Shown: one piece after another, positions 1 through 64,000 of the stretch | Numbering within the stretch: the first letter of the stretch is position 1 | How the letters are laid out: the number at the start of each line of letters is the position of its first letter | NCBI GenBank assembly: GCA_037446635.1 | Contig: JBBIIG010000003.1 | Location: 23,302-87,301 of the forward strand | Length of the DNA stretch: 64,000 bases | Origin: a bacterium | GTDB lineage: Bacteria > Zhuqueibacterota > Zhuqueibacteria > Oceanimicrobiales > Oceanimicrobiaceae | Direction of reading: 5' to 3' | Position numbers and translations under genes: made by a program | The notes under the pieces: model-generated | What the model was told of the DNA's origin: nothing | What the model saw: only the letters and a program-made list of their open reading frames with translations | The model's database searches: none

Positions 1-2
1 CC

Positions 3-3000
3 GAAAATCACTCCCTCCAGCGCATCCCTAATGGCAGCGGCGGGGCGCGCAACACCGAGACATTTTTGGCCATTCCGCCGACGCCCGGCGTGAAAAACAC
101 TTTGCCAACTCCCAATCTGGTGGCCACGCCGGACTCCATCTATTTTGGCCGAGTTCGAACTGGCGAGATGAAAGAACAAACGTTGGTTTTAAGCAACACC
201 GGCCTGGCGGATTTGGAGATCAAAAGCACCCGCTTTGCCGGCTCAGCGGCGGAGCAGTTTCAGTTGGTCAATTTCGAGCTGCCGCTGATTTTGGAGCCGG
301 CGGAAAGTAAGGCCGTTGCGGCGCGCTTCATGCCCAGCTCGCCCGGCAACAAATCCGCGCGCGTGGAAATTTCCAGCAACGACCCGGATGACAATCCCAG
401 CATCATCAAGTTTCGCGGCGAAGGACGGGCCGCGCCGGCGATCTCGGTTTCAAATGACACCCTCGATTTCGGTTCGGTTGAAGTTGGCGACGAATTGGAT
501 TTGTCGCTGACGGTTAAAAACCTGGGCTTCGCCGATCTTGAAATTGATAAACTTCGGCTCACCGGACTTCATGATCATCAGTGGTTAATAAAATCCGGCA
601 GCGCGCCGTTGATCATCCCCCCCAACGAAAGCTCTGATCTCGTTTTAAGTTTTAAACCCACCGCGGTGGGCGAGAAAACCGCGGCTCTGGAAATCAGCAG
701 CAACAGTTCCGGAGAAAATCCAAAGGTGGTAACCTTGATTGGAACAGCTTTCAAAAGCGGGCCGTCGCCGTTTTTGGGCGTAGTGGTGATCAACGAGATT
801 CACTACAACCCCAGTTCGGCGCAGGGCAGCGACGCCGATTTTGAGTTCATTGAGTTGGCCAACGCCGACAGCATCCCGATTCCGCTGGCGGGATTCTCGT
901 TTTCCGCCGGCGTCAGTCACGTTTTCAGTGCTGGGGACACTTTGCCGGCTAACGGGTTCTTGGTAGTGGCCATTGATTCCACCAGCTATCCCGGCAGCGT
1001 GCAGTGGAGTTCGGGCAACCTCGTCAACACCGGCGAATTGATTAAATTAGTCGATGCGGACGGCGCGACCGTAGACTCGGTTTTTTATGATGAAGGCGCG
1101 CCGTGGCCCCCGGAACCCAACGGCGGCGGGCCAACTTTGGAGTTGAAACACCCGCTGCTCGACAACACGCTCCCGGAAAACTGGCAGGCGAGTTTCGCGC
1201 TCGGCGGCACGCCCGGCGCGGCCAACTCCGCGCCGGACACGACGGTGGTTTCGGGACCGGAGATTGCCGTCAATCCAGTCGCTTTAAATTTTGGCAACGT
1301 GCCACTCGGAGATAGTTTGACGTTGGAGCTGACCATCTCGAACCTCGGCGACGCGGAGTTAGAAATAAGTGGTGTTGAAATCAAAATCGGAAGCAGCGCC
1401 AGCTTTGTTCTCGAAACGCCGTCTTTGCCGCTGGCGATCCCGGCCGGCGCAAGCGAAAAGCTCGGCGTGACTTACATCCCGGCGCAGGTTGCAGCCGACA
1501 GTGGTACAGTCGAAATTGCCAGCAACGATTTCGATGAACCTTTGGTGATCGTCAATTTGACCGGCCGGGGCGTGACCGAGACGCTTTCGCAATTTGCCGG
1601 CGTAGTGGTGATCAATGAAATTCACTACAACCCCAGCTCGGCGCAGGGCAGCGACGCCAATTTTGAGTTCATTGAGTTGGCCAACGCCGACACCATCCCG
1701 ATTCCGCTGGCGGGATTCTCGTTTTCCGCCGGCGTCAGTCACGTTTTCAGTGCTGGGGACACTTTGCCGGCTAACGGGTTCTTGGTAGTGGCCATTGATT
1801 CCACCAGCTATCCCGGCAGCGTGCAGTGGAGTTCGGGCAACCTCGTCAACACCGGCGAATTGATTAAATTAGTCGATGCGGACGGCGCGACCGTAGACTC
1901 GGTTTTTTATGATGAAGGCGCGCCGTGGCCCCCGGAACCCAACGGCGGCGGGCCAACTTTGGAGTTGAAACACCCGCTGCTCGACAACACGCTCCCGGAA
2001 AACTGGCAGGCGAGTTTCGCGCTCGGCGGCACGCCCGGCGCGGCCAACTCCGCGCCGGACACGACGGTGGTTTCGGGACCGGAGATTGCCGTCAATCCAG
2101 TCGCTTTAAATTTTGGCAACGTGCCACTCGGAGATAGTTTGACGTTGGAGCTGACCATCTCGAACCTCGGCGACGCGGAGTTAGAAATAAGTGGTGTTGA
2201 AATCAAAATCGGAAGCAGCGCCAGCTTTGTTCTCGAAACGCCGTCTTTGCCGCTGGCGATCCCGGCCGGCGCAAGCGAAAAGCTCGGCGTGACTTACATC
2301 CCGGCGCAGGTTGCAGCCGACAGTGGTACAGTCGAAATTGCCAGCAACGATTTCGATGAACCTTTGGTGATCGTCAATTTGACCGGCCGGGGCGTGACCG
2401 AGACGCTTTCGCAATTTGCCGGCGTAGTGGTGATCAATGAAATTCACTACAACCCCAGCTCGGCGCAGGGCAGCGACGCCAATTTTGAATTTCTCGAATT
2501 GCACAACGCGTCTGACGAGCCCATTAACCTGGCGGGATTTGCCTTTGCTGCCGGAATCACTCACACGTTTCAAACTGGCGACACGCTACCCGCGCGCGGT
2601 TTTTTAGTGCTCGCCAGCAACTCGGCAAATTATCCCGGCAGCAAAGATTGGGACTCCGGGAGTTTGTTGAATACCGGCGAAGCGCTGCAGCTCGTGGATG
2701 CCAGCGGCGCAATCGTGGATTTAGTGGAATATGACGATGCCAACCCCTGGCCCACCGCCGCCAACGGCGACGGTCCCTCGCTGGAATTGAAAGACCCGCT
2801 GCTCGACAACACGCTCCCGGAAAATTGGCAGGCGAGTTTCGTGATTGGCGGCACGCCGGGCGCGCGGAATTTTGCCACCAATCCGACAGCGGTTTCCGAG
2901 CCGGTGTCGGCGCCGCGGGAATTTGTGCTGGCGCAGAATTATCCCAATCCGTTTAATCCGAGCACGAATATTCGTTTCGAACTGCCTGCGGCCAGCGCGG

Positions 3001-3218
3001 TGACGTTGACAATTTTCGATATTAGAGGCGAAGAAATTCGCAAATTAATATCGCTGGAGGCGCGCGCGGCCGGAGTTCACTCCGTTTTCTGGGATGGACG
3101 AGATCAGGCCGGTTCGCCCGCGGCCTCGGGAGTTTATTTTTATCGCATCGCGATTCAGCCGCAACGTGAAGGGGAGGCCGCGATCATGTTAACCCGCAAG
3201 ATGCTTTTGCTCAAGTGA
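3..3218 (+). CDS. Large secreted protein, 5'-truncated by the window: choice-of-anchor D/ASH-type Ig domains, three lamin-tail domains (LTD) and a C-terminal FlgD-Ig/T9SS type A-like sorting domain
   Basis: Frame is open from position 3 (ENHSLQRIPNGSGG...PPTPG, the end of an LTD). Repeated VVINEIHYNP...EFIEL LTD motifs and FG.V..G......L.I.N.G...L Ig repeats. C-terminal LAQNYPNPFNPST...WDGRD..G...ASGVYFY...RKMLLLK. Confidence 0.85.
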   Translation, partial: ENHSLQRIPNGSGGARNTETFLAIPPTPGVKNTLPTPNLVATPDSIYFGRVRTGEMKEQTLVLSNTGLADLEIKSTRFAGSAAEQFQLVNFELPLILEPAESKAVAARFMPSSPGNKSARVEISSNDPDDNPSIIKFRGEGRAAPAISVSNDTLDFGSVEVGDELDLSLTVKNLGFADLEIDKLRLTGLHDHQWLIKSGSAPLIIPPNESSDLVLSFKPTAVGEKTAALEISSNSSGENPKVVTLIGTAFKSGPSPFLGVVVINEIHYNPSSAQGSDADFEFIELANADSIPIPLAGFSFSAGVSHVFSAGDTLPANGFLVVAIDSTSYPGSVQWSSGNLVNTGELIKLVDADGATVDSVFYDEGAPWPPEPNGGGPTLELKHPLLDNTLPENWQASFALGGTPGAANSAPDTTVVSGPEIAVNPVALNFGNVPLGDSLTLELTISNLGDAELEISGVEIKIGSSASFVLETPSLPLAIPAGASEKLGVTYIPAQVAADSGTVEIASNDFDEPLVIVNLTGRGVTETLSQFAGVVVINEIHYNPSSAQGSDANFEFIELANADTIPIPLAGFSFSAGVSHVFSAGDTLPANGFLVVAIDSTSYPGSVQWSSGNLVNTGELIKLVDADGATVDSVFYDEGAPWPPEPNGGGPTLELKHPLLDNTLPENWQASFALGGTPGAANSAPDTTVVSGPEIAVNPVALNFGNVPLGDSLTLELTISNLGDAELEISGVEIKIGSSASFVLETPSLPLAIPAGASEKLGVTYIPAQVAADSGTVEIASNDFDEPLVIVNLTGRGVTETLSQFAGVVVINEIHYNPSSAQGSDANFEFLELHNASDEPINLAGFAFAAGITHTFQTGDTLPARGFLVLASNSANYPGSKDWDSGSLLNTGEALQLVDASGAIVDLVEYDDANPWPTAANGDGPSLELKDPLLDNTLPENWQASFVIGGTPGARNFATNPTAVSEPVSAPREFVLAQNYPNPFNPSTNIRFELPAASAVTLTIFDIRGEEIRKLISLEARAAGVHSVFWDGRDQAGSPAASGVYFYRIAIQPQREGEAAIMLTRKMLLLK
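777..2488 (+). repeat. Intragenic tandem duplication, 822-bp period (one LTD + one Ig module)
   Basis: 872-1666 and 1694-2488 look identical by eye. Identical shadow ORFs at 1085/1907 and 1103/1925 confirm the 822-bp period. Confidence 0.95.
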
Positions 3219-3223
3219 CCGCC

Positions 3224-3262
3224 TTTACGTGCCGCGCACTTTTGAAGTGCGCGGCACGTAAA
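3224..3262. repeat. REP-like palindrome / possible terminator (gtgccgcgcactt..aagtgcgcggcac)
   Basis: 18-bp perfect stem directly after the stop codon; a related copy lies at 41805-41837. Confidence 0.75.
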
Positions 3263-3345
3263 AGGGTTCATAAATTTATCTTGCTTTGTAGGGCTACGGG
3301 AGTATTATAAAATGTCCGCTATTCTTGTTAGTATCAAGCGGGATA

Positions 3346-3569
3346 ATGATTAAAATTACCAAGTGCCCAACTTGTGGCAGCGACCAAATCAAGCACGTCC
3401 GGCGTGATTGGTCCGACGAATAAAGGGACAGACTTACACCGTCCCGGATCTAGAATTTTACGAGTGCCGGAATTGCGGCGAAAAAGTCTATGACCACGAG
3501 GCCATGCAAAAAATCGAAGCCTATTCTCCCGCGTTCGCTAAAAAGCGCAAGGCAAGAAAGATCGCTTAA
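3346..3569 (+). pseudogene. YgiT/MqsA-type zinc-finger protein with a 1-bp deletion
   Basis: MIKITKCPTCGSDQIKHVRRDWSDE stops at TAA 3421. The shifted frame continues GQTYTVPDLEFYECRNCGEKVYDHEAMQKIEAYS. Two CxxC motifs; 224 bp is one base short of an intact frame. Confidence 0.8.
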
Positions 3570-3633
3570 AACCAGCCAGTTTTTCGTTCGCACGCAGGAG
3601 TGTTCATGAGTCAGGTAATTTAACAATTTCTCG

Positions 3634-3662
3634 TTGACTAAAACCCGCAAATTCCCTACATT
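3634..3662 (+). promoter_or_regulatory. Candidate sigma70 promoter for lepA
   Basis: TTGACT-17 bp-TACATT about 165 bp upstream of lepA. Confidence 0.4.
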
Positions 3663-3727
3663 GCCTCGGCTTTTTTGAGGAATTAAGCCAGATCCTGTGA
3701 TCTGGCTTTTGTTTATTAAGGCGTCTT

Positions 3728-3815
3728 GGCGTGGAACGAAGTGACGAAGCCATCTCCCGCGAAGGGTGAGATGGCTTCGTCGCCCCGACGCTGGTCGGGA
3801 CTCCTCGCAATGACA
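3728..3815. repeat. Intergenic palindromic repeat ending ctcctcgcaatgaca
   Basis: gacgaagccatctc..gagatggcttcgtc stem with a ctcgcaatgac end; relatives at 37923-38062, 17596-17740 and 43550-43621. Confidence 0.7.
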
Positions 3816-3826
3816 GATTAACAGTT

Positions 3827-5623
3827 ATGCAAACGGAAAACATTCGCAACTTCTGCATCATCGCCCATATCGATCACGGCAAATCGACTCTCGCCGATCG
3901 CATTTTAGAAAAGACCGGCACGCTGGAGAAAGTTCAAACCGCGCAGGTGCTGGACAGCATGGATCTGGAGCGCGAGCGCGGCATCACCATCAAGCTGCAC
4001 ACGGTGACGATGGAGTACAAAGCGCGCGACGGCCGAAAATACGTTTTGAATTTGATCGACACCCCCGGCCACGTAGATTTCACCTACGAAGTCTCCCGCA
4101 GCCTCGCCGCCTGCGAAGGCGCGATTTTAGTGGTGGATGCCGCGCAGGGGGTCGAGGCGCAGACTATCAGCAATCTCTATTTGGCGCTGGAGAACGAACT
4201 CACCATCATCCCCGTCATCAACAAAGTGGATTTGGACAGCGCACAGGTTGAAAAAGTCAAACGGCAGATCATCGATCTGCTGGGAGTTGACGAAAGCGAG
4301 ATACTGCTCGCCAGCGCCAAAATCGGCCGCGGCGTGGACGAAATTCTCGAAGCCGTGGTGCAGCGCGTTCCGCCGCCCAAAGGCGACGCCGCTGCGCCGC
4401 TGCAGGCGCTCATCTTCGATTCCATTTTCGATTCCTACCGCGGCGCCATCGCCTACATCCGCGTGTTTGCTGGTGAAATATCCCCCGGCATGGAGATCAA
4501 ATTGTTCTCCACCGGCAAAACTTACGAAGTGGCCGAGGTGGGAATTTTGCAGCTCAAACGCATCAAACGCGAACAGCTATCGGTGGGGGAAGTCGGGTAT
4601 TGCATCGCCAACATCAAACAGGTGCAGGACACGAAAGTCGGCGATACCATCACCAGCGCCCAAAATCCAGCGCCAAAGCCGCTGCCCGGCTATCAGGACG
4701 TCAAGCCGATGGTGTTCAGCGGGCTCTTTCCCACCGACAGCGAACAGTACGAGGAACTGCGCTCTTCGTTGGAACGTTTGAAACTCAACGATTCGTCACT
4801 AATCTACGAACCGGAAACTTCGCAGGCGCTCGGCTTTGGATTCCGCTGCGGTTTCCTGGGTTTGCTGCACATGGAGATCGTGCAAGAGCGTTTGGATCGC
4901 GAGTACGGCTTGAGCATCATCACCACGGTGCCGAACGTGGAATATAAAGTTTATACTAAAAAGGGCGAAATGCTGGTGGTGGATAATCCGGCGCTGCTGC
5001 CGCCGGTGGGGGATATCGAGCATGTTGAGGAACCGTACATCAAAGCGGATATTATCGTACCCACGGAATACATCGGCAACATTATGAAGCTGGCGCAGGA
5101 TCGGCGCGGCATTTACAAAAACACCGAGTATATCGACCCGACGCGCGCCAACTTGCATTATGACTTCCCGCTTTCGGAAATCATTTTCGACTTTTATGAT
5201 AAACTGAAATCGCTCACCCGCGGCTATGCTTCGTTTGATTATCATTTTACGGATTACCGCCCCGGCGAATTGTCGAAGCTCGACATTCTCATCAACGGCG
5301 AGCCGGTAGACGCGCTGTCGTACATCATTCACAAAGATAAGGCGTACGAGTGGGGCCGCAAAATCTGTGAAAAGTTGAAGGAGCTGATCCCGAAACAATT
5401 GTACGAAGTCGTCATTCAGGCCGCCATCGGCAGCAAAGTGATCGCGCGTTCAACGGTCAAGCCGCTGCGCAAAAATGTGACCGCCAAGTGCTACGGCGGC
5501 GACATCACCCGCAAGCGCAAACTTTTGGAGCGCCAAAAAGAGGGCAAGAAGCGCATGAAGCAGTTCGGGCGAGTGGAGCTGCCGCAGGAAGCGTTTTTGG
5601 CAGTATTGAAAGTGGAATCGTAA
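3827..5623 (+). CDS. lepA: Translation elongation factor 4 (LepA)
   Basis: [38 protein letters not shown]-terminal [14 protein letters not shown]. Confidence 0.99.
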
Positions 5624-5702
5624 ACTAAAAACCTTTAAACTTGTTGGAAACGGATATTCAAACCGCGCGTAAAAGCACCAGAATTATTTCAGGAGTTTTT
5701 TC

Positions 5703-6518
5703 ATGAGCCATCAAGGAAATCGGAAATCAGTATCGGATAAGATTCGAACCCGACCAATGCCATCTCCGCCGGTGGATGCAAAAAATCAAAAGCCCAAGAA
5801 AAAAACCAGTTTTCGCGAATACAGCGAGGCCATTTTGGTGGCATTACTCGCCGCCATGTTTTTACGGGCTTTTGTGGTACAGGCCTTCCGCATTCCAACC
5901 GGCTCGATGAAGGACACACTGCTGGTGGGAGATTTTCTGCTGGTCAACAAATTTATTTACGGTGTCCGCACCCCGGACCGTATCCCAATTTTTGACGCCC
6001 GCATCCCGTTCAACAGTCCGCCACTTCGTTTGCCGGCGTTTAAAGAACCGAAGAACGGCGACGTGGTCGTGTTCAAATACCCCAAAGACGAACGTCTCGA
6101 TTACATCAAACGCTGTATTGCCGTGGGGGGTCAAACAGTTGAAATTCGCAACGGCGAGGTTTTTATTGATGGCAAACCGGAAGGCGAGCGTATTCCACTG
6201 GGCCGTAAATACGATGCCGATGACGGCCAATACTTCGACTATATCAGAATCAAGTCGCCTTACGGCAAATCTTACGTCATCCGTCACGCCTCCGACGGTT
6301 ATAACCGCACCAAAAATTTTGGCCCCGTCGTGGTGCCGGCGAAGCACTATTTTATGATGGGGGATAACCGCGACAACAGCGCTGATAGCCGCGAGTGGGG
6401 ATTTCTGCCGGAGGAAAATGTCGTGGGCGAAGCACTCATCACGTATTTTTCATGGGACAAAAACGAAAGCCTGCTCAACCGCATTCGCTGGTCGCGCATC
6501 GCTGACCCGATCCACTAA
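5703..6518 (+). CDS. lepB: Signal peptidase I
   Basis: IPTGSM..TL..GD (catalytic Ser), DYIKR (Lys), MMGDNRDNSADSR.WG; follows lepA. Confidence 0.97.
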   Translation: MSHQGNRKSVSDKIRTRPMPSPPVDAKNQKPKKKTSFREYSEAILVALLAAMFLRAFVVQAFRIPTGSMKDTLLVGDFLLVNKFIYGVRTPDRIPIFDARIPFNSPPLRLPAFKEPKNGDVVVFKYPKDERLDYIKRCIAVGGQTVEIRNGEVFIDGKPEGERIPLGRKYDADDGQYFDYIRIKSPYGKSYVIRHASDGYNRTKNFGPVVVPAKHYFMMGDNRDNSADSREWGFLPEENVVGEALITYFSWDKNESLLNRIRWSRIADPIH

Positions 6519-6525
6519 ATTAAAA

Positions 6526-6664
6526 GTGAAACGGCAGACGTGAGACGTGAAAGGCGAGACGTATGGGGCTCCTTGAAAAATCGTCAGAAGTTGTAAATTT
6601 CCTCTCCCTTCACCCTCCACGTTTGCCGTCTGCCGTCTCACCTTTCACCTCTCACGTCTCACGT
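6526..6664. repeat. Inverted arrays of degenerate heptamers (gtgagac / gtctcac)
   Basis: gtgaaac-ggcagac-gtgagac-gtgaaag-gcgagac on the left and the complementary array on the right. Confidence 0.8.
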
Positions 6665-7864
6665 ATGACCGCCGGCCTCTACATTCACATTCCGTTTTGC
6701 CCGCAAATCTGCGGCTACTGCGATTTTTACAAGGTTGCTCACCGCGGCGAGGCGCAGGTTCAGTCTTACCTCAATTCCTTAAAAAAAGAAATCTTGCTTT
6801 ATTCGCGTGAGCCCAGAATTCAAAACCTGACGTTTGAAACGCTCTATTTTGGCGGCGGCACCCCTTCGCTGTTAAGCGCTTCCGAAATTCATAAATTGAT
6901 CGAGCTCGTTTTTTGCCGGTTCCAGTTTGCTGGCAACCTCGAAGTCACCGTGGAGACCGACCCCGGAACCGTCGATTTGCCCAAGCTGCAAGCATTTCGC
7001 GCCGCGGGGGTGAATCGTTTGAGTCTCGGTATTCAATCATTTCAGGATGATGAACTAAAATTTCTGGATCGCACTCATCATTCCGACGAAGCCATCGCCA
7101 CGTTTGAGATGGCGCGCCGGGCCGGCTTTGAAAACATCAGCATCGATTTGATGTTCGGGCTGCCCGGTCAAAGTCTTTCCGACTGGGAAAAAAATTTGCA
7201 AACGGCTGTGAAGCTGGCGCCGGAGCACATCTCGCCCTACTGTTTGACGTTCGAGCTGGGCACGCCGCTGATGAATAAATTACGAAAAGGCCTGGTGCAA
7301 AAACCGCTGGACGCCCGGCCGCGCGCGATGTATTTACGCGCCATCGATTTCTTGGGAGGCTGCGGGTTTGAGCATTATGAAGTTTCGAATTTCGCGAAAG
7401 CCGGCTTTCGTTCTCGGCACAATCTCAAATACTGGGACGGCAGCCCGTATTTGGGATTGGGTGCGTCGGCGCACTCGTTTTGGGAGAAGCGCCGGTTTTG
7501 GAATGTCCGGCATCTAAAAAAATATCACGGCGCGCTCGCCAGTGGATGTTTGCCAATTGAAGGGGAGGAGTTTTTAACGCTGGAGAAAGAAAGGCTGGAG
7601 CGAATCTTTCTGGCTCTGCGCCAGCGCGGTGGCCTGCACGTCAAAACCTTCGAGGAGGAGCAACGGTTGCCTTTTTTCGAAAACTACGGCGCCGCGCTTT
7701 CGAAATTTTTTGACGGCGATTTTCGCGACGAAGCATTCACCAAAGAGTTAATCAACGGCGAGCGCACCCTGAAAAGCGATTGGTTGGAATTTCACGGCGG
7801 GCATCTGCGATTGACCAACGCAGGGTTTGCGGTGTGCGATTCGATCTGTGCGGAGTTTTTGTAA
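6665..7864 (+). CDS. hemW: Radical SAM heme chaperone HemW (HemN-like)
   Basis: GLYIHIPFCxxxCxYCDF, YFGGGTPS, YEVSNF, HN.KYW, YLGLG.SAHS. Start placed at ATG 6665 because the upstream ORF extension is heptamer repeat. Confidence 0.93.
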   Translation: MTAGLYIHIPFCPQICGYCDFYKVAHRGEAQVQSYLNSLKKEILLYSREPRIQNLTFETLYFGGGTPSLLSASEIHKLIELVFCRFQFAGNLEVTVETDPGTVDLPKLQAFRAAGVNRLSLGIQSFQDDELKFLDRTHHSDEAIATFEMARRAGFENISIDLMFGLPGQSLSDWEKNLQTAVKLAPEHISPYCLTFELGTPLMNKLRKGLVQKPLDARPRAMYLRAIDFLGGCGFEHYEVSNFAKAGFRSRHNLKYWDGSPYLGLGASAHSFWEKRRFWNVRHLKKYHGALASGCLPIEGEEFLTLEKERLERIFLALRQRGGLHVKTFEEEQRLPFFENYGAALSKFFDGDFRDEAFTKELINGERTLKSDWLEFHGGHLRLTNAGFAVCDSICAEFL

Positions 7865-7947
7865 TGACTCGCGAAGCTCTGTCACGGCGAGCGCTTTTCG
7901 CGAAGCAGTCTCATTTCGTTATTATTATAAAACCAATTTACAAAGTA

Positions 7948-7978
7948 TGTAGGGAACGCATAGTATGCGTTCCCTACA
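7948..7978. repeat. GTAG-type REP-like palindrome
   Basis: tgtagggaacgcata-g-tatgcgttccctaca; related copies at 23716-23748, 37881-37908 and degenerate at 49883-49909. Confidence 0.75.
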
Positions 7979-8010
7979 GTTGCCTGTCTTTAGTCAGACA
8001 CGAATCACAA

Positions 8011-8805
8011 TTAGCGCTTCTTTTTGATTTGTTCGAGTAGCCGGCGGCATTCCCGTTTATGAAACTCGTCCTGGTGATCCGCGATGGGCAGCTCCAACGC
8101 CAGCTTAAATTCCTGCTCGGCCAATTCCCACTCTTTCATCGCCAAATAAGTTAGTCCTAATTCTTTGTGGTGGTTAATCCACTGCGGGCTGATGGCGATG
8201 GCCTTTTTGAAATTTTCCACTGAACCCTCATTGCTGGCGCCAGGGGGAACGCCGCCGTACATAATTTTGGCAGCGGCTTTCAGCACCCAACTCAAGTTCG
8301 CCACCTCACGATGCCAGCGCCCCAGCACGTGGTAGGCGCCGTGATGATTGGGATCGAGCAGCAGGGTTTTTTCCGCTTCCTCCTTTACGATTTTCGAGCG
8401 CGCCAGTTTTTGCTTGCCGCTCTCGTGCAGGCCCAGCAGTCCGGAAGTCACGGCCACAAAAAAATGGGCGTTGGCGATATCGGGGCACAGCGCGACGGCT
8501 TTGCGCGCCCACTTTTCGGCGGTGTAGTAGTACTGGCGTTGAGTGATCGGCTCGGAGTCTTCGCCAATGTTTACGTACGCTTCGGCGATTTTCCAGAGGG
8601 CGGTGCAGTTGCTGGAGTCCGCAGCGTGCGCTTTGAGGTAGGCCTGCAGCGCGGCGTGATTGTCAAACGAGCGGGCGTGGGCGTCGCCGGCGGCGATAAA
8701 ATCGGCGGCAGAATTTTGAGCGCCAAGTGCGGAGCAGAAAAGCGGGAGCGCGAGATTTAAAAATAAGCGTTTTAAAAGCGCTGGCGCCGGCAGGGTTCGC
8801 ATCAA
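8011..8805 (-). CDS. Secreted tetratricopeptide-repeat protein (RMDN-like)
   Basis: Signal peptide followed by TPR helices (ALWKIAEAY, AHFFVAV, AYHVLGRWH, HHKELGLTY). Confidence 0.75.
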   Translation of the reverse strand: MMRTLPAPALLKRLFLNLALPLFCSALGAQNSAADFIAAGDAHARSFDNHAALQAYLKAHAADSSNCTALWKIAEAYVNIGEDSEPITQRQYYYTAEKWARKAVALCPDIANAHFFVAVTSGLLGLHESGKQKLARSKIVKEEAEKTLLLDPNHHGAYHVLGRWHREVANLSWVLKAAAKIMYGGVPPGASNEGSVENFKKAIAISPQWINHHKELGLTYLAMKEWELAEQEFKLALELPIADHQDEFHKRECRRLLEQIKKKR

Positions 8806-9143
8806 TCCAATTCTAAAACGGTCTGGATACTTTGCTTAATTTGCTGCATGTATTCCGCGGGCAGGGAGCTGACGCGTTTTTGGATGCGTTCTTTCGCGAC
8901 GGTTTTGAGTTGGAGTGAGAAGGCCAAGCGGTCCTCCTCCATCCCGATCACCTCTTTGGGAATCAACGTGGCGCCGATTCGCGAGCTCGTCACCTGCTTG
9001 GCTTCGATCAGCGGGCAGACGATCACCGTTTGCAAGTTTTCGTTGATTACATCCGTGGAGATGACGACGCCGTGGCGGGCAGATTTTTGTTTCACATTTT
9101 CCAATTGAATGAGGACGATATCGCCGCGCTTAAACGATTTCAT
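8802..9143 (-). CDS. PemK/MazF-family toxin (divergent)
   Basis: KRGDIVLI...R.GVVIS.D..N....TVIVCPL...QLKTV.K.RI; start overlaps the antitoxin stop (ATGA). Confidence 0.85.
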   Translation of the reverse strand: MKSFKRGDIVLIQLENVKQKSARHGVVISTDVINENLQTVIVCPLIEAKQVTSSRIGATLIPKEVIGMEEDRLAFSLQLKTVAKERIQKRVSSLPAEYMQQIKQSIQTVLELD

Positions 9144-9406
9144 ACTGGCCAGGTCTCGTTTTCTACCACCGTCCATTCTTTTAGAATCTGCTCGTTGCTG
9201 TCTTCAAAAAGCCGGCAGGTTTCGGCAAGCTGTTGGGTGCGTTCTTCGCGCCGGCGGTCGTTCAGGTACGATTCGAAAGCGTCGCGTCCAAATTCGGCCA
9301 TCGTGATCCCCTTTTTGTTCACCCACACTTCGATTTCTTCCCGCAGATAGTTTGGGATGTACATCACGAATCGCTGCCGGCTCTTGGCGTAAACTCGAGG
9401 TCTCAT
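9140..9406 (-). CDS. Ribbon-helix-helix antitoxin (MazE/NdoAI-like)
   Basis: RFVMYIP..L.EEI...V.KKG.TMAEF.RDA..SYL RHH pattern, acidic C-terminus, directly upstream of the toxin. Confidence 0.8.
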   Translation of the reverse strand: MRPRVYAKSRQRFVMYIPNYLREEIEVWVNKKGITMAEFGRDAFESYLNDRRREERTQQLAETCRLFEDSNEQILKEWTVVENETWPV

Positions 9407-9621
9407 TTGTACTACTCCTATCGGTTGCTTCGTTGAAATTGCACGTTGACAAAAAATGGAATTGAAAACTTATCGACGATCGGAACTGATTTTTTCGATA
9501 GTCAAAGTACGGAACGTTTTAGCGCAAAGTTACATCTTTTTTGGGGCAAGGGATGCTGAGGTAGATACAGACTTTTTAAGGGGTTTATTCCTTTTGAGAA
9601 AGAATGGGCCAAGCGGGTAAT

Positions 9622-9987
9622 TTATTGCACCACGACCACGCCGGTTTCTGCGGCGCGATCTTTATGTATGCTGCAATAATAGCTGAACGAGCCGCTCGAG
9701 TTAAAAGTGTGAGGAAACGATCCGCCGGCGCCCAAATTTCCCGAAATGAAATCGCTGGTGGGGTTGTCCACGCTGCCGCTGTCCACCGCGTGGGTTTGGC
9801 TATCTTTGTTGATCCACTGTACGCGGGCGCCGCGCGCGACATTCAGAGTTTTAGGGGTAACCGCTCCCCCTTGAAACCAGATTTCGTTGGGGCCGGGGGT
9901 TTCCGGTTCGGTGGGGTTGCTAGCACACTGCCAGAAAAATAGCAGCACCGCTAAGAAAACTCCGCGAAAAATCGTTCGCGTCTTCAT
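9622..9987 (-). CDS. Cupredoxin-fold (plastocyanin/azurin-like) lipoprotein
   Basis: Lipoprotein-like signal (FFWQC), P..L.V..G..V.W.N.D...H, YYCSIH. Start at ATG 9987 behind GAGGA. Confidence 0.85.
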   Translation of the reverse strand: MKTRTIFRGVFLAVLLFFWQCASNPTEPETPGPNEIWFQGGAVTPKTLNVARGARVQWINKDSQTHAVDSGSVDNPTSDFISGNLGAGGSFPHTFNSSGSFSYYCSIHKDRAAETGVVVVQ

Positions 9988-10359
9988 ACACTTTCCTCCT
10001 CTATTGGCTATTTTGAAAATAGCAAACTTTGAAAAATAGTCAATAGAGGCGGCTCGAAATTTATCAGGAGTAGCCCAGCAGGACATCGATCTCTTACCCG
10101 ATAAATTCAAAAAACTCTCAAAGAACAAAAATAAACTTGATTGTGATGACCAATTCACTATATTTAACTCGTCCGCTGAAACGGGCGCTGCTGATGAGTA
10201 ACCTGCTAAGGATAGCCGGACCGAAGGAAGTGGCCGGGAGGAACTCCCATGATTCCCCCGGGCTTTTTATGCCATTTTCTTTCTTTATGACTGAACTTCT
10301 TCTCATGTGGTCATTTGATACTATCGTGAAATTACTGGTTAAACTTTTGAGATGTTATT

Positions 10360-11025
10360 TTGACTGAACATCAAGCAACCTACTTACAGCATCACTTCGA
10401 AGACGCCGACCAGCAGTTCGAAGCCTCAACATTGGGGATGTGGGCGTTTTTGGTCACTGAGATTCTGTTTTTTGGCGGACTGTTTTTAGGCTATTCGATC
10501 TATCGTTCTTTGTATCCGGAGGCCTTTGCTGCGGCCAGCCGGCTGCTGGATTATCGCCTCGGTGCCGTCAACACCGCGGTGCTCATCTGCAGCAGCCTGA
10601 CGATGGTGCTGGCAGTGCGCGCCGCTCAAATGGGAAATCGCCGTCCGCTCATCACCTTTTTGATTTTGACGATCCTGTTAGGCTCGACGTTTTTGGGGAT
10701 CAAAGTTGTGGAGTATTCGCACAAGTTTCACGAGCATTTGGTGCCGGGGCCGTCCTTTCATCTCCTGCCTGCGCAGGCAGGTGAGGGGAACGATCCGCAG
10801 CACGCGCAGCTTTTCTTTGCCTTCTATTTTGCGATGACCGGCATGCACGCGTTTCACATGATCATCGGCCTCGCGATTTTGGGAGTGCTGGTTTACAAAT
10901 CCTGGCAGGGACGCTTCACGTCTGAATACTACACACCAGTGGACATCACCGGCTTGTACTGGCACTTTGTGGATGTGGTCTGGATTTATCTTTTCCCATT
11001 ACTTTATCTAATCAGTCGGAGCTGA
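10360..11025 (+). CDS. ctaE: Cytochrome c oxidase subunit III
   Basis: LGMWAFLVTEILFFGGLF, NT.VL..SS, TGMHAFH, GLYWHFVDVVWIYLFPLLYL; TTG start. Confidence 0.92.
   Translation: MTEHQATYLQHHFEDADQQFEASTLGMWAFLVTEILFFGGLFLGYSIYRSLYPEAFAAASRLLDYRLGAVNTAVLICSSLTMVLAVRAAQMGNRRPLITFLILTILLGSTFLGIKVVEYSHKFHEHLVPGPSFHLLPAQAGEGNDPQHAQLFFAFYFAMTGMHAFHMIIGLAILGVLVYKSWQGRFTSEYYTPVDITGLYWHFVDVVWIYLFPLLYLISRS
10764..10781. mobile_element. 18-bp perfect palindromic mini-element (family B), in frame within ctaE
   Basis: cctgcctgc-gcaggcagg. Removing it turns FHLLPAQAGEGNDP into FHLEGNDP. An identical sequence is nested in tamB. Confidence 0.85.
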
Positions 11026-11032
11026 ACAAACG

Positions 11033-11326
11033 ATGGCGCAACACGTCATTCCGCAGAAAATTTACATCCTGGTTTTTGTCACGCTGCTTTTGCTGACGCT
11101 GGTCACCGTCGATGTGGCGTTTTATGACGCCGGCTGGCTGAGCCTGTACATCGCGCTTGCCATCGCCACCACGAAAGCAACGCTGGTGATCCTTTATTTC
11201 ATGCACCTGCGCTACAGTAGCCGCCTCACGTGGGCCTTTGTGGCGACGGGCATCCTCTTTTTGGTGATCCTGCTGGCGTTCACCATGAGCGATATTTTCA
11301 CCCGTGAATGGCTTCCCGGATGGTAA
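11033..11326 (+). CDS. ctaF: Cytochrome c oxidase subunit IV (caa3-type)
   Basis: Three TM helices, IA..KA.LVILYFMHLRY. Confidence 0.9.
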   Translation: MAQHVIPQKIYILVFVTLLLLTLVTVDVAFYDAGWLSLYIALAIATTKATLVILYFMHLRYSSRLTWAFVATGILFLVILLAFTMSDIFTREWLPGW

Positions 11327-11479
11327 GAGCCTCTTTGAATTCCGCAAACGATTTTAGCGGCGTACTCGAATGTGAAAATTTCTTCTTCCTTGGAAAACCT
11401 GCAGGGCCCATTTCCGAAAGTTCGCATTTGCCTCCAAGGTTGGTGGCAAATGCGGCAGGGGTGGTCTGAGGAGAAAACG

Positions 11480-11943
11480 GCGCCGAAAAGTCGATTGAAG
11501 GCGACTTTGTAATACTCATCTTTTAACATCACTCTTTTGCATCTCTGTGCGTGGGAAAGATTTGTATCAGCCGTTTTTAGACTTGTTCTTGCTCGTTCAA
11601 ACGTTGGCGCTGCCATAAAGCCCTTCGCTTCTTTCATGGTTTGCCCGTTTCCCAATAACACTTTTCCTAACAAGAATACACTGGCGGCGATATCTTTTCC
11701 CATCACCTGCCCGGGCGTCCGCACAATGACATCCACGCCAATTTCCAGTTCGAGAAAAGCGTCGAGGTAAAGATCCTCGTCTTTTTTATTGCGCGTGGTG
11801 ATCAAAAGATTGACATCGCGCGCCAAATCCGGCGCATAAACTGAGGAGCCAAACTGGATGATATCGACGACATCCGCATCCGCCGCTTTTAGCGATTGGC
11901 AGATTTTGCGAAGCTGATTTTGTCTTTTGTCAACCGGCGACAT
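11480..11943 (-). pseudogene. Minimal nucleotidyltransferase fused to a truncated HEPN-like helix (TA remnant)
   Basis: IIQFGSS.Y....RDVNLL (DxD degenerated to DVN), then FERARTSLKTAD..L..A...YYKVAFNRLF. The ORF then runs into unrelated sequence antisense to ctaF. Confidence 0.6.
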
Positions 11944-12115
11944 TCGAAGCTCCCAACCCTCTTTCGGGGTTGCTTTAAATTATGAAAGGTTCCCCAAAAT
12001 ACCAATTTACTGCCATGCCCGAACGACTTTATCGGGCATCCCGTGCCGCCCTCGACAAGAATTTGCCTGCTGACGCCGGCGGGCAATTCTTCTCGGGGCA
12101 GCTATTTACGCCAAT

Positions 12116-12325
12116 TTACGAAACCGGGCTCGCCGCGCGATTTTTGTAAATCGTTTTTTTGAGAATCTGCTCCATCAAACACCACTTGGTGAACGCCGAC
12201 TGAAAAAGATTCGCGCCCACAAACGCGGTGAACCAAAGCCAGTTCGTATTCACAAAGACTGCCAGCAGTAGGCTGCCTAAAATGAAGGTGCCGGCAATGG
12301 CGCGGATAGTGTGTTCTAGGCTCAT
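12116..12325 (-). CDS. DUF2892 / YgaP-like membrane protein
   Basis: IRAIAG.F.L.S..L....W....FVGANL.QS.FT.WCLM..IL. Confidence 0.9.
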   Translation of the reverse strand: MSLEHTIRAIAGTFILGSLLLAVFVNTNWLWFTAFVGANLFQSAFTKWCLMEQILKKTIYKNRAASPVS

Positions 12326-12397
12326 TTTGACCTCCTCGATTTTTGTGATAGTTAGCAGAATTTTCTGTAAATGTCAAGCAGTTCCACAAAGTGTTAC

Positions 12398-12512
12398 TGG
12401 AGTGTTGGAGTACTGGAGCGATGGATCATTGGATCCAATGGATTAATGTTGGAGACCAATAATCTAATAGTCCATCAATCCAATACAGCTCTCCAAAACT
12501 CCATTACTCCAC
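12398..12512. repeat. Inverted octamer arrays (tggagtgt/tggattaa ... tccattac)
   Basis: 8-bp periodicity. Similar tracts at 33380-33445, 39302-39400, 47745-47810 and 53262-53320. Confidence 0.75.
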
Positions 12513-12523
12513 CACCGCGCGGG

Positions 12524-12829
12524 TCAGATCATTTTTTCCACATCGATCTGAAACGCCCGCGGCGGATGATTGGGATCACATTCGTCTTTCAAGCAGGTGA
12601 TGTCGCTCATGATTTCGTCCGCCTTTTCTTTCGCGATTACCGCAAAAAAAAGGGTCGAATACATGGGCACATTGCCTTTTTCAAAAACCCACCAGCCGTA
12701 CTTTTGAATGGTGTCCGACGAATGACCGGTAATTTCGATTTCACTATAAATTTGCACTTTGTGTTTTTCGAACAATTTGCGCACCTGCTCGCGATATAAG
12801 GATAATGACATCAGGACAATCAGTTTCAT
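12524..12829 (-). CDS. Small P-II-like (ferredoxin-fold) protein
   Basis: 101 aa, MKLIVL...V..LF....V..YS...I.G...PPRAF...VE pattern, in the RND operon. Confidence 0.55.
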   Translation of the reverse strand: MKLIVLMSLSLYREQVRKLFEKHKVQIYSEIEITGHSSDTIQKYGWWVFEKGNVPMYSTLFFAVIAKEKADEIMSDITCLKDECDPNHPPRAFQIDVEKMI

Positions 12830-12838
12830 GGAGCCTCC

Positions 12839-13129
12839 TCAATAAATTTGCTCAACTGGCGTAACCACTATGCGCAAACACGGTTTCACCCGGCATTGGT
12901 TGGCATACTCGGTCAGCTCGTTAGTGATGCCGCGCAGTTGCTCATCGTTTGGAAAGATGATAAACGCACTGGCCTGCCACGCCAGGTCTTTCTCGTAGCT
13001 GCCCTTGGGCTTGGGTTTGTTGCCGTAAATTTCCGGCATGTGGATAAAACCTTCCAGTTCGTAATGATGCAACACCCGGCTCACGGTCTCATTGAGCTCC
13101 GTGCTGCAATAGATCGTCAACTGTTTCAT
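12839..13129 (-). CDS. Second small P-II-like protein
   Basis: 96 aa from ATG 13129 behind AAGGA; beta-alpha-beta pattern ending RIVVTPVEQIY. Confidence 0.5.
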   Translation of the reverse strand: MKQLTIYCSTELNETVSRVLHHYELEGFIHMPEIYGNKPKPKGSYEKDLAWQASAFIIFPNDEQLRGITNELTEYANQCRVKPCLRIVVTPVEQIY

Positions 13130-13194
13130 AGTTCGTTCCTTTAGTTTTTCCGTCTCAGTTATGTGAGAGGCACTCAGTGGAGTATTGGACGCGG

Positions 13195-16100
13195 TTAGCT
13201 CTGCGGCATCGTCTCCGGATGCTTCCTCTTCTCCACCATGTAATAAATCAGCGGCACCAATCCCAGTGTCAGCGCGGTGGAGGCGAAGGCGCCCCACATC
13301 AGCGCGATGGCCAATCCCTGAAAGATGGGATCGAACAACATTACGATGGCGCCGATGACCACAGTGCCGGCAGTCAGCAAAATCGGCCGCGTGCGCACGG
13401 CGCCGGATTCAATCACGGCCTGCTTCAGCGATACGCCTTCCGCAAGCCGCAATTGGATGAAATCAATCAGCAGCACCGAGTTGCGCACCATGATGCCGGC
13501 GAGCGCGATCATGCCGATCATCGAGGTGGCGGTGAAGAACGCGCCGTGAATCCAGTGGCCGGGAATAATGCCCACGAGACTGAGAGGAATCGCCACCATC
13601 ATCACCAGTGGCACTTTGAACGACTGAAACCAGCCGATGATGAGCAGATAAATGATGATCAGCACCACGCCAAACGCGGCGCCCAAATCGCGGAACACTT
13701 CATAAGTGATCTGCCACTCGCCGTCCCATTTCATGCTGATATCTTCTTCCAAAAAGGGCGCGCTGGTGTAACGCGGCTCGATGCTCACTCTGCCGGGCGT
13801 TTCGAGCTTGGCTATCTTCTTATCCATGTCGAGCAGCGCGTACACCGGACTCTCGATTGCGCCGGCCACGTCACCGGTGACATAAACCACGCGCTTGAGA
13901 TTTTTGCGATAGATGCTTTTGTCCTCGAAACGTTTGCCGATGGTTACCAAATCTTTGATCGGAATCATTTGTCCGTTATGCGAGCGCACCGAAACGTTGG
14001 CAAGATTTTCGATGGAAGAACGATTTTCCCGCGCCAGCCGCAACTCGATTCCCACCGGCTCGATCTCGTGCTCGTCGTGCAGCAGCCCGACTTCCGAGCC
14101 ATTGAGCGCGACCCGCAGTGTGTGCGCCACCTGCTGCGTGTTGACGCCCGTCAGCGCCGCTTTTTCTTTATCCACCACCAGCGCGTACACCTCCTGATCG
14201 TCCTCCACCAACCAATCGACATCCACCACGCCGGGCGTTTGTTCGAAGATGCCGCGGATTTTGCGCGCGGTCTCAATTTGTTGCTCGTAATTCGGACCGT
14301 AAACTTCCGCAACGAGCGTCGAAAGCACCGGCGGTCCGGGCGGCACTTCGGCGATTTTCACCCGCGCGTTGTGCCGCAGCGCAATTTCTTGAATCGATGG
14401 CCGCAGCCGTTTTGCGAGATCGTGGCTCTGATCGTCGCGCTCCGATTTGTCCACGAGGTTCACTTGGATGTCGCCCATGTTCGCGCCCTGCCGCAGGTAA
14501 TAGTGCCGCACGAGTCCGTTGAAATTGATGGGCGCGTTGGCGCCGACGTAGTACTGGTAGTTCTTCACTTCTGGCACAGTTTTGAGATACGCCACGATGT
14601 CTTTCGTGACCGCAGTGGTGTGCTCCAGCGTCGTCCCCTCCGGCATATCGATGATTACTTGCAATTCGCTTTTGTTGTCGAACGGCAGCATTTTCACTTC
14701 CACCAGCCGTAAGAACAGAAAGCTCACCGAGATGATCAGCAGCAGCGCGCCGCCGCCAATCGCCAACCAGCTTTTCTTGGCGTTGTTGATGATGGGCGTC
14801 AGTGTCTTATCATATATACGATAAACCAGCGTGCCTTCGAGGTTATATGCTTCGCTGTCGTCGTGGCCGCCTTTCAGCAGGCGATACGCCAGCCACGGCG
14901 TGGCAATCAGCGCCACCAGCAGCGAGAACAACATCGCCAGCGACGCGCCGATGGGCATCGGACTCATGTACGGCCCCATCAGTCCGGAGACGAACGCCAT
15001 CGGCAGCACCGATGCAATCACGGTGAAGGTGGCGAGAATCGTCGGATTGCCCACCTCGTTGATGGCGCCGATGGCAGCTTGCAGCGGCGGCAGCCGTCGC
15101 ATCGAAAAATGGCGATGCACATTTTCCGCGATGATGATCGAATCGTCCACCACAATACCGGTGACGAAAATCAGCGCGAACAGCGTCACGCGGTTGAGAG
15201 TGTAGCCGAAAAGATAATAGACGAACAGCGTCAGCGCAAACGTGATGGGGACGGAGAGGAAAACCACCAGCCCGCCGCGCCAACCGAGAAATAGTCCGAC
15301 CGTGATGGTCACCGCGATGATGGCGCCACTGAGGTGCTCCAGCAGCGTGTTCACTTTCTCCGACGCGGTTTTGCCGTAATTGCGAGTCTCGGTGATTTGA
15401 ATGTCCGCGGGAATGAGCCGGCCTTTTAGCGCCTCCACTTTTTCGAGCACTTTATCAGCGACGCGCATGGCATCGGCGCCTTTGCGTTTTGCCACCGCCA
15501 GCGTTACTGCCGGATAGTCCTGTGTGAGATGCCCGTTGGTCGCGCCGTTCGTGCTTTCAAATGCCGCTGGTCCGTGTCCGAAGAAAACGTAGCTGTTCAC
15601 TTCTTCCGGACCATCGACAATTTCAGCGACATTTTTCAAATAGATTGGATTGCCATTGGCGACGCCCACCACCAAATTTTTCACATCCTCGACGTTGGTG
15701 AGAAACGCGCCGGTCTCAACGACATAGTCTTTGTTCAGACGCTGAAAATTCCCGACCGTGAGATTTTGATTCGCGCCCTGAATTTGTTGGGCGATTTGCA
15801 GCGGGTCGATGTGATAGGCCCGCAGCCGAGACTGATCGAGAATTACTCGCAATTTGCGTTTGAGTCCGCCGGTCAACCCCACTTCGGCGACGTCATTGAT
15901 CTTTTTGACTTCCTCGCTCAATTCCGCTGCCACGCGCCGCAATTGATAGCCGTCATACGATTCGCTCCACAGCGTGAGGGTCAGCACCGGCACATCATCG
16001 ATCGATTTGGTTTTGATGAGCGGAAAGAGATTGCCCGCCGGCATTTTGTCCATGTTTTTCATCAGCACCGCCCACAACTTCACAAGGCTGTCTTCGGTGT

Positions 16101-16413
16101 TTTCGCCAACGAAGTAGCGCACGGTGATGAGCGCGAAATCCGGGCGCGCCATCGAGTAGATGTATTCCACGCCCTGAATTTCGTTGATGATTTTTTCGAG
16201 CGGCTTGACGATGCGCTCTTCCACTTCTTTGGCGGTGCTGCCGGGATACGGCACGAAAATGTCCACCAGCGGCACAACAATCTGCGGCTCCTCTTCGCGC
16301 GGCGTCATCATCGTGGAGAAGACGCCGATGAGCACCGCCGCCAGCATCACCAGCGGCGTGAGCTTGGAATCGATAAATGCTTGGGCCAGGCGGCCCGCCA
16401 TTCCGATCTTCAT
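13195..16413 (-). CDS. RND efflux permease (AcrB/AcrD/AcrF family)
   Basis: PREEEPQI, GIVVDDSIII.EN, GIMVRNSVLLIDF, R.RPILLT; 1072 aa. Confidence 0.97.
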   Translation of the reverse strand: MKIGMAGRLAQAFIDSKLTPLVMLAAVLIGVFSTMMTPREEEPQIVVPLVDIFVPYPGSTAKEVEERIVKPLEKIINEIQGVEYIYSMARPDFALITVRYFVGENTEDSLVKLWAVLMKNMDKMPAGNLFPLIKTKSIDDVPVLTLTLWSESYDGYQLRRVAAELSEEVKKINDVAEVGLTGGLKRKLRVILDQSRLRAYHIDPLQIAQQIQGANQNLTVGNFQRLNKDYVVETGAFLTNVEDVKNLVVGVANGNPIYLKNVAEIVDGPEEVNSYVFFGHGPAAFESTNGATNGHLTQDYPAVTLAVAKRKGADAMRVADKVLEKVEALKGRLIPADIQITETRNYGKTASEKVNTLLEHLSGAIIAVTITVGLFLGWRGGLVVFLSVPITFALTLFVYYLFGYTLNRVTLFALIFVTGIVVDDSIIIAENVHRHFSMRRLPPLQAAIGAINEVGNPTILATFTVIASVLPMAFVSGLMGPYMSPMPIGASLAMLFSLLVALIATPWLAYRLLKGGHDDSEAYNLEGTLVYRIYDKTLTPIINNAKKSWLAIGGGALLLIISVSFLFLRLVEVKMLPFDNKSELQVIIDMPEGTTLEHTTAVTKDIVAYLKTVPEVKNYQYYVGANAPINFNGLVRHYYLRQGANMGDIQVNLVDKSERDDQSHDLAKRLRPSIQEIALRHNARVKIAEVPPGPPVLSTLVAEVYGPNYEQQIETARKIRGIFEQTPGVVDVDWLVEDDQEVYALVVDKEKAALTGVNTQQVAHTLRVALNGSEVGLLHDEHEIEPVGIELRLARENRSSIENLANVSVRSHNGQMIPIKDLVTIGKRFEDKSIYRKNLKRVVYVTGDVAGAIESPVYALLDMDKKIAKLETPGRVSIEPRYTSAPFLEEDISMKWDGEWQITYEVFRDLGAAFGVVLIIIYLLIIGWFQSFKVPLVMMVAIPLSLVGIIPGHWIHGAFFTATSMIGMIALAGIMVRNSVLLIDFIQLRLAEGVSLKQAVIESGAVRTRPILLTAGTVVIGAIVMLFDPIFQGLAIALMWGAFASTALTLGLVPLIYYMVEKRKHPETMPQS

Positions 16414-17525
16414 TGTGTTACCTCCGCGCTCGAGGTGGTGGGAGATGGCGATACCTTTTGCCCATCAAGTAAAGTCTCGATGCCTTCGGTCACCACTTGC
16501 TCGCCAGCATTCAACCCAGAGAGAATTTCGACCGAGCCGTTTTCGCGAACGCCGGTGCGCACCCAGCGCAGCCGCGCGCGATTTTCTGAATCCACCACGA
16601 ATAGCCCCTGCAATTGTCCGCGCCGAAAAACCGCCGCTTCAGGAACCAACAGCGTTTGCGACTCCGCACCGCCGATCGCAACCCGCGCAAACATGCCGGA
16701 TTTAATTTGATGCTCTCGGTTATCAACGATGACGTGAATCTCGAACTGCCGGCTCATCGGATCTGCCGCCGGAACCATGCGTTCGATTTTGCCCGTGACC
16801 GCTTTGCCGTCGGTGCCAACCTCCGCGGCTTTAACATTCACGGCCACGGACATTCCCACGGCCAGCGCGTCGATTTCACTTTCCGGCACTTTGGCGACGA
16901 TTTTGATTTTGTCCATGTTTTCCACTTCGAGGATGGGCATGCCGGGATTCGCGAGGTCGCCGACTTCCAGCATTTTGCGCGCGATCACTCCGTTGAATGG
17001 CGCACGCAGCTCGGTGTAACTCAACATTTCCTCAACTTCTGCTTTCATTTCTTCCGCTGCCTGTTTGCGCGACTGCGCGCTGGCAAAGGCGGTGCGTATG
17101 TCATCAAGCTCTTTTTGGGTGGCAGCTTTTTTCGCAAACAGCGATTCCACGCGCTGCAAATTTTTTTGCATGTTGTCGAAATGCGCCGTGGCCTCGATGA
17201 TGCTGGCCTCCACCTGCGCGCGCTTGGCCTCGATGTCCTTGCTGCGCAGTTTCACCAGCATCGCGCCTTTTTGCACGCGGCTGCCTTCCGCAAACGGAAT
17301 GGCATCAACCCAGCCCATGATGCGCGTCGCCAGCCGCGCCCGCTCGATGGGTTCGACGGTGCCGGCGAAGGTCAATTGATTTTCGAGTTGCTGCACGGTG
17401 GCCGTCACCGTTGTGACCGCTACCGGCGCGACGGCCTCGGACTGCGGCGCATCATTGCCGCTGCAGCCGAGCGCGGTAATGCCAACCACCGCCATCGCAA
17501 ACCTTTTGAATTTTAATTGAATCAT
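16410..17525 (-). CDS. RND periplasmic adaptor (MFP) lipoprotein
   Basis: ALGC lipobox, EGS.V.KG..L lipoyl half-motifs, LRAPFNG.I, KSGMFARV; ATG 17525 behind AAGGAG. Confidence 0.95.
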   Translation of the reverse strand: MIQLKFKRFAMAVVGITALGCSGNDAPQSEAVAPVAVTTVTATVQQLENQLTFAGTVEPIERARLATRIMGWVDAIPFAEGSRVQKGAMLVKLRSKDIEAKRAQVEASIIEATAHFDNMQKNLQRVESLFAKKAATQKELDDIRTAFASAQSRKQAAEEMKAEVEEMLSYTELRAPFNGVIARKMLEVGDLANPGMPILEVENMDKIKIVAKVPESEIDALAVGMSVAVNVKAAEVGTDGKAVTGKIERMVPAADPMSRQFEIHVIVDNREHQIKSGMFARVAIGGAESQTLLVPEAAVFRRGQLQGLFVVDSENRARLRWVRTGVRENGSVEILSGLNAGEQVVTEGIETLLDGQKVSPSPTTSSAEVTQ

Positions 17526-17782
17526 CTCTCTATCTCCTTTTGCCTGATTTTTTTGGCTTCTTGTCATTTCGCCCCCCAACGCTCTTAAAATGCCCTGTCA
17601 TTTCGAAGCCCGATGCTTTTTATCGGGCTGAGAAATCTGGCGGCGCACGGATCGTTTTTAAACCCGTCTATTTCGAGCGTAGTCGTTGATATTTTTCTCC
17701 GTCAGGTTTCTCGACTCCGCTGCGCTCCGTTCGAAACGACAACACTCTTTTTTTATCTGCTTTTATCTGCGCCATCCGCGCC

Positions 17783-19108
17783 CTACTCTCCCAACGCGAA
17801 TTGCAGCTCGCTTGCGGCGATGGCGAAATCGTGGCGCGCCTTCAAATAGCGCAACCGCGCATTGGTGAGCATCACTTCTTTGTCCAGCAAATCTGACGTT
17901 TTCTCCAGCCCTTCGCGGAAGCGTTCTTCCACGATGCGCAGACTTTCGCTCGCCTGTTTCACCGCGGATTCCGCCACGCTCACTCGCTGCTTTGCCGCTT
18001 GCAGCGCGCGCCGCGCTTGCCGTGCTTCCAGTTTAGCCTGTTCTTCCATTTGACGGTATTGCACCGACGCCTCTTCCGCCTGGGCGCCCGCGTGTTTCGA
18101 ACGCCCAAAATTTCCCAAACCATCTAAGATTTGCCATTGCATTTGAAATCCAATTGCCCAACTCGTCGCATCTTTTCGAAAAACTTCGGAGGCATTCCAC
18201 TCGACGCCGCCAAAGGCGTTGAGCCGAGGCAACCAGCCGCTGCGTTTCATCCACCAGTTGCGGCGGGCGGCTTGCGTTTGATAGTGCACCGCGCGCACAT
18301 CCGAGCGCGTCGCAATTCGTTCCTCTATATTTTCTGTCGATGGAATACCATCCGGCGCGGCGATGCTGTCGGTGGGGATGATCATCAGGTCTTCTTCAAA
18401 TCCCATCACGAATTTTAAACCATCGCTGGCATTGGCGATTTGATGCTCGGCGGTGATGCGCTGCTCCTGCAATTCCGCCAGCCGCACTTCCGCGCCGAGG
18501 TAATCAGCCTCGTTGATGATGCCTTCATCGAATGCGGCTTTGGCGTCGTCGCGGTGGCGCTGCGCCGAGGCCACGGCTTCGGAAATGGCTTTGAGATTTT
18601 CGTTGGCGAGAATCAAGCCGTAATAAGCTTTTTTCACGTGCAGCGCGATGGCCTCCTGCGAGCGCGCCAGCATCTGCTCGCGCGCTTTCACGCCGAGACT
18701 CGCCGCGGATTTGCCGAAGATGGCGTCGAAATTCAAAATCGGCTGCTGCACCTGAAACGAGGTGGTGAAGTTGTCCAAGGCATCGGGATTGTTCAGCGTC
18801 GAAAGGTTGAAATCGTTTTGGTTGAAGATGCCCTGCTTGAGTTTCAAGCTGAACACAGTGACGGGGTCGTTGGATTTGATGTAATTTTCTGAGATCGAAA
18901 ACTGCGGCAAAAATCCGCTCCAGCTTTCGAGGTTCTGACCCTTGGCCTGCGCCACCTGACTTTCCGCAATCAAAATCTGGTAATTCTGTTGGCGGGCGAT
19001 GTCCAGTGCCTCCGCCAGCGAGAGCGGACGGACGTTGCCGTTTTGGGCGTGACTCGGACTCAAAGAGAAAATAAGATAAGCGAGACCGAGGAGTCGTAGT
19101 CCTTTCAT
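17783..19108 (-). CDS. TolC-family outer membrane efflux protein
   Basis: LSL.EAL..A...N, VKKAYY, RF.EGL....DLL; ATG 19108 behind GAGGAG. Confidence 0.95.
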   Translation of the reverse strand: MKGLRLLGLAYLIFSLSPSHAQNGNVRPLSLAEALDIARQQNYQILIAESQVAQAKGQNLESWSGFLPQFSISENYIKSNDPVTVFSLKLKQGIFNQNDFNLSTLNNPDALDNFTTSFQVQQPILNFDAIFGKSAASLGVKAREQMLARSQEAIALHVKKAYYGLILANENLKAISEAVASAQRHRDDAKAAFDEGIINEADYLGAEVRLAELQEQRITAEHQIANASDGLKFVMGFEEDLMIIPTDSIAAPDGIPSTENIEERIATRSDVRAVHYQTQAARRNWWMKRSGWLPRLNAFGGVEWNASEVFRKDATSWAIGFQMQWQILDGLGNFGRSKHAGAQAEEASVQYRQMEEQAKLEARQARRALQAAKQRVSVAESAVKQASESLRIVEERFREGLEKTSDLLDKEVMLTNARLRYLKARHDFAIAASELQFALGE

Positions 19109-19404
19109 GAAGCCTCTCCTCAAATTGTTCGGGGGTGAGATGACCTGAGTTTTAAAAAGATTCGTCAGTAAATCAAGCATTATTTCAGAAATTTCAGAGT
19201 TAAGAATTATTTTTGCGAACGCCTTTCGCATACAGTCAATTGGTTGCGGCAAGCGGTGAAAGGATACAAAAGGATTGCGATCAAATTCGAAATTTTTTAC
19301 TTTGCCGCGAAGGGAAACCTCTGACAGGGTTTTTGTGCTTGTCAGGTTGAGTTGGAGATCAAAACCCTGTCAGAGTTTTTGTGTCCGGAACAAGGCGTTC
19401 ACCG

Positions 19405-19482
19405 TTTTGACAATGACAATTGACAAAGGGCGATTGAAAATTGTGAATTGTGAATGACGAATGGTCAATTGTCAATTCAATC
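19405..19482. repeat. Heptamer arrays (ttgacaa/ttgtgaa), inverted
   Basis: ttgacaa-tgacaa-ttgacaa ... ttgtgaa-ttgtgaa-tgacgaa-tggtcaa-ttgtcaa; same type at 21795-21925. Confidence 0.75.
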
Positions 19483-19488
19483 TTTGCG

Positions 19489-20085
19489 ATGACAGAAATC
19501 CTTGAAAAAACCTCCGCCGATGGCGAAGCCGCGCTGGTGAAAGCCGCGCAATCCGGCGACGAGGCCGCCATCCGCAAACTGGTGGAAAAATACACCGACA
19601 CCGTCTACGGCTTCTCCTTCAAAGTGTGCCGCAACCCGGACGACGCCGAAGAAACACTGCAAGAGGCGTTTCTCAATATTTTGAAATCGCTGAAGTCGTT
19701 CAATTTCCAATCGAGTTTTTCCACGTGGGTGTATCGCATCGTCGCCAATTCCTGTTTGATGAAGTTTCGCAAAGAAAAACGCGACCGCTGGAAATCGTTC
19801 GAGGAGCTGGATAAACCGGAGGAGCGCATCAAAGACAGCTACGACCGCTGGCCCGACACACCCGCCGACGAAATGCTGAACGCCGAGCTGAAGCGAAAAA
19901 TGGATCAAGCGATTCTCGATCTGCCTCCGATCTATCGCCTCGCATTTGTGTTGAAGGATCTCGAAGGATTGAAAATCGAGGAAGTGGCAAAGGCGCTGGA
20001 GATTTCCGTGCCCAATGCCAAAGCGCGGGTGCGGCGCGCGCGGCTATTTCTGCGGGATAAGCTTGAATCTTATATGGAGAGTTGA
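19489..20085 (+). CDS. ECF RNA polymerase sigma factor
   Basis: DAEE..QE.FL, FSTWVYRI..N, LP..YR.AFVL.D.EGL...EVA..L.IS....K.R..RAR. Confidence 0.95.
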   Translation: MTEILEKTSADGEAALVKAAQSGDEAAIRKLVEKYTDTVYGFSFKVCRNPDDAEETLQEAFLNILKSLKSFNFQSSFSTWVYRIVANSCLMKFRKEKRDRWKSFEELDKPEERIKDSYDRWPDTPADEMLNAELKRKMDQAILDLPPIYRLAFVLKDLEGLKIEEVAKALEISVPNAKARVRRARLFLRDKLESYMES

Positions 20086-20128
20086 TGTTCGTAGTGCTGC
20101 CTTAAGGCATCATTACGAACTACCAATT

Positions 20129-20356
20129 ATGACTACAACACCAAAAGAACGAGTGCTGCAAATCTGCGCCGAGCTTGGCGAAGATCTGGATTCGCCGTCC
20201 TGCAAAGCGCTGCGGGAATTTATTCAAACCTGTCCCAATTGCGCGGCGTTTGTGGACTCGGTGAAGAAGACGATTCGGCTATATCGGGAGTACCGGCCGG
20301 AGGCGTCGGGAGACGTTCGGCTGAAATTGTTGAAGACATTGAATCTCAGCAAGTAG
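20129..20356 (+). CDS. Small Cys-rich soluble anti-sigma factor (zf-HC2-like)
   Basis: IC..LGEDLDSP.C..L.EF...CPNC....DS.KKTI.LY, directly after the ECF gene. Confidence 0.8.
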   Translation: MTTTPKERVLQICAELGEDLDSPSCKALREFIQTCPNCAAFVDSVKKTIRLYREYRPEASGDVRLKLLKTLNLSK

Positions 20357-20435
20357 GTACTATAAGAGGGATCAAACACCGTCGGAGACGGTGTTTGGTC
20401 GAGGGGAATCGTCAAAGCCCTCCCCTTAACCCCTC

Positions 20436-20574
20436 CTAGAAATCCGATCGGAAAATGATTAAGGCCACAAATTCATGGTTCGACTCCGCTCGCCATGAAG
20501 AGAATTAGCTTCATCCGGAGCGGAGTCGAAGGATGAAGTCGCTCGCACATTCCATTCTCCGACCGGATTTCTAG
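20436..20574. mobile_element. MITE-like element, 131 bp, with 18-bp terminal inverted repeats between CTAG direct repeats
   Basis: ctag|aaatccgatcggaaaatg ... cattctccgaccggattt|ctag (16/18 match). It interrupts a ccctcct..aggaggg hairpin. Confidence 0.75.
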
Positions 20575-20588
20575 AACAGGAGGGTGAA

Positions 20589-21779
20589 TTATATCTCCGC
20601 GCAGAATTTTTTCCAGGCCTCAATCGTGAGATCAGCCAGCTCGCGGCACGCCGCCGCCAAATCCGTTTCGTGGCTTTGAACGATTTGCAACTGCTTGCGG
20701 CGGATTTGCAGCTCCAGCGGATCGCCGATGTGCTTGACGTGGCCGCGCCCCAATTGTACGCCGACGTCGTACACCACTTCCGCTAGATCGTTGTACGATT
20801 TGAAGGTCTCGCCGATCTTCACTTCTTTATAATTATCAACCCAAGAATGCACCCAAAAAGTGCTGCCGCGAAACGTGAAGTAGCCCAGATGGCGAAACGG
20901 CTCGTAGGCGATGCGCGCCTGGCCGATGAGAATGCGGAACGGGTCGCTGCGCTTGCCGCTGATGATGCACGGAATGCCGGTCAAATCACGCACCTGCTTG
21001 CATTCGAGGATTACGTCGTCCAGTGGCTCTTCCGTCGGGCCGGCGACGCGAAACAAATATTTGATATCGAGGGCGCTGCCAATGCCCATGCGCAGATAGC
21101 CGATGTTTTTGACGTCAAAATAGGTGGGGTTCAAATCGGGGTTTTCGGCGCGCATGGTTTCTACATAAGGTTGAATGGCCTCCCAAAGCGCTCGGCGTTC
21201 ATCATCGGGCGCGGGCTGCATCACCGACTCCACCCATTGCAAATATTTTTCACGGTCAAATTTAAAATGGGAACGAATTTCTTTGACGACAGCTGGCTCA
21301 TGCGCCTCAGTCAGTGGATCTTTCAGGGCGTCGCGGTAGCCCTCCAGAAATTCGGAGAACAAACTATCGGCGCTGCTGTTCCAACCCTGCTCATGGCAAG
21401 CCAGCCGCAGCGAGACGCCGAAGCGGATGAGATCGATAAAACCGGGCCCGGAGGCGGAGTCGTCGTAATCGGTGAGGCCGCGCCCAAGATCGGTGACCGC
21501 GTATTGTTCGAGGTGCGCGTCGCCGTGCAGGTTGACGGAGGGATTGTCGGCAATCATCGCGTCGAAACGGCGGCAAACTTCACTGGCAAAGATTTTATTA
21601 ATAAAACGAAAGTAGCCGTGCGGCCCGGAACGAATTCGTTCCAACAGCTCTGGGTTGCTCGAAAAATCATGAAGAGCGGGATCGGTGTAAAGGGGGTTGG
21701 CGGCGTCGTTTTTCCCACCGTCTGAGCAGGCGAGAAAGAACAGGGCGCCGGTTATCAGCACCAAACGGCGAGTAATCAT
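20589..21779 (-). CDS. DUF2252-family kinase-like lipoprotein
   Basis: FFLAC lipobox, HGDAHLEQY, TDYDDS..GP...DL.R, MGIGS, DVILE.KQ. Confidence 0.75.
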   Translation of the reverse strand: MITRRLVLITGALFFLACSDGGKNDAANPLYTDPALHDFSSNPELLERIRSGPHGYFRFINKIFASEVCRRFDAMIADNPSVNLHGDAHLEQYAVTDLGRGLTDYDDSASGPGFIDLIRFGVSLRLACHEQGWNSSADSLFSEFLEGYRDALKDPLTEAHEPAVVKEIRSHFKFDREKYLQWVESVMQPAPDDERRALWEAIQPYVETMRAENPDLNPTYFDVKNIGYLRMGIGSALDIKYLFRVAGPTEEPLDDVILECKQVRDLTGIPCIISGKRSDPFRILIGQARIAYEPFRHLGYFTFRGSTFWVHSWVDNYKEVKIGETFKSYNDLAEVVYDVGVQLGRGHVKHIGDPLELQIRRKQLQIVQSHETDLAAACRELADLTIEAWKKFCAEI

Positions 21780-21945
21780 GACCTGCTCTCCTAATCGATG
21801 ATCGATAATCGATGATTGATGATTGGTAAATTCCATTAACAATTCATCATTGACAATTCACCATTGACAATTGATGTGAGTGGCGAACCCAATTGTGAAT
21901 GGTGAATTGTCAATTGTGAACTGCCAACTGGCGACTGGAGACTGC

Positions 21946-22767
21946 CTACTGCCGGTGCAATCCCTGCGCCACGATCACCAAACCTTGCAAAGCCAAATAC
22001 GGCTCGAACAGCACGCCGGTTAATTGCGGCGCCAGCAGCCGCCCGGCGCCGCCGGTGACGACGGTCACCGGGTCGTCGTCCAATTGTTCGCGCATATGGC
22101 GGAGAAGCTCTTTTACGGCGCCAAGCTGCCCCCAGAACAGTCCGCTGCGAATGGCGTCGCGAGTGTTTTTGCCGAGGGGTTCGGGCGGAACGCCGGCCAA
22201 TTCTTCATTTAAGATACGCGGCAAAAGCGCGGTGTATTGATGGAGCGCGCGCGAGCCCAATTGCAGCCCCGGCAAAATCGCGCCGCCCTCGAAGGCGCCG
22301 TCGGCGGCAACCAGATCTACGGTGGTGGCGGTGCCGCTGTCAACGATGATCATGGCTTTGTTTTTGGGACGAATTATGTTGCCGGCGACGGCGTTGAGCA
22401 GCCGATCCATTCCCACGGTGCGCGGTGAGTCCACGCGGATTGCCAGCGGCAGCAGAAACGGGCTGTCGATGACCACCGGCTGCGGCCAGCCGGTGGCCGG
22501 CCAGCCATCGACGATTTTATCGCGGCCGCGCGGGTTGACGCCGCCTAAAATCACAGCGGCTTTTGCAGTAGGATGATGATTGCCCCACTGCGCCAGCTCA
22601 TCCCACGGCACCTCTTCATCCACCTCTATGGCCATGGAACGCAAACAGTCAGGCAGGGGGCGCTCGGGGGTGTGAGTGTGATCGCGCTTAAACAGCCCCA
22701 GCTTGATGCGGCTGTTGCCCACGTCGATGGCGATGAGGAGTTTGTCGTCTATTTTGAGATCTTGCAT
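21946..22767 (-). CDS. coaX: Type III pantothenate kinase
   Basis: IDVGNSRIK, VGMDR, VDSGTATTVD, FEGGAILPG, VTGG. Confidence 0.95.
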   Translation of the reverse strand: MQDLKIDDKLLIAIDVGNSRIKLGLFKRDHTHTPERPLPDCLRSMAIEVDEEVPWDELAQWGNHHPTAKAAVILGGVNPRGRDKIVDGWPATGWPQPVVIDSPFLLPLAIRVDSPRTVGMDRLLNAVAGNIIRPKNKAMIIVDSGTATTVDLVAADGAFEGGAILPGLQLGSRALHQYTALLPRILNEELAGVPPEPLGKNTRDAIRSGLFWGQLGAVKELLRHMREQLDDDPVTVVTGGAGRLLAPQLTGVLFEPYLALQGLVIVAQGLHRQ

Positions 22768-22890
22768 AGTTTTCGGGAAGCTCCTATTTCGCTCCACGCT
22801 CACTTTCACACTCTCACTCCCACGCTGAGCGTGGGAGCGAGATGGTTTGCTTTTTTGATTTTAGCGAGAGGGTCTGCATTTTTGATTTTT

Positions 22891-23703
22891 TCAAGGCTGC
22901 AGCACCTTCACCACTTCCTCCAAAACCTGCGGGTGGCACGCCGCCGCCAAACTGCCGCAATCAATAACATTTTCGCGGTTGCCATCGAGGCCGCTGGCCA
23001 CGCCGCCGGCCTCTTCAATGCAGGGCAGAATGGCCGCGGTGTCCCACGGGTGCATCAAAGTATCGATCGCCGCGTGGAGGCGGCCGCGGCAAAGCAGCGC
23101 GTACTGCAGGCAATCGCTGACGAAGCGAAACTTGCGGACGCGAGGAATCAGGGCTTGCAAGTTGTACGGCGCCTCGCCGTCTTTGTGGAAAATGTTCGTG
23201 CTGATCACGCTGGTCGCAGAAACCACTGCTTCGCTGAGCGGAACAGGTTTGCTAACTCTTAGCCTTGAAGATTTTTCTCCATGAGCTTTAAACCAGCAGC
23301 CAGAACCGCGCGCGGCGTAAACGGTTTCGCCGATGGCCGGGTGATGAATCACGCCCACCACCGGCTGCTGATTTTCGACGAAGGCGATCAGGGTGCCGAA
23401 CAACGGCACGCCTAAAGTAAACCACGCCGTGCCATCGATGGGATCGAGAATCCAGAGTTGCGCGGCGTTGCGCGAGTCGTCGCCGCCAAATTCCTCCCCT
23501 AAAATTTTGTGTTTCGGAAAGCGCGATTGAATCATTTTGCGCATGGCCTGTTCGGCGGCGCGGTCGGCGTCGGTGACTTCGCTGCCGTCGGCCTTTAAGC
23601 TGACGCTGCAGTTGCGGAAGCGCGGCATGATTTCGGCTTCGGCAGCTAGCGCGAGTTGCAGGGCGAAGTCGAGGATTTCGGAGTAGCGGTTGGATGTGCT
23701 CAT
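22891..23703 (-). CDS. Inositol monophosphatase family protein (histidinol-phosphatase HisN-like)
   Basis: VT.AD...E, GEE, WILDPIDGT, PWD.AA...EEAGG. Confidence 0.88.
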   Translation of the reverse strand: MSTSNRYSEILDFALQLALAAEAEIMPRFRNCSVSLKADGSEVTDADRAAEQAMRKMIQSRFPKHKILGEEFGGDDSRNAAQLWILDPIDGTAWFTLGVPLFGTLIAFVENQQPVVGVIHHPAIGETVYAARGSGCWFKAHGEKSSRLRVSKPVPLSEAVVSATSVISTNIFHKDGEAPYNLQALIPRVRKFRFVSDCLQYALLCRGRLHAAIDTLMHPWDTAAILPCIEEAGGVASGLDGNRENVIDCGSLAAACHPQVLEEVVKVLQP

Positions 23704-23850
23704 TGTTTGCCGTAGCCGTAGGGGGTAATTGATGAATTACCCCTACGGCGTCAACTGGAAATGATTTCGCAGCCAATCTAACTTTTTCCGCGCTAATAGT
23801 CAACGTAAAAAAATCTTGCTTATTAGTGCGACAATTTTTAGAATCATTCT

Positions 23851-25701
23851 GTGAAACGCGCTGCCTTACTAACCTTTATCATCACTGCTTATCTACTGTT
23901 GTTGACCGCCAGCCTATTCTCACAAGAAGTCCGCGTTGATAAGCTTAAATTTAAAGGCAACAAAAGCATCTCCGCGGGCCAGCTCACCCAGGCCATCTTA
24001 ACGCGCGGCAAATCCTGGAGCAGCCGGATTTTTTTCTGGCAAGCCGGCCCCGAATTCGATGAAGATGTTTTCCTGCAGGACTTGCTGCGCATCGAGCGCT
24101 TTTATCAGCGCGAGGGCTATTTGCAGGCGCGCGTCAAAGATTATGAATTGCAATACAACGCCAAGCACACGCGCGTAAAGATCACCATAGTTGTCGAAGA
24201 GGGCCGGCCCACGCGCGTCGAGGCCGTTGAGGTGATGGGCGCGGACAGCATCGAGCTGCCGTTTCCGGCGGATCGGCTGCGGGCGCTGCTGACTCTGAAG
24301 CCGGGAAAACGCTACCGCGAAGAAGATTTGACTTTGGATCACACCCGGCTCACGGCGCGCTTCAGCAACCGCGGCTATCCGTACATTCAAGCCAGGGTCA
24401 AGCCCGTTTTCGATCCAGAACGCTATCGCGTGCGCCTCGAATGGCGCCTCGACCCCGGCCCGCTCTGCTATTTTGGCGAGATCACCATCGCCGGCAACGA
24501 AAGCGTTTCCGACGACGTGATTTTACGCGGCCTGGGGTTTCGACCCGGCCGGCCGTTTGTGCAGAGCCGCCTCGCCGACGCCCAGAGCCAGGTGTATCGG
24601 CTGGAGCTGTTTCAGTTTGTAAGTTTGCGCGCGCTGGATTTAGATCAAAAACCGGAGCACATCCCCATCGAAGTGCGGGTGCGGGAGTCGGCGCCGCGAA
24701 CGTTGAAGTTGGGCGTGGGCTACGGCTCGGAGGAATCGTTTCGGGCGTCGGCGCAGTGGCGGCATCGCAATTTTTTAGGCGGCGCGCGCATCCTGCGGAT
24801 ACTGGCCAAACATTCCACGGAAATTCTTCCGCTGCAATTGCAATTGGAGCTGAGCCAGCCTTATTTTTTCAGCAATAAAAACGACTTGCTTCTCAAACCG
24901 TTTTTCGTCTGGCAGGATGAAAGCAGCTTCGATGCCAAGCGCTTGGGTTTGGAAGCCACCTTCAACCGCCAGGTGACGCGCCGAACCAATGTTTTTTTCT
25001 CCCCGCGCGTGGAGCACAACCGCGTACGCAGCAAAACCGACTCGGTTACCGTCGAAACCAACAAGTCGGTATTGAGCGCGGGCGTGCGGCGCAATTCCAC
25101 GGACCAGCTTTTTTCGCCCACCCGCGGGCACATCTCCACGTTTGTGGCTGAAGAAGCCGGCCGCTTTTTGAGCAGTGAATTCAACTACCTCAAGTTTTAT
25201 TCCGAGCACCGCTTTTTTAAACAACTACACCCCGGGCACGTTTTTGCAACCCGGCTTTTTTTAGGCGCGATGAAACCCATTCGCGGCAGCCGCGCCACCC
25301 CGGTGGAAGAGCGGTTTTTCTCCGGCGGCAACTACTCGGTGCGCGGCTGGGGACGGCAATTCTTAGGCCCGCAGGCCTTCAACGACAGCTCGAAAACCGT
25401 CGTGCCGCTGGGCGGCGACAGCGCTCTTGAGGGCAGCTTCGAGTATCGTCACCCGATTTATAAGGACTTCACTGGCGCGCTTTTTTTGGATTATGGCAAC
25501 GTCTGGCAAAGGTGGGATGGAATCGATCTGCTGGATTTGCACTACGCCATCGGTTACGGCTTGCGCTACAACACTTTCATCGGACCCATCCGCATCGATG
25601 TGGCCTGGAAGCTTAATAAACAGCCGTTGGATGACGTCGTGAGTAGAAATCGCAGCAATAACCGCTATCAGATTCATTTCAGCATTGGGCAGGCGTTTTA
25701 G
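23851..25701 (+). CDS. tamA: Omp85-family protein with 3 POTRA domains (TamA-like)
   Basis: POTRA motifs, RFFSGG..SVRGW, GLRY.T.IGPIR.D, C-terminal SIGQAF; upstream of tamB. Confidence 0.88.
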   Translation: MKRAALLTFIITAYLLLLTASLFSQEVRVDKLKFKGNKSISAGQLTQAILTRGKSWSSRIFFWQAGPEFDEDVFLQDLLRIERFYQREGYLQARVKDYELQYNAKHTRVKITIVVEEGRPTRVEAVEVMGADSIELPFPADRLRALLTLKPGKRYREEDLTLDHTRLTARFSNRGYPYIQARVKPVFDPERYRVRLEWRLDPGPLCYFGEITIAGNESVSDDVILRGLGFRPGRPFVQSRLADAQSQVYRLELFQFVSLRALDLDQKPEHIPIEVRVRESAPRTLKLGVGYGSEESFRASAQWRHRNFLGGARILRILAKHSTEILPLQLQLELSQPYFFSNKNDLLLKPFFVWQDESSFDAKRLGLEATFNRQVTRRTNVFFSPRVEHNRVRSKTDSVTVETNKSVLSAGVRRNSTDQLFSPTRGHISTFVAEEAGRFLSSEFNYLKFYSEHRFFKQLHPGHVFATRLFLGAMKPIRGSRATPVEERFFSGGNYSVRGWGRQFLGPQAFNDSSKTVVPLGGDSALEGSFEYRHPIYKDFTGALFLDYGNVWQRWDGIDLLDLHYAIGYGLRYNTFIGPIRIDVAWKLNKQPLDDVVSRNRSNNRYQIHFSIGQAF

Positions 25702-25736
25702 AACCAAACTGCGGCATCCAATGTTTAAGTTTCTAA

Positions 25737-28700
25737 ATGACTAAAATCATCAAGTATCTTTCCTATTTCTTACTATTCATAATCGTAGCGGCGCTGCTGC
25801 TCGCCGTTTTCACCCAAACTCCGATCTTCAAGAATTGGCTGAAAAACAAAATCATTCAATTGGCGGAAAGCAGCCTCAACGGCGAGGTCGCGATTCAGTC
25901 CCTGCAAGGCAATCTCTTCAGCTATTTTGAGATCGAGGGGCTGTCGGTAAAAATCGCCGGCGACGATTTTCTGAGGGTCCAGCGGGCGTTCATCAGTTTT
26001 AACCCCTACTCCTTTCTGAACAAAAAAATTGCGCTGCGGCAAATCATTTTGGCGGCGCCCGAAATCCACTTAACCCAAATGGATTCCGCCCACTGGAATT
26101 TTCATCGCCTTTTGAAACCGACGGCGCAGCCGGCGCCATCCGACAGCGCCACTCACTTCAACTGGGCCGTGGCGGCGCCCAACATCGTGGTCGCCGACGG
26201 CGCCATGCATCTGCGAACGCTCGGGGCGCTGCCGGTGGTGCTTCCAAAAACCATTCAAAACCTGAACGTCATTTTAGGACTCTGGCTCAACCAAGAAGAA
26301 ACCCAACTGGCGCTGGAAAAGCTGAGCTTCGACGCCCGCGACCCCGATCTCAGCTTGCGCACCAGCGAAACCAGGTTTCTTTTCCAGCGCGACCATCTCA
26401 AAGCCGAGGAGCTGGAAATTCAAACCGGCGCCTCCAAGCTCTCATCAAACATCGACATCAAAAATTTCACGGACCCGCAGGTGGATGCCCTGATTCAAGG
26501 GCAGCCGCTTTCTTTCACCGAGCTGCGCCGCGCCCTCCCTAAGCTGCGACTATACGGCGACCCCAAAATCATGCTAAAGGTGCGCGGCGGCCTCAGCGAT
26601 CTCGAAATCAATCTCCGCCTTTGGATGGGTGAAAACAACCTCGCCCTTTCCGGAAATCTCCAGCTCAAGCAGCCGCCCTATCGCTACCAGCTCAAAGGCG
26701 AGGTTTCGCATTTGAATGTGGCGGACTTCACCCACGACTCAACTTTTGCCAGCGATCTCAATTTTAATTTCGAGGTGGCGGGCCGGGAGTTTGAGTTTCA
26801 CAAAATGTCCAGCCAACTGACGCTGGCGCTCGATCGCAGCGCGGCGTTCGGGCTGTGGTTCGAGCCGCTCTGGGGGCGCTGTGAGATCGACAGCGCTCAA
26901 ATTAAATTTACGCTGCAAACCGGGTCGCGGGGGGCGAAAGCCGCAGCGGAGGGTTGGGCCACTTTGGCCGGCGACCTCCCCTCCTATCGTTTTCACGCCG
27001 ACATCCACAATTTCGATCTCAGCCAGTTCACCGACTCGTCGGCGGTGCACAGCGATCTCAATCTGCGCCTCGACGTCGATGGCCAGGGGATGGATGCCGA
27101 AACCCTCAGCGGCCATTTCAACTTAAAGTTGGCGCCGTCGAGTCTCAACGGCGTCCCCATCGACTCTGCTTATTTTCAAATTCACTTGCAGGAGAAAACG
27201 CTGCACCTGCGGGAGGTTTGGCTGGCCTCGCCGTTCACAAAGGTGACGGCGGCTGGCACCATCTCCGTTTCCGCCAAAGCGGACCCGCCAAGCGGACACA
27301 AAGAAAATCACCTGCAAGTGGAGGCCCAATTCATCGACTTCTCGGTGCTGAGCCAATCGCTGCCGCTGGATTCCCTGGCCGGCCGCGGCCGGTTTCACGC
27401 GCGCTTGGATGGCCCGCTGGATTCCCTGCTGGCGACCGCCACCCTTGAGCTGGTGGAACTTGCCGGCCGCGATTTCGCAATCGGGCAATTCGCGGCGCGA
27501 GGAACGGGCGTCTATTCGCCCGAAGGGGTGCGGTTCGAGGTGGCCGGGCGGCTCGATACCACTGCCGTCTTTGGAATGACCGATTTGCGCTCCGATTTCA
27601 ATTTTAGACTCGCCGATTCCGCCGTTCATTTTCGCATCGCCGCCCACAAGTTAGACGACCTCTCCGCCGCTACCACTGGCGAGTTGCGCTGGGATGGCGA
27701 AAGCGTGACGGTTTTTATCGACACGCTGAAGCTGAGCGTATTAAATCAGCAGTGGCAGAAAACCAGCGATTCCACCACTCTGCACATCGACGACGACGGC
27801 TACACGATTTCGGAGCTGCGGCTCTCCAGCGGCCAGCAATCTTTTTTCATCTCCGGAAACATGAATTTGGAAAAGGGCAACAACCTGTTGCTGCGCTTGC
27901 AGAACGTGGACCTCACCGGCTATCGCGCTTTTTTGGAGCGCGACGTCAACCTCAACGGCCGGCTGAATTTGAACGTGGCATTGGCCGGCGATCTGGCGGC
28001 GCCCACGATTCGCGCCGATTTTGAAGTCGCCAACTTGGAATATTACCAGGTGCCGTTTGCAAGCTTTTCCGGCTTTCTGGAATTTCAGAACGATTCCCTG
28101 CGTTGGCAGGCGGCGCTCTCCAAAACGGTGAGCGACAGCACGATGGAGACGAGCGGCTTCATTCCGATGAGACTGTCGTTTACGCGAAGCGGATCGCCTG
28201 CCCGCCCGCCAGAAGCCTTCCGCCGAAGCGGATCCGCCAAGCGGACAGGCAGGCGGGCCTGCGCAGGCAGGGTATCCGACGCTCCCTACGAATTTTGCAT
28301 TTTGTCCGACGAGCAAGTGGAAATCAGAATCAGCGCCCAAAATTTGGATCTGTCTTTTTTGCAGTTGTTTGCCACCGACATCAAAAACATCAAAGGTAAG
28401 CTGGCGGCGAACATCGTTTTGCGCAACACGCTCAACGATCTGCGCGGCGTCGGGCCCATCCGCATTTTCGACGGCCAGTTCGATATCCCCACTTTAGGCA
28501 CGCAGTACCGCAACGTCAATTTAGTGTTGCTGCTGCAGGATCAGGAGCTGATCATCAAAGATTTTCGGATGCAATCGGGCGGCGGCGAATTGCGGCTAGT
28601 GGAAGGCGGGCTGACGCTTTCCGAAAAAAGCCTCGAGGATTTCTCGGATACCGATCCGCTTCGCGGAAAAGTGCGCTTGCGCGCCAACAATTTTCGCTTG

Positions 28701-29747
28701 ATGAACGATAAACGCATGCAGGCGAGAGTGAAAGGCGATCTCGAACTCTCCGGCAGCATCCGCGCGCCCAAGTTTGCCGGCGAAATCACCGTCACCGAAT
28801 CGCGTATTTATTATCCGGCCTGGTTCGAACACGAACATCTGGTGGAACTCGCCAGCCAGCCCTATTTTATCATCTCCGACGATTCCACCGTGTTTGACAA
28901 CGACGGCGCCATGCGCTTCCAGAAGACCCGCGCCGCTGCCGAAGGCGATTTCACCAAAACGGAATTTTACAAACGGCTGCGCGGCGAGCTGGCCATCTAT
29001 TTTCCCCGCAACACCTGGATTCGCGGCAACGATCTCAACCTCGAAGTGGAGGGCGAGTTGGTGGCGGTGAAAGAGGGGCCGGAGATCGTTTTGTTCGGAA
29101 ATTTTCTAACCATTCGCGGCTACTATGAACTGCTGGGCAATCGTTTTCAAATCAATCAGGGGGAATTGGTTTTTCACGGCGAGCCGGAGCCGAACCCGGA
29201 GGTGAAAATCGAGGCGGTTTATGAGTTCCAGGACGCCGCCAGCGAAGACCGCCAGAAGCACGAGTTCAAAGTGACGATCACCGGCACCCTCTACACCCCG
29301 GAATTCAAATTCACCCTCGACGATCAGATTGCGGAGCAGGAAGATATTTTATCGATTTTATTATTCGGGCAGCGCCGCTCGTCGCTATCGGTGGGCCAGG
29401 CCTACAGCGCTTCCAAAGAAACCGATCTTGAAGATCGCGCCACCGGACTGGTAGCCGGGCAGATTATCAAACAGCTTTCGGGGAGGCTCGGCCAAACGCT
29501 GAAACTCGATATGATCCAAATCGAAAGCGGCAAAGATTTGACCGAGTCCAAAGTCCGGATCGGCAAATATGTGACCCCGGACGTGTTCGTGAGCGTCAGC
29601 CAGGATTTCGGCGACGAGGGCAATCGCAAAGTGGAGCTAGAGTATGAACTGCCCAAAAAGCTTTTCTTTCTCAACCTGTTGATGCAAGCCTCCGTGGAGC
29701 GGCGCGGCGCCACCGGTCTGGATATCATCTGGAAAATTGAGTGGTAA
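25737..29747 (+). CDS. tamB: Translocation and assembly module TamB, carrying three in-frame mini-element insertions
   Basis: N-terminal anchor, long beta-rich body, C-terminal DUF490-like region (RG.Y...G.RF.I..G...F.G, IGKY.T). Confidence 0.9.
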   Translation: MTKIIKYLSYFLLFIIVAALLLAVFTQTPIFKNWLKNKIIQLAESSLNGEVAIQSLQGNLFSYFEIEGLSVKIAGDDFLRVQRAFISFNPYSFLNKKIALRQIILAAPEIHLTQMDSAHWNFHRLLKPTAQPAPSDSATHFNWAVAAPNIVVADGAMHLRTLGALPVVLPKTIQNLNVILGLWLNQEETQLALEKLSFDARDPDLSLRTSETRFLFQRDHLKAEELEIQTGASKLSSNIDIKNFTDPQVDALIQGQPLSFTELRRALPKLRLYGDPKIMLKVRGGLSDLEINLRLWMGENNLALSGNLQLKQPPYRYQLKGEVSHLNVADFTHDSTFASDLNFNFEVAGREFEFHKMSSQLTLALDRSAAFGLWFEPLWGRCEIDSAQIKFTLQTGSRGAKAAAEGWATLAGDLPSYRFHADIHNFDLSQFTDSSAVHSDLNLRLDVDGQGMDAETLSGHFNLKLAPSSLNGVPIDSAYFQIHLQEKTLHLREVWLASPFTKVTAAGTISVSAKADPPSGHKENHLQVEAQFIDFSVLSQSLPLDSLAGRGRFHARLDGPLDSLLATATLELVELAGRDFAIGQFAARGTGVYSPEGVRFEVAGRLDTTAVFGMTDLRSDFNFRLADSAVHFRIAAHKLDDLSAATTGELRWDGESVTVFIDTLKLSVLNQQWQKTSDSTTLHIDDDGYTISELRLSSGQQSFFISGNMNLEKGNNLLLRLQNVDLTGYRAFLERDVNLNGRLNLNVALAGDLAAPTIRADFEVANLEYYQVPFASFSGFLEFQNDSLRWQAALSKTVSDSTMETSGFIPMRLSFTRSGSPARPPEAFRRSGSAKRTGRRACAGRVSDAPYEFCILSDEQVEIRISAQNLDLSFLQLFATDIKNIKGKLAANIVLRNTLNDLRGVGPIRIFDGQFDIPTLGTQYRNVNLVLLLQDQELIIKDFRMQSGGGELRLVEGGLTLSEKSLEDFSDTDPLRGKVRLRANNFRLMNDKRMQARVKGDLELSGSIRAPKFAGEITVTESRIYYPAWFEHEHLVELASQPYFIISDDSTVFDNDGAMRFQKTRAAAEGDFTKTEFYKRLRGELAIYFPRNTWIRGNDLNLEVEGELVAVKEGPEIVLFGNFLTIRGYYELLGNRFQINQGELVFHGEPEPNPEVKIEAVYEFQDAASEDRQKHEFKVTITGTLYTPEFKFTLDDQIAEQEDILSILLFGQRRSSLSVGQAYSASKETDLEDRATGLVAGQIIKQLSGRLGQTLKLDMIQIESGKDLTESKVRIGKYVTPDVFVSVSQDFGDEGNRKVELEYELPKKLFFLNLLMQASVERRGATGLDIIWKIEW
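27270..27296. mobile_element. 27-bp double-hairpin mini-element (family D), in frame within tamB
   Basis: tccgc-caaa-gcgga + cccgc-caa-gcgga encodes SAKADPPSG; 25/27 identical to 28219-28245. Confidence 0.8.
28181..28279. mobile_element. 99-bp four-level nested mini-element insertion A[B[C[D]]], in frame within tamB
   Basis: Decomposes into 24+18+30+27 bp, each matching a stand-alone copy elsewhere in the window. Removal gives LSFAPYEF. Confidence 0.88.
28644..28667. mobile_element. 24-bp double-hairpin mini-element (family A), in frame within tamB
   Basis: tcgg-ata-ccga + tccgc-ttc-gcgga encodes SDTDPLRG. Its reverse complement matches 23/24 with the outer shell of 28181-28279. Confidence 0.82.
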
Positions 29748-29960
29748 CAATTTTCCGCACAACCCTTAAATCTGTCGGTATATATTGAAAAAGTTACAGC
29801 AGTAAGTGCTTGACATTTCCAATAGTACGTGCTACTTTGAACTTGCCTCAGGTTAATTGATTGTCTTGCCGCAAATTGGTCGAAGTAAATCTTAGAATCT
29901 GCTATGTAACATAAATTCCAACTAATAGGAAGGACTATTCAAAACTGCACGGAGGTGCAA

Positions 29961-30689
29961 ATGACAAGGGGTGGAAAACGCATCGGCAAGGAACAGCAGC
30001 TTGCCGAATTGTTGAATGAGCTGCACACGTCGGATCGCTGGCTCGACAATCACCGGTTGCGGAAATTAGCCGCTTACGGCACCAACCTTATTCCTGAACT
30101 CGAAAATATTTTAACGCGCTCCCTTGAATCTGCCCGCACCACGGTTACGGCGCCCGGCGCTGGAGGCAGTTACGCCGTTCTGCACGCGCTTTTCCTCCTC
30201 GCCCACCTGCGTTCGGAAAAATCCCTTTCCGTGATCCTCAAGTTTTTGTCACAAAAACCGGATTTCCTCGATTGCTATTTGCACGACTCCCTGCTCGATG
30301 AAATCTGGGAAGTAGTGTTTCATTTAGGTGTGAATCAGATTTCCGAGTTGGAGAAGTTTATTCTCAACCGCCAGAACAACACCCTGTCGCGGCTGGCTGT
30401 TTGCACCGCGCTCGTGCAGCTTGCCTTGCACTATCCGCGGCGAAAAGGCCGGGTCGAGCAGGTGTTCCAAAAGCTGTTGCGCCTTAAAAAAGACGACAGC
30501 GATTTTGTCGGCCTGGTCATTAGTGAGCTGTTGGATTTGAAAAGCGCCGCACTGCGGCCGCTGCTGCTCGCGGCTCTGGAGAAAAACAAAGTTTGGTCGG
30601 GCATCATCAGCGCCGAGGATGTCAGCCGCAGCTACAAAAACCAGCGCACCCGCAAGCTCACCCCCACCGATCTTTTGGAGAGGTATTAG
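29961..30689 (+). CDS. Helical-repeat protein (DUF1186-like)
   Basis: HALFLLA..R...L, LSRLAVC.AL..LA, L..ELLDL; GGAGG RBS; candidate TTGACA-17-TACTTT promoter at 29810-29838. Confidence 0.6.
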   Translation: MTRGGKRIGKEQQLAELLNELHTSDRWLDNHRLRKLAAYGTNLIPELENILTRSLESARTTVTAPGAGGSYAVLHALFLLAHLRSEKSLSVILKFLSQKPDFLDCYLHDSLLDEIWEVVFHLGVNQISELEKFILNRQNNTLSRLAVCTALVQLALHYPRRKGRVEQVFQKLLRLKKDDSDFVGLVISELLDLKSAALRPLLLAALEKNKVWSGIISAEDVSRSYKNQRTRKLTPTDLLERY

Positions 30690-30866
30690 ATCTACACCCA
30701 CTTTGCATATGTAACCCCGATTGTCGCCCTGCAGAGCAAACGCCGCACGGAAAAATCGTTATAACCCGCTGGGCTGGCGTCAAATTTGCCCGCAATGGAA
30801 TGCTTCGTTTTTTTCTTTGACGTTAAAGCTGACGATATTTGAACTTTGCGATACGGATGGTAAAAT

Positions 30867-31265
30867 ATGCACGATGACCAGCTTAAGCAGTTGTTACGCA
30901 ACAGCCGCGCAGTGGACGCTTTTAAACAGGCTGTACAGAAATTTGCCAGGGGAGAGGAATCGGAGCTCATACAATATTCTGCCGGAGCGCCCAAAATCAA
31001 AATTCTGAGAGTCATTTTGAAGCTGCTTGAAAGCTATCCCAACGAAACCATTTCCAGCGTAGCCATTCGCGGCGTCTCCACCTGTTCTACCTTTCACGGC
31101 GAATTGAGCTTTAGCCCCTCGAATAAAAAAATTAAATTCAACTGGGACTGCCGCTGGAAGGCGGAAGAAGCCGGCCTGACCACCTGGTACGGCGCGCCGG
31201 ATCAATCAAAAGCCGCACAGGTGTTTGGCTACCAGTGTTTTCGGCAGTTCCATGAGGCCTCGTAA
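30867..31265 (+). CDS. Conserved hypothetical protein
   Basis: Clean 132-aa ORF with F.WDCRW.A...G.PDQ..AA..FG.QCF motif; no family recognised. Confidence 0.65.
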   Translation: MHDDQLKQLLRNSRAVDAFKQAVQKFARGEESELIQYSAGAPKIKILRVILKLLESYPNETISSVAIRGVSTCSTFHGELSFSPSNKKIKFNWDCRWKAEEAGLTTWYGAPDQSKAAQVFGYQCFRQFHEAS

Positions 31266-31347
31266 ATCAACTTGCTTTTTAGGCGATCTTTTTGTAAACT
31301 GCCGTTCAATTTTTTGGAAAATCACCGTGCAGAATTGGAAGGATTGC

Positions 31348-32298
31348 ATGATAATTGAAGAAACAAAACGAATCCCCAAACGCGAAACTCTCGAAACTCG
31401 GCGGCCGCCGGCTTTCGAGCTGAAAGCGAACCTGCGGCTAATGGATTACGCCACGTTCATTTACTTAGGAGTGGTGGGCGGGCTGCTTTTGTTTTTCCAT
31501 CGCGGCGTGGCTTACTGGCCGCTGCTGATTTTGGCGCACGTCGCCGTTGCCCTCTTTCTGGTCTATGTGATCCGATTGGCCGAAACCTCCCCCTCCAAAG
31601 TGGTCATTTTTTTTCGGGACGCCTACCCGTTTTTTCTCTTCACGTTTATGTTTAAAGAAGTCAGTCTCATCGTCAATATATTTTTTCCGTTTTGGCTGGA
31701 ACAGCCGTTGATCGAATGGGATCTGTTTTTGTTCGGCAATCACCCCACCGTCTGGCTGCAAAAATTTTCGTCGCCGTGGTTCTCGGAACTGATGGCGTTT
31801 TCTTACTGGTCGTATTACGTTTTTATCCCCTTTGTCGGTATAATGTTATATCTTCAGAAGGATCGCCGGTTGTATCATTCGTACGTCTTTAATCTGGCGT
31901 TTACCATGTACACCTGCTATTTTCTGTTTCTATTTCTGGGCGCCCGCGGGCCGCACGAGACCCTGGCGCATTTGCACATCCAACGGGATTTGGGATGGAT
32001 TTTTGACCGCATGGTGCACGGCATTCAAAACACCGCCAGAATATCCGGAGCGGCGTTTCCCAGCTCGCACGTGGCCGCGATGTGGATTTCCTGGTTCTTT
32101 GTTTTTAAATTTCGCAAGTCTCTGGGCTGGGCGTTTGCGCCGCTGATTTTGTCGCTGAGTTTTTCCGTGGTTTATATGCAGTATCACTACGCCGTGGATG
32201 CCATCGCCGGAGTTGCGCTGGCGTGCCTCACCTACCAGTTGGGCAGGAAGATTGAAGAGCAATTCAAACCATTTGCCGAGTTTAAACTACCGCAATAA
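31348..32298 (+). CDS. PAP2-superfamily membrane phosphatase/phosphotransferase (Aur1/IPT-like)
   Basis: A.GP, AFPSSHVA, QYHYAVDAIAG; multiple TM helices. Confidence 0.88.
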   Translation: MIIEETKRIPKRETLETRRPPAFELKANLRLMDYATFIYLGVVGGLLLFFHRGVAYWPLLILAHVAVALFLVYVIRLAETSPSKVVIFFRDAYPFFLFTFMFKEVSLIVNIFFPFWLEQPLIEWDLFLFGNHPTVWLQKFSSPWFSELMAFSYWSYYVFIPFVGIMLYLQKDRRLYHSYVFNLAFTMYTCYFLFLFLGARGPHETLAHLHIQRDLGWIFDRMVHGIQNTARISGAAFPSSHVAAMWISWFFVFKFRKSLGWAFAPLILSLSFSVVYMQYHYAVDAIAGVALACLTYQLGRKIEEQFKPFAEFKLPQ

Positions 32299-32343
32299 TT
32301 TTCATCGTTCGAGCATGGCCGCGGTGCTAAACCGCATTGAGAA

Positions 32344-33357
32344 ATGAGTACGACGTCGTTCAGATATTTTTTGCTTTTGGGCTTTTTAGCTTGCGCCTTT
32401 CAGCTTTCAGCGCAGACCACTTCGTCCGGCGGCCGGGGAATATTTCGAGTGTTTTCCGCCGAAACCGTTCAACGCGGGTCGATCTTCGTAAACTCGTTTT
32501 ACCAGACGTTTCTGCAAGCAACCGACAGCCGCGGTTACGGCAACGACCACACCCTGCAATTAGGCCTGACGTACGGCCTCACCCACAATCTGGAGTTGAC
32601 CGCAAAGCTCGTTCCCTATCAGGAGGATCAGGTTCACAGTTTCAGCGCCCCCGGCGACGCCGAATTGGGCGTCAAATGGCGGACGCCGATTTCGACGACC
32701 TCGGTTGCGACCGGTCTGCGCGGCTTTGTTATTTTGCCCACGGCGCGCAGCCACAACGTGCCGTTCGAACCGTACTCCTCGGGAAAAATAAGCTGGGGCG
32801 CCATGGCGATGATGACCCTGAGCCTCGATGGACGCTACCCCTTGAAAATTTACGCCAATCTCGGCTACCTCGATCACAACCTCACCACACTTTTCTCGGA
32901 TGAGATCACCGACCAGCTTCTGCTGGGATTTGGTTTGAAAATCCCCATTCATCCATTTATTATGTACACCGAGTACAGCGGCGAAATCTTTTTTAATAAC
33001 CCGGCTGTGGATTTTAAGGATAATTCCATGCGCGTCACCTACGGCTTTAAGTTTCGCGGGCCGTTTCGCACCACGATGGATGTGGGAATGGACGTCGGTT
33101 TGAGCCGCAACCTCAATCCTCCGCCGCACCCGCTGATTCATGAATACGCCAATTGGAAAATCTTCGCGGGATTTTCCTATCAAATCAACACGGCGCGCGT
33201 TTACGGCAAGCCCCTGACGACGGCGGCGAAAGTAAACCCCAAAGAAGAAAGCAAAATTCTCGAAGAGATTAAAAAGAAGCGCGAGCAGGCCGACAAAGAA
33301 CTCGAAGAGATGAAAAAGAAGTTGGAAGAAGAGAAGAAAAAGCCGGAGAATAATTGA
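32344..33357 (+). CDS. Putative outer-membrane beta-barrel protein with C-terminal coiled coil
   Basis: Signal peptide, alternating strands (LGLTYGLT, GD.ELG.KW, YANLGY, W.IFAGFSY), Lys/Glu-rich tail. Confidence 0.6.
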   Translation: MSTTSFRYFLLLGFLACAFQLSAQTTSSGGRGIFRVFSAETVQRGSIFVNSFYQTFLQATDSRGYGNDHTLQLGLTYGLTHNLELTAKLVPYQEDQVHSFSAPGDAELGVKWRTPISTTSVATGLRGFVILPTARSHNVPFEPYSSGKISWGAMAMMTLSLDGRYPLKIYANLGYLDHNLTTLFSDEITDQLLLGFGLKIPIHPFIMYTEYSGEIFFNNPAVDFKDNSMRVTYGFKFRGPFRTTMDVGMDVGLSRNLNPPPHPLIHEYANWKIFAGFSYQINTARVYGKPLTTAAKVNPKEESKILEEIKKKREQADKELEEMKKKLEEEKKKPENN

Positions 33358-33484
33358 AGGATCGACGAGGCCTCTTTGGCTGGAGTGTTGGAGTAGTGGA
33401 GTGCTGGATTAATGATCCATTGATCCATTGATCCATTGATCCACAATCTGATAACTGAGATTTGACTATCTTCACAAAAGTTTT

Positions 33485-34821
33485 ATGCGAAATATCACAA
33501 TCTTAAAAATAACCCTCACGGCGCTGGCGCTGTTGGCCGCAGTGGAAGTGACGGCGCAAGAATCCGAAAAGGAGTTGGCCGAAAAGCAGCAGCGCGCGGC
33601 GGAAAAAATCTTGGACGAAGCGGCGAAACGTAATTACCGCGACGGCGCGCTGGATTTTCTAGCGTTGATCGATGCCTACCCCGATTTCGTGAAGTTTGAT
33701 CAAGCGGCTAACTTGCTGGCCGGCGCGCTTTACGAGCTGGAATATTTCGAGGCCGCGGATCAGGTGTACCGCCATTTGCTAAAGTCGGTTTTGAAAAGCC
33801 CGCTGGTTCCCGATGCCATTCTCGGTTTGCAAAAAATTTCTTATCACAAAGGCGAATACCAGCAAAGCTTAAAATTCTACACGGCGCTGGAATCGCACTA
33901 CGCTTCAAATTCCATTATCGACGAAGCCCGTTATTACGCCATTCAGGCGAATTACCAGCTTGGCAATCATACGTTTGTTTTCAACACCATTAAACACATT
34001 CGCCGCGGCAGCGAGGTTTATCCGTTTGCATTATACACGGCCGCGTTGAGCGATCTTAAAAAAAAAATGTTCGCCGCGCCATCGCCAGCTTTATCGAGGT
34101 CAGCAAAGCTTCCACCAAATCTCGCGAGCTGCGGGACGTGGTCAACTCAGCGCGTTTGACGCTGGGGTTCATCTACTTTGAGTTGTCCAGTTTCAAGACG
34201 GCCATCAAATATCTTGCGGAGATTTCGCTTGATTTTTTTGATTACCCCAAAGCCCTGCTGACCCTCGGCTGGGCCGCGTTCAAATTGCAGGATTACCAGC
34301 GCGCGATTTCGGCGCTAAGCAAACTGGTTGAAACCTATCCGCAATTTCAAGAGCTGGAAGAAGCGTATTTTGTTTTAGGACACTGTTATTTGCGCCTTGG
34401 CTATCACGATTTCGCGATTCGCGAGTATAACAAAATCATCGACGCCACGCCGGACGCTGAAGAATACGCCTCGTTGATGCAGCAAACGAAGGACAGTCTG
34501 GCGCAGAAGGAAAATGAATGGGCGGTGTTGAAAAAAGAGTTCGCTGAATGGCAAAACCGATTGGTTGCCGACCTCGGGGTTCAGCCCGCCAATGGGTTGA
34601 GCGACTCCACGCTGGCGGCGCGGTTCCAGAAAGCGCGGGCATTGCGCGAGGAGTTACTTAAGCAGGTGCAGGAGCACGAGAAAAAAGTGCAGCGGGTCTC
34701 CCACGCGATTGCGGAGCTGCGCGCCAAACTTGAAAAATCCGAGGTGCAGAAAAAGTGGCGCTCGTACGCCGAATACGGCCGCGTGCGCGCGCTTTATCTC
34801 AAAGGAATTGGGATTCGATAG
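33485..34821 (+). pseudogene. Secreted TPR + coiled-coil protein (GltC-like) split by a frameshift at an A10 tract
   Basis: ORFs 33485-34159 and 34138-34821 join into a continuous TPR array (DLKKKNVRRAIASFIEV...SARLTLGFIYFE) if the A-run at 34058-34067 has 11 (or 8) A. Confidence 0.8.
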
Positions 34822-37800
34822 ATGCAAGAAGATTTGAAAATGATCATTTCGCCCCCCCGCCGTTTCCCACTTGCCAAAGAGGGGCAGGGGGTTGTTTGCC
34901 GGGGTGAAAAATCTGGAACGCCCTCACTTAGTCCCGCCTTGAGGGGGGATTTATGGGGGTATGATTTCTCGCGGCGCTTGAAATTAACATTTACTTTTCC
35001 AACCACGCGGCGAATTTCGTTGCTGGCGGCCATTTGCACCGCTCTTTTGATCACAGCAGTGCCGATGCTGCGTGCGCAAACGCCTCCCGGCGAAGACATC
35101 AAAAAAATCCAAACTCTGACCGAGGCCATCACCGAAACCGAGGCGCTGCTGGCAAAATATCCCCAAAGCGAGTTCGTCCCCAATTTGATGTTTCAGCTGG
35201 TGGAGTTGTACGTGAAACGCGCGGATCTTCGGTTTCAACGTGAGATGCTTTTGTACGAAGTGGAAGAACAGAAATTTGAGCAGAAGCTGATTTCGAGCGA
35301 ACCCGTCCCGCCCAAAATAAGTTACCGCGACGCCCTCGACACCGCCTACAAATTGTTGGAGAAATTTCCCACCGCGCCGTTCCGCGAGAAGCTGCTCTAC
35401 CGCATCGCGCTGTGCAATCTTGAAGAAGGGAATCTGGAAAAGGCGGCGGAGTATCTGCAAATCCTCTCCACCGAAACTCACGACAAGCAGTTTTTGGAAG
35501 AATCCAATTTCCGCCTCGGCGAATTTTATTTCGACAAAAAGGAGTACCACCAAGCCGTCGAGTACTACAGCCGTTTGCTGGAAAGCTGGGACAGCCCGTT
35601 CTTCGGCATGGCGCTCTACAAATTGGGCTGGTCGTATTACAACACGGACAACTACACGCAGGCCATCAGCACGTTCATCTATTTGATCGAAGATATCCAT
35701 TTGCTGGAGCAGGCCGACACCGAATACTTGGGCAAAACCAAAACCGATCTGCGGCGCGAGGCCATCGAGTACGTGGCCATCTGTTTTGCGGAATATGGCG
35801 GCCCCCTGAAAGCGCGGGAATTTTTAAAAGACCGCAAAGATAAAGACTACACGGTCACGGTTTTGGAGCACATGGCCGAAATTTACAAGCAGCGCAATTT
35901 TTACGCCGACGCCATCGAAGCGCTGCACGTGCTGATTGAGTTTTACCCCAATAAACTGGACGCGCCAAAATACCACCAACAGATCGTGGAAAATTATGAG
36001 CTCGCCGGCGAGAAACCCCGCGCCGATGAAGAGCGCGTGAAATTCGCCAATCAATATGGACCCAAAAGCGCGTGGATGAAACAGGTGCCGCCCGGGCCCG
36101 CGCGCGACGAGATTCTCGCCGTGGTCGATGATTATTTGTACACCCTCGGCGCCGACGCCCAGGCCAAAGCCCGGGAAATGAAATCCGATTTGTACTACGG
36201 GTTAGCCATCAGCCGCTACCGCAATTACCTCGACACCTTTCCCAAGAATCCCCGCAGCGGCAAAGTGCAATTTTATCTCGCCGAGTGTTTTTATGAAATG
36301 GGAAAGTTAGCCGAAGCCGCCGAAGCCTATTTTGATCTGGCGCTGCACTACCCCGAGTCCGAATACCGCGAGCAAGCGGCCTACAACCGCGTGCTGGCGT
36401 ACAACCAGTTGCTGATGAACGACGGCGCGGTGGATTCCACGGCGTTTTTCCTTTTCAATTTTTTGGGGAAAAGCGGCACAAAAGTGGAAATTCTGCAGGC
36501 GCTAAATCCCACTCAGGCGCAGTTGCTGCAGGCCTGCAACGACTTTGTGGTTTATCACAACAGCAGCGCCCGGCTTCCAGAAATTCTGATGAAATACGCC
36601 GAGCTGCTCTTTGGCCTCGAAGAATATAGTTTGGCGCACGACGCCTATTTGAAAGTGATAAACCTTCCAGCAGCCAGCCGCTTTTTGCCGCTGGCTTACA
36701 CCATGGCCGGCCAGTGCGATTTTAAGCAAAATAAATTCAAAGAAGCGGAAGATTGGTTTTTGAAAGTGACGCGCGAATTTCCGGACTCCACGCGCCACGT
36801 GGAGCGGGCGAACAAGCTGATTGCCACCACGCGCTTCAAAGCGGCGGAGACGATGTTGGCCAACGGCGATAGCGCCCGCGCCGCCGCCGAATTTGAAATC
36901 GTGGCCACGGTGGTTTCCGATCCCGACGTGGCGGAACGGGCGCTGTGGGAATCCGCGCGCATGTATGAAATCAAAAACGACAAGTCCAAAGCCGTCGCGC
37001 TTTATGAGATGATCCCGAAGCGGTTTCCGGAATCTCAGCAACGGGACAAATCCTTTTTTAAAGCGGCGTTTTTGAGCGAGGAGTTGGGAGACTGGAAGCG
37101 CGCCGCGGAAAATTATCTGGCGTTGTATGAATCTGCGCCGGCTTCCGAGTTGGCTGCGAAAAGTTTGTTTTTTGCCGCCAGAAATCTTGAGAGTCTCAAC
37201 CAATTTGATCGCGCTCGCGGTTATTACGACGAGTACATTCGAAAATTTAGAGACGATGATCCCGATCGTTATTTAGAAGCGGCGTTTCGCAAAGGGGAAA
37301 TCGCTTTCAATCAAAAACAGTACGAAAGCGCCCGCCGGGAGCTGGAGGCCGTCATTCGCACGTATGAACAACTGGCGGCAAAAAACCTCGAAGCCGAGCG
37401 CTACGTGCCGGCCAACGCGCAGTTTTTAATTGGCGAAATCGTTCACCTTGAATTTCAAAAGATTCAGCTTGCGCCGCCGTTGGAGCGCAGTCTCAAACGC
37501 AAGCGCGCGAAATTCGAAGAGGTGATCAAAACTTACACCGCCGCGGCAAAGTATCAGGTGGCGGATTGGAGCACGGCGGCGTCGTACAAAATCGGTGTGA
37601 CGTTTGAGGATTTTGCGGATGCCCTGCTGGAGTCGCCGCGGCCGGCCAATTTGGCCGGCGCCGCTCTCGATCAGTACAATGAAAAATTGTGGCAGAGCGT
37701 GCTGCCGCTGAAAGAGAAGGCGCTCAGCACCTATCAAAACAACCTCAAACAGGCGGCGGAATACAACATCGAAAATCAGTGGATCACCGAGACGAGGAAA

Positions 37801-37869
37801 CGGGTGGAGGCGCTCATCTCGGAGTTGGGCTTGGACACCGCCGACGCCAGCCGCCCGCCGGGCTCATAA
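34822..37869 (+). CDS. Large periplasmic TPR protein (GltD/AgmU-like); true start probably near TTG 34978
   Basis: Many TPRs (FRLGEFYF, LYKLGWSYY, FYLAECFY). C-terminal Y.V..WSTAA.Y.IG..FE.FA.AL..SP.P...EKA...Y. The first ~50 codons overlap a palindromic repeat. Confidence 0.8.
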   Translation: MQEDLKMIISPPRRFPLAKEGQGVVCRGEKSGTPSLSPALRGDLWGYDFSRRLKLTFTFPTTRRISLLAAICTALLITAVPMLRAQTPPGEDIKKIQTLTEAITETEALLAKYPQSEFVPNLMFQLVELYVKRADLRFQREMLLYEVEEQKFEQKLISSEPVPPKISYRDALDTAYKLLEKFPTAPFREKLLYRIALCNLEEGNLEKAAEYLQILSTETHDKQFLEESNFRLGEFYFDKKEYHQAVEYYSRLLESWDSPFFGMALYKLGWSYYNTDNYTQAISTFIYLIEDIHLLEQADTEYLGKTKTDLRREAIEYVAICFAEYGGPLKAREFLKDRKDKDYTVTVLEHMAEIYKQRNFYADAIEALHVLIEFYPNKLDAPKYHQQIVENYELAGEKPRADEERVKFANQYGPKSAWMKQVPPGPARDEILAVVDDYLYTLGADAQAKAREMKSDLYYGLAISRYRNYLDTFPKNPRSGKVQFYLAECFYEMGKLAEAAEAYFDLALHYPESEYREQAAYNRVLAYNQLLMNDGAVDSTAFFLFNFLGKSGTKVEILQALNPTQAQLLQACNDFVVYHNSSARLPEILMKYAELLFGLEEYSLAHDAYLKVINLPAASRFLPLAYTMAGQCDFKQNKFKEAEDWFLKVTREFPDSTRHVERANKLIATTRFKAAETMLANGDSARAAAEFEIVATVVSDPDVAERALWESARMYEIKNDKSKAVALYEMIPKRFPESQQRDKSFFKAAFLSEELGDWKRAAENYLALYESAPASELAAKSLFFAARNLESLNQFDRARGYYDEYIRKFRDDDPDRYLEAAFRKGEIAFNQKQYESARRELEAVIRTYEQLAAKNLEAERYVPANAQFLIGEIVHLEFQKIQLAPPLERSLKRKRAKFEEVIKTYTAAAKYQVADWSTAASYKIGVTFEDFADALLESPRPANLAGAALDQYNEKLWQSVLPLKEKALSTYQNNLKQAAEYNIENQWITETRKRVEALISELGLDTADASRPPGS

Positions 37870-37922
37870 GCAAGGTACCCGTAGGGGCGATTCATGAATC
37901 GCCCCTACAACCCTTCTGTGAT

Positions 37923-38062
37923 TGTCATTGCGAGCGACCCGTAGGGAGCGAAGCAATCTCCTAATGAGCAGGCGTGAGATTGCTTCGTCGTCCGCAACCT
38001 AATTTTAGAATTTCAGAATCCGTGTGGGCTTCTCGCCTGCCTGCTGCAGGCAGGCAATGACA
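37923..38062. repeat. gtcattgcgag...ctcgcaatgac palindromic repeat with a 19-bp family B element inserted in its right arm (38036-38054)
   Basis: ctcg|cctgcctgctgcaggcagg|caatgac; the uninterrupted ctcgcaatgac is seen at 3804-3814 and in this repeat's own left arm. Confidence 0.85.
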
Positions 38063-38103
38063 GTTATGCCGGATCTTTAAAATAGTCTTGAAAAAAAATC
38101 ACA

Positions 38104-38454
38104 ATGCAAATGGCAAAATTCAAAATAACCGCGTTGCTATTATTCTTGCTCTTTTTGGGAAGCACGGCGGCACTCAGTCAAGAAACTAAATCCGCGCCGC
38201 GCGACACCACCCGCGCCGAAGACGACGCCAATCTGGACAAAAAGAAATCCGACGTCAAAATCTTTTTGGACAAGATCGAAATCTTAGGCCGCATCGAACG
38301 GCCGCAGACGGTGTTCATTTTGCCGGGCAACGATCCCGCAGTGGACGACATCCACCTCGATCGTTCGTTCTTCAAAGAGATTTTTCGTTTCATCGACAAA
38401 GAGGAATATCGCAGACGAGCGCTCGTTCCTCCTCCTTACAAAGGAGGGGGGTAG
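38104..38454 (+). CDS. Small secreted protein (GltF/CglF-like)
   Basis: Signal peptide, then LD.IEI.G.IE.PQ.VFI and SF..EI motifs, between the TPR and motor genes. Last codons and stop come from a ccctcc..ggaggg repeat. Confidence 0.6.
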   Translation: MQMAKFKITALLLFLLFLGSTAALSQETKSAPRDTTRAEDDANLDKKKSDVKIFLDKIEILGRIERPQTVFILPGNDPAVDDIHLDRSFFKEIFRFIDKEEYRRRALVPPPYKGGG

Positions 38455-38610
38455 GGGGAGGTCGTGGAACAAGCCGAATGTCGAACAAGGAATGATGAAT
38501 TGCGAGTTGTCGATCCTTCGGCATTCGATATTAGGTGTTCGATATTCGTTATTATTAAATGCGTGACGCTGAAATAAAATAAAATCTAATCATGCAGGAG
38601 GTGTTTTAAC

Positions 38611-39234
38611 TTGGAGTACATCAATCAAGCGTTTCAAAGCGGGGGAGCGTTCATGTATGTGATTTTGGCGGCGCTGATTGTCGGCCTCGCCATTATCGTC
38701 GATCGCATCATCGTGGTAACGGTGAAAAACCGCATCGACACCACGCGGTTCGTCAACAAAATTATCGAACTGATCCAGCAGGGCAGCGTCTCCGCCGCCA
38801 TCGAGCTGTGCAACCTGTCGAAAGCCGCGCTGCCGCAGATCGCCCGCGCCGGCCTGCGCGAGTTCGGCAAAAGTCCGAAGGAAGTGCAAAATGCGTTCGA
38901 GCTGGCGGCGATGACCGAAATTCCCAAACTGGAGAAGCGCACTCACTATCTGGCGATGATCGCCAACGTGGCCACGCTGTTGGGACTGCTGGGCACGATC
39001 TTCGGTTTGATTCAATCGTTTCAGGCGGTGGCCGCGGCGGATTCCGCGTCAAAGGCGGAGCTGCTGTCCGGCGGCATTTCCGTGGCCATGTACACCACGG
39101 CGTTCGGGATCATCGCGGCGATTCCGTGCATGGTTTTTCATTCCTATTTGCAGTCGAAAACCAACACGCTCATCGACGAAATCAACGAGAACATTTCGCG
39201 CATTTACCAGCGCATCATCAAACCAAAAAATTGA
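38611..39234 (+). CDS. MotA/TolQ/ExbB proton channel protein (AglR-like)
   Basis: ATLLGLLGTIFGLI..F, GIS.AM.TTAFG...AIP; TTG start behind AGGAGG. Confidence 0.93.
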   Translation: MEYINQAFQSGGAFMYVILAALIVGLAIIVDRIIVVTVKNRIDTTRFVNKIIELIQQGSVSAAIELCNLSKAALPQIARAGLREFGKSPKEVQNAFELAAMTEIPKLEKRTHYLAMIANVATLLGLLGTIFGLIQSFQAVAAADSASKAELLSGGISVAMYTTAFGIIAAIPCMVFHSYLQSKTNTLIDEINENISRIYQRIIKPKN

Positions 39235-39318
39235 CTTGAATAATTCACAAATTTGTAGTCGCGGAAATTTCTATCACAATGAAAGTCTCAGTTTTTAATC
39301 GTGGAGTAATGGAGTTTG

Positions 39319-39337
39319 CCTGCCTGCTGCAGGCAGG
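39319..39337. mobile_element. 19-bp family B mini-element in an intergenic octamer array
   Basis: cctgcctgc-t-gcaggcagg, identical to 38036-38054. Confidence 0.8.
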
Positions 39338-39472
39338 GATTAATGGATCATTAAAACCGACAGCATTAATCCCACTAATCCAACAATCCATTAATCCTTC
39401 GCATTTAATCAATCTTAGCCGAGTGATGCCCTCATTCGCTAATAAATAGTTTATGATAGTTAAAGGTTAAAC

Positions 39473-39928
39473 ATGGATCTCAAAAAAGCGCTTGGAAAAG
39501 ATCGCGGTGACCATGAGAACGATCTCAACATCACCCCGGTGATGAACGTGTTTTTAATTTTGATTCCGTTCATGCTGCTCACCGCGGTGTTCGTGCAAAT
39601 TGCGGTGCAGGAATTTTCGCTGCCCAGCGCCGACACGCCGGCGAGCGATCCAGCGCAGCAGAAGAAAGCGGTGCTGACGATTCTCGCCATCAACGAGAAC
39701 GGCTTCGAGCTGAAAACGCCGGGCGCGAAATTTCCATTCATCATCAACCAAAATGAAAATTTTGATTTTCAAACGTTAGTGCAGCGGCTGCAGGAAGTGA
39801 AGCAACTGCATCAGGAAACCGAAGACATCATCATCGCGCCGCAGGCCGCCATCAAATACGAGACCATTATCAAAGTGATGGATCGCTGCCGCGAAAACGG
39901 CTTTCCGAATATTTCGATATCAGGATAA
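39473..39928 (+). CDS. ExbD/TolR-family protein 1 (TM Asp replaced by Asn)
   Basis: LNITPVMNVFLILIPFML, I.I.P...I.YE.II.VMD..R..GF..IS. Confidence 0.9.
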   Translation: MDLKKALGKDRGDHENDLNITPVMNVFLILIPFMLLTAVFVQIAVQEFSLPSADTPASDPAQQKKAVLTILAINENGFELKTPGAKFPFIINQNENFDFQTLVQRLQEVKQLHQETEDIIIAPQAAIKYETIIKVMDRCRENGFPNISISG

Positions 39929-39933
39929 TTACG

Positions 39934-40458
39934 ATGTACTTTAATTTTGACAAAGACGACGATCAGGTCTTTTACGTGCGGCCGAAAAAACGGCGGCCGT
40001 ACACCAGCATCACGCTGCGCCTGACCTCGATGATCGACATGTTCACGATTCTGCTGTTTTTTCTTTTGCAGAGTTTTTCCGCCGAGGGCGAGCTGCTGAC
40101 GGTGTCGCGCGATTTGAAATTGCCGGAGTCCACCGCCAAAACGCCGCCGCGGCCCGCGCCGATTTTGGTGGTGACCAACGAGTGGATCATTCTCGACGGC
40201 GCGCCCATCGAAACGATAGAAACCGTGCGAACGCAGCCGCAGATCGCCATCGACAAGCTCAGCCAGCAGTTGCAGCAAATTCGCCAGTTCTCCGAAAATC
40301 TCGGCAAGTTGGATGCAAAAATGGGATTCAAAGGCGCCATCATCATTCAGGGCGATCGCGAGATTCCATTTGAAATTTTGAAAAAAATCATGTTCACCTG
40401 TGGGCAGGTGGGTTTCAACAATATGATGTTGGCGGTGAACCAGCAGGATAACGTTTGA
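39934..40458 (+). CDS. ExbD/TolR-family protein 2 (AglS-like)
   Basis: LTSMIDMFTILLFFLL, LP.S, IIQGD..IPF..LKKIM.TC.Q.GF. Confidence 0.9.
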   Translation: MYFNFDKDDDQVFYVRPKKRRPYTSITLRLTSMIDMFTILLFFLLQSFSAEGELLTVSRDLKLPESTAKTPPRPAPILVVTNEWIILDGAPIETIETVRTQPQIAIDKLSQQLQQIRQFSENLGKLDAKMGFKGAIIIQGDREIPFEILKKIMFTCGQVGFNNMMLAVNQQDNV

Positions 40459-41798
40459 TGGCCAAACTCCGCAAACAACTTTTTTTGACCATTGAACAGG
40501 CCGGCAAAGTCACACAAGTTCGATTGAACCACGGCGACAACTTTACCATCGGCAAGGATCCGCACAACGATCTCACCATTTACGGCGACGAGTACCCGGC
40601 GCGGCTGACGTTGTTCGAAAAAAAGAACGACCACTACCAACTTCGCTACCAGAAATTTATGAACGGCGAAGTTGCGGCCGGCGAGTCGCGCTTGCAATTC
40701 AAAGACCTCGTGCGCCACAACCTTCTTCCCCGAAAAGATGAGAGTTACTTTTATCCGCTCACGCCGGATAAAAAGGGCTATCTTGTCGCCGGCGACGCGA
40801 AGATCACCTTTCAATTCGTCGGCGCGGACGCCGAGGATCCGCTGCTGGCGGAGCTGCGCCATTTCAAAGGCTACTCGTGGACCTACACCACTCTGAAAGG
40901 TCTGACGCGCGACTGGCAATTTAAGCTCATCCTGCTGGCGACGTTTGTTGTGCACGGATTTTTGCTGAACTACATGAGCCAATTTAAAATTGACCCAACG
41001 CAGAAATTGAAAACCGTCAACGTGCCGGAGCGCTTTGCAAAATTTATTGTGAAGAGTCAGGCCGAGCTGGCGCTGGAAAGCGGGCGCCGCGGTCTGGCCG
41101 GCGCCGCCAGTGAAGAGGAGGAAACAGGCGGTGAAGAAGCGGCGAAACGCAATCGCGACGATTTTGGCAGCCGGGAGACGCGGCCGGAAGCGCAGGGCGT
41201 GCTAGGTTTGTTGACGGGAATCGGCGGCAGCAATCAATCCAGCTCGTTGACGGATTTGCTGCTGGACAAGGGCTTGGTGAAAGAGTTGGACGCCGTGATG
41301 TCCAACGCCAATCTGCAAGTGGGGCGCAGCTCATCCAACGGCGGCGATATCGATCCCGATGTGCTGGTGGGAACGAATCCACTGGGCGGCGGCATCGATG
41401 ATATTTTGCAGGATGTGAATCAAGTGGAGTCGGTGGCGCTGGGGGAGAAGGGGCAAATTCAGCTCGATCAAATCGGCGGCATGCGCGGCACCGGCGGCGG
41501 GCTGGGCAAACGCTCCGAGGAGTCGGTGCGCGGGGTGATGCTTTCGTACACCGGACGGCTGACGTACATTTACAACAAATATTTGAGAAAGAATCCCGAG
41601 CTGCGCGGTAAAGTTGTGGTGGAGGTGACCATCGAAGCGGACGGTTCGGTGAGCCGCGCCCAGGTTACGTCTTCCGACGTTGGCAACCCGGAGTTTGAAC
41701 GGGAGATTTTGAATTTCGTCCGCAAGTGGAAATACCCGCCCATCGACGAGGGCACGGTGACGGTTTCGTATCCGCTGTTTTTTAATAAGGTGGGGTAA
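40458..41798 (+). CDS. FHA-like + TM + Gly-rich linker + TonB-C/AgmX-PglI C-terminal domain protein (GltG-like)
   Basis: FTIGK...NDL N-terminal domain, single TM, GVLGLL linker motif, C-terminal Y...LR.NP.L.GKV.V..TI..DG.V...W.YP......V.YP..F. Confidence 0.82.
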   Translation: MAKLRKQLFLTIEQAGKVTQVRLNHGDNFTIGKDPHNDLTIYGDEYPARLTLFEKKNDHYQLRYQKFMNGEVAAGESRLQFKDLVRHNLLPRKDESYFYPLTPDKKGYLVAGDAKITFQFVGADAEDPLLAELRHFKGYSWTYTTLKGLTRDWQFKLILLATFVVHGFLLNYMSQFKIDPTQKLKTVNVPERFAKFIVKSQAELALESGRRGLAGAASEEEETGGEEAAKRNRDDFGSRETRPEAQGVLGLLTGIGGSNQSSSLTDLLLDKGLVKELDAVMSNANLQVGRSSSNGGDIDPDVLVGTNPLGGGIDDILQDVNQVESVALGEKGQIQLDQIGGMRGTGGGLGKRSEESVRGVMLSYTGRLTYIYNKYLRKNPELRGKVVVEVTIEADGSVSRAQVTSSDVGNPEFEREILNFVRKWKYPPIDEGTVTVSYPLFFNKVG

Positions 41799-41895
41799 AA
41801 TCTTAAGTGCCACGCACTTTTAAAGTGCGTGGCACTTCTGCGGTCAACTTCAGTCTTAAAAGATTCTCCTGAATGACACGCCGGCCGTTTCAGGG

Positions 41896-42507
41896 TCAAA
41901 GTCGTTGTTGTATCTCTCCCAAAATCCCCTCCAACCACTTCGCGTCCTCGTTCATGTCATAATCATCTGTATCCACCACCAGCACGTTCCAGCTTTCTGA
42001 GATGCGTTTAATCCAGCGGTCGTAGTTGATGTTCAACTGCGCTAAGTATTCGCGGTCGATGTTTTTTTCGTAGCTACGGCCGCGTTTGCGGATGCGGCTG
42101 AGCAGCGTCCAGGTGGAGGCTTTGAGATAGACCACCAGTGCCGGCTTTTTCAACGCCTGCACCATGCCCTCGTACAGGCTGCGGTAGGATTCGTAATCCC
42201 GGGCTGACATCAATTCCCGCTGAAATAAATTCTCGGCGAAGATTTCGGCGTCTTCGTAAATGGTGCGATCCTGCACGCACACAACTTTGCTTTTCTGAAT
42301 TTGCAAGTGACTTTTGAAGCGCTCGGTGAGAAAAAAGATTTGCGAATGAAACGCCCAGCGCTGCATGTCCTGATAAAAATCCGCTAAGTATGGATTGTGA
42401 ACTTCCGGCTCGTAAAACACCTTCCAGCCGAAGCGTTCCTCCAGCACTTTGCTGAGGCTGGTTTTTCCCACCCCGATGTTGCCGGCAATAGCGATGAAGT
42501 TTGACAT
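41896..42507 (-). CDS. Deoxynucleoside kinase
   Basis: IAIAGNIGVGKTS, EP...NPYL..FY, QDRTIYED, RI.KRGR.YE. Confidence 0.95.
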   Translation of the reverse strand: MSNFIAIAGNIGVGKTSLSKVLEERFGWKVFYEPEVHNPYLADFYQDMQRWAFHSQIFFLTERFKSHLQIQKSKVVCVQDRTIYEDAEIFAENLFQRELMSARDYESYRSLYEGMVQALKKPALVVYLKASTWTLLSRIRKRGRSYEKNIDREYLAQLNINYDRWIKRISESWNVLVVDTDDYDMNEDAKWLEGILGEIQQRL

Positions 42508-42543
42508 GGATGAAGTTTTTGCGTATAATTTCAAGCAACTATT

Positions 42544-42834
42544 TGGACGCTGATTGCGCAGATAAACGCTGATTATTACAATGTGAGACAATTTAGAGCT
42601 CCATTTCACTTGTACAGGTTCCTTAGACCTCACCCTTCCGCGAAGCGGATCCGCTTTGGCGGAAACCCTCTCCTATAAGGAGAGGGAACCGAATCCCTTC
42701 CCCTGTTACCTGCCTGCCGCAGACAGGAGGGAAGGTTAGGATGGGGTCATCTGATTGATGATACGAGCCTGCAAATATTTTTGAAAATGGTGTCCCAGAG
42801 AAATCAGCGTGAATCTGCGATCATCTGCGTCCCA
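42544..42834. repeat. Composite intergenic repeat: acgcagat/acgctgat inverted ends enclosing ccctctcc hairpins, with a 27-bp A/D-type element (42637-42663) and a 19-bp B element (42709-42727)
   Basis: tggacgctgattgcgcagataaacgctgatt ... aatcagcgtgaatctgcgatcatctgcgtccca; tccgcgaagcggatccgctttggcgga; cctgcctgccgcagacagg. Confidence 0.8.
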
Positions 42835-42922
42835 ACTCACGGCGGCTAATTTCCAAATTTATTGCCCAATATGCAAGCGGTTTTTGCCAACCAAAACGAA
42901 TCTCAGTGGTCTAATTGACTGA

Positions 42923-43507
42923 ATGCAATTGCAAATGGAACGCGAAGAAACGCTGATCAAAGAAGCACAATCGGGCAGCATCGTGGCATTTGAGGCACTG
43001 GTTCGACGGTACGACCAACAGGTGATGCAATTAGCGTTCAGTCTGGTGCATGACGTGCAGGACGCGCAGGACATTTATCAGGAAGTGTTCGTGCGGGTGT
43101 TTCGCAATTTGAAACGCTTTCAATTTCGCAGCCAGTTTTCCACCTGGCTCTATCGCGTGGTGGTGAACTATTGCATCAACTTCAACAGAAAGAAACGGCG
43201 AGCAAATTTTTTTTCTCTGAACGGCGAAAACGAAAATGGCGAGGCCACCTGGAGCGCGACCCTCAAGGGCACAGAAATCAGTCCCGAAGATTCGATGCTC
43301 AACCAGGAGCTGTCGGTGAAAATCGAACACGCCGTCGCGCAGTTATCGCCCAAACAGAAGACGGTGTTTGTGCTGCGGCATTATCAGGGCATGAAGCTTC
43401 AGGAGATTGCGAACATTCTCAAGTGCTCGGAAGGCACCGTCAAAAATTATCTTTTCCGAGCCACGCAGAAAATGCAAAGTTTGCTGAGGGAATATTCAAA
43501 AATTTAA
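42923..43507 (+). CDS. ECF RNA polymerase sigma factor
   Basis: AF..LV.RY, DAQD..QEVF, FSTWLYR...N, L..KQ..VF.LR...G....EIA..L..SEGTVK..L.RA. Confidence 0.95.
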   Translation: MQLQMEREETLIKEAQSGSIVAFEALVRRYDQQVMQLAFSLVHDVQDAQDIYQEVFVRVFRNLKRFQFRSQFSTWLYRVVVNYCINFNRKKRRANFFSLNGENENGEATWSATLKGTEISPEDSMLNQELSVKIEHAVAQLSPKQKTVFVLRHYQGMKLQEIANILKCSEGTVKNYLFRATQKMQSLLREYSKI

Positions 43508-43570
43508 CACATTGGAGTCAAATCTAATTTGACGGGGATTTGATTATTAACAGATTCCTCACTCCGCCAA

Positions 43571-43597
43571 TCGGCAGAGCCGATCCGCTTTTGCGGA
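43571..43597. mobile_element. 27-bp double-hairpin mini-element (A/D type), intergenic
   Basis: tcggc-aga-gccga + tccgc-tttt-gcgga inside an agattcctcactccg...gttcgggatgaca repeat. Confidence 0.7.
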
Positions 43598-43665
43598 AAA
43601 ACGTCGGGGTTCGGGATGACAGGGCAATAGGATCAAACTTAATCAAGCTCTAAATAAAAGGACCC

Positions 43666-44622
43666 ATGAAAAAAAGCAAACACATTGAAAAACTGATCCC
43701 GCTCTATTTTTACGATGAGCTGAGCGCGATCGAGAAACAGCAGATGGAGGCGCACCTCGAGGATTGCGAGCTGTGCCGGCAGCGGTTCGAGGAGACGCGG
43801 CTTTTGCACGAGGCGCTGGATCGCAAAATTGTGATGCAGCCTTCTGAACAGGTGCTAACTCAAGCGCGGGCGCAATTGCGTGATCGTCTGCGTCAGGAGA
43901 AACTGGCGCGCTTGCGCGATCCCTGGTGGCAGCGGCTTTCCGATTTCATCTCCAATGCAAAGCCGGCGTGGCAACTGGCGGGCGCCGCCGCGTTGTTGGC
44001 GATCGGTGTAATGGCTGGCAAACTTGTGTGGGCGCCGTCGGCGGCGCGCCCGACGGTTTCGGCGCCGGCCGCCGGCATCCAGTCGCCGGAGGCCGCTTCC
44101 CCTTTCATCAGCAACATCGATCTGATTGAATATGATCCGCAAACCGGCAACGTCACCATCAAATACAAAAGCATCAGCGATGTGCTGGTGCAGGGCAAAG
44201 CGGATGATGAACCCATTCGCAATTTGCTGGCTTACGCCATTCGCACCGAGGGCAATCCGGGGCGACGGCTGGCGGCGGTGAAAGCCGTCAGCAGCCAAAC
44301 CTCGTCGGACGCGGAGTTGGAGAACGCGCTGATTCACGCGCTCGAAAACGACACCGTCGATGGCGTCCGCTTGCGCGCGGCTCAGGCGCTGCGCTCGCTG
44401 CCAATGAATGACGTCATCAAAAAAGCCTTCATTCGAATTTTGATAAAAGATCCCAATCCTTCCATTCGTATCGTGGCCGTGGAGGCGCTGAGTCAGGTGA
44501 AGGAAGAAGCAGACGTGCTGCCGGTTTTTCAAGACGTGGCCAAAGACGACGAGAACGACTTTATTCGCTTAAAAACCTCCAGCGCTCTGGAGCGACTGGA
44601 AAATCCAAAAATAGAGAAATAG
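43666..44622 (+). CDS. zf-HC2 transmembrane anti-sigma factor with periplasmic HEAT repeats
   Basis: HLEDCELC, one TM helix, D...GVRL.A..AL and DPNPSIR..AVEAL repeats. Confidence 0.9.
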   Translation: MKKSKHIEKLIPLYFYDELSAIEKQQMEAHLEDCELCRQRFEETRLLHEALDRKIVMQPSEQVLTQARAQLRDRLRQEKLARLRDPWWQRLSDFISNAKPAWQLAGAAALLAIGVMAGKLVWAPSAARPTVSAPAAGIQSPEAASPFISNIDLIEYDPQTGNVTIKYKSISDVLVQGKADDEPIRNLLAYAIRTEGNPGRRLAAVKAVSSQTSSDAELENALIHALENDTVDGVRLRAAQALRSLPMNDVIKKAFIRILIKDPNPSIRIVAVEALSQVKEEADVLPVFQDVAKDDENDFIRLKTSSALERLENPKIEK

Positions 44623-44640
44623 ATTTTAAAGGAGAATAGC

Positions 44641-45930
44641 ATGATGAAGAAGCTTGAAAGAACATGGCTGGTTTGGGCTGCGAGCTTGTTCGTGTTGATA
44701 ATATTGAATGATGAAAGCCATTCACAGGAGCTGACCAAAAAGGGGCGATATTACATCGCCGAGGTAACCAAAAATTTTACCGCCAGGCCCGGCGGCACGC
44801 TGCGAATTTACGACATCCGCGGCAACGTGGATGTGCAGAGCTGGGATAAAAACGAAGTGCTGGTTAAAGAATACAAAAAAATTGATGCTCGCTCTGAGCG
44901 CGAGGCAAAAGAGATTCTGGAAAAATCCCGCTCCGGTTATTCCCAACGCGGAGACGTGATTGAAATTGGCGGCGATTATTACGATCGCGATTGGATGGAA
45001 AGCGACTACGTGGTAACCGTCCCCAAAAATTTTAATGTTGATATTCGAACCCGCGGCGGCGATGTGAATGTTGGACATCTAACCGGCAAAGTTGACCTGA
45101 TGACTTCCGGCGGCGAAATTCGTTTGAATGATATCGATGGCCCGGTGGACGCGAAAACCTCCGGCGGCGATATCGAAGTCATCAACTCGAAGCAGCGCAC
45201 CAGCGTCTCCACCTCCGGCGGCGATTTGGATTTGGAGGACATCGGCGGGCCGCTGATTGCCAAAACCTCCGGCGGCGACATCACTCTGCGCGGCTCGCGG
45301 GACCGCGCCGTCATTCACACTTCCGGCGGCGACATTTTCATCAGCGATGCCGGCGGCGCGGTGGAGGCGCACACCTCCGGCGGCGATATTGAAATTTCCA
45401 ATACCAAAGGCGCGGCGGAAGTGCACACCTCCGGCGGCGACATCCAGTTGCGCAATATCGGTGGCACGCTGCAAGCCTCCACTTCCGGCGGCGATATTGT
45501 GGGCCGCGGCATTCAGGGCGGCGCGGAAATTTCCACTTCCGGCGGCGAAATTGAATTGTTGGATGTGAAGGGCGGCGTCTATGCCAAAACCGCCGGCGGC
45601 GATATCACGGTTGAGATTACGCTGACCGATTTTAAGGTGGATCACCGCACCAGTTTGCGCACCGCCGGCGGCGAAATTACCCTCTACATTCCGGAAAAAA
45701 TGCCGGCCTCCATTCGCGCCGAAATTGAAATCACCGACCGCTGGGAAGACTACAATATCTATTCCGATTTTCCGCTCACCAGCTCATCGGAGTCCAGCAG
45801 TGGCGAAAGCCGGCGCTGGCGCAGCCGCAAATTTATCCGCGGCGAAGGCGACATCAACGGCGGCGGCGATTTCATCGAGCTGTACACCACCGACGGCGAC
45901 ATTCACATTAAAAAATTGCTGAAAAAGTAG
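44641..45930 (+). CDS. DUF4097 beta-strand repeat protein
   Basis: Signal peptide; many TSGGDI repeats. Confidence 0.9.
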   Translation: MMKKLERTWLVWAASLFVLIILNDESHSQELTKKGRYYIAEVTKNFTARPGGTLRIYDIRGNVDVQSWDKNEVLVKEYKKIDARSEREAKEILEKSRSGYSQRGDVIEIGGDYYDRDWMESDYVVTVPKNFNVDIRTRGGDVNVGHLTGKVDLMTSGGEIRLNDIDGPVDAKTSGGDIEVINSKQRTSVSTSGGDLDLEDIGGPLIAKTSGGDITLRGSRDRAVIHTSGGDIFISDAGGAVEAHTSGGDIEISNTKGAAEVHTSGGDIQLRNIGGTLQASTSGGDIVGRGIQGGAEISTSGGEIELLDVKGGVYAKTAGGDITVEITLTDFKVDHRTSLRTAGGEITLYIPEKMPASIRAEIEITDRWEDYNIYSDFPLTSSSESSSGESRRWRSRKFIRGEGDINGGGDFIELYTTDGDIHIKKLLKK

Positions 45931-45941
45931 GGACTGAAAAA

Positions 45942-46925
45942 ATGAAAACGAAAAAAGTATGGCTGCCATTTGCGACCATTTTTTGGTTGGCTGCCAACGC
46001 CAACGCCGTCCAAGATTTTGAGCGGCGAATCGAAAAAAGTTTTCAAGTTCAAAAAGGCGGGACACTGTTTCTAAAAACCGATCGCGGCTCGGTGACAATT
46101 CGCGCGCACGCCGCCGAGGAAGTGAAGGTCGATGTGATGCTGGAGGCCGACACCCGCAATCGCGAGCGCGCCAAAGAGTGGTTGGACGAGTTTGAGATCA
46201 GCTTCGAGCAGCGCGGCAGCGATGTGGACATTCGCGGCGAGTGGCCGCACGAATGGTCGTGGCACAGCGATCGCTTGAAGGTGCACTTCGATATTCTCGT
46301 CCCGCAGCAGTACAACCTCGATGTTGAAACCGCCGGCGGCAGCATCGACGTCGGCGATCTCAAGGGCGAAGTTAAGTTGCAAACCTCTGGCGGCAGCATC
46401 ACTACGGGGCGCATCGGCGGTCCGGTTTCGGCGCACACTTCGGGCGGCAGCATCTCGATTGCCGGCGCCAAAGGCGAAACCGTGGCGCACACCGCCGGCG
46501 GCGGCATCACCCTCGGAGAAATCGACGGCTCCGCCGACGCCAAAACCTCTGGTGGCTCGATCACAGTGGAAGGCGTCAACGGCGATCTGCAGGCGCGCAC
46601 CTCCGGCGGCAGTCTGCGGCTGCAAAACGTCAGCGGAAATCTAATTGCTAAAACTTCCGGCGGCTCGATTACCGCCCGCTTGCTCAAGCAGATCAATGCG
46701 CCGGCGGATCTCGAAACCTCCGGCGGCAGCATCCGCTTGGAGATTCCTCCCGATTTCAAAGCCGATATCGACGCCTCCACCTCCGGCGGCCGCGTTTACG
46801 CCGATCTACCCATTATAGTTCGCGGCGTCATCGACAAAAGCGATTTGCGCGGCAAACTCAACGGCGGCGGAGCGTTGATCACCCTTCGCACCTCCGGCGG
46901 CAGCATCGAGATTCGCGAGCGGTAG
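45942..46925 (+). CDS. DUF4097 beta-strand repeat protein
   Basis: Signal peptide; TSGGSI repeats; G.LNGGG..I.LRTSGG.I end. Confidence 0.9.
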   Translation: MKTKKVWLPFATIFWLAANANAVQDFERRIEKSFQVQKGGTLFLKTDRGSVTIRAHAAEEVKVDVMLEADTRNRERAKEWLDEFEISFEQRGSDVDIRGEWPHEWSWHSDRLKVHFDILVPQQYNLDVETAGGSIDVGDLKGEVKLQTSGGSITTGRIGGPVSAHTSGGSISIAGAKGETVAHTAGGGITLGEIDGSADAKTSGGSITVEGVNGDLQARTSGGSLRLQNVSGNLIAKTSGGSITARLLKQINAPADLETSGGSIRLEIPPDFKADIDASTSGGRVYADLPIIVRGVIDKSDLRGKLNGGGALITLRTSGGSIEIRER

Positions 46926-46956
46926 AGCCGAACAACCGCCAAATTTGCGCGATCAC

Positions 46957-46996
46957 AACAGGCCGCTTCAAGTTACTCGAAGCGGCCTGTTTGTTT
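46957..46996 (+). terminator. Intrinsic terminator
   Basis: aacaggccgcttc-loop-gaagcggcctgtt followed by tgttt. Confidence 0.75.
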
Positions 46997-47069
46997 CCAC
47001 AGAAAAATGGCTTGAAAAATTTAGCGAAAACTCGTACCATTTCCACAAGTAAATTTGTGAGAATCTGTT

Positions 47070-47687
47070 ATGGAAACAATGGCAAAAGAAAAGTCCGAAA
47101 AAAAAGTCCTGGTGACCGAAGAGGAATTTTTAGAGATTTGCGACGAGGATGTGCGCGCGGAATTTATTGATGGGAGGATTATCGTGCATTCACCAGCATC
47201 ATTAATTCATGTGGACTTAAGTGGTTTTGTTTACACTCTGGTGAAGTTGTTTGTAAGGAAGCATAAACTTGGAAGAGTAATAGGTAACAATTTTCAAGTT
47301 CGGCTGCGTCCTGGCCTGCGGCGCGTTCCGGACCTGATGTTCATCGCCAGTAACAACACCGTTACGATTACCGAAACCCAAGTCGATGGCGCGCCGGATT
47401 TGGTTGTTGAGATCGTTTCCCCGGATAGCGTGGAACGCGACTGGCGAGACAAGTTTTTTGAATACGAGATAGCGGGCGTCAAAGAATATTGGGTTCTCGA
47501 TCACGGCAATCGCCGATTTGAAATCTACTGTTTGAACGAAAAGGGTAAATACGAAGCTCAGCCGAAAACCAAAGGTGTGGTAAAGTCGCAAGTGCTGCCG
47601 GGTTTTTGGCTGAAGGCGGAGTGGTTTTGGCAGGAACCCCTTCCTGACGAGCTGGCGGTGGCAAAGGAATTGAAGATCAAGATCTGA
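47070..47687 (+). CDS. Uma2/DUF820 PD-(D/E)xK nuclease-like protein 1
   Basis: E.IDG, H, PDL, PDLVVEIVSP, K..EY...GV.EYWV.D; promoter-like TTGAAA-17-TACCAT at 47012-47040. Confidence 0.93.
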   Translation: METMAKEKSEKKVLVTEEEFLEICDEDVRAEFIDGRIIVHSPASLIHVDLSGFVYTLVKLFVRKHKLGRVIGNNFQVRLRPGLRRVPDLMFIASNNTVTITETQVDGAPDLVVEIVSPDSVERDWRDKFFEYEIAGVKEYWVLDHGNRRFEIYCLNEKGKYEAQPKTKGVVKSQVLPGFWLKAEWFWQEPLPDELAVAKELKIKI

Positions 47688-47835
47688 CTTGAATAAACTA
47701 TCTATGGCATAATCTCGATAATTATTATTCTTTCTTACAAAGCGGATGAATGGAGTAGTGGATTGATGGATTGATAAAAATCCAGTGATCCATCAATCTA
47801 TTAATCCAGTGAATTTATAAATCTAACTCTGGCTA

Positions 47836-48507
47836 ATGAATCCCACCCCGCGCGTCAAAATCTGCTGCATCCAAAGCGTGGAAGAAGCCTGGCTGGCCAT
47901 CCGGCACGGCGCGTCAGCGCTGGGACTGGTTTCGGAAATGCCCAGCGGCCCGGGCGTGATTTCCGAGGAAATGATTACTGAAATCGCTGCCGCCGTTCCG
48001 CCGGGCGTGGCCACGTTTCTGCTCACCAGCCGGCAGGACGCCGAGTCCATCATCGCGCAGCAGCGCCGCTGCCGAGTGAACACTCTGCAACTGGTGGATC
48101 GTCTGGAACGCGGCAGCTACGGCGACCTGCGCCGCGCCCTGCCCGGCATCAAAATCGTGCAGGTCATTCACGTCACCGGCGAGGAATCGGTGGCGGAGGC
48201 CGTGGCCGTCGCCCCGCAGGTGGACGCGATTTTACTGGACTCCGGCAACCCCGCCCTCAAAGTCAAAGAGTTGGGCGGCACAGGCCGCGTCCACGACTGG
48301 CACCTCAGCAAACAAATCCGCGCACGCATCCCCATCCCCCTTTACCTCGCCGGCGGCCTCAAACCCGAAAACGTCGCCGAGGCCATTCGACAGGTAAGCC
48401 CGTTCGGCCTGGACATCTGCAGCGGTGTACGCACCGCCGGCAAATTGGACGAGTCGAAATTGGCGGACTTTTTCGCCGCCGTTCGCGCCGCGTCCCAGGC
48501 TGTTTAG
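47836..48507 (+). CDS. trpF: Phosphoribosylanthranilate isomerase family protein
   Basis: VKICCI, LLDSG, GGTG..HDW, LAGGL.PENV, GLD.CSGV. Confidence 0.88.
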   Translation: MNPTPRVKICCIQSVEEAWLAIRHGASALGLVSEMPSGPGVISEEMITEIAAAVPPGVATFLLTSRQDAESIIAQQRRCRVNTLQLVDRLERGSYGDLRRALPGIKIVQVIHVTGEESVAEAVAVAPQVDAILLDSGNPALKVKELGGTGRVHDWHLSKQIRARIPIPLYLAGGLKPENVAEAIRQVSPFGLDICSGVRTAGKLDESKLADFFAAVRAASQAV

Positions 48508-48584
48508 CGCCAAAAATCTGTTGCATTAATCTTTGCAAAATCCTACTATATTTTCGAAAAAAAGGCTGTCCGAAAGAGATAATC

Positions 48585-49208
48585 ATGGAAATCGTCACCC
48601 AAGAAAGACTCAAGAAAATACCGCGGGATCAAATGACCGAAGCGGAGTTTCTGGATATCTGCGACGAAGACCTGCGCGCGGAATTTGTGGATGGGAGGAT
48701 TATTGTGCACTCACCAGCATCATTAGACCATGTCGATTTGAGCACGTTTATCGTGACTCTTGTAAAAATGTTTGTCGATAAGCAAAGTTTAGGCAGAGTA
48801 TTAGGAGACAATTTTCAGGTACGGCTTCGCCCCGGCCTGCGGCGTGTTCCGGATTTGGTTTTTATTTCCAACGACAACAAAGTCAAGATCACCAAAACCG
48901 AAATCGACGGCGCGCCGGATTTGGTGGTCGAAATCGTTTCCCCCGACAGCGTCGAGCGCGATTGGCGCGACAAATACTTCGAATACGAAAAAGCCAAAAT
49001 CCGCGAATACTGGGTGATCGATCCACTCAGCAAGCGGTTTCAAATGTACTGCTTAAATGCAAAAGGCAAATTTGTTGCACAACCGGCTGAAAAGGGAGCC
49101 CTGAAATCGAACGTTCTGCGCGGCTTCTGGCTGAAACCGGAATGGCTCTGGCAGGAGCCGTCGCCCAACGTGGTGGCGGTAGCCAAAGAGTTGAAGATTA
49201 GAATTTAA
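48585..49208 (+). CDS. Uma2/DUF820 nuclease-like protein 2
   Basis: Same motifs as paralogue 1; promoter-like TTGCAT-17-TACTAT at 48521-48549. Confidence 0.93.
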   Translation: MEIVTQERLKKIPRDQMTEAEFLDICDEDLRAEFVDGRIIVHSPASLDHVDLSTFIVTLVKMFVDKQSLGRVLGDNFQVRLRPGLRRVPDLVFISNDNKVKITKTEIDGAPDLVVEIVSPDSVERDWRDKYFEYEKAKIREYWVIDPLSKRFQMYCLNAKGKFVAQPAEKGALKSNVLRGFWLKPEWLWQEPSPNVVAVAKELKIRI

Positions 49209-49232
49209 TTTTTGCAGCTCAAACGGATCATC

Positions 49233-49856
49233 ATGGAAACAATGACGTCAGAAAAAATCAAGAACATGCCGCTGGATCAATTTATGACTGAAGCGGAATT
49301 TCTGGATCTGTGCGACGAAGACGTTCGCGCCGAATTTGTGGATGGGAGGATTATTGTGCACTCACCAGCATCTTTTCAACACGTGAGAATTGCAGCCTTT
49401 GTAACTACTCTCGTTCAAATGTTTGTTGACAAGTACAACTTGGGAACCGTATTGGGAGATAATTTCCAACTTCGTATTCGTCCCGGATTGCGGCGCGTGC
49501 CGGACTTAATCTTTGTTGCCGCTGAAAACAGCGTGACCATCACTCAAACCGAAATCGACGGCGCGCCGGATTTGGTGGTCGAAATCGTTTCCCCCGACAG
49601 CGTCGAGCGCGATTGGCGCGACAAATACTTCGAATACGAAAAAGCCAAAATCCGCGAATACTGGGTGATCGATCCCAGCAGCAAGCGGGTTCAAATCTAC
49701 GTTCTAAATGAGAAGAACAAATTTGTTGCACAACCGGCTGAAAAAGGAGTCGTGAAATCAAGCGTTCTGCGCGGCTTCTGGCTGAAACCGGAATGGCTCT
49801 GGCAGGAGCCGCTGCCGAATGTTCTGAAAGTGGCGAAGGAATTGAAAATAATTTAG
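49233..49856 (+). CDS. Uma2/DUF820 nuclease-like protein 3
   Basis: Same motifs; 130-bp block identical to paralogue 2. Confidence 0.93.
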   Translation: METMTSEKIKNMPLDQFMTEAEFLDLCDEDVRAEFVDGRIIVHSPASFQHVRIAAFVTTLVQMFVDKYNLGTVLGDNFQLRIRPGLRRVPDLIFVAAENSVTITQTEIDGAPDLVVEIVSPDSVERDWRDKYFEYEKAKIREYWVIDPSSKRVQIYVLNEKNKFVAQPAEKGVVKSSVLRGFWLKPEWLWQEPLPNVLKVAKELKII

Positions 49857-50031
49857 GCTTGCTTTGATCTGCTCAAATTGCCGTAGAGACGTTGCATGAA
49901 AACGTTCTAGGGAATCAAAAAAAAAGATCAGCCCATCATGAAAGTTTACCTCAAAAAATGGCGCGAGGAATCTGTTTTCGAGGATGTAAAAATATCTGAG
50001 CCAGTAAACGCATTTTAGGCAAAAATCAATC

Positions 50032-50310
50032 ATGCTAATTTGCCGCGTAGTGGGAGACGTCGTCTCCACTCAAAAAAACGTTCACCTCGAGGGACACAAA
50101 CTGCTGCTGGTGCAGCCGGTCGATCTCGACGGCAGCACTCCGTTGGGCACTTCGATGATCGCGGTGGACAAAGTAGATGCCGGCGATGGCGATCTGGTGC
50201 TGGTCAACAAAGAAGGCGGCTCCGCGCGGCTACTGTTGGGGGATGATGAAATTCCAGTGCAGGCGGTGATTGTGGGAGTGATTGATGGGATGGAAGTGGT
50301 GAAGCAGTAA
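50032..50310 (+). CDS. Bacterial microcompartment vertex (pentamer) protein, EutN/CcmL family
   Basis: M..CRVVG.VVSTQK...L.G.KLLLVQP, IAVD.V.AG.GD.VL...GGSAR, PV.A.IVG.ID. Confidence 0.95.
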   Translation: MLICRVVGDVVSTQKNVHLEGHKLLLVQPVDLDGSTPLGTSMIAVDKVDAGDGDLVLVNKEGGSARLLLGDDEIPVQAVIVGVIDGMEVVKQ

Positions 50311-50311
50311 T

Positions 50312-50512
50312 ATGGAAATTCGGCCAATTAAAACTGATGCTGATTACCAAAAAGCTCTCAAAGAAATCGAGAAGCTATTCGATGCTACTCCCGGTTCAAA
50401 GGAAACGGATCCTGTCGAGGCTATTAAGTATTTTATTAAAAGCCGTGGTTTGTCACCCAAAGATTGGTGTGAATTACAGAATCATCTTTTTTTAATTAAG
50501 GAGTTGTCATGA
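50312..50512 (+). pseudogene. HigA-like antitoxin remnant (internal deletion, HTH truncated)
   Basis: IRPIKT.ADY..AL.EIE.LFDA.PG is fused directly to DP.EAIK....SRGLS.KD; the usual intervening helix and the C-terminal HTH are missing. Confidence 0.7.
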
Positions 50513-50781
50513 AAAATCAACTCGCCGACGAAGAAACATTTGCTCTGATTGAGTCCGAGGCCAATTTAGAGTCTCTGGTTGAGCAAGTTCAGAAAAGCAA
50601 ACGGCCATTAATCCTAATGCATGATAGCGAAAGCAAAGCGGTGCTTCTAAACATCGAGGACTACCAGACTTTGCTTGAGGAATTGGAAGTTCTAAGAGAT
50701 ATTCATGTTGCTGAGGAACAGCTTCGTAACGGTCAATTCATCAGTAACCGCGAAGCCAGAAAGCGTCTGTTAGGTCGTTGA
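50509..50781 (+). CDS. Phd/YefM-family antitoxin
   Basis: A.L..LV.QV....RPLIL......AVLL..EDY..L.E.LE.L..I..A. Confidence 0.85.
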   Translation: MKNQLADEETFALIESEANLESLVEQVQKSKRPLILMHDSESKAVLLNIEDYQTLLEELEVLRDIHVAEEQLRNGQFISNREARKRLLGR

Positions 50782-51077
50782 TGAAACTCATTTGGACTGA
50801 AAAGGCAATCGAGCGCGTTGAGGCTATTGCCGATCACATCGCTCGTGACAGTCCATTTGCAAGCCAAAAATGGAAAACCGAAATTTACCAACGAGTTCAG
50901 CCACTGAGGCTTTTCCCCAGAATGGGGAGAGTTGTACCTGAAACCAACCGAGACGACACAAGAGAGAGCTTCCACGGTGCGTATCGCATTATCTATCGAA
51001 TTGAAGCAAAAAGAATTGCTGGGTTGACTGTTCGCCATGGAATGCAACATCTCAAACTCGAAGAAATCAATAAATAA
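50781..51077 (+). CDS. RelE/ParE-family toxin
   Basis: WT..A......I...IA.DSP.A, L..FP.MGR.VPE, YRIIYRI, V.HG. Confidence 0.9.
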
Positions 51078-51082
51078 TTCCA

Positions 51083-51949
51083 ATGAACCTCGACTTCCTG
51101 ATCGACAAAGTTGTAGATGAAATGACTGCTCAGCCCGTCCACTCGCACGGCGTGAAAACGCCCGAGTGCAACTGGTGCTGGGTGTGCCCCAACTGCCGCA
51201 GCGAGGTGGTGAAAGAGATGGTTGGCAATGGCGCCAATCGCGTGGGCGCGGGACCGAATTTAGGCCCGATTCACACGAACCTCGCAAAGTACATCGATCA
51301 CACGTTGCTCAAACCGGAAGCCACCGAAGATCAAATCATCAAACTGTGCCATGAAGCGGTGCAGTACGGCTTCGCTTCGGTGTGTGTTAATCCGACCTGG
51401 GTGCGGCTCTGCCGTGAGCTGACGCGCAACAGCGACGTGCTGGTGTGCACCGTGGCCGGCTTTCCGTTGGGCGCCAACACGACTGCGGTTAAAGCCTTTG
51501 AAACCCAGAAAGCGGTGGAAGAAGGCGCCGACGAAGTGGATATGGTCATCAACATCGGGCGGATGAAATCCGGCGACTACAATTTCGTGATGCGCGACAT
51601 CCGCGCGGTGGTAGAGGCCGCGGCCAAACGCGCAGAAGTCAAAGTCATCATCGAAACCTGTTATCTCACGGATGAAGAAAAAATCAAAGCGTGTCTCTTG
51701 GTCAAGGAAGCCGGCGCGCATTTCGTGAAAACTTCAACTGGCTTTGGCAAACAGGGCGCGACCCTCGGCGACGTGGCACTCATGCGCAAAGTCGTCGGTA
51801 GCGAATTGGGCGTGAAGGCCGCCGGCGGCATCCGCGATTACGAGGTCGCGGCGCAGATGATCGAAGCCGGCGCCAACCGACTCGGCGCCTCCGCCAGCGT
51901 GGCTATCATCGGACTGCCCGCCAGAGGCCTTGGGCAGGCGGGCAAATGA
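51083..51949 (+). CDS. deoC: Deoxyribose-phosphate aldolase with N-terminal extension (putative encapsulation peptide + Cys cluster)
   Basis: [40 protein letters not shown]; about 65 extra N-terminal residues. Confidence 0.97.
51913..51942. mobile_element. 30-bp family C mini-element, in frame at the deoC C-terminus
   Basis: actgcccgccagaggccttgggcaggcggg encodes [10 protein letters not shown]; 26/30 identical to 57305-57334. Confidence 0.8.
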
Positions 51950-53265
51950 ATCCCATCGACATCATCATAAAAAAGCGCGACGGTGAAACCCTCAGCGCCG
52001 AGGAATTGCAGTTCCTGATTTCGGGCTACGTCCGCGACGAGATTCCCGACTATCAAATCGCTGCATTTTTAATGAGCGTTTATTTTCAGGGAATGCAGCC
52101 GACTGAAATCGCGACTCTCACGCAAATTATGCGTGACTCCGGCACCGTGCTCGATCTCGCCGACATCCCCGGATTCAAAATCGACAAACACAGCACCGGC
52201 GGCGTCGGCGATAAAGTCTCGCTCATTCTCGCGCCGCTGGTGGCAGCCGCCGGACTCATTGTGCCGATGATTTCCGGGCGCTCGCTGGCCCACACCGGCG
52301 GCACGCTCGATAAGTTGGAAGCCATTCCCGGTTTTCGCACCAATCTCAGCATCCCCGAAATTAAATCCCTGTTGAAAAAAATCGGCGTGGCGCTAGTGGG
52401 ACAGACGGCCGATCTGACTCCCGCCGACAAAAAAATCTACGCTCTACGCGACGCCACCGGCACCGTGCACGCGATCCCGCTCATCACCGCCAGCATCTTG
52501 AGCAAAAAACTGGCCGAGGGCATCGATGCGCTGGTGCTGGACGTCAAAGCCGGCAGCGGCGCGATTTTCGAAACCAAAGAGAAGGCGGAGGAGTTGGCGC
52601 GCATGTTGGTCGCCACCGCTAACCAGTTTAATTTGAAAACGGTTGCCATCATCACCTCGATGGAACAGCCGCTGGGCAACGCTATCGGCAACTGGCTGGA
52701 GACCCGCGAAGCCCTTGCGACGCTGCGGGGAAGCGGGCCGGCGGATTTGCTGGAGGTCACCCTCACCCTCGGCGCGCAGATGCTGGTGCTGGCCGGCGCG
52801 GCCGCGAATCTCGAATTCGGCAAAAAAATCTTGCAAGAGAAAATCGATGATGGCTCTGGCTTTGAAAAATTTTGGGAGATTGTGAAAGCGCAGGGCGGCG
52901 ATACCTCGGTGATCGAAAATCCTGAAAGTTACCCGGCTGCTAAATTCTCATTTGAAGTAAAAAGTCCGAAGGCCGGATTTGTTTCCAAAATACACTGCCG
53001 GGAAATTGGCAAAATTTCCATGGCCCTCGGCGCCGGCCGCAGCGCGGTGAAAGACGGCGTGGATTACACTTCCGGCATCGTGCTGCATAAAAAGGTTGGC
53101 GATCGTATCGAAGCCGATGAGGTGCTGGCTGTGGCGTACACCAACAAAAAAGAGCGCATCGAAGAAAACAAAAATCGTCTGCAAAATGCTTTTAAAATAG
53201 TTGATGCGCAAGTTGATCCGCCGCCGCTGATTCAGGGGTGGGTGGATGGCAACGACGAGGAGTGA
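51946..53265 (+). CDS. pdp: Pyrimidine-nucleoside/thymidine phosphorylase
   Basis: [47 protein letters not shown]. Confidence 0.96.
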
Positions 53266-53350
53266 TGGAGTGCTGGATCAATGAAGCGGCAACCACATGA
53301 ATCCATAGACCCATCAATCTAGGCTGAATAGAGAGAAAAAAGGTTAGAGC

Positions 53351-53752
53351 ATGCGCTATCTCGTCAAAGCACGCATCAAATCGGGGAAGGCCGAACCCCT
53401 GCTGCGCGCCATCGAAACCGGCACGCTGGGTGAAGGCTCGGTTGCCGGCGATGAATATATTTACGATATGCAGCAGGCGCGCCAGTTGGAAGACGGCACA
53501 ATCTGCTGGGTGGAAACCTGCTTTTGCCCGACGCCGCTCGCCGAAGAAACGCCGTATTGGGAAGAATATTTTGATCTTCTCAAAATCAAAAACGCCCACG
53601 ACCCGCGCCGCTGCAAAGATTTGAACGGAAGCGAGCCCTGGGCCTGCTGCGATTGCGATTGCACCAAAAAGTTGGAGGAAAAGATGAAGGGTTGGGGGAA
53701 ATCGTTTCTGGCGACCTTGGAAGCATCCGGCAAATCGCCGAATTCAAAATAG
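53351..53752 (+). CDS. Conserved hypothetical Cys-rich protein
   Basis: W.E.CFC.TPL.EE.PYWE.YF, C...NG..PWAC.DCDCT. Confidence 0.75.
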   Translation: MRYLVKARIKSGKAEPLLRAIETGTLGEGSVAGDEYIYDMQQARQLEDGTICWVETCFCPTPLAEETPYWEEYFDLLKIKNAHDPRRCKDLNGSEPWACCDCDCTKKLEEKMKGWGKSFLATLEASGKSPNSK

Positions 53753-53754
53753 TT

Positions 53755-54075
53755 TCACTGCACGACCACCGCCGTTCCGCTGGCCGAGACCATCAACATG
53801 CCGTTGTTTTGACCCAGCACTTCGTAGTCGAGATCGATGCCAACCACTGCGTTCGCGCCCAACTCTTGTGCGCGTTGTTGCAGTTCATCGAGCGCAATGT
53901 CGCGAGCATTTTGCAGCTCTTTTTCATAAGTGGCCGATCGCCCGCCGACGAGATCGCGGATGCCAGCGAACAGATCTTTGAAAATGTTCGCGCCCAGGAT
54001 TGCCTCTCCAGCAACGATGCCGCAATACTTGGTGATGCGCTTGCCTTCGATGGTTGGGGTAGTGGTAAGTTGCAT
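53755..54075 (-). CDS. YbjQ/UPF0145 family protein
   Basis: TTT..IEG..I..Y.GIV.GE, RD.VGGRS..YE.EL..AR, GANAVVG, V.ASGTAV. Confidence 0.95.
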
Positions 54076-54089
54076 GGTTCCTCCCAATG

Positions 54090-54359
54090 TCAAGAATTTT
54101 GCTGACTACTGGCTTGGTTAATTTTTTCTTGAACCCATAGGTTTAACAGAGTCTCTTCGCTAATTCCACGTTCTTCGGCGATCTGTCTAACCTTCAATGA
54201 AAGATGGCCGTCCAATGGGTAATACTTGCGTTGCGATTTAATCTTCACATCGAATTTCACTTCAGTCTGTTCTCCGAATTCAGTAGCATCATGTTCATCC
54301 CAAAACGCGCCTATTTCCTGATAAGTGCGAGCTTTTGAGATTGGTGTTTTACTTGACAT
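54090..54359 (-). CDS. CopG/BrnA-type antitoxin
   Basis: EIG.FWD.HD.T, A..RG.S.ETL.NLW.QEK. Confidence 0.82.
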
Positions 54360-54420
54360 ACTTTTTCCTTTCCTTTTTTGTCATCTCTCGTGCTGAAACG
54401 ATGATAGCTTGTTTGTATAA
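54349..54420 (-). pseudogene. 3' remnant of a BrnT-like toxin
   Basis: [21 protein letters not shown] overlaps the antitoxin start; the 5' part is missing. Confidence 0.7.
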
Positions 54421-54556
54421 ACTGCTTTCCTCCAGTTACTCCAATTTCTCAAGTCTAATATTAGACACTGAATGTCTAAATATGGCCGTTGCCATCCCGA
54501 TCCTTTAAATTTAGACCAAGCCGCAAAACCTTCAAGATTCCAGGGTTCTATAAGAA

Positions 54557-54702
54557 TCACCCCAGCAAATCTGCCACCACCGCTTTCTCTTCATTCAATT
54601 CCTTCAATGTGATCTGAATTTTCTCGCGGGCGAAGTCGCTCCACTTCACGTTTTGCACAATCGAATAGTTGCCTTTGCCGTCGCTGGTGCAGGGGAAGGA
54701 AA
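54557..54702 (-). pseudogene. Duplicated 3' end of mdh (direct repeat of 55366-55511)
   Basis: About 146 bp nearly identical to the mdh tail; encodes [15 protein letters not shown]...KAVVADLLG* versus ...VADLIK*. Confidence 0.92.
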
Positions 54703-54717
54703 GACTATTTACTCCCG

Positions 54718-54990
54718 TCATTGATGTGTTTGTTCGATGGGGTCTTTATGGGCTTCAGCATATATGCGAAGAGCTGCGGCCATGAGGCGGGAGTAGTCTT
54801 TGCCTTGTGCCTTGAACCACTCCAGTACCTCAGGCTCTACGCGCACAGTAATAGATACCGGCGGTCGCGGCATACGCAAGGTGGCCTTGGCAAAAAACTC
54901 TTCCGACAAAGGTGGAACGTCGGAAGTGTCAATCATTTCATCGGTCATGACATCAATGCGGGCCCAGTCGGTCTCGGAAGGCTTGTTCAT
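54718..54990 (-). CDS. BrnA-family antitoxin
   Basis: TDW.R...M.DE.ID.SD.P.L..EFF..A, T.RV...VLEWFK.QG..Y...M..ALR.Y. Confidence 0.9.
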   Translation of the reverse strand: MNKPSETDWARIDVMTDEMIDTSDVPPLSEEFFAKATLRMPRPPVSITVRVEPEVLEWFKAQGKDYSRLMAAALRIYAEAHKDPIEQTHQ

Positions 54991-55256
54991 ATTTTGTTTG
55001 TTCATGTGTAAGTGCCTTTCTTAATGAAATAATTCTGATTACTTCTTCGTCACTTTCTTCGCGCTCGGCAAAAACCTACTACAACGATACACGCATCAAG
55101 CACGCCAATTCCAATCCACCGGTCTTCGCCATAATCCTCGCGTTCGTCAAGGTTCGTAAGCATAGGGGTCGCAAAAATTTTCCACGCATCGGCAAAATCG
55201 AAGCCGTGCTTACGAATGTTCTCCTTACGTTTGTTTTCGTCCCACTCAAAGCGCAT
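54953..55256 (-). pseudogene. BrnT-family toxin with a +1 frameshift near 55075
   Basis: MRFEWDE.K...N.RKHG.DF, D.REDYGE.RW..IG. Removing one base restores VVVFAERE...IRIISLRKA..HEQ..Y. Confidence 0.85.
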
Positions 55257-55365
55257 GAATTATGTGTAGTTGCCAAGTTCAGCTAATGGACTTTATCTCG
55301 ACTTCAAATATAGCATAAATCCCGAATGACGCAACCCGAAATCTGGGAGGTTCGAGAATCAATTC

Positions 55366-56349
55366 TCACTTAATCAAATCCGCTACCACCGCTTTCTCTT
55401 CGTTCAATTCTTTCAATGTGATATGAATTTTCTCGCGGGCGAAGTCGCTCCACTTCACGTTTTGCACAATCGAGTAGTTGCCTTTGCCGTCGCTGGTGCA
55501 GGGGAAGGAAAAGATCAGCTCGTCCGTGATGCCGTAGCTGCCGTCGGTGGCCACGGCAGCGGAGAACCAGTCGCCCGCTGGGGTTTTGGCCAGCAGCGTT
55601 TTCACGTGATCGATGGCGGCGTTGGCGGCAGACATCGCCGAGGAAAGCCCGCGGGCGGCAATCACCGCGGCGCCGCGCTGCTGCACGGTTTTGATGAAAT
55701 CTTCCCGCAGCCACGCGACGTGGCCGATGGCGTCGGTGGCCGGCTTGCCTTTGATCTTCGCGTTTTCGAAATCGGGAAATTGCGTGGCGCTGTGGTTGCC
55801 CCAGATGGTCATATTGGTCACGTCCTTCACCGAGACGCCGGCCTTCTTCGCCAATTGCGCTTTGGCGCGCAGCTCATCCAGTCGGGTCATGGCGCTGAAA
55901 CGCTCGCGGGGAATGTCCTTGGCGTTCTTCATGCAAATCAGGCAATTGGTGTTAGCGGGATTGCCCACCACGAATACCCGCACGTCATCGGCGGCTTTGG
56001 CGAGCGCCTTGCCCTGTCCCACGAAAATCGGGCCGTTGTCGCGAATGAGGTCTTTGCGCTCCATGCCTTTGCCGCGCGGCTTGGCGCCAATCAGCAGCGC
56101 CCAGTTGATACCATCAAAAGCAGTCTCGGCTTTATCGGTCACCACAATTTTTTCAACCAATGGAAACGCGCAATCTTCGATTTCCATCACCACGCCTTCG
56201 AGGGCGGGCAGTACCGGCGTGATTTCCAGCAAATGCAGATGGAGTTTGGTATCGGCGCCAAACACTTCTCCCGAAGCGATGCGCGGAAGAATGGCGTAGC
56301 CAATTTGTCCCGCCGCGCCGGTCACGGCAACCTTCACGGTTTTTGACAT
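55366..56349 (-). CDS. mdh: Malate dehydrogenase
   Basis: [53 protein letters not shown]. Confidence 0.98.
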
Positions 56350-56765
56350 CGCAACCTCCTTCGATTTTCGTCTTTATTACTTTGTTGGTCAAATAGCTGC
56401 AGCCTGTTCAAAGATAATTTAAAGATAAGAATCGGGTGATGATCCGCAAGGGATTTTTTTGCGACTCAGTAGGGCCGCCTGCCAAGTTTTCGCTTGCGCT
56501 TTGAGAAAGATTTTTTTATTTAATACCACGCAAAAATAGAGGAGCTTGTGAGACACCTCACATTTAGTTTCCAATTTGATCCTGGAGTGGATTTTTATTC
56601 TGTATGAAGGCCATCCGCCCAATGGAAAGACCGGATTACGACGCTTCTACAAATGTTCCACCACGAGCTGTTAAAATTGGCCGCGTTCCTTCGCAATCGG
56701 AAATTCTTTGAGACGCCCTTACTCATTTTAGGAATTGCTCCACAAACTAAAACAGAGGAATCAGC

Positions 56766-58139
56766 ATGATGAAAAAAATGACACTCGTAATTATCTCATT
56801 CTCACTATTAGTTTATGCTGCTGCATTTCCCAGCGAACCCAACGCCGACCAGCAGCGCAACTGGCCGCAGTGGCGGGGACCGCTGGCCAACGGCGTCGCC
56901 CCGCACGCCAATCCACCAGTCGAATGGAGCGCAACCAAAAACATCCGCTGGAAAACCGAAATTCCCGGACGCGGTCACGCCACGCCCATCGTTTGGGGTG
57001 AGCAGATTTTCATCTTAACCGCGGTAGAAACGGAACAGGCCGGCAGCACTCCCGCCGCCGATAATAACCTGCCCGAATGGCGACGCGGCCGCGGCATTTC
57101 CACGGACAAAATCCACCGCTACGACGTTCTCTCCATCAACCGAAAAGATGGCAAAATTCTTTGGCAGAAAACCGCGACCACCGCGCTGCCCCACGAAGGC
57201 ACCCACACCGACGGCAGTTGGGCCTCCCACTCGCCGATTACCGATGGCGAATTGCTATTTGCGTATTTTGGATCGCGGGGAATTTTTTGTTACGATCTCA
57301 AAGGCCTGCCCGCCAGAAGCCTAAGGCAGGCGGGCAATTTGAAATGGCAGAAAGATTTGGGCGACATGACCACCCGTAACAGTTTCGGCGAGGGCAGCTC
57401 GCCGGCGCTGCACGGAGATAAACTCATCATCAACTGGGATCACGAGGGGCAATCGTTTATTGTCGTTCTCAATAAAAAAACTGGTGAAGAAATTTGGCGC
57501 GCCGATCGCGACGAACCGACCTCGTGGTCCACGCCACTGGTGGTGAGCCATGATGGCCAGCCGCAGGTGATCGTCAGCGCCACCAATCGCGTGCGCAGTT
57601 ATGATCTCAACAGCGGCAAAATTTTGTGGGAATCGAGCGGCATGACCGTAAATACGATCCCCTCGCCCGTGCACGATGACGGCATAGTGTACGTGATGAG
57701 CGGCTTCCGCGGCAGCGCGCTGCAAGCCATTCGCCTCGCCGATGCCCGCGGCTACATCAACGATACGCCGGCCATCATCTGGCAGCACGACCGCGACACG
57801 CCGTATGTGCCCTCGCCGCTGCTGTACGACGACAACCTCTATTTTCTGAAAGTGAACACGGCTATTCTTTCCTGCTTCAACGCCCGCACGGGCGAGCCCA
57901 ATTATGAGCCGCAGCGGCTGGAGGGGTTGACGAACGTTTACAGCTCGCCCGTGGGCGCGGCGGGTCGCGTTTATATCACCAGCCGCAACGGCGCGACCCT
58001 GGTGCTGAAAAACAGCCCACAATTCGAGGTGCTCGCCGTCAATCAACTCCATGATGATTTCGAGGCCTCGGCGGCGTTAGTTGATGGGGAATTGTACTTG
58101 CGAGGAAAACAGACGTTGTATTGTATAGCGGAAAACTGA
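56766..58139 (+). CDS. PQQ-binding-like beta-propeller protein
   Basis: WPQWRGP..NG, WKT.IPG.G..TP.VW, SSP, WSTP, YSSPV, LYLRG...LYCI. Confidence 0.9.
   Translation: MMKKMTLVIISFSLLVYAAAFPSEPNADQQRNWPQWRGPLANGVAPHANPPVEWSATKNIRWKTEIPGRGHATPIVWGEQIFILTAVETEQAGSTPAADNNLPEWRRGRGISTDKIHRYDVLSINRKDGKILWQKTATTALPHEGTHTDGSWASHSPITDGELLFAYFGSRGIFCYDLKGLPARSLRQAGNLKWQKDLGDMTTRNSFGEGSSPALHGDKLIINWDHEGQSFIVVLNKKTGEEIWRADRDEPTSWSTPLVVSHDGQPQVIVSATNRVRSYDLNSGKILWESSGMTVNTIPSPVHDDGIVYVMSGFRGSALQAIRLADARGYINDTPAIIWQHDRDTPYVPSPLLYDDNLYFLKVNTAILSCFNARTGEPNYEPQRLEGLTNVYSSPVGAAGRVYITSRNGATLVLKNSPQFEVLAVNQLHDDFEASAALVDGELYLRGKQTLYCIAEN
57305..57334. mobile_element. 30-bp family C mini-element, in frame in the beta-propeller gene
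   Basis: cctgcccgccagaagcctaaggcaggcggg. Removal restores the blade motif CYDLKGNLKWQKDLG. Confidence 0.88.
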
Positions 58140-58233
58140 CCCAACTCGCTCCAGCACGGTTTGTAACCGTGTTTGGAATTCTAAAAGCTCGCAATCTATG
58201 TTCTTTTTCCAAAACACGGTCGAAGACCATGTT

Positions 58234-58533
58234 ATGATGATGCACTGCTACAACTGCCAAAGCGAAATTAACTTGACCGGACAGCCCAGCCGCAGTGCCA
58301 CCTGCCCCAAATGCGCGGCCTATTTGCGCTGCTGCCGCAACTGCCGGTTCTACGATCCCAACGCGCACAACCAGTGCCGCGAGCCGCAAGCTGAGTGGGT
58401 GCAAGACAAAGAGATGGCCAACTTCTGCGACTTTTTTGAGGCGGCCAGCAAAGCGGCGGACAGAGAAACGGCGCGCAAAGAGGAGGCGCGCAAAAAGCTG
58501 GAGGAGTTGTTTAAGAAAAAGCCCACGGATTAG
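58234..58533 (+). CDS. Conserved small Cys-rich (zinc-binding) protein
   Basis: CxxC...CPKC...L.CC.NC.FYD......C.E......KE..NFCDFF. Confidence 0.75.
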   Translation: MMMHCYNCQSEINLTGQPSRSATCPKCAAYLRCCRNCRFYDPNAHNQCREPQAEWVQDKEMANFCDFFEAASKAADRETARKEEARKKLEELFKKKPTD

Positions 58534-58667
58534 AAAACCACGTGAAAAAGAAGTCAAAACAATTTTGCCCTCTATAAATCTTGCTTTTCGATTGACGTTT
58601 GATTATGTTTACCGCTGGTTATTGCTGCAACATTCCAATCATAAAAAAATAATTAAGAGGAGGGTTT

Positions 58668-59042
58668 ATGACCGCGAGACTTTTGCTACTGACTTTGGTT
58701 TTTGTGTGCCTGGCAATGCTCTTGCCGGGATGCTACACCATGAACCAAATCGGCACGCCAACCGATATCGCGATTGAAATTACGAATGCAGAGAACGCCA
58801 CCACCATTCAGCACTTCACTCGTACCAAACTGGTGAATCATTTCATTTTTGGGCTGGTCAGTCCGCAAGATTCTGGTTTTGAGAAGCTGATCGCAGAAGA
58901 AGTGAAAAAAAACAATGGCACGCGAGCAGTGAACCTGAGAACGAAATATCAATACACGTTCGTCAACGGACTCGTGGGCCTCATCACGTTTGGTATTTAC
59001 ACGCCCTTCACTCTGACCGTCGAAGGCGACGTGCTAAAATAG
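58668..59042 (+). CDS. Bor/Iss-like lipoprotein
   Basis: LPGC lipobox, HFIFGL, TF.NGL...ITFGIYTP.T; GAGGAGG RBS. Confidence 0.75.
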   Translation: MTARLLLLTLVFVCLAMLLPGCYTMNQIGTPTDIAIEITNAENATTIQHFTRTKLVNHFIFGLVSPQDSGFEKLIAEEVKKNNGTRAVNLRTKYQYTFVNGLVGLITFGIYTPFTLTVEGDVLK

Positions 59043-59071
59043 CAAACGACCTCTTGCAAGTTTCGGAGTTT

Positions 59072-59109
59072 AAAATCACCCTGGGTATCTCAGGGTGATT
59101 TTTGTTTTT
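59072..59109 (+). terminator. Intrinsic terminator
   Basis: aaaatcaccctg-loop-cagggtgatttt followed by tgttttt. Confidence 0.75.
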
Positions 59110-59130
59110 ATTCAAAACAGGGAGCCAGTT

Positions 59131-60888
59131 ATGAAACAACGCTTAATTTGCCTTCTCTGCCTGACACTCGTCGCGGTTGCGCCGGCGCAGGAATTAGACT
59201 CGCCTTCCAAGCAACTTCAACAGCTCTTCAACGATTACTGGGAATACACCCTCGAAGAAAATCCGCTGCTCGCTACCTCGCACGGCGATTTGCGCTACAA
59301 CGACAAGTTGAGCGAAGCCGGTTTAGAGGCCAGCCGCAAAAGTTACGAAGCCGACCGCGCGTTTCTCGCTCGCATTCAACAGGTAGATCGCGCCGCCCTC
59401 TCTGCAGAGGATCAGCTCAACTACGATCTCTTCAAAGAGCAATTAGAGTGGCAAATCGAAGAGTTTCAATTCGGCAGCTATCTCGAAGCTGTCCACCAGC
59501 GCAGCGGCTTTCACCTTTTTCTACCTCGCTTCCACGAACGGGTACCGCTGCACACTCGCAAGCACTACGAGGATTATCTCGCCCGTCTCCAATCCATTCC
59601 CACTTTGATTGCCGGCGTGACGGAATTGCTGCAGGAAGGGCTGCGCCAGGGAAGAACGCCGCCGCGGCTGGTGCTCGAAGCGGTTCCCCAGCAAATCGCA
59701 ATGCTGGTGAATACGCCGGTCGAGGAATTCCCGCTCTACCACCCGTTTCTAAATTTCCCAGCGACAATTTCCAAACCCGATCAAAATACCTTGCGCCAGC
59801 GCGGAGAGAACATTTTAAAAAATGAGGTCTTGCCGGCGTTTGAACGCTTCGCCCAATTTTACAGAGACGAATTCATCCCCCAAGCCAAAACCGCAATCGG
59901 CGCCAGCCAACGCTACGCCGACGGCGAAAGGTTTTATGCCTTCCGGGTTCGGCGGTTCACCACCACGCACCTCACCGCCAAAGAAATTCACGAAATCGGT
60001 TTGAAAGAGGTGGAACGCATCAAAACGCGCATGTTGGAAATTATGAAAGAAACCAACTTCAGCGGCGGGTTTAGCGATTTCACCGAGTTTCTGCGCCGCG
60101 ACCCGCAATTTTATTATTCTAAACCGGAAGACCTGCTCAGCGGCTACCGCGATATCTGCAAACGCATGGACGCCGAACTGCCGAAGCTCTTCGGCAAGCT
60201 CCCGCGCGCCCCGTACGGGGTGCGCGAAATCCCGGCCCACGAAGCGCCGCGCGCCACCACCGCCTACTACAACCAACCCACCGCCGACGGCACCCGGCCC
60301 GGCTGGTTTTACGCCAACACCTACGATTTGAACAGCCGCCCGAAATATGAAATGGAGGCGCTGGCGTTTCACGAAGCCGTGCCCGGACATCATTTGCAAA
60401 TTGCTCTGCAGATGGAATTGGAAAACGTGCCGAAATTTCGCACCCTGGCCAGTTACACCGCCTTTGTGGAGGGCTGGGGGCTTTACGCCGAAAGCCTCGG
60501 CAAAGAGGTGGGATTTTATACCAATCCCTACTCCGAGTTTGGGTTTCTTTCCTACGAAATGTGGCGGGCGCTGCGGTTGGTGGTGGATACCGGGATCCAC
60601 GCCTTCGGCTGGTCGCGGGAGCAGGCCATCGAATACATGTTGGCGAACTCCGCCCTCACTCGCACCAACGTGGAAAACGAAGTCGATCGCTACATCGCCT
60701 GGCCGGGACAGGCGCTGGCCTACAAAATCGGGCAGATGAAAATCCGCGAGCTGCGGACCCGGGCTGAACTGGAGTTGGGCGAAACATTTGATGTGCGCGC
60801 CTTTCATGATCTCGTACTCAGCGCCGGCGCGGTCCCGTTAGATATTTTGGAAAAAAGAATCCACGAGTGGATTGCAGCGCAAAAATAA
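59131..60888 (+). CDS. DUF885 family protein (metallopeptidase-like)
   Basis: HEAVPGHHLQ, EGWGLYAE, RLVVDTG.H, PGQALAYK.G. Confidence 0.93.
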   Translation: MKQRLICLLCLTLVAVAPAQELDSPSKQLQQLFNDYWEYTLEENPLLATSHGDLRYNDKLSEAGLEASRKSYEADRAFLARIQQVDRAALSAEDQLNYDLFKEQLEWQIEEFQFGSYLEAVHQRSGFHLFLPRFHERVPLHTRKHYEDYLARLQSIPTLIAGVTELLQEGLRQGRTPPRLVLEAVPQQIAMLVNTPVEEFPLYHPFLNFPATISKPDQNTLRQRGENILKNEVLPAFERFAQFYRDEFIPQAKTAIGASQRYADGERFYAFRVRRFTTTHLTAKEIHEIGLKEVERIKTRMLEIMKETNFSGGFSDFTEFLRRDPQFYYSKPEDLLSGYRDICKRMDAELPKLFGKLPRAPYGVREIPAHEAPRATTAYYNQPTADGTRPGWFYANTYDLNSRPKYEMEALAFHEAVPGHHLQIALQMELENVPKFRTLASYTAFVEGWGLYAESLGKEVGFYTNPYSEFGFLSYEMWRALRLVVDTGIHAFGWSREQAIEYMLANSALTRTNVENEVDRYIAWPGQALAYKIGQMKIRELRTRAELELGETFDVRAFHDLVLSAGAVPLDILEKRIHEWIAAQK

Positions 60889-60954
60889 TGTGGGCGCACA
60901 ATTGGTGAGTGCATTAATTGCGCCAAATCCTGCGTAAAATTTTTATTTTTCAGC

Positions 60955-60983
60955 TTGACAAATTGCGAGCACTTTAGTATTAT
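60955..60983 (+). promoter_or_regulatory. Near-consensus sigma70 promoter
   Basis: TTGACA-17 bp-TATTAT upstream of the protease gene. Confidence 0.65.
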
Positions 60984-61047
60984 TTCCCCACTTTGTTTCC
61001 CACCTATTTATTCACAAAAACTTCTAACCAACTGCAAGGAGGAGGTT

Positions 61048-62115
61048 ATGAAGAAACCGTTTTATCGTTCCATGAACTGGATTTTGGGTTTCACGGCTGT
61101 GGCTCTGATCGTGACGCTGGTTTGGATTGGCTGCGGCGAAAAATACCAGACGCCCAGCGGCCCGGAGCAGCTTCAGGAGAACCTACTCAGTGCCGATAAT
61201 CCCCAAGTCAAAGCTGTGATGGAAATTCAGAACCGCCACACGAATGACCTCATGGCAAAAGCGGGGGTGGTTGGCGTCGGCACCGGGATGACAGAGGATG
61301 GCCGGCCGGCGATCGTCATTTTCACCACCGCTGAAACGCTGGCCAAGGGCGAACGGCTGCCGCTGGCGATTGAAGAGGTGCCGGTGGTCGTCGAGGTGAC
61401 CGGCGAATTCAAAGCCCTGCGAGGTGGGGGCAGCAGCTTCGACACCACCATCAAGCACCGTCCGGCGCCGAACGGCGTGTCGTTGGGGCATCCCGACATC
61501 ACGGCCGGCACACTGGGCTGCCTTGTCACCAAAAACAACACCATTTACATTTTGAGCAACAACCACGTGATGGCGGACGAGAACCAGGCCAGCATTGGGG
61601 ATAACATTTTACAACCCGGGACTTTTGACGGCGGACAAGATCCTGCTGACAGGATTGCGACGCTCTCCGAATTCGAGACCATTATCTTTTCTACCAGCGC
61701 CAGCAACGTGATCGACGCGGCGATTGCCGACGTGGATAATGACGCCGACGTGACCGGCGCTACGGAACCGGCTGGTTACGGCAGCCCGCGCTCCAACCCG
61801 ATCACTGCCGCAGTGGGTATGCGGGTGAAGAAATATGGCCGCACCACCAAGCAAACAACCGGCCGCGTCAGCGCCATCAACGCCACGGTCAACGTTGGCT
61901 ATTCGACGGGAGTCGCCCGCTTCGTCAACCAAATCGTGATTGGCGGCGGCAGCTTCAGCGCCGGCGGCGATTCCGGCTCCCTGATTGTTGTAAATGGCGG
62001 CTCAAATGACCGCCGGCCAGTGGGGCTGCTATTTGCCGGCAGCAGCACCTCCACCATTGCCAATCCCATTGGCGCCGTTTTATCAGAATTTGGGGTGACG
62101 GTTGTTGGGGATTAA
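61048..62115 (+). CDS. Trypsin-like serine protease lipoprotein with an N-terminal pro-like domain
   Basis: WIGC lipobox, GTLGC, SNNHV (His), IDAA (Asp), GDSGS (Ser), K.GRTT; AGGAGG RBS. Confidence 0.88.
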   Translation: MKKPFYRSMNWILGFTAVALIVTLVWIGCGEKYQTPSGPEQLQENLLSADNPQVKAVMEIQNRHTNDLMAKAGVVGVGTGMTEDGRPAIVIFTTAETLAKGERLPLAIEEVPVVVEVTGEFKALRGGGSSFDTTIKHRPAPNGVSLGHPDITAGTLGCLVTKNNTIYILSNNHVMADENQASIGDNILQPGTFDGGQDPADRIATLSEFETIIFSTSASNVIDAAIADVDNDADVTGATEPAGYGSPRSNPITAAVGMRVKKYGRTTKQTTGRVSAINATVNVGYSTGVARFVNQIVIGGGSFSAGGDSGSLIVVNGGSNDRRPVGLLFAGSSTSTIANPIGAVLSEFGVTVVGD

Positions 62116-62200
62116 CTAATTTGTAAATCAGAGTGTGAAAAAATGAGGGAAGAGTTTCGGAGGTAATCTACAAGCTCTTCCCTTTTGTTTTTGGTTTGAA

Positions 62201-62515
62201 ATGATGATTTCCAAAGTAATTCTCCCCATTCTGGCGGCGCTGACGATGACACTTGGCTGCACGCAGGACGCCGCTAAAGAGGATGCCATGCCGAAGAAAA
62301 GCATCGAAACCGTGCTAAAAGAACACACCGACGATTTGATGGCTCTGCCGGGCGTGGTGGGTACCGCGCAAAGTTTATGCAAAGGCCAGCCCTGCATCAA
62401 AATTTATGTCAGTGAAATGACGGATGAACTGCAGCAAAAACTTCCGAAAACTCTTGAGGGATATTTAGTCGATGTTGAAGTGACCGGCGAATTTCGCGCG
62501 CTGCCCAAAAAGTGA
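62201..62515 (+). CDS. Small lipoprotein homologous to the N-terminal domain of the upstream protease
   Basis: HTDDLMALPGVVG...LP..LEG..V.VEVTGEFRAL versus HTNDLMAKAGVVG...LP..IEE..V.VEVTGEFKAL. Confidence 0.8.
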   Translation: MMISKVILPILAALTMTLGCTQDAAKEDAMPKKSIETVLKEHTDDLMALPGVVGTAQSLCKGQPCIKIYVSEMTDELQQKLPKTLEGYLVDVEVTGEFRALPKK

Positions 62516-62516
62516 C

Positions 62517-64000
62517 TCACCAACTCACGCCAACCTGACCAAAATAGCGGTGCAGCCCCTTCCTCGCCTCGAGATTGGTGGCCTCCGCCCACAAATCCAC
62601 CGGGTTCAAATCGTCGGTCAAAACCGCGGCGTGGCTAATTTCCGGTACAAAGCGATTATCCCAGGCTCGATTTTGATGGAAAGCTGGAGTCTTCCCGTAA
62701 TTCAAATCGCGGACACCGGGGTCGAGCGGTTGAATGAACGTCAGCTCGTTTTGAGAAGCCAATAAAATGATGTTGCCAATCACCTCCGGCGCGTGAGAGA
62801 GTGGCAGCGCCAGCACATGTTCGAAATGCGGTTTGAGCGTCGCCGCCAGCGACCGCACTAAAATATGGTTCCAGCTTAGCGCCTCCACATTAATGGCCAA
62901 AATGCCGCCGGGTTTCAGCCGCGCCGCCGTCAAACCAAACGATTCCTTCGTCACCAGGTGGAACGGAATCGAGCTGCTGCCAAAGGCATCCAGGACGATG
63001 AGATCATAAAGCTGGTCTTTCTCTTTTAAAAATTTGCGGCCGTCCATCACAAACACCCGCGCCTCGGAAGAATCCAACCCGAAATATTCGTAGGCGACAT
63101 CGGCGACCTCCTGGTCAATTTCAACGGCATCGACGCGCCAACTGGCCTGCGCATAATTTTTCGCCACCGAACCGCCGCCCAATCCAATTAACAGCAACCG
63201 GCCCTGTTTTTCAAAAAAAAGCTTGGCAATATCCAGCACGGCAACATAAGGAAAAACAGAGCGATAACTTTCCAATTCGACGATGGAGTGAATGCCGCCA
63301 TCGATTACAAAATGGCGGCCGTTCTCCGTATCCACCACCCGCAACTCGGCGTAGGGACTGTGCCGAACCGCAATCAAGCCCTTCTCCAAATCAGCGCGCT
63401 GGCCCGGCGCTTTGGCAAACGCCAACACCGCCGCGCCCATCGCCAGCACCGAAATAAACGTCATCAATTTTGATTTTAAATGAAAGAGGAACCCCACTGC
63501 TGCCAGAATCAACAGCGCCGCGCCAATCGCAAACGTCAAGCGCGCCACGCCAAAATTGGGGATGAAAACAAAGCCGGTGAGCAGCGCGGAAATCACGCTG
63601 GCAAGGGTTGAAAGCGCGTAGATATCGCCGGCGGTGCGGCCCACGACGTTGAGGCTGGCGGCGCGCACGCGGATGGCGTACGGGCTGACCATCCCCAGCA
63701 GGGTCAGCGGCGGCACGAACAGAATGAACGCGGCGGTCAACACCGCAAACCGCAGCCCCAGGGGCTCGGAGACCGCCAGCACCGGACGGGTCAGCCAGGG
63801 GATGAGCAGCGTCCAGGCGCCGGCGCCGGCCACAATGTAGTAGAGCCGGGAAATTTTCGCTTCTTTATCCGCCCAGCGCCCGCCGATGGCGTAGCCGGCA
63901 CTGAGCGCAATTAGCGTCACCGTGATCAGCGCCGACCACAAAAACAGGCTGACGCCGTAAAACGGCCCCAAAATGCGCGTGCCCAAAATCTCGATCGCCA
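62517..64000 (-). CDS. Fused MFS-like membrane domain / spermidine synthase-like methyltransferase (5' end outside the window)
   Basis: R.L.P.YG.S...W, G..YA.ST, LIGLGGG, VEID, DGR.FL, D.IVLDAF, LTDD.NP. Confidence 0.9.
   Translation of the reverse strand, partial: AIEILGTRILGPFYGVSLFLWSALITVTLIALSAGYAIGGRWADKEAKISRLYYIVAGAGAWTLLIPWLTRPVLAVSEPLGLRFAVLTAAFILFVPPLTLLGMVSPYAIRVRAASLNVVGRTAGDIYALSTLASVISALLTGFVFIPNFGVARLTFAIGAALLILAAVGFLFHLKSKLMTFISVLAMGAAVLAFAKAPGQRADLEKGLIAVRHSPYAELRVVDTENGRHFVIDGGIHSIVELESYRSVFPYVAVLDIAKLFFEKQGRLLLIGLGGGSVAKNYAQASWRVDAVEIDQEVADVAYEYFGLDSSEARVFVMDGRKFLKEKDQLYDLIVLDAFGSSSIPFHLVTKESFGLTAARLKPGGILAINVEALSWNHILVRSLAATLKPHFEHVLALPLSHAPEVIGNIILLASQNELTFIQPLDPGVRDLNYGKTPAFHQNRAWDNRFVPEISHAAVLTDDLNPVDLWAEATNLEARKGLHRYFGQVGVSW

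Follow-up and report, generated by a model that had tools for sequence, protein, structure and literature searches.

The genome analysed here (G000, a 110-contig draft of 4.64 Mb) contains families of mini-elements, designated A, B, C and D, of 18-30 nt, which have fixed ends, leave exact empty sites, cause neither duplication nor loss at the target, nest in one another and are filtered for reading frame within genes. A and D use an oriented, one-sided target, and the elements occur in patchy bursts across phyla. On balance, they are probably non-autonomous units moved much as IS200/IS605 elements are by 'peel-and-paste', a strand-transfer enzyme supplied in trans joining their single-stranded DNA hairpin copies into the target. 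Their description as precise non-autonomous mini-elements without target-site duplication, made in an initial annotation of this DNA, is borne out, with exact empty sites in the sister genome G001 and in G185.

Element copies in the window and their coding insertions

The window, i.e. the whole 64-kb stretch of DNA that was analysed, holds 11 insertion sites, five of them intergenic (Table 1). The sequences described in the initial annotation were present at all 14 coordinates: the B motif cctgcctgc(n)gcaggcagg at five positions (one nested), the C motif c(c/t)gcccgccaga..cct..ggcaggcggg at three (one nested), and A and D as paired tc..ga mini-hairpins, folding as two hairpins, at six (two nested). 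The 99-nt block in tamB resolves as D(B(C(A))), with layers of 24+18+30+27 nt. An Rfam scan of the window gave 0 matches, and a BLAST comparison of the nest with plasmids and phages only weak ones (E 0.07 or worse).

Table 1. Element copies in the 64-kb window, with the layers of the tamB nest
Element	Position	Strand	Location	Remarks
B, 18 nt	10764..10781	.	ctaE/COX3 (10360-11025 +)	+6 residues (LPAQAG frame); also in G001
A double-hairpin, 27 nt	27270..27296	+	tamB	+9 residues; empty in G001
Four-level nest, 99 nt	28181..28279	+	tamB	33 residues
Nest layer D, outermost	28181-28196 + 28272-28279			encloses B
Nest layer B	28197-28200 + 28258-28271			encloses C
Nest layer C	28201-28218 + 28246-28257			encloses A
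Nest layer A, innermost	28219-28245
D, 24 nt	28644..28667	-	tamB	3' of CTTT; +8 residues; empty in G001
B, 19 nt	38036..38054	.	intergenic	within SRM/NTS-like hairpin repeat (motif compared with PMC11893778)
B, 19 nt	39319..39337	.	intergenic	within octamer tandem-repeat tract
A, 27 nt	42637..42663	+	intergenic	3' of CCCT, in loop of recurrent host hairpin repeat
B, 19 nt	42709..42727	.	intergenic	loop of second hairpin, same host repeat as 42637 A
A, 27 nt	43571..43597	-	intergenic	3' of TTTT within SRM-like repeat
C, 30 nt	51913..51942	+	last codons of deoC (51083-51949 +)	+10 residues; empty in G001
C, 30 nt	57305..57334	+	PQQ-type beta-propeller gene (56766-58139 +)	+10 residues; empty in G001

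By Pfam, the host genes encode COX3, TamB (25737-29747), DeoC and a PQQ_2 propeller. Deletion of the inserts does restore family-typical protein, the six coding inserts corresponding to exact gaps of 6, 9, 33, 8, 10 and 10 residues relative to relatives, and the addition of short peptides (LPAQAG, LPARSLRQAG, SAKADPPSG and SDTDPLRG being the earlier examples) is thereby confirmed against orthologues. The ctaE insert is common to G001 and missing in 10 other aligned orthologues, and the deoC insert is missing in G001. The tamB inserts are missing in 9/9 aligned orthologues and that of the propeller in all 15 (L002-L016). The further proposal that the peptides are added to protein loops stands for the sole insert modelled, that of the propeller, which the model places in a loop that separates two strands.

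Genome-wide distribution, empty sites and targets

Pattern matches in G000 amount to 99 for B, 26 for C (some overlapping B) and 54 for A, as compared to 0, 0 and 0 in 4.6 Mb of order-4 Markov sequence and 0 for reversed patterns in G000, and hence the motifs are commoner than chance predicts. The genome holds 196 insertion sites, 119 intergenic and 77 coding, the latter in 72 predicted genes or ~2% of the total (72/3,920), with labels somewhat error-prone due to the home-made hexamer gene caller. Site density is ~9x higher in intergenic DNA (174/Mb) than in coding DNA (19.5/Mb), and the reading frame is kept by 76/77 coding inserts versus 77/119 intergenic ones (p = 7e-10); thus genes are not targeted and selection acts as a filter. 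The in-frame insertion implied by the title of the initial annotation does not hold, since insertion is frame-blind and mostly intergenic and the in-frame copies are survivors. Among B inserts, 33/43 favour the LPAQAG phase (37% expected, p = 2e-7), and purifying selection would account for both frame and phase. No sense bias was observed in G000 genes (A/D, 7 sense and 5 antisense; C, 5 and 5).

Comparison of G000 with 356 kb of the 3.3 Mb of G001 yielded 32 element sites that could be aligned on either side (21 + 11, of 77 + 245 examined): 17 exactly empty, seven shared (four distinct loci, three counted from both sides), with the G001 copies diverged or decayed, and eight others, comprising two exact with a 27-nt boundary, five rows in which nesting had added 18 or 30 nt and one tangled. 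In G185, near-identical repeats occur with and without an element, and in 30/30 cases the empty form lacks precisely the element and nothing else. The absence of target-site duplication claimed earlier is upheld by the empty sites of both comparisons, with blunt junctions such as T|G, A|C, G|T, A|T and C|G in G185 and C|C, T|C and C|G between G000 and G001. A 2-3-nt 'GC' duplication, indistinguishable from blunt insertion at G|C sites alone, fails at the other junctions, and the target-site duplication expected of DDE-mobilised MITEs is not seen at any of the 30 blunt sites of G185.

The elements nest in one another and in other hairpin repeats. Removal of the inner element restores a canonical outer one in 25 nests, and A-in-C nests have one junction and one inner variant in 6/6. 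Intergenic sites lie within other repeats for 29/62 of B and 20/36 of A, against a background of 7%, and 33/36 intergenic A sites fall in predicted unpaired loops (59% background). Part of this enrichment in host repeats may stem from neutrality, or from host and insert having been amplified together.

A and D share one orientation relative to a tetranucleotide resembling CTTT, which they follow on its 3' side, with C at -4 in 31, T at -3 in 28, T at -2 in 33 and T at -1 in 29 of 40 unique sites, CTTT itself in 16/40 and a weaker right flank; in a control of 119 mostly chance matches of the pattern no tetranucleotide exceeded 4. Matches of the loose A pattern in metagenomes are mostly chance, with one locus, L538, excluded from the count. 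The asymmetric B18 shows T at -3 in 14, G at -1 in 17 and C at +1 in 11 of 18 sites, and the target of element C is symmetric, with G at 22 and C at 22 of 23 sites. B19 sites in G185 show no more than a weak R|Y (n = 64), and those in G000/G001 are informative on both sides (n = 12). Overall, the B target differs by lineage, being G|C at 57/100 sites in G000 and A|C, A|T and G|C in G185. Neither co-variation of the A loop with the target tetranucleotide nor strand bias relative to local GC skew (in a draft assembly) was seen.

B is nearly invariant in Patescibacteria, Bacteroidota, Omnitrophota, Acidobacteriota, Planctomycetota, Proteobacteria and phages, and is present in isolate and single-contig genomes, among them those of the cultured flavobacteria Winogradskyella echinorum, Flagellimonas yonaguniensis and Robertkochia flava. 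Exact copies reach a maximum of 509 in G185 (one contig); within the phylum, 26/167 genomes have any and five have 12 or more.

Candidate mobilisers and mode of movement

In agreement with the initial annotation, no mobilising gene was found in the window. In G000 no gene was found to lie between element arms, solo arms enclose nothing evident, and none of the 34 left-hairpin solos reads as the end of a tnpA/tnpB-bearing element. Neither the 61 small ORFs beside B in named genomes nor the 45 ORFs from relatives with few copies include a recurring transposase or nuclease. Viral contigs carry B pairs with a spacing of 656-674 bp that could mark an autonomous partner, but the ORFs enclosed differ in sequence and show no transposase signature by eye. 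Y1_Tnp (PF01797) has no match in G185, G169 or G204; its four matches in G000, the best of them RAYT-like (2e-14), are each flanked by other repeats, and exact B occurs near 30 Y1_Tnp loci three times versus 1.6 expected. It was rejected as mobiliser, as were RVT_1 (PF00078; over the cut-off in 3/5 B-rich genomes, none in G087), IS110 (none in G000 or G067), TnpB (none over the cut-off in five genomes, G000 included), DUF559 (in 2/5 genomes), GxxExxY (in 4/5, none in G204) and 23S_rRNA_IVP (in 15/18, none in G185). Inserts associated with tRNAs lie in tRNA fragments adjoining intact tRNA genes, and a tRNA-intron origin was discarded, as the 45 tRNAs called by ARAGORN do not change when the elements are taken out. 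The trans-acting enzyme put forward initially is retained as a probable actor, with none of the candidate families tested fitting it.

GIY-YIG is the only tested family found in 16/16 B-rich genomes, and it is conceivable, if rather unlikely, that a small nuclease of this family (Ssn-like or tRNA-linked) cuts hairpins, with host repair patching palindromes in and nuclease cassettes ferrying elements between lineages. SsnA cuts single-stranded DNA beside hairpin repeats (PMC11893778), and exact B occurs near 30 GIY-YIG loci 10 times versus 2.6 expected. The tRNA-Ser-linked GIY-YIG of G000 has its best match in the phylum in the B-rich G067 (63%, internal stop). In each of the two cassettes an A-type insert splits the downstream tRNA fragment, at an identical bond of its anticodon loop. 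Matches to it were found in 10/25 B-positive and 20/141 B-negative genomes (p = 0.004; 9/24 versus 19/140 without the unpublished G159 and G163) in a post hoc test in which kin are not independent. However, GIY-YIG is near-universal, occurring in 164/167 genomes of the phylum, mostly B-free; the proteins near B are diverse, and nuclease flanks may be just a neutral, hairpin-rich landing ground. Cut-and-patch also predicts some untidy joints, whereas all 30 of G185 are exact.

A conserved host activity copying hairpins without a dedicated mobiliser, such as replication template switching, repair or a topoisomerase-like breakage-reunion enzyme, is improbable. It would explain the same B sequence in many phyla, and no linked gene was found near the elements. 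Type IA topoisomerases cleave with C at -4, a base present at 14/18 A/D coding sites (p = 0.016); B targets lack this preference (48/100 versus 46% expected), so the topoisomerase IA idea fits A/D and not B. The near-invariance of B differs from RAYT-REP pairs, which co-diverge (PMC8266576), but a host activity accords poorly with the patchy copy number of B and with target preferences that vary between G000 and G185. Stable hairpins, and copies adjoining tRNA genes and lying in tRNA-like fragments, would suit movement via an RNA intermediate and reverse transcription. Such a route is said to have been proposed for Nostoc SDRs. It is very doubtful here, as no reverse transcriptase is common to the B-rich genomes, and sense bias in genes, duplications or tails, and Rfam matches in the window are all lacking. 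The copies might also be GC-rich palindromes that arose by chance or, the genome being a draft, artefacts of assembly or adapters, a reading that is refuted by the Markov control, the frame and phase filtering of coding copies, the diverged orthologous copies in G001 and the copies in isolates and single-contig genomes.

According to the strand-transfer model that we favour, the element would be copied as a single-stranded DNA hairpin and joined into a target strand by an enzyme acting in trans, which would recognise the element ends and hence carry nested cargo along. As to the enzyme in this model, a HUH protein of the Y1 type, either divergent or lost since, is possible though unlikely, a small GIY-YIG nuclease resembling Ssn and aided by host repair is less likely still, and the remaining probability falls to another or a host enzyme. 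Counting against the model, the cognate enzyme was not found among the families tested and the one-sided target is not general (C, B19).

Relation to described repeats and significance

Elements of this kind are already known as intragenic REPs, RPEs, Nostoc SDRs and Haloquadratum SMRs, while the B, C and A/D families were not found in the literature searched. SDR1-8 of Elhai et al. 2008 are reportedly 21-27 nt long, nest and insert in tandem repeats. In papers citing that work, such very small mobile repeats are described for Nostocaceae (PMC5861425, PMC4390886, PMC3116915), SDR5 inserts precisely between bases 3 and 4 of HIP1, and SDRs are given as not found outside Nostocaceae (PMC5861425). 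By these descriptions, SDRs resemble the present elements in minute size, precise insertion and lack of a known mobiliser, and differ in being confined to Nostocaceae, B being present in many phyla and phages.

Intragenic REPs (GTAG, CGTC), here taken together with RAYT/TnpA-REP, are 20-40-bp palindromes, mostly extragenic with some in-frame singles or dimers (PMC3733652, PMC8266576). The elements likewise are many-copy, mostly extragenic palindromes, with B at 18-19 nt just under that range. However, no GTAG/CGTC tag lies within the ends fixed by empty sites, the flanks vary, no RAYT gene flanked by these elements was found, B reaches 509 copies in G185 without a Y1_Tnp match, and B inserts into CGTC/SRM-type repeats. 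The earlier comparison with Rickettsia elements is apt in that these are palindromes in ORFs, but too narrow, since short intragenic REPs, RPE-4/6 among them (PMC3733652), and SDRs were already described. RPEs too are read through in frame in unrelated proteins (PMC10969869, PMC3733652), as at the 77 coding sites here; by description, classic families are set apart by length (~150 bp; PMC10969869), and mutual nesting and cross-phylum spread distinguish the present elements.

Haloquadratum PATEs follow IS605-type logic, with no duplication, near-terminal palindromes, a 4-6-nt target (4-5 nt for PATEs) and 52-bp terminal-only forms (PMC3119063). A/D share with them the lack of duplication and a hairpin at each end, and with IS200/IS605 the fixed orientation 3' of a tetranucleotide; an oriented 4-5-nt target applies to A/D (n = 40), partly to B18 (n = 18) and not to C. 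Ends shared with a tnpA/tnpB element were not found among the 34 solos, nor TnpB in the five genomes. SMR-A, whose mobilisation is enigmatic, has inverted ends, no duplication and lands in the palindromes of other elements (PMC3119063), all of which apply to B and C. Unlike PATEs and SMR-A (52-110 bp, SMR-A being about 110 bp), the present elements have no IS605-type parent that was found, and coding insertions are common. SRM/NTS hairpin repeats are similarly short and linked to small GIY-YIG ssDNA nucleases (Ssn), but SRMs are conserved in their 5' flank and lie on both sides of ssnA (PMC11893778), neither of which was found for the elements in G000. The three small GIY-YIG genes of G000 have SRM-like or tRNA repeats beside them instead of B or C, and SRM-like repeats are targets there and not members.

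These elements bear on the question of how very short palindromes spread, such as RPEs, SDRs, SMRs and REPs that lack a RAYT: their ends, target rule and blunt joint are defined by filled/empty pairs and there are cultured carriers, and hence the question is testable with oligonucleotides and sequencing. An enzyme inserting short DNA precisely without duplication would be of interest mechanistically and as a tool. For annotation, LPAQAG-like peptides in unrelated proteins are DNA footprints and not motifs, and for protein evolution, element-derived peptides are carried by about one in fifty predicted genes of G000. As a tentative proposal, the elements may be minimal members of a cross-phylum mobile DNA, with precise single-strand insertion independent of a DDE or Y1-HUH transposase by an enzyme that would read hairpin ends only and carry nested cargo of up to ~100 bases without duplication, and may continually supply proteins with new loops and shift the reading frames of resident insertion sequences.

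Insertions in the genes of the window and their empty sites

The hairpins of the palindromic families A, B, C and D that the initial annotation had listed in the window were present at every listed coordinate with the stated sequence, and the coding copies reside, as proposed there, in the COX3 gene (ctaE), tamB, deoC and a PQQ-type propeller gene. In line with the claim that their deletion restores family-typical protein, the coding copies are clean gaps against orthologues. The CtaE insert of 6 residues is common to the same-genus sister genome G001 and missing from 10 other aligned orthologues, the TamB inserts of 9, 33 and 8 residues are missing from 9/9 orthologues, and the 10-residue propeller insert is missing from orthologues L002-L016, with the empty site AAAGG|CAAT found in G001. 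The deoC insert of 30 nt lies at the gene end. Of the TamB inserts, that of 33 residues consists of four elements nested in one another, D(B(C(A))), with lengths of 24+18+30+27 nt. In an AlphaFold2 model of the propeller protein, the one protein modelled (16 sequences, mean pLDDT 83; insert block pLDDT 60), the insert (residues 181-190) is predicted to lie in a loop flanked by strands 173-177 and 191-196.

Comparison of the genome, G000, with 356 kb of G001 gave 32 sites with both flanks aligned, comprising 17 exactly empty, 7 shared and 8 other sites, the latter including 2 exact with right boundary, 5 rows representing nested additions (18 or 30 nt) and 1 tangled. One B element common to both genomes is decayed in G000 and has acquired a C inside it in G001. 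In the gammaproteobacterial genome G185, which contains locus L212, is recorded as a single contig and carries 509 exact B copies, empty forms among near-identical repeats differ by the element exactly in 30/30 cases, with varied junctions. Neither duplication nor loss was observed at the empty sites of either comparison, in agreement with the initial remark that no target-site duplication is evident.

Copy number, reading frame and nesting

Simple patterns matched 99 B, 26 C and 54 A copies in G000 (4.64 Mb, 110 contigs), compared with 0, 0 and 0 in a Markov sequence of the same size. Upon iterative removal of nested copies, 196 sites were counted (B 105, A 50, C 28, D 10, E 3), beyond which looser patterns reveal further decayed copies. 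Family E, of 21 nt and related to B and C, has 2 of its 3 counted sites in predicted genes, in frame. Using our own gene caller (3,920 genes), 77 sites were found to be coding, spread over 72 genes. Site length is a multiple of three in 76/77 coding vs 77/119 intergenic sites (p = 7e-10), site density is 19.5 per Mb in coding vs 174 in intergenic DNA, and 19-nt B copies are intergenic in 23/23 cases. Coding B copies are read in the LPAQAG-like phase in 33/43 cases, where the target profile of intergenic sites would predict 37% (p = 2e-7); the residues beside them are Pro-rich and Val- and Ile-poor. Frame, density and phase data thus indicate that insertion is frame-blind and that selection retains tolerable copies, and the earlier title, by which the elements insert in frame, is not supported, in-frame copies being those kept by selection. 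No orientation bias relative to genes was seen in G000.

Twenty-five nests were resolved in G000 (B in A 7, A in C 6, A in B 4, C in B 3, B in D 2, B in C 2, B in B 1), and taking out the inner copy restores the outer element. The A-in-C nests have one junction and one inner variant in 6/6 cases with a variable outer C, and this constancy suggests that composites move as units, although one preferred bond struck repeatedly may also account for such uniformity.

Target choice and the search for a mobiliser

The asymmetric double hairpins A and D have an oriented target, with C at -4 in 31, T at -3 in 28, T at -2 in 33 and T at -1 in 29 of 40 unique sites and a weaker signal in the right flank; no comparable preference is seen among 119 matches to this pattern that are mostly due to chance. 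Asymmetric B18 copies (n=18) are also left-weighted (T -3 in 14, G -1 in 17, C +1 in 11). However, the symmetric G|C target of C (22 and 22 of 23) and the mere R|Y preference of B in G185 count against a general one-sided rule. Intergenic sites lie within other repeats for 29/62 B and 20/36 A, vs 7%, and 33/36 intergenic A copies are predicted to occupy unpaired loops. The host repeats of B and A include octamer tracts, tRNA fragments and SRM-like hairpins, so labelled from a motif in PMC11893778.

An oriented 5' tetranucleotide target, terminal hairpins and lack of duplication constitute the IS200/IS605 pattern (PMC3119063, PMC8266576). The same oriented target, together with two terminal hairpins, absence of duplication and blunt joints, leads us to lean modestly towards single-stranded DNA hairpin transposition in trans: the element hairpin would be transferred as single-stranded DNA into the target by a trans-acting enzyme. 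From the blunt, exact joints we infer strand transfer rather than cut-and-repair. The main fact against such transposition is that G185, the genome richest in B, has no Y1-HUH match, and hence the case for mobilisation without Y1-HUH is not small. Besides lacking a Y1_Tnp match, G185 gave none to DUF559 or the IVP family and no TnpB over the cut-off, IS110 had no match in G000, and reverse transcriptase is not common to B-rich genomes. The initial idea of a gene repeatedly flanked by hairpins (nucleases, RAYT and others) was pursued, and no gene bracketed in a transposase-like manner was found in G000; genes near elements in other genomes are miscellaneous, with no mobiliser among them.

GIY-YIG genes occur in 16/16 B-rich genomes, yet also in 164/167 of the phylum. 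B was observed near GIY-YIG loci 10 times vs 2.6 expected (~4x), the closest relative of the tRNA-linked GIY-YIG of G000 is one in B-rich G067, and an A-type insert occupies the identical bond in the tRNA-GIY-YIG cassettes of both; the enrichment and the cassette likeness are weak hints of a GIY-YIG role. Matches to the tRNA-linked GIY-YIG of G000 occur in 10/25 B-positive vs 20/141 B-negative genomes (9/24 vs 19/140 without the unpublished G159 and G163). In G000 and G067, a small GIY-YIG gene lies downstream of tRNA-Ser(TGA), and after it comes a duplicated fragment of tRNA whose anticodon loop holds an A-type element. At L726 (G001:C522:4000-5990), two small GIY-YIG cassettes, alike at their ends, interrupt an integrase-like gene.

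Coordinates of repeats and associated loci
Feature	Location
33-nt palindrome; 7-8-nt periodic tracts, inverted arrangement	window 3229-3261, 41803-41835; 6522-6669; 19417-19475, 21834-21941; 12397-12431, 33380-33430, 53257-53291
146-nt direct repeat, 93%	window 54557-54702, 55366-55511
Coding repeats, three 822-nt units, first ORF	window 765-2708
Coding repeats, 54-nt TSGGDI-type units, two adjacent genes	window 45081-46928
Family E sites (approximate)	G000:C44:4446-4466; C6:75678-75698; C50:10764-10784
tRNA-Ser(TGA)/GIY-YIG loci	G000:C94:1-480 (L720); G000:C90:12380-12700; L401 (G067)

Distribution and relation to known repeats

B is abundant in G000 and G001, with 0-4 exact copies in the family's 19 other genomes, and any exact B is found in 26/167 genomes of the phylum, G067, G087 and G083 each showing a separate burst. 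A search of 1/64 parts of the GTDB collection revealed 123 B loci, extrapolated to ~24,000 stretches, predominantly in a 20-nt form and in Patescibacteria, Bacteroidota, Omnitrophota, Acidobacteriota, Planctomycetota, Proteobacteria and others. A search of IMG/VR gave 86 for B. C-type elements are present in 6 viral stretches and A-type cores in 9/167 phylum genomes, a few of these probably by chance.

In G185, nested insertion-sequence blocks (L421:926-3704, L426:1875-4132), whose transposase pieces resemble by eye IS110, IS30 and IS5, contain 12-14 frameshifting 19-nt B copies at ~1 per 200 bp vs 1 per 7 kb genome-wide, many at common sites of which empty forms exist too; this may reflect either neutral accumulation or inactivation of resident IS by B. 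Another B copy of G185 (L723, G185:C1, near 2534000) has its left arm expanded to tandem CCTG units. G000 also carries many REP-like families, and four RAYT-like and three small GIY-YIG genes with repeats of their own. The 146-nt repeat of the window places a second copy of the 3'-terminal part of a malate-dehydrogenase-like gene ~800 nt downstream.

The tests run assign the elements to no known kind: neither a tag, a RAYT, a parent IS nor a duplication was found. A and D work like PATEs, B and C like SMR-A, and the coding copies like intragenic REPs and RPEs, while the SDRs of Elhai et al. 2008 are reportedly alike in size. The comparison drew on PMC3733652, PMC11893778, PMC8266576, PMC10969869, PMC3119063, PMC3116915, PMC5861425, PMC4390886 and PMC2884548. 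The open-access full text searched contained no description of the A-D families; the supplements of PMC3733652 list REP families that could match. The elements are real, recently mobile and widespread, and of a kind already known but poorly understood, to which the window adds four co-active families within one genome, their mutual nesting, a quantified selection on frame and phase, and the one-sided target rule of A and D.

Follow-up and report, generated by a model that had tools for sequence, protein, structure and literature searches.

How did a block of 33 codons come to lie in frame inside a bacterial tamB gene, and in how many steps was it put together? The 99-bp block consists of four hairpin-shaped pieces of 18-30 bp and lies in the window, that is, the whole stretch of 64,000 nucleotides that was analysed. 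The account that we hold to be probable, with some reserve, is that it is a real in-frame insert of gene-less mobile hairpins of 18-30 bp, which grew within the outermost of them (layer A). The features concerned are the following.

23851..25701, + strand: tamA-like Omp85/POTRA gene, upstream of tamB
25737..29747, + strand: tamB, an open ORF of 1336 aa with three separate element sites (Pfam TamB, E 2.8e-50)
27270..27296, + strand: D-type element in tamB, in frame, common to the relative P0001 (see below) and missing from more distant relatives
28181..28279, + strand: 99-bp nest A[B[C[D]]], in frame, TamB residues about 816-848
28181..28196, + strand: layer A, left part, with a private change at its second base (Thr here, Pro in P0001)
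28272..28279, + strand: layer A, right part
28197..28271, + strand: inner 75 bp, B+C+D, missing from the A-only relative
28197..28200, no strand: layer B, left part (the whole of B is a perfect 18-bp palindrome)
28258..28271, no strand: layer B, right part
28201..28218, + strand: layer C, left part
28246..28257, + strand: layer C, right part
28219..28245, + strand: layer D, a 27-bp double hairpin whose exact variant occurs six times in the genome, always at the same position in C
28644..28667, - strand: A element in tamB, in frame, missing from P0001 (recent)
10764..10781, no strand: free B copy, in frame within a called gene
57305..57334, + strand: free C copy, in frame within a called gene

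The exact decomposition of the 99 bp into four layers, given in a preliminary description of this DNA, was reproduced in full: A matches the copy at 28644 in 23 of 24 positions, B that at 10764 in 18 of 18, C that at 57305 in 28 of 30 and D that at 27270 in 25 of 27. Since D has six exact copies in the genome, the 25/27 copy cited earlier is not its nearest relative. Removal of the 99 bp restores LSF-APY, as found in relatives. The nest was read by hand; the pattern parser broke it into two pieces. Folding of the 119-nt region is modestly better than that of shuffled sequences (z -2.4, -2.5).

The pieces belong to a set of elements described by ten patterns in two groups, those starting with CCTG (B, 18 or 19 bp, and C, 30 bp) and the double hairpins starting with TCCG (A, 24 bp; D, 26 or 27 bp; and the related E and F). 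The hairpin begins at the first base, and no ORF lies within. Recursive removal of the ten patterns yields 283 copies in the source genome (G000, 4.64 million bases, 97% complete, its contigs bearing C-numbers) as against 0 in a reversed-genome control, which rules out chance. These copies cover 6,557 bases and form 242 loci, 92 in called genes and 150 outside (the gene calls, 3,545 genes at 84% coding, are home-made). Additional C-like variants of 24 and 30 bp, with the same ends and other loops, occur on C3, C6, C9, C32 and C35; as they fall outside the ten patterns, 283 is a lower bound. In the window itself, further B19, F27 and C30 copies lie at 38036-38054, 39319-39337, 43571-43597 and 51913-51942, and a long purine/pyrimidine-rich hairpin repeat at 42637-42727 contains a 27-bp E-type element and a 19-bp B variant. 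About 16 E copies genome-wide occupy this type of host site, and empty hosts are also present. A comparison of 27000-29000 with Rfam, admitting E up to 1, gave no match. G000 also has many other families of short repeats.

Outside the source genome the elements are patchy. Exact B has 37 copies in G000 and 16 in G001, the one same-genus genome (74% complete), and 0 in 39 of the 41 genomes searched. The left part of the A/D type gives 80 matches in G000, 15 in G001, one each in four genomes and, of the 167 genomes examined in the phylum, 161 give none. B is also present in 29 viral-contig stretches of 39-70% GC, several of the copies lying within other hairpins. Scans of viral sequences with A and C, and both metagenome scans, returned no matches, and a D+C-right scan of the genome collection returned one locus, whose sequence is that of a G001 locus. 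This patchy distribution suggests that the elements probably spread horizontally. Homologous proteins bear names suggestive of candidate division KSB1 or kin. On two viral contigs (L097-L100), two B copies 656 bp apart, whose flanks are related and of opposite orientation, bracket a small phage gene.

Relatives reveal how the tamB site was filled. It is empty in 27 of 27 relative genomes (29 relative loci, 28 of them aligned), and an alignment of ten TamB homologues contains nine empty alleles and one with A only. The latter, P0001 (1303 aa, 87% identical), reads LSFPRSGSVSDAPY, which is layer A only; it has the D-type element at 27270 and is without the A copy at 28644. In runs X3 and X4, which come from two studies, the contigs have a joint at 28195/28271 that skips exactly 75 bases, and the A-only relative is probably one organism sampled in both studies. 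Among the contigs listed for the two closest runs, none bridges the site. Three states, empty, A and full nest, are seen directly, and their direction is inferred from outgroups: the empty site took the 24-bp A first, in an ancestor, and the inner 75 bp was added within A later. Of the order A, B, C, D proposed for this site, the first step is upheld, given that P0001, X3 and X4 all skip exactly the inner 75 bp; the alignment, which yielded the expected empty and A-only alleles, contains neither A+B nor A+B+C. With A alone as the only intermediate, one, two or three later events are indistinguishable at tamB. As a rule, the order A, B, C, D fails: B also sits within C, and D-like units within B.

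Growth of a loop in place, another element of the preliminary description, is seen at three further loci. A spore-photoproduct-lyase-like gene is empty, holds A or holds A[B] among three proteins that are 89% alike. A protein on C40 is empty in six of seven aligned homologues, has A only in one and carries an 87-bp nest in G000, while a single site on C42 has A in G000 and A[B] in G001. Ten proteins were checked for such orthologous states (three were informative, five were single-member clusters and two were absent from the collection). One nest is unchanged in a 95% relative. Between G000 and G001, a ferrochelatase-like gene shows three different inserts within about ten codons (by eye), and this clustering of independent insertions in one loop supports the idea of a tolerant loop. 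At C32:20240-20307 (L054) a collapsed four-layer nest is found, in which the left part of A is joined to the right part of D via shared sequence; its length is not a multiple of three, and the 3' end of a polyphosphate kinase 1 ORF reads into it.

Insertions are blunt and leave no target duplication. Empty orthologous sites and empty host repeats rejoin without one. When rejoined, 112 of the 283 junctions closely resemble a sequence elsewhere in the genome, in some cases through chance or self-overlap. G|C is found at 79 of 116 outermost sites of B and C; when these elements are oriented for best fit, which inflates the counts, C occupies +1 in 116 of 132 and A occupies +3 in 100 of 132. At the 31 coding sites of the A/D type, C is found at -4 in 19, T at -2 in 24 and A at +2 in 22, the flanks being C-T-T-T/G on the 5' side and NAA on the 3' side. 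The target motifs are G|C, mostly S|CRA, for B and C, and CYYT|NAA for A and D.

Certain fixed sites within the elements act as genuine hot spots that receive new insertions. At GGATCG, of which there are 663 such words, 16 of 23 pattern rows run on as whole guests, of at least four kinds, all 16 within A/F-type elements, and the presence of so many guest kinds at one site in A establishes that such hot spots exist; at GCCW|CAGG, 8 of 8 guests lie within C. It is in this form, of fixed positions within elements, that the earlier suggestion of a preference for existing hairpins survives. General hairpin targeting is not seen at coding sites, which do not differ from matched controls in folding energy or spanning stems (45 B/C sites, p 0.17; 31 A/D-type sites, p 0.65). 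Better folding than in controls is found at non-coding sites (p 8e-4, 6e-7), but many of these are in repeated hosts that may have multiplied along with them.

Joints that are blunt and free of duplication, hairpins that are stable and targets with a short motif are together the marks of HUH action on single strands (PMC6006769, PMC8266576). The tentative proposal, which we hold with some doubt, is that the elements travel as hairpins of single-stranded DNA, with an HUH tyrosine enzyme of the RAYT/IS200 type cutting and joining them in trans at short motifs. Host copies would carry their guests, and filled copies may overwrite empty ones by means of short single strands. In E. coli, oligonucleotides can be inserted without RecA when a phage annealing protein is present (PMC2920528). 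Layer A contains the GCGNAGC mini-hairpin named in PMC13037366. Four Y1 (RAYT-like) loci are present in G000 (L031-L034), each flanked by a different repeat family, one of which is GTAG-tagged. Whole A-D elements lie near one of the nine Y1 loci of G000 and G001, not as a flanking array, and the Y1 match in question is below the Pfam cut-off. The guide tetranucleotide seen at the hairpin foot in REP and at IS200/IS605 ends is missing from the elements.

It is conceivable, if rather doubtful, that another machine is at work: a rolling circle like that of IS91, a recombinase of IS110, reverse transcription, or a cassette with a small nuclease and the elements as its arms. The right flanks CAA, CGA and GAA resemble the targets GAAC, CAAG and CGAC of IS801, an IS91-type element (PMC3189936), yet neither G000 (97% complete) nor G001 (74%) has a Y2 transposase, as 9 of 41 relatives do. 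The presence of B in the 29 viral-contig stretches of 39-70% GC means that the enzyme may be a visitor. No IS110 is found in G000, however, whose sole reverse transcriptase is a long fusion adjoining a cas6-like gene (family by eye); A-D elements are near neither DUF559 locus, and inspection by eye of the residual half-elements revealed no A-D arms bracketing a gene. The analysis gave no support for links to IS91, IS110, the reverse transcriptase or DUF559. The reverse transcriptase (L059, C27:2432-6031) is part of a 985-codon frame with TPR-like and primase-like parts, again judged by eye.

As to the inner 75 bp, we lean slightly towards one or two events of addition, C and D having been united beforehand, because a host would carry its guests when copied and filled copies could overwrite empty ones. 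Full nests also occur at C15, C63 and C51 (C+D alone at C50, C2 and C9), and the exact D lies within C in six of six copies, while 0 of 8 D27 copies outside C carry that sequence. This suggests that part of the inner 75 bp probably came pre-assembled and that C+D looks like an inherited unit. C+D is wholly missing from six of six Lhr homologues, and a 75-bp C nest of G001 stands opposite an empty G000 site. At C15, all five departures from consensus are in A and B and none in C+D (chance about 0.014). On the other hand, B+C+D is never complete outside an A-type host, which is unlike the movement of free B, and three C loop variants occur both empty and D-filled, a pattern that a single inherited C+D explains less well than D inserting repeatedly, or conversion, would.

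Three separate later events at tamB appear rather unlikely, and strictly stepwise growth, with A, B, C and D as four independent hot-spot insertions, is unlikely. That A came first is shown at tamB, and the single step from A to A[B] at two other loci, but one genome holds four full nests plus a collapsed copy. Of about 16 A-hosted guests, 5 have C at position 4 of B, as against about 2 of some 100 other B copies (by-eye counts), a bias unfavourable to independent steps, whereas the use of common hot spots by different guests is favourable to them. G001 has B[C] where G000 has an apparent decayed B (by eye), and an A-type nest of B-left+C without D lies at C9:96141; no C-only state, however, was found opposite any C+D site, and a rarer C loop variant and an identical D are common to tamB and C15.

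Single insertion of the whole nest was dropped as an explanation once the A-only allele appeared. It is improbable, too, that the 99-bp nest landed whole and that in the relative the inner 75 bp was then precisely deleted, or an empty A replaced the nest. Full nests are present at other loci, and empty A copies outnumber filled ones, but precise loss would be required at four separate loci and in both directions between lineages, and the inner layers at C15 are younger than the outer ones. Internal deletion of a nest does occur (C32:20240), although this sole case is not a precise reversal. An assembly artefact, in which a repeat-induced join put a composite from elsewhere into tamB, is hardly credible: the nest is a repeat and the contigs of related runs break within it, but the tamB copy has private changes missing from C15, C63 and C51, its inner part is flanked by only 16 and 8 bp of A, and the frame is unbroken, with gene flanks on both sides that are intact and agree with the A-only relative.

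The frame is strongly constrained in genes. The length is a multiple of three at 90 of 92 coding loci versus 100 of 150 non-coding loci (Fisher p 4e-10), and the frame is kept open at 87 of the 92. Because 19-bp and 26-bp variants exist, and are common outside genes, frame keeping is best explained by selection, only inserts of whole codons persisting in genes. The remark that each layer is a multiple of three is thus true of the tamB layers and describes a filter acting in genes, not a property of the families. B stands in the LPAQAG phase at 29 of 34 single coding sites, versus 35% expected from GC positions (p 2e-9), while several reading frames are used in A and D. The phase bias of B suggests that the peptide is under selection, and hence that the inserts would be translated. 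Coding hosts include queE-like, recC, oligopeptidase B and lhr-like genes. Three in-frame elements each are found in recC (L053, C43:12738-16205), the lhr-like gene (L051) and a 2-oxoacid oxidoreductase fusion (L055). At C38:39127-39207, two C copies lie 51 bp apart near a gene end, one of them adding an in-frame stop.

In an AlphaFold2 model of TamB residues 661-1030 (mean pLDDT 79, 19 sequences), the insert is unstructured (pLDDT <50) and lies between two strands. Such low confidence is expected, since no other alignment row covers the insert; the model thus fits the tolerant surface loop proposed earlier without proving it. The empty site is probably strand-turn-strand, a turn geometry judged from the model of the filled protein. 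The insert in tamB probably has no effect, its peptide most likely being tolerated as a loop without function.

How palindromic repeats enter genes has been an open question since the Rickettsia elements were described, and the available literature still calls their spreading mechanism unresolved. Here, empty, one-layer and nested alleles are captured at four orthologous sites with exact junctions; these junctions, with the defined target motifs and hot spots, make candidate enzymes testable on short oligonucleotides. The elements also offer a case, backed by counts, in which selfish DNA adds peptide loops while selection acts on frame and amino acids. What gives the case its value is that intermediates have been captured and that the targets are exact. 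A bolder and doubtful view is that the elements may form an undescribed minimal class of mobile DNA, going down to 18 bp, in which each member is a preferred landing site for the others. Filled copies would overwrite empty ones in a miniature homing, loops would ratchet longer in whole codons, and the moving enzyme would be shared, horizontally spread and new.

Double-hairpin elements and GC clusters are known from fungal mitochondria. Like these, A and D each pair two neighbouring GC-rich hairpins, at about 25 bp, and are present in some relatives but absent from others; the present ones reside in a bacterial chromosome, and the likeness noted here is one of form. IS91 differs by its Y2 rolling-circle transposase, found in neither G000 nor G001. 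MITEs are 70-300 bp long with terminal inverted repeats of 15-30 bp (PMC3733652), whereas the present units are 18-30 bp and without target site duplication. With IS200/IS605 (PMC6006769) the elements share the lack of target duplication and the hairpin ends; the A/D type may also share a short target motif 5' of the element, though NAA lies on its 3' side as well. However, they have no transposase gene or guide tetranucleotide, are far smaller and have targets constrained on both sides.

REP/REPtron systems (PMC3733652, PMC6006769, PMC8266576) come closer, being hairpins of 20-50 nt in many copies with a candidate Y1 enzyme in the genome; some REPs are intragenic and in frame, or dimeric (PMC3733652). 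The 283 copies, with 150 of 242 loci outside called genes, agree with a mostly intergenic REP pattern, B at 18 bp being slightly short. Unlike REPs, the elements are without GTAG/CGTC at the hairpin foot (flank tables) and do not flank a cognate tnpA-REP locus. REP clusters, moreover, are described as side-by-side dimers or arrays, not nests, and 92 of 242 loci here are in genes. A literature search, mainly of openly available articles, found no description of these elements or of fixed-site nesting.

The nearest parallel in behaviour is with the Rickettsia palindromic elements (RPE; PMC10969869), which are likewise palindromic, gene-less, dispersed and in frame in unrelated genes, with a recurring peptide. 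RPE are about 150 bp long as against 18-30 bp, and their hosts are Rickettsia, in contrast to a free-living uncultured lineage and viral contigs. Nesting at fixed positions is a further difference, the available text of the RPE review (PMC10969869) never using the word 'nested'. The present elements work like RPE without being RPE.
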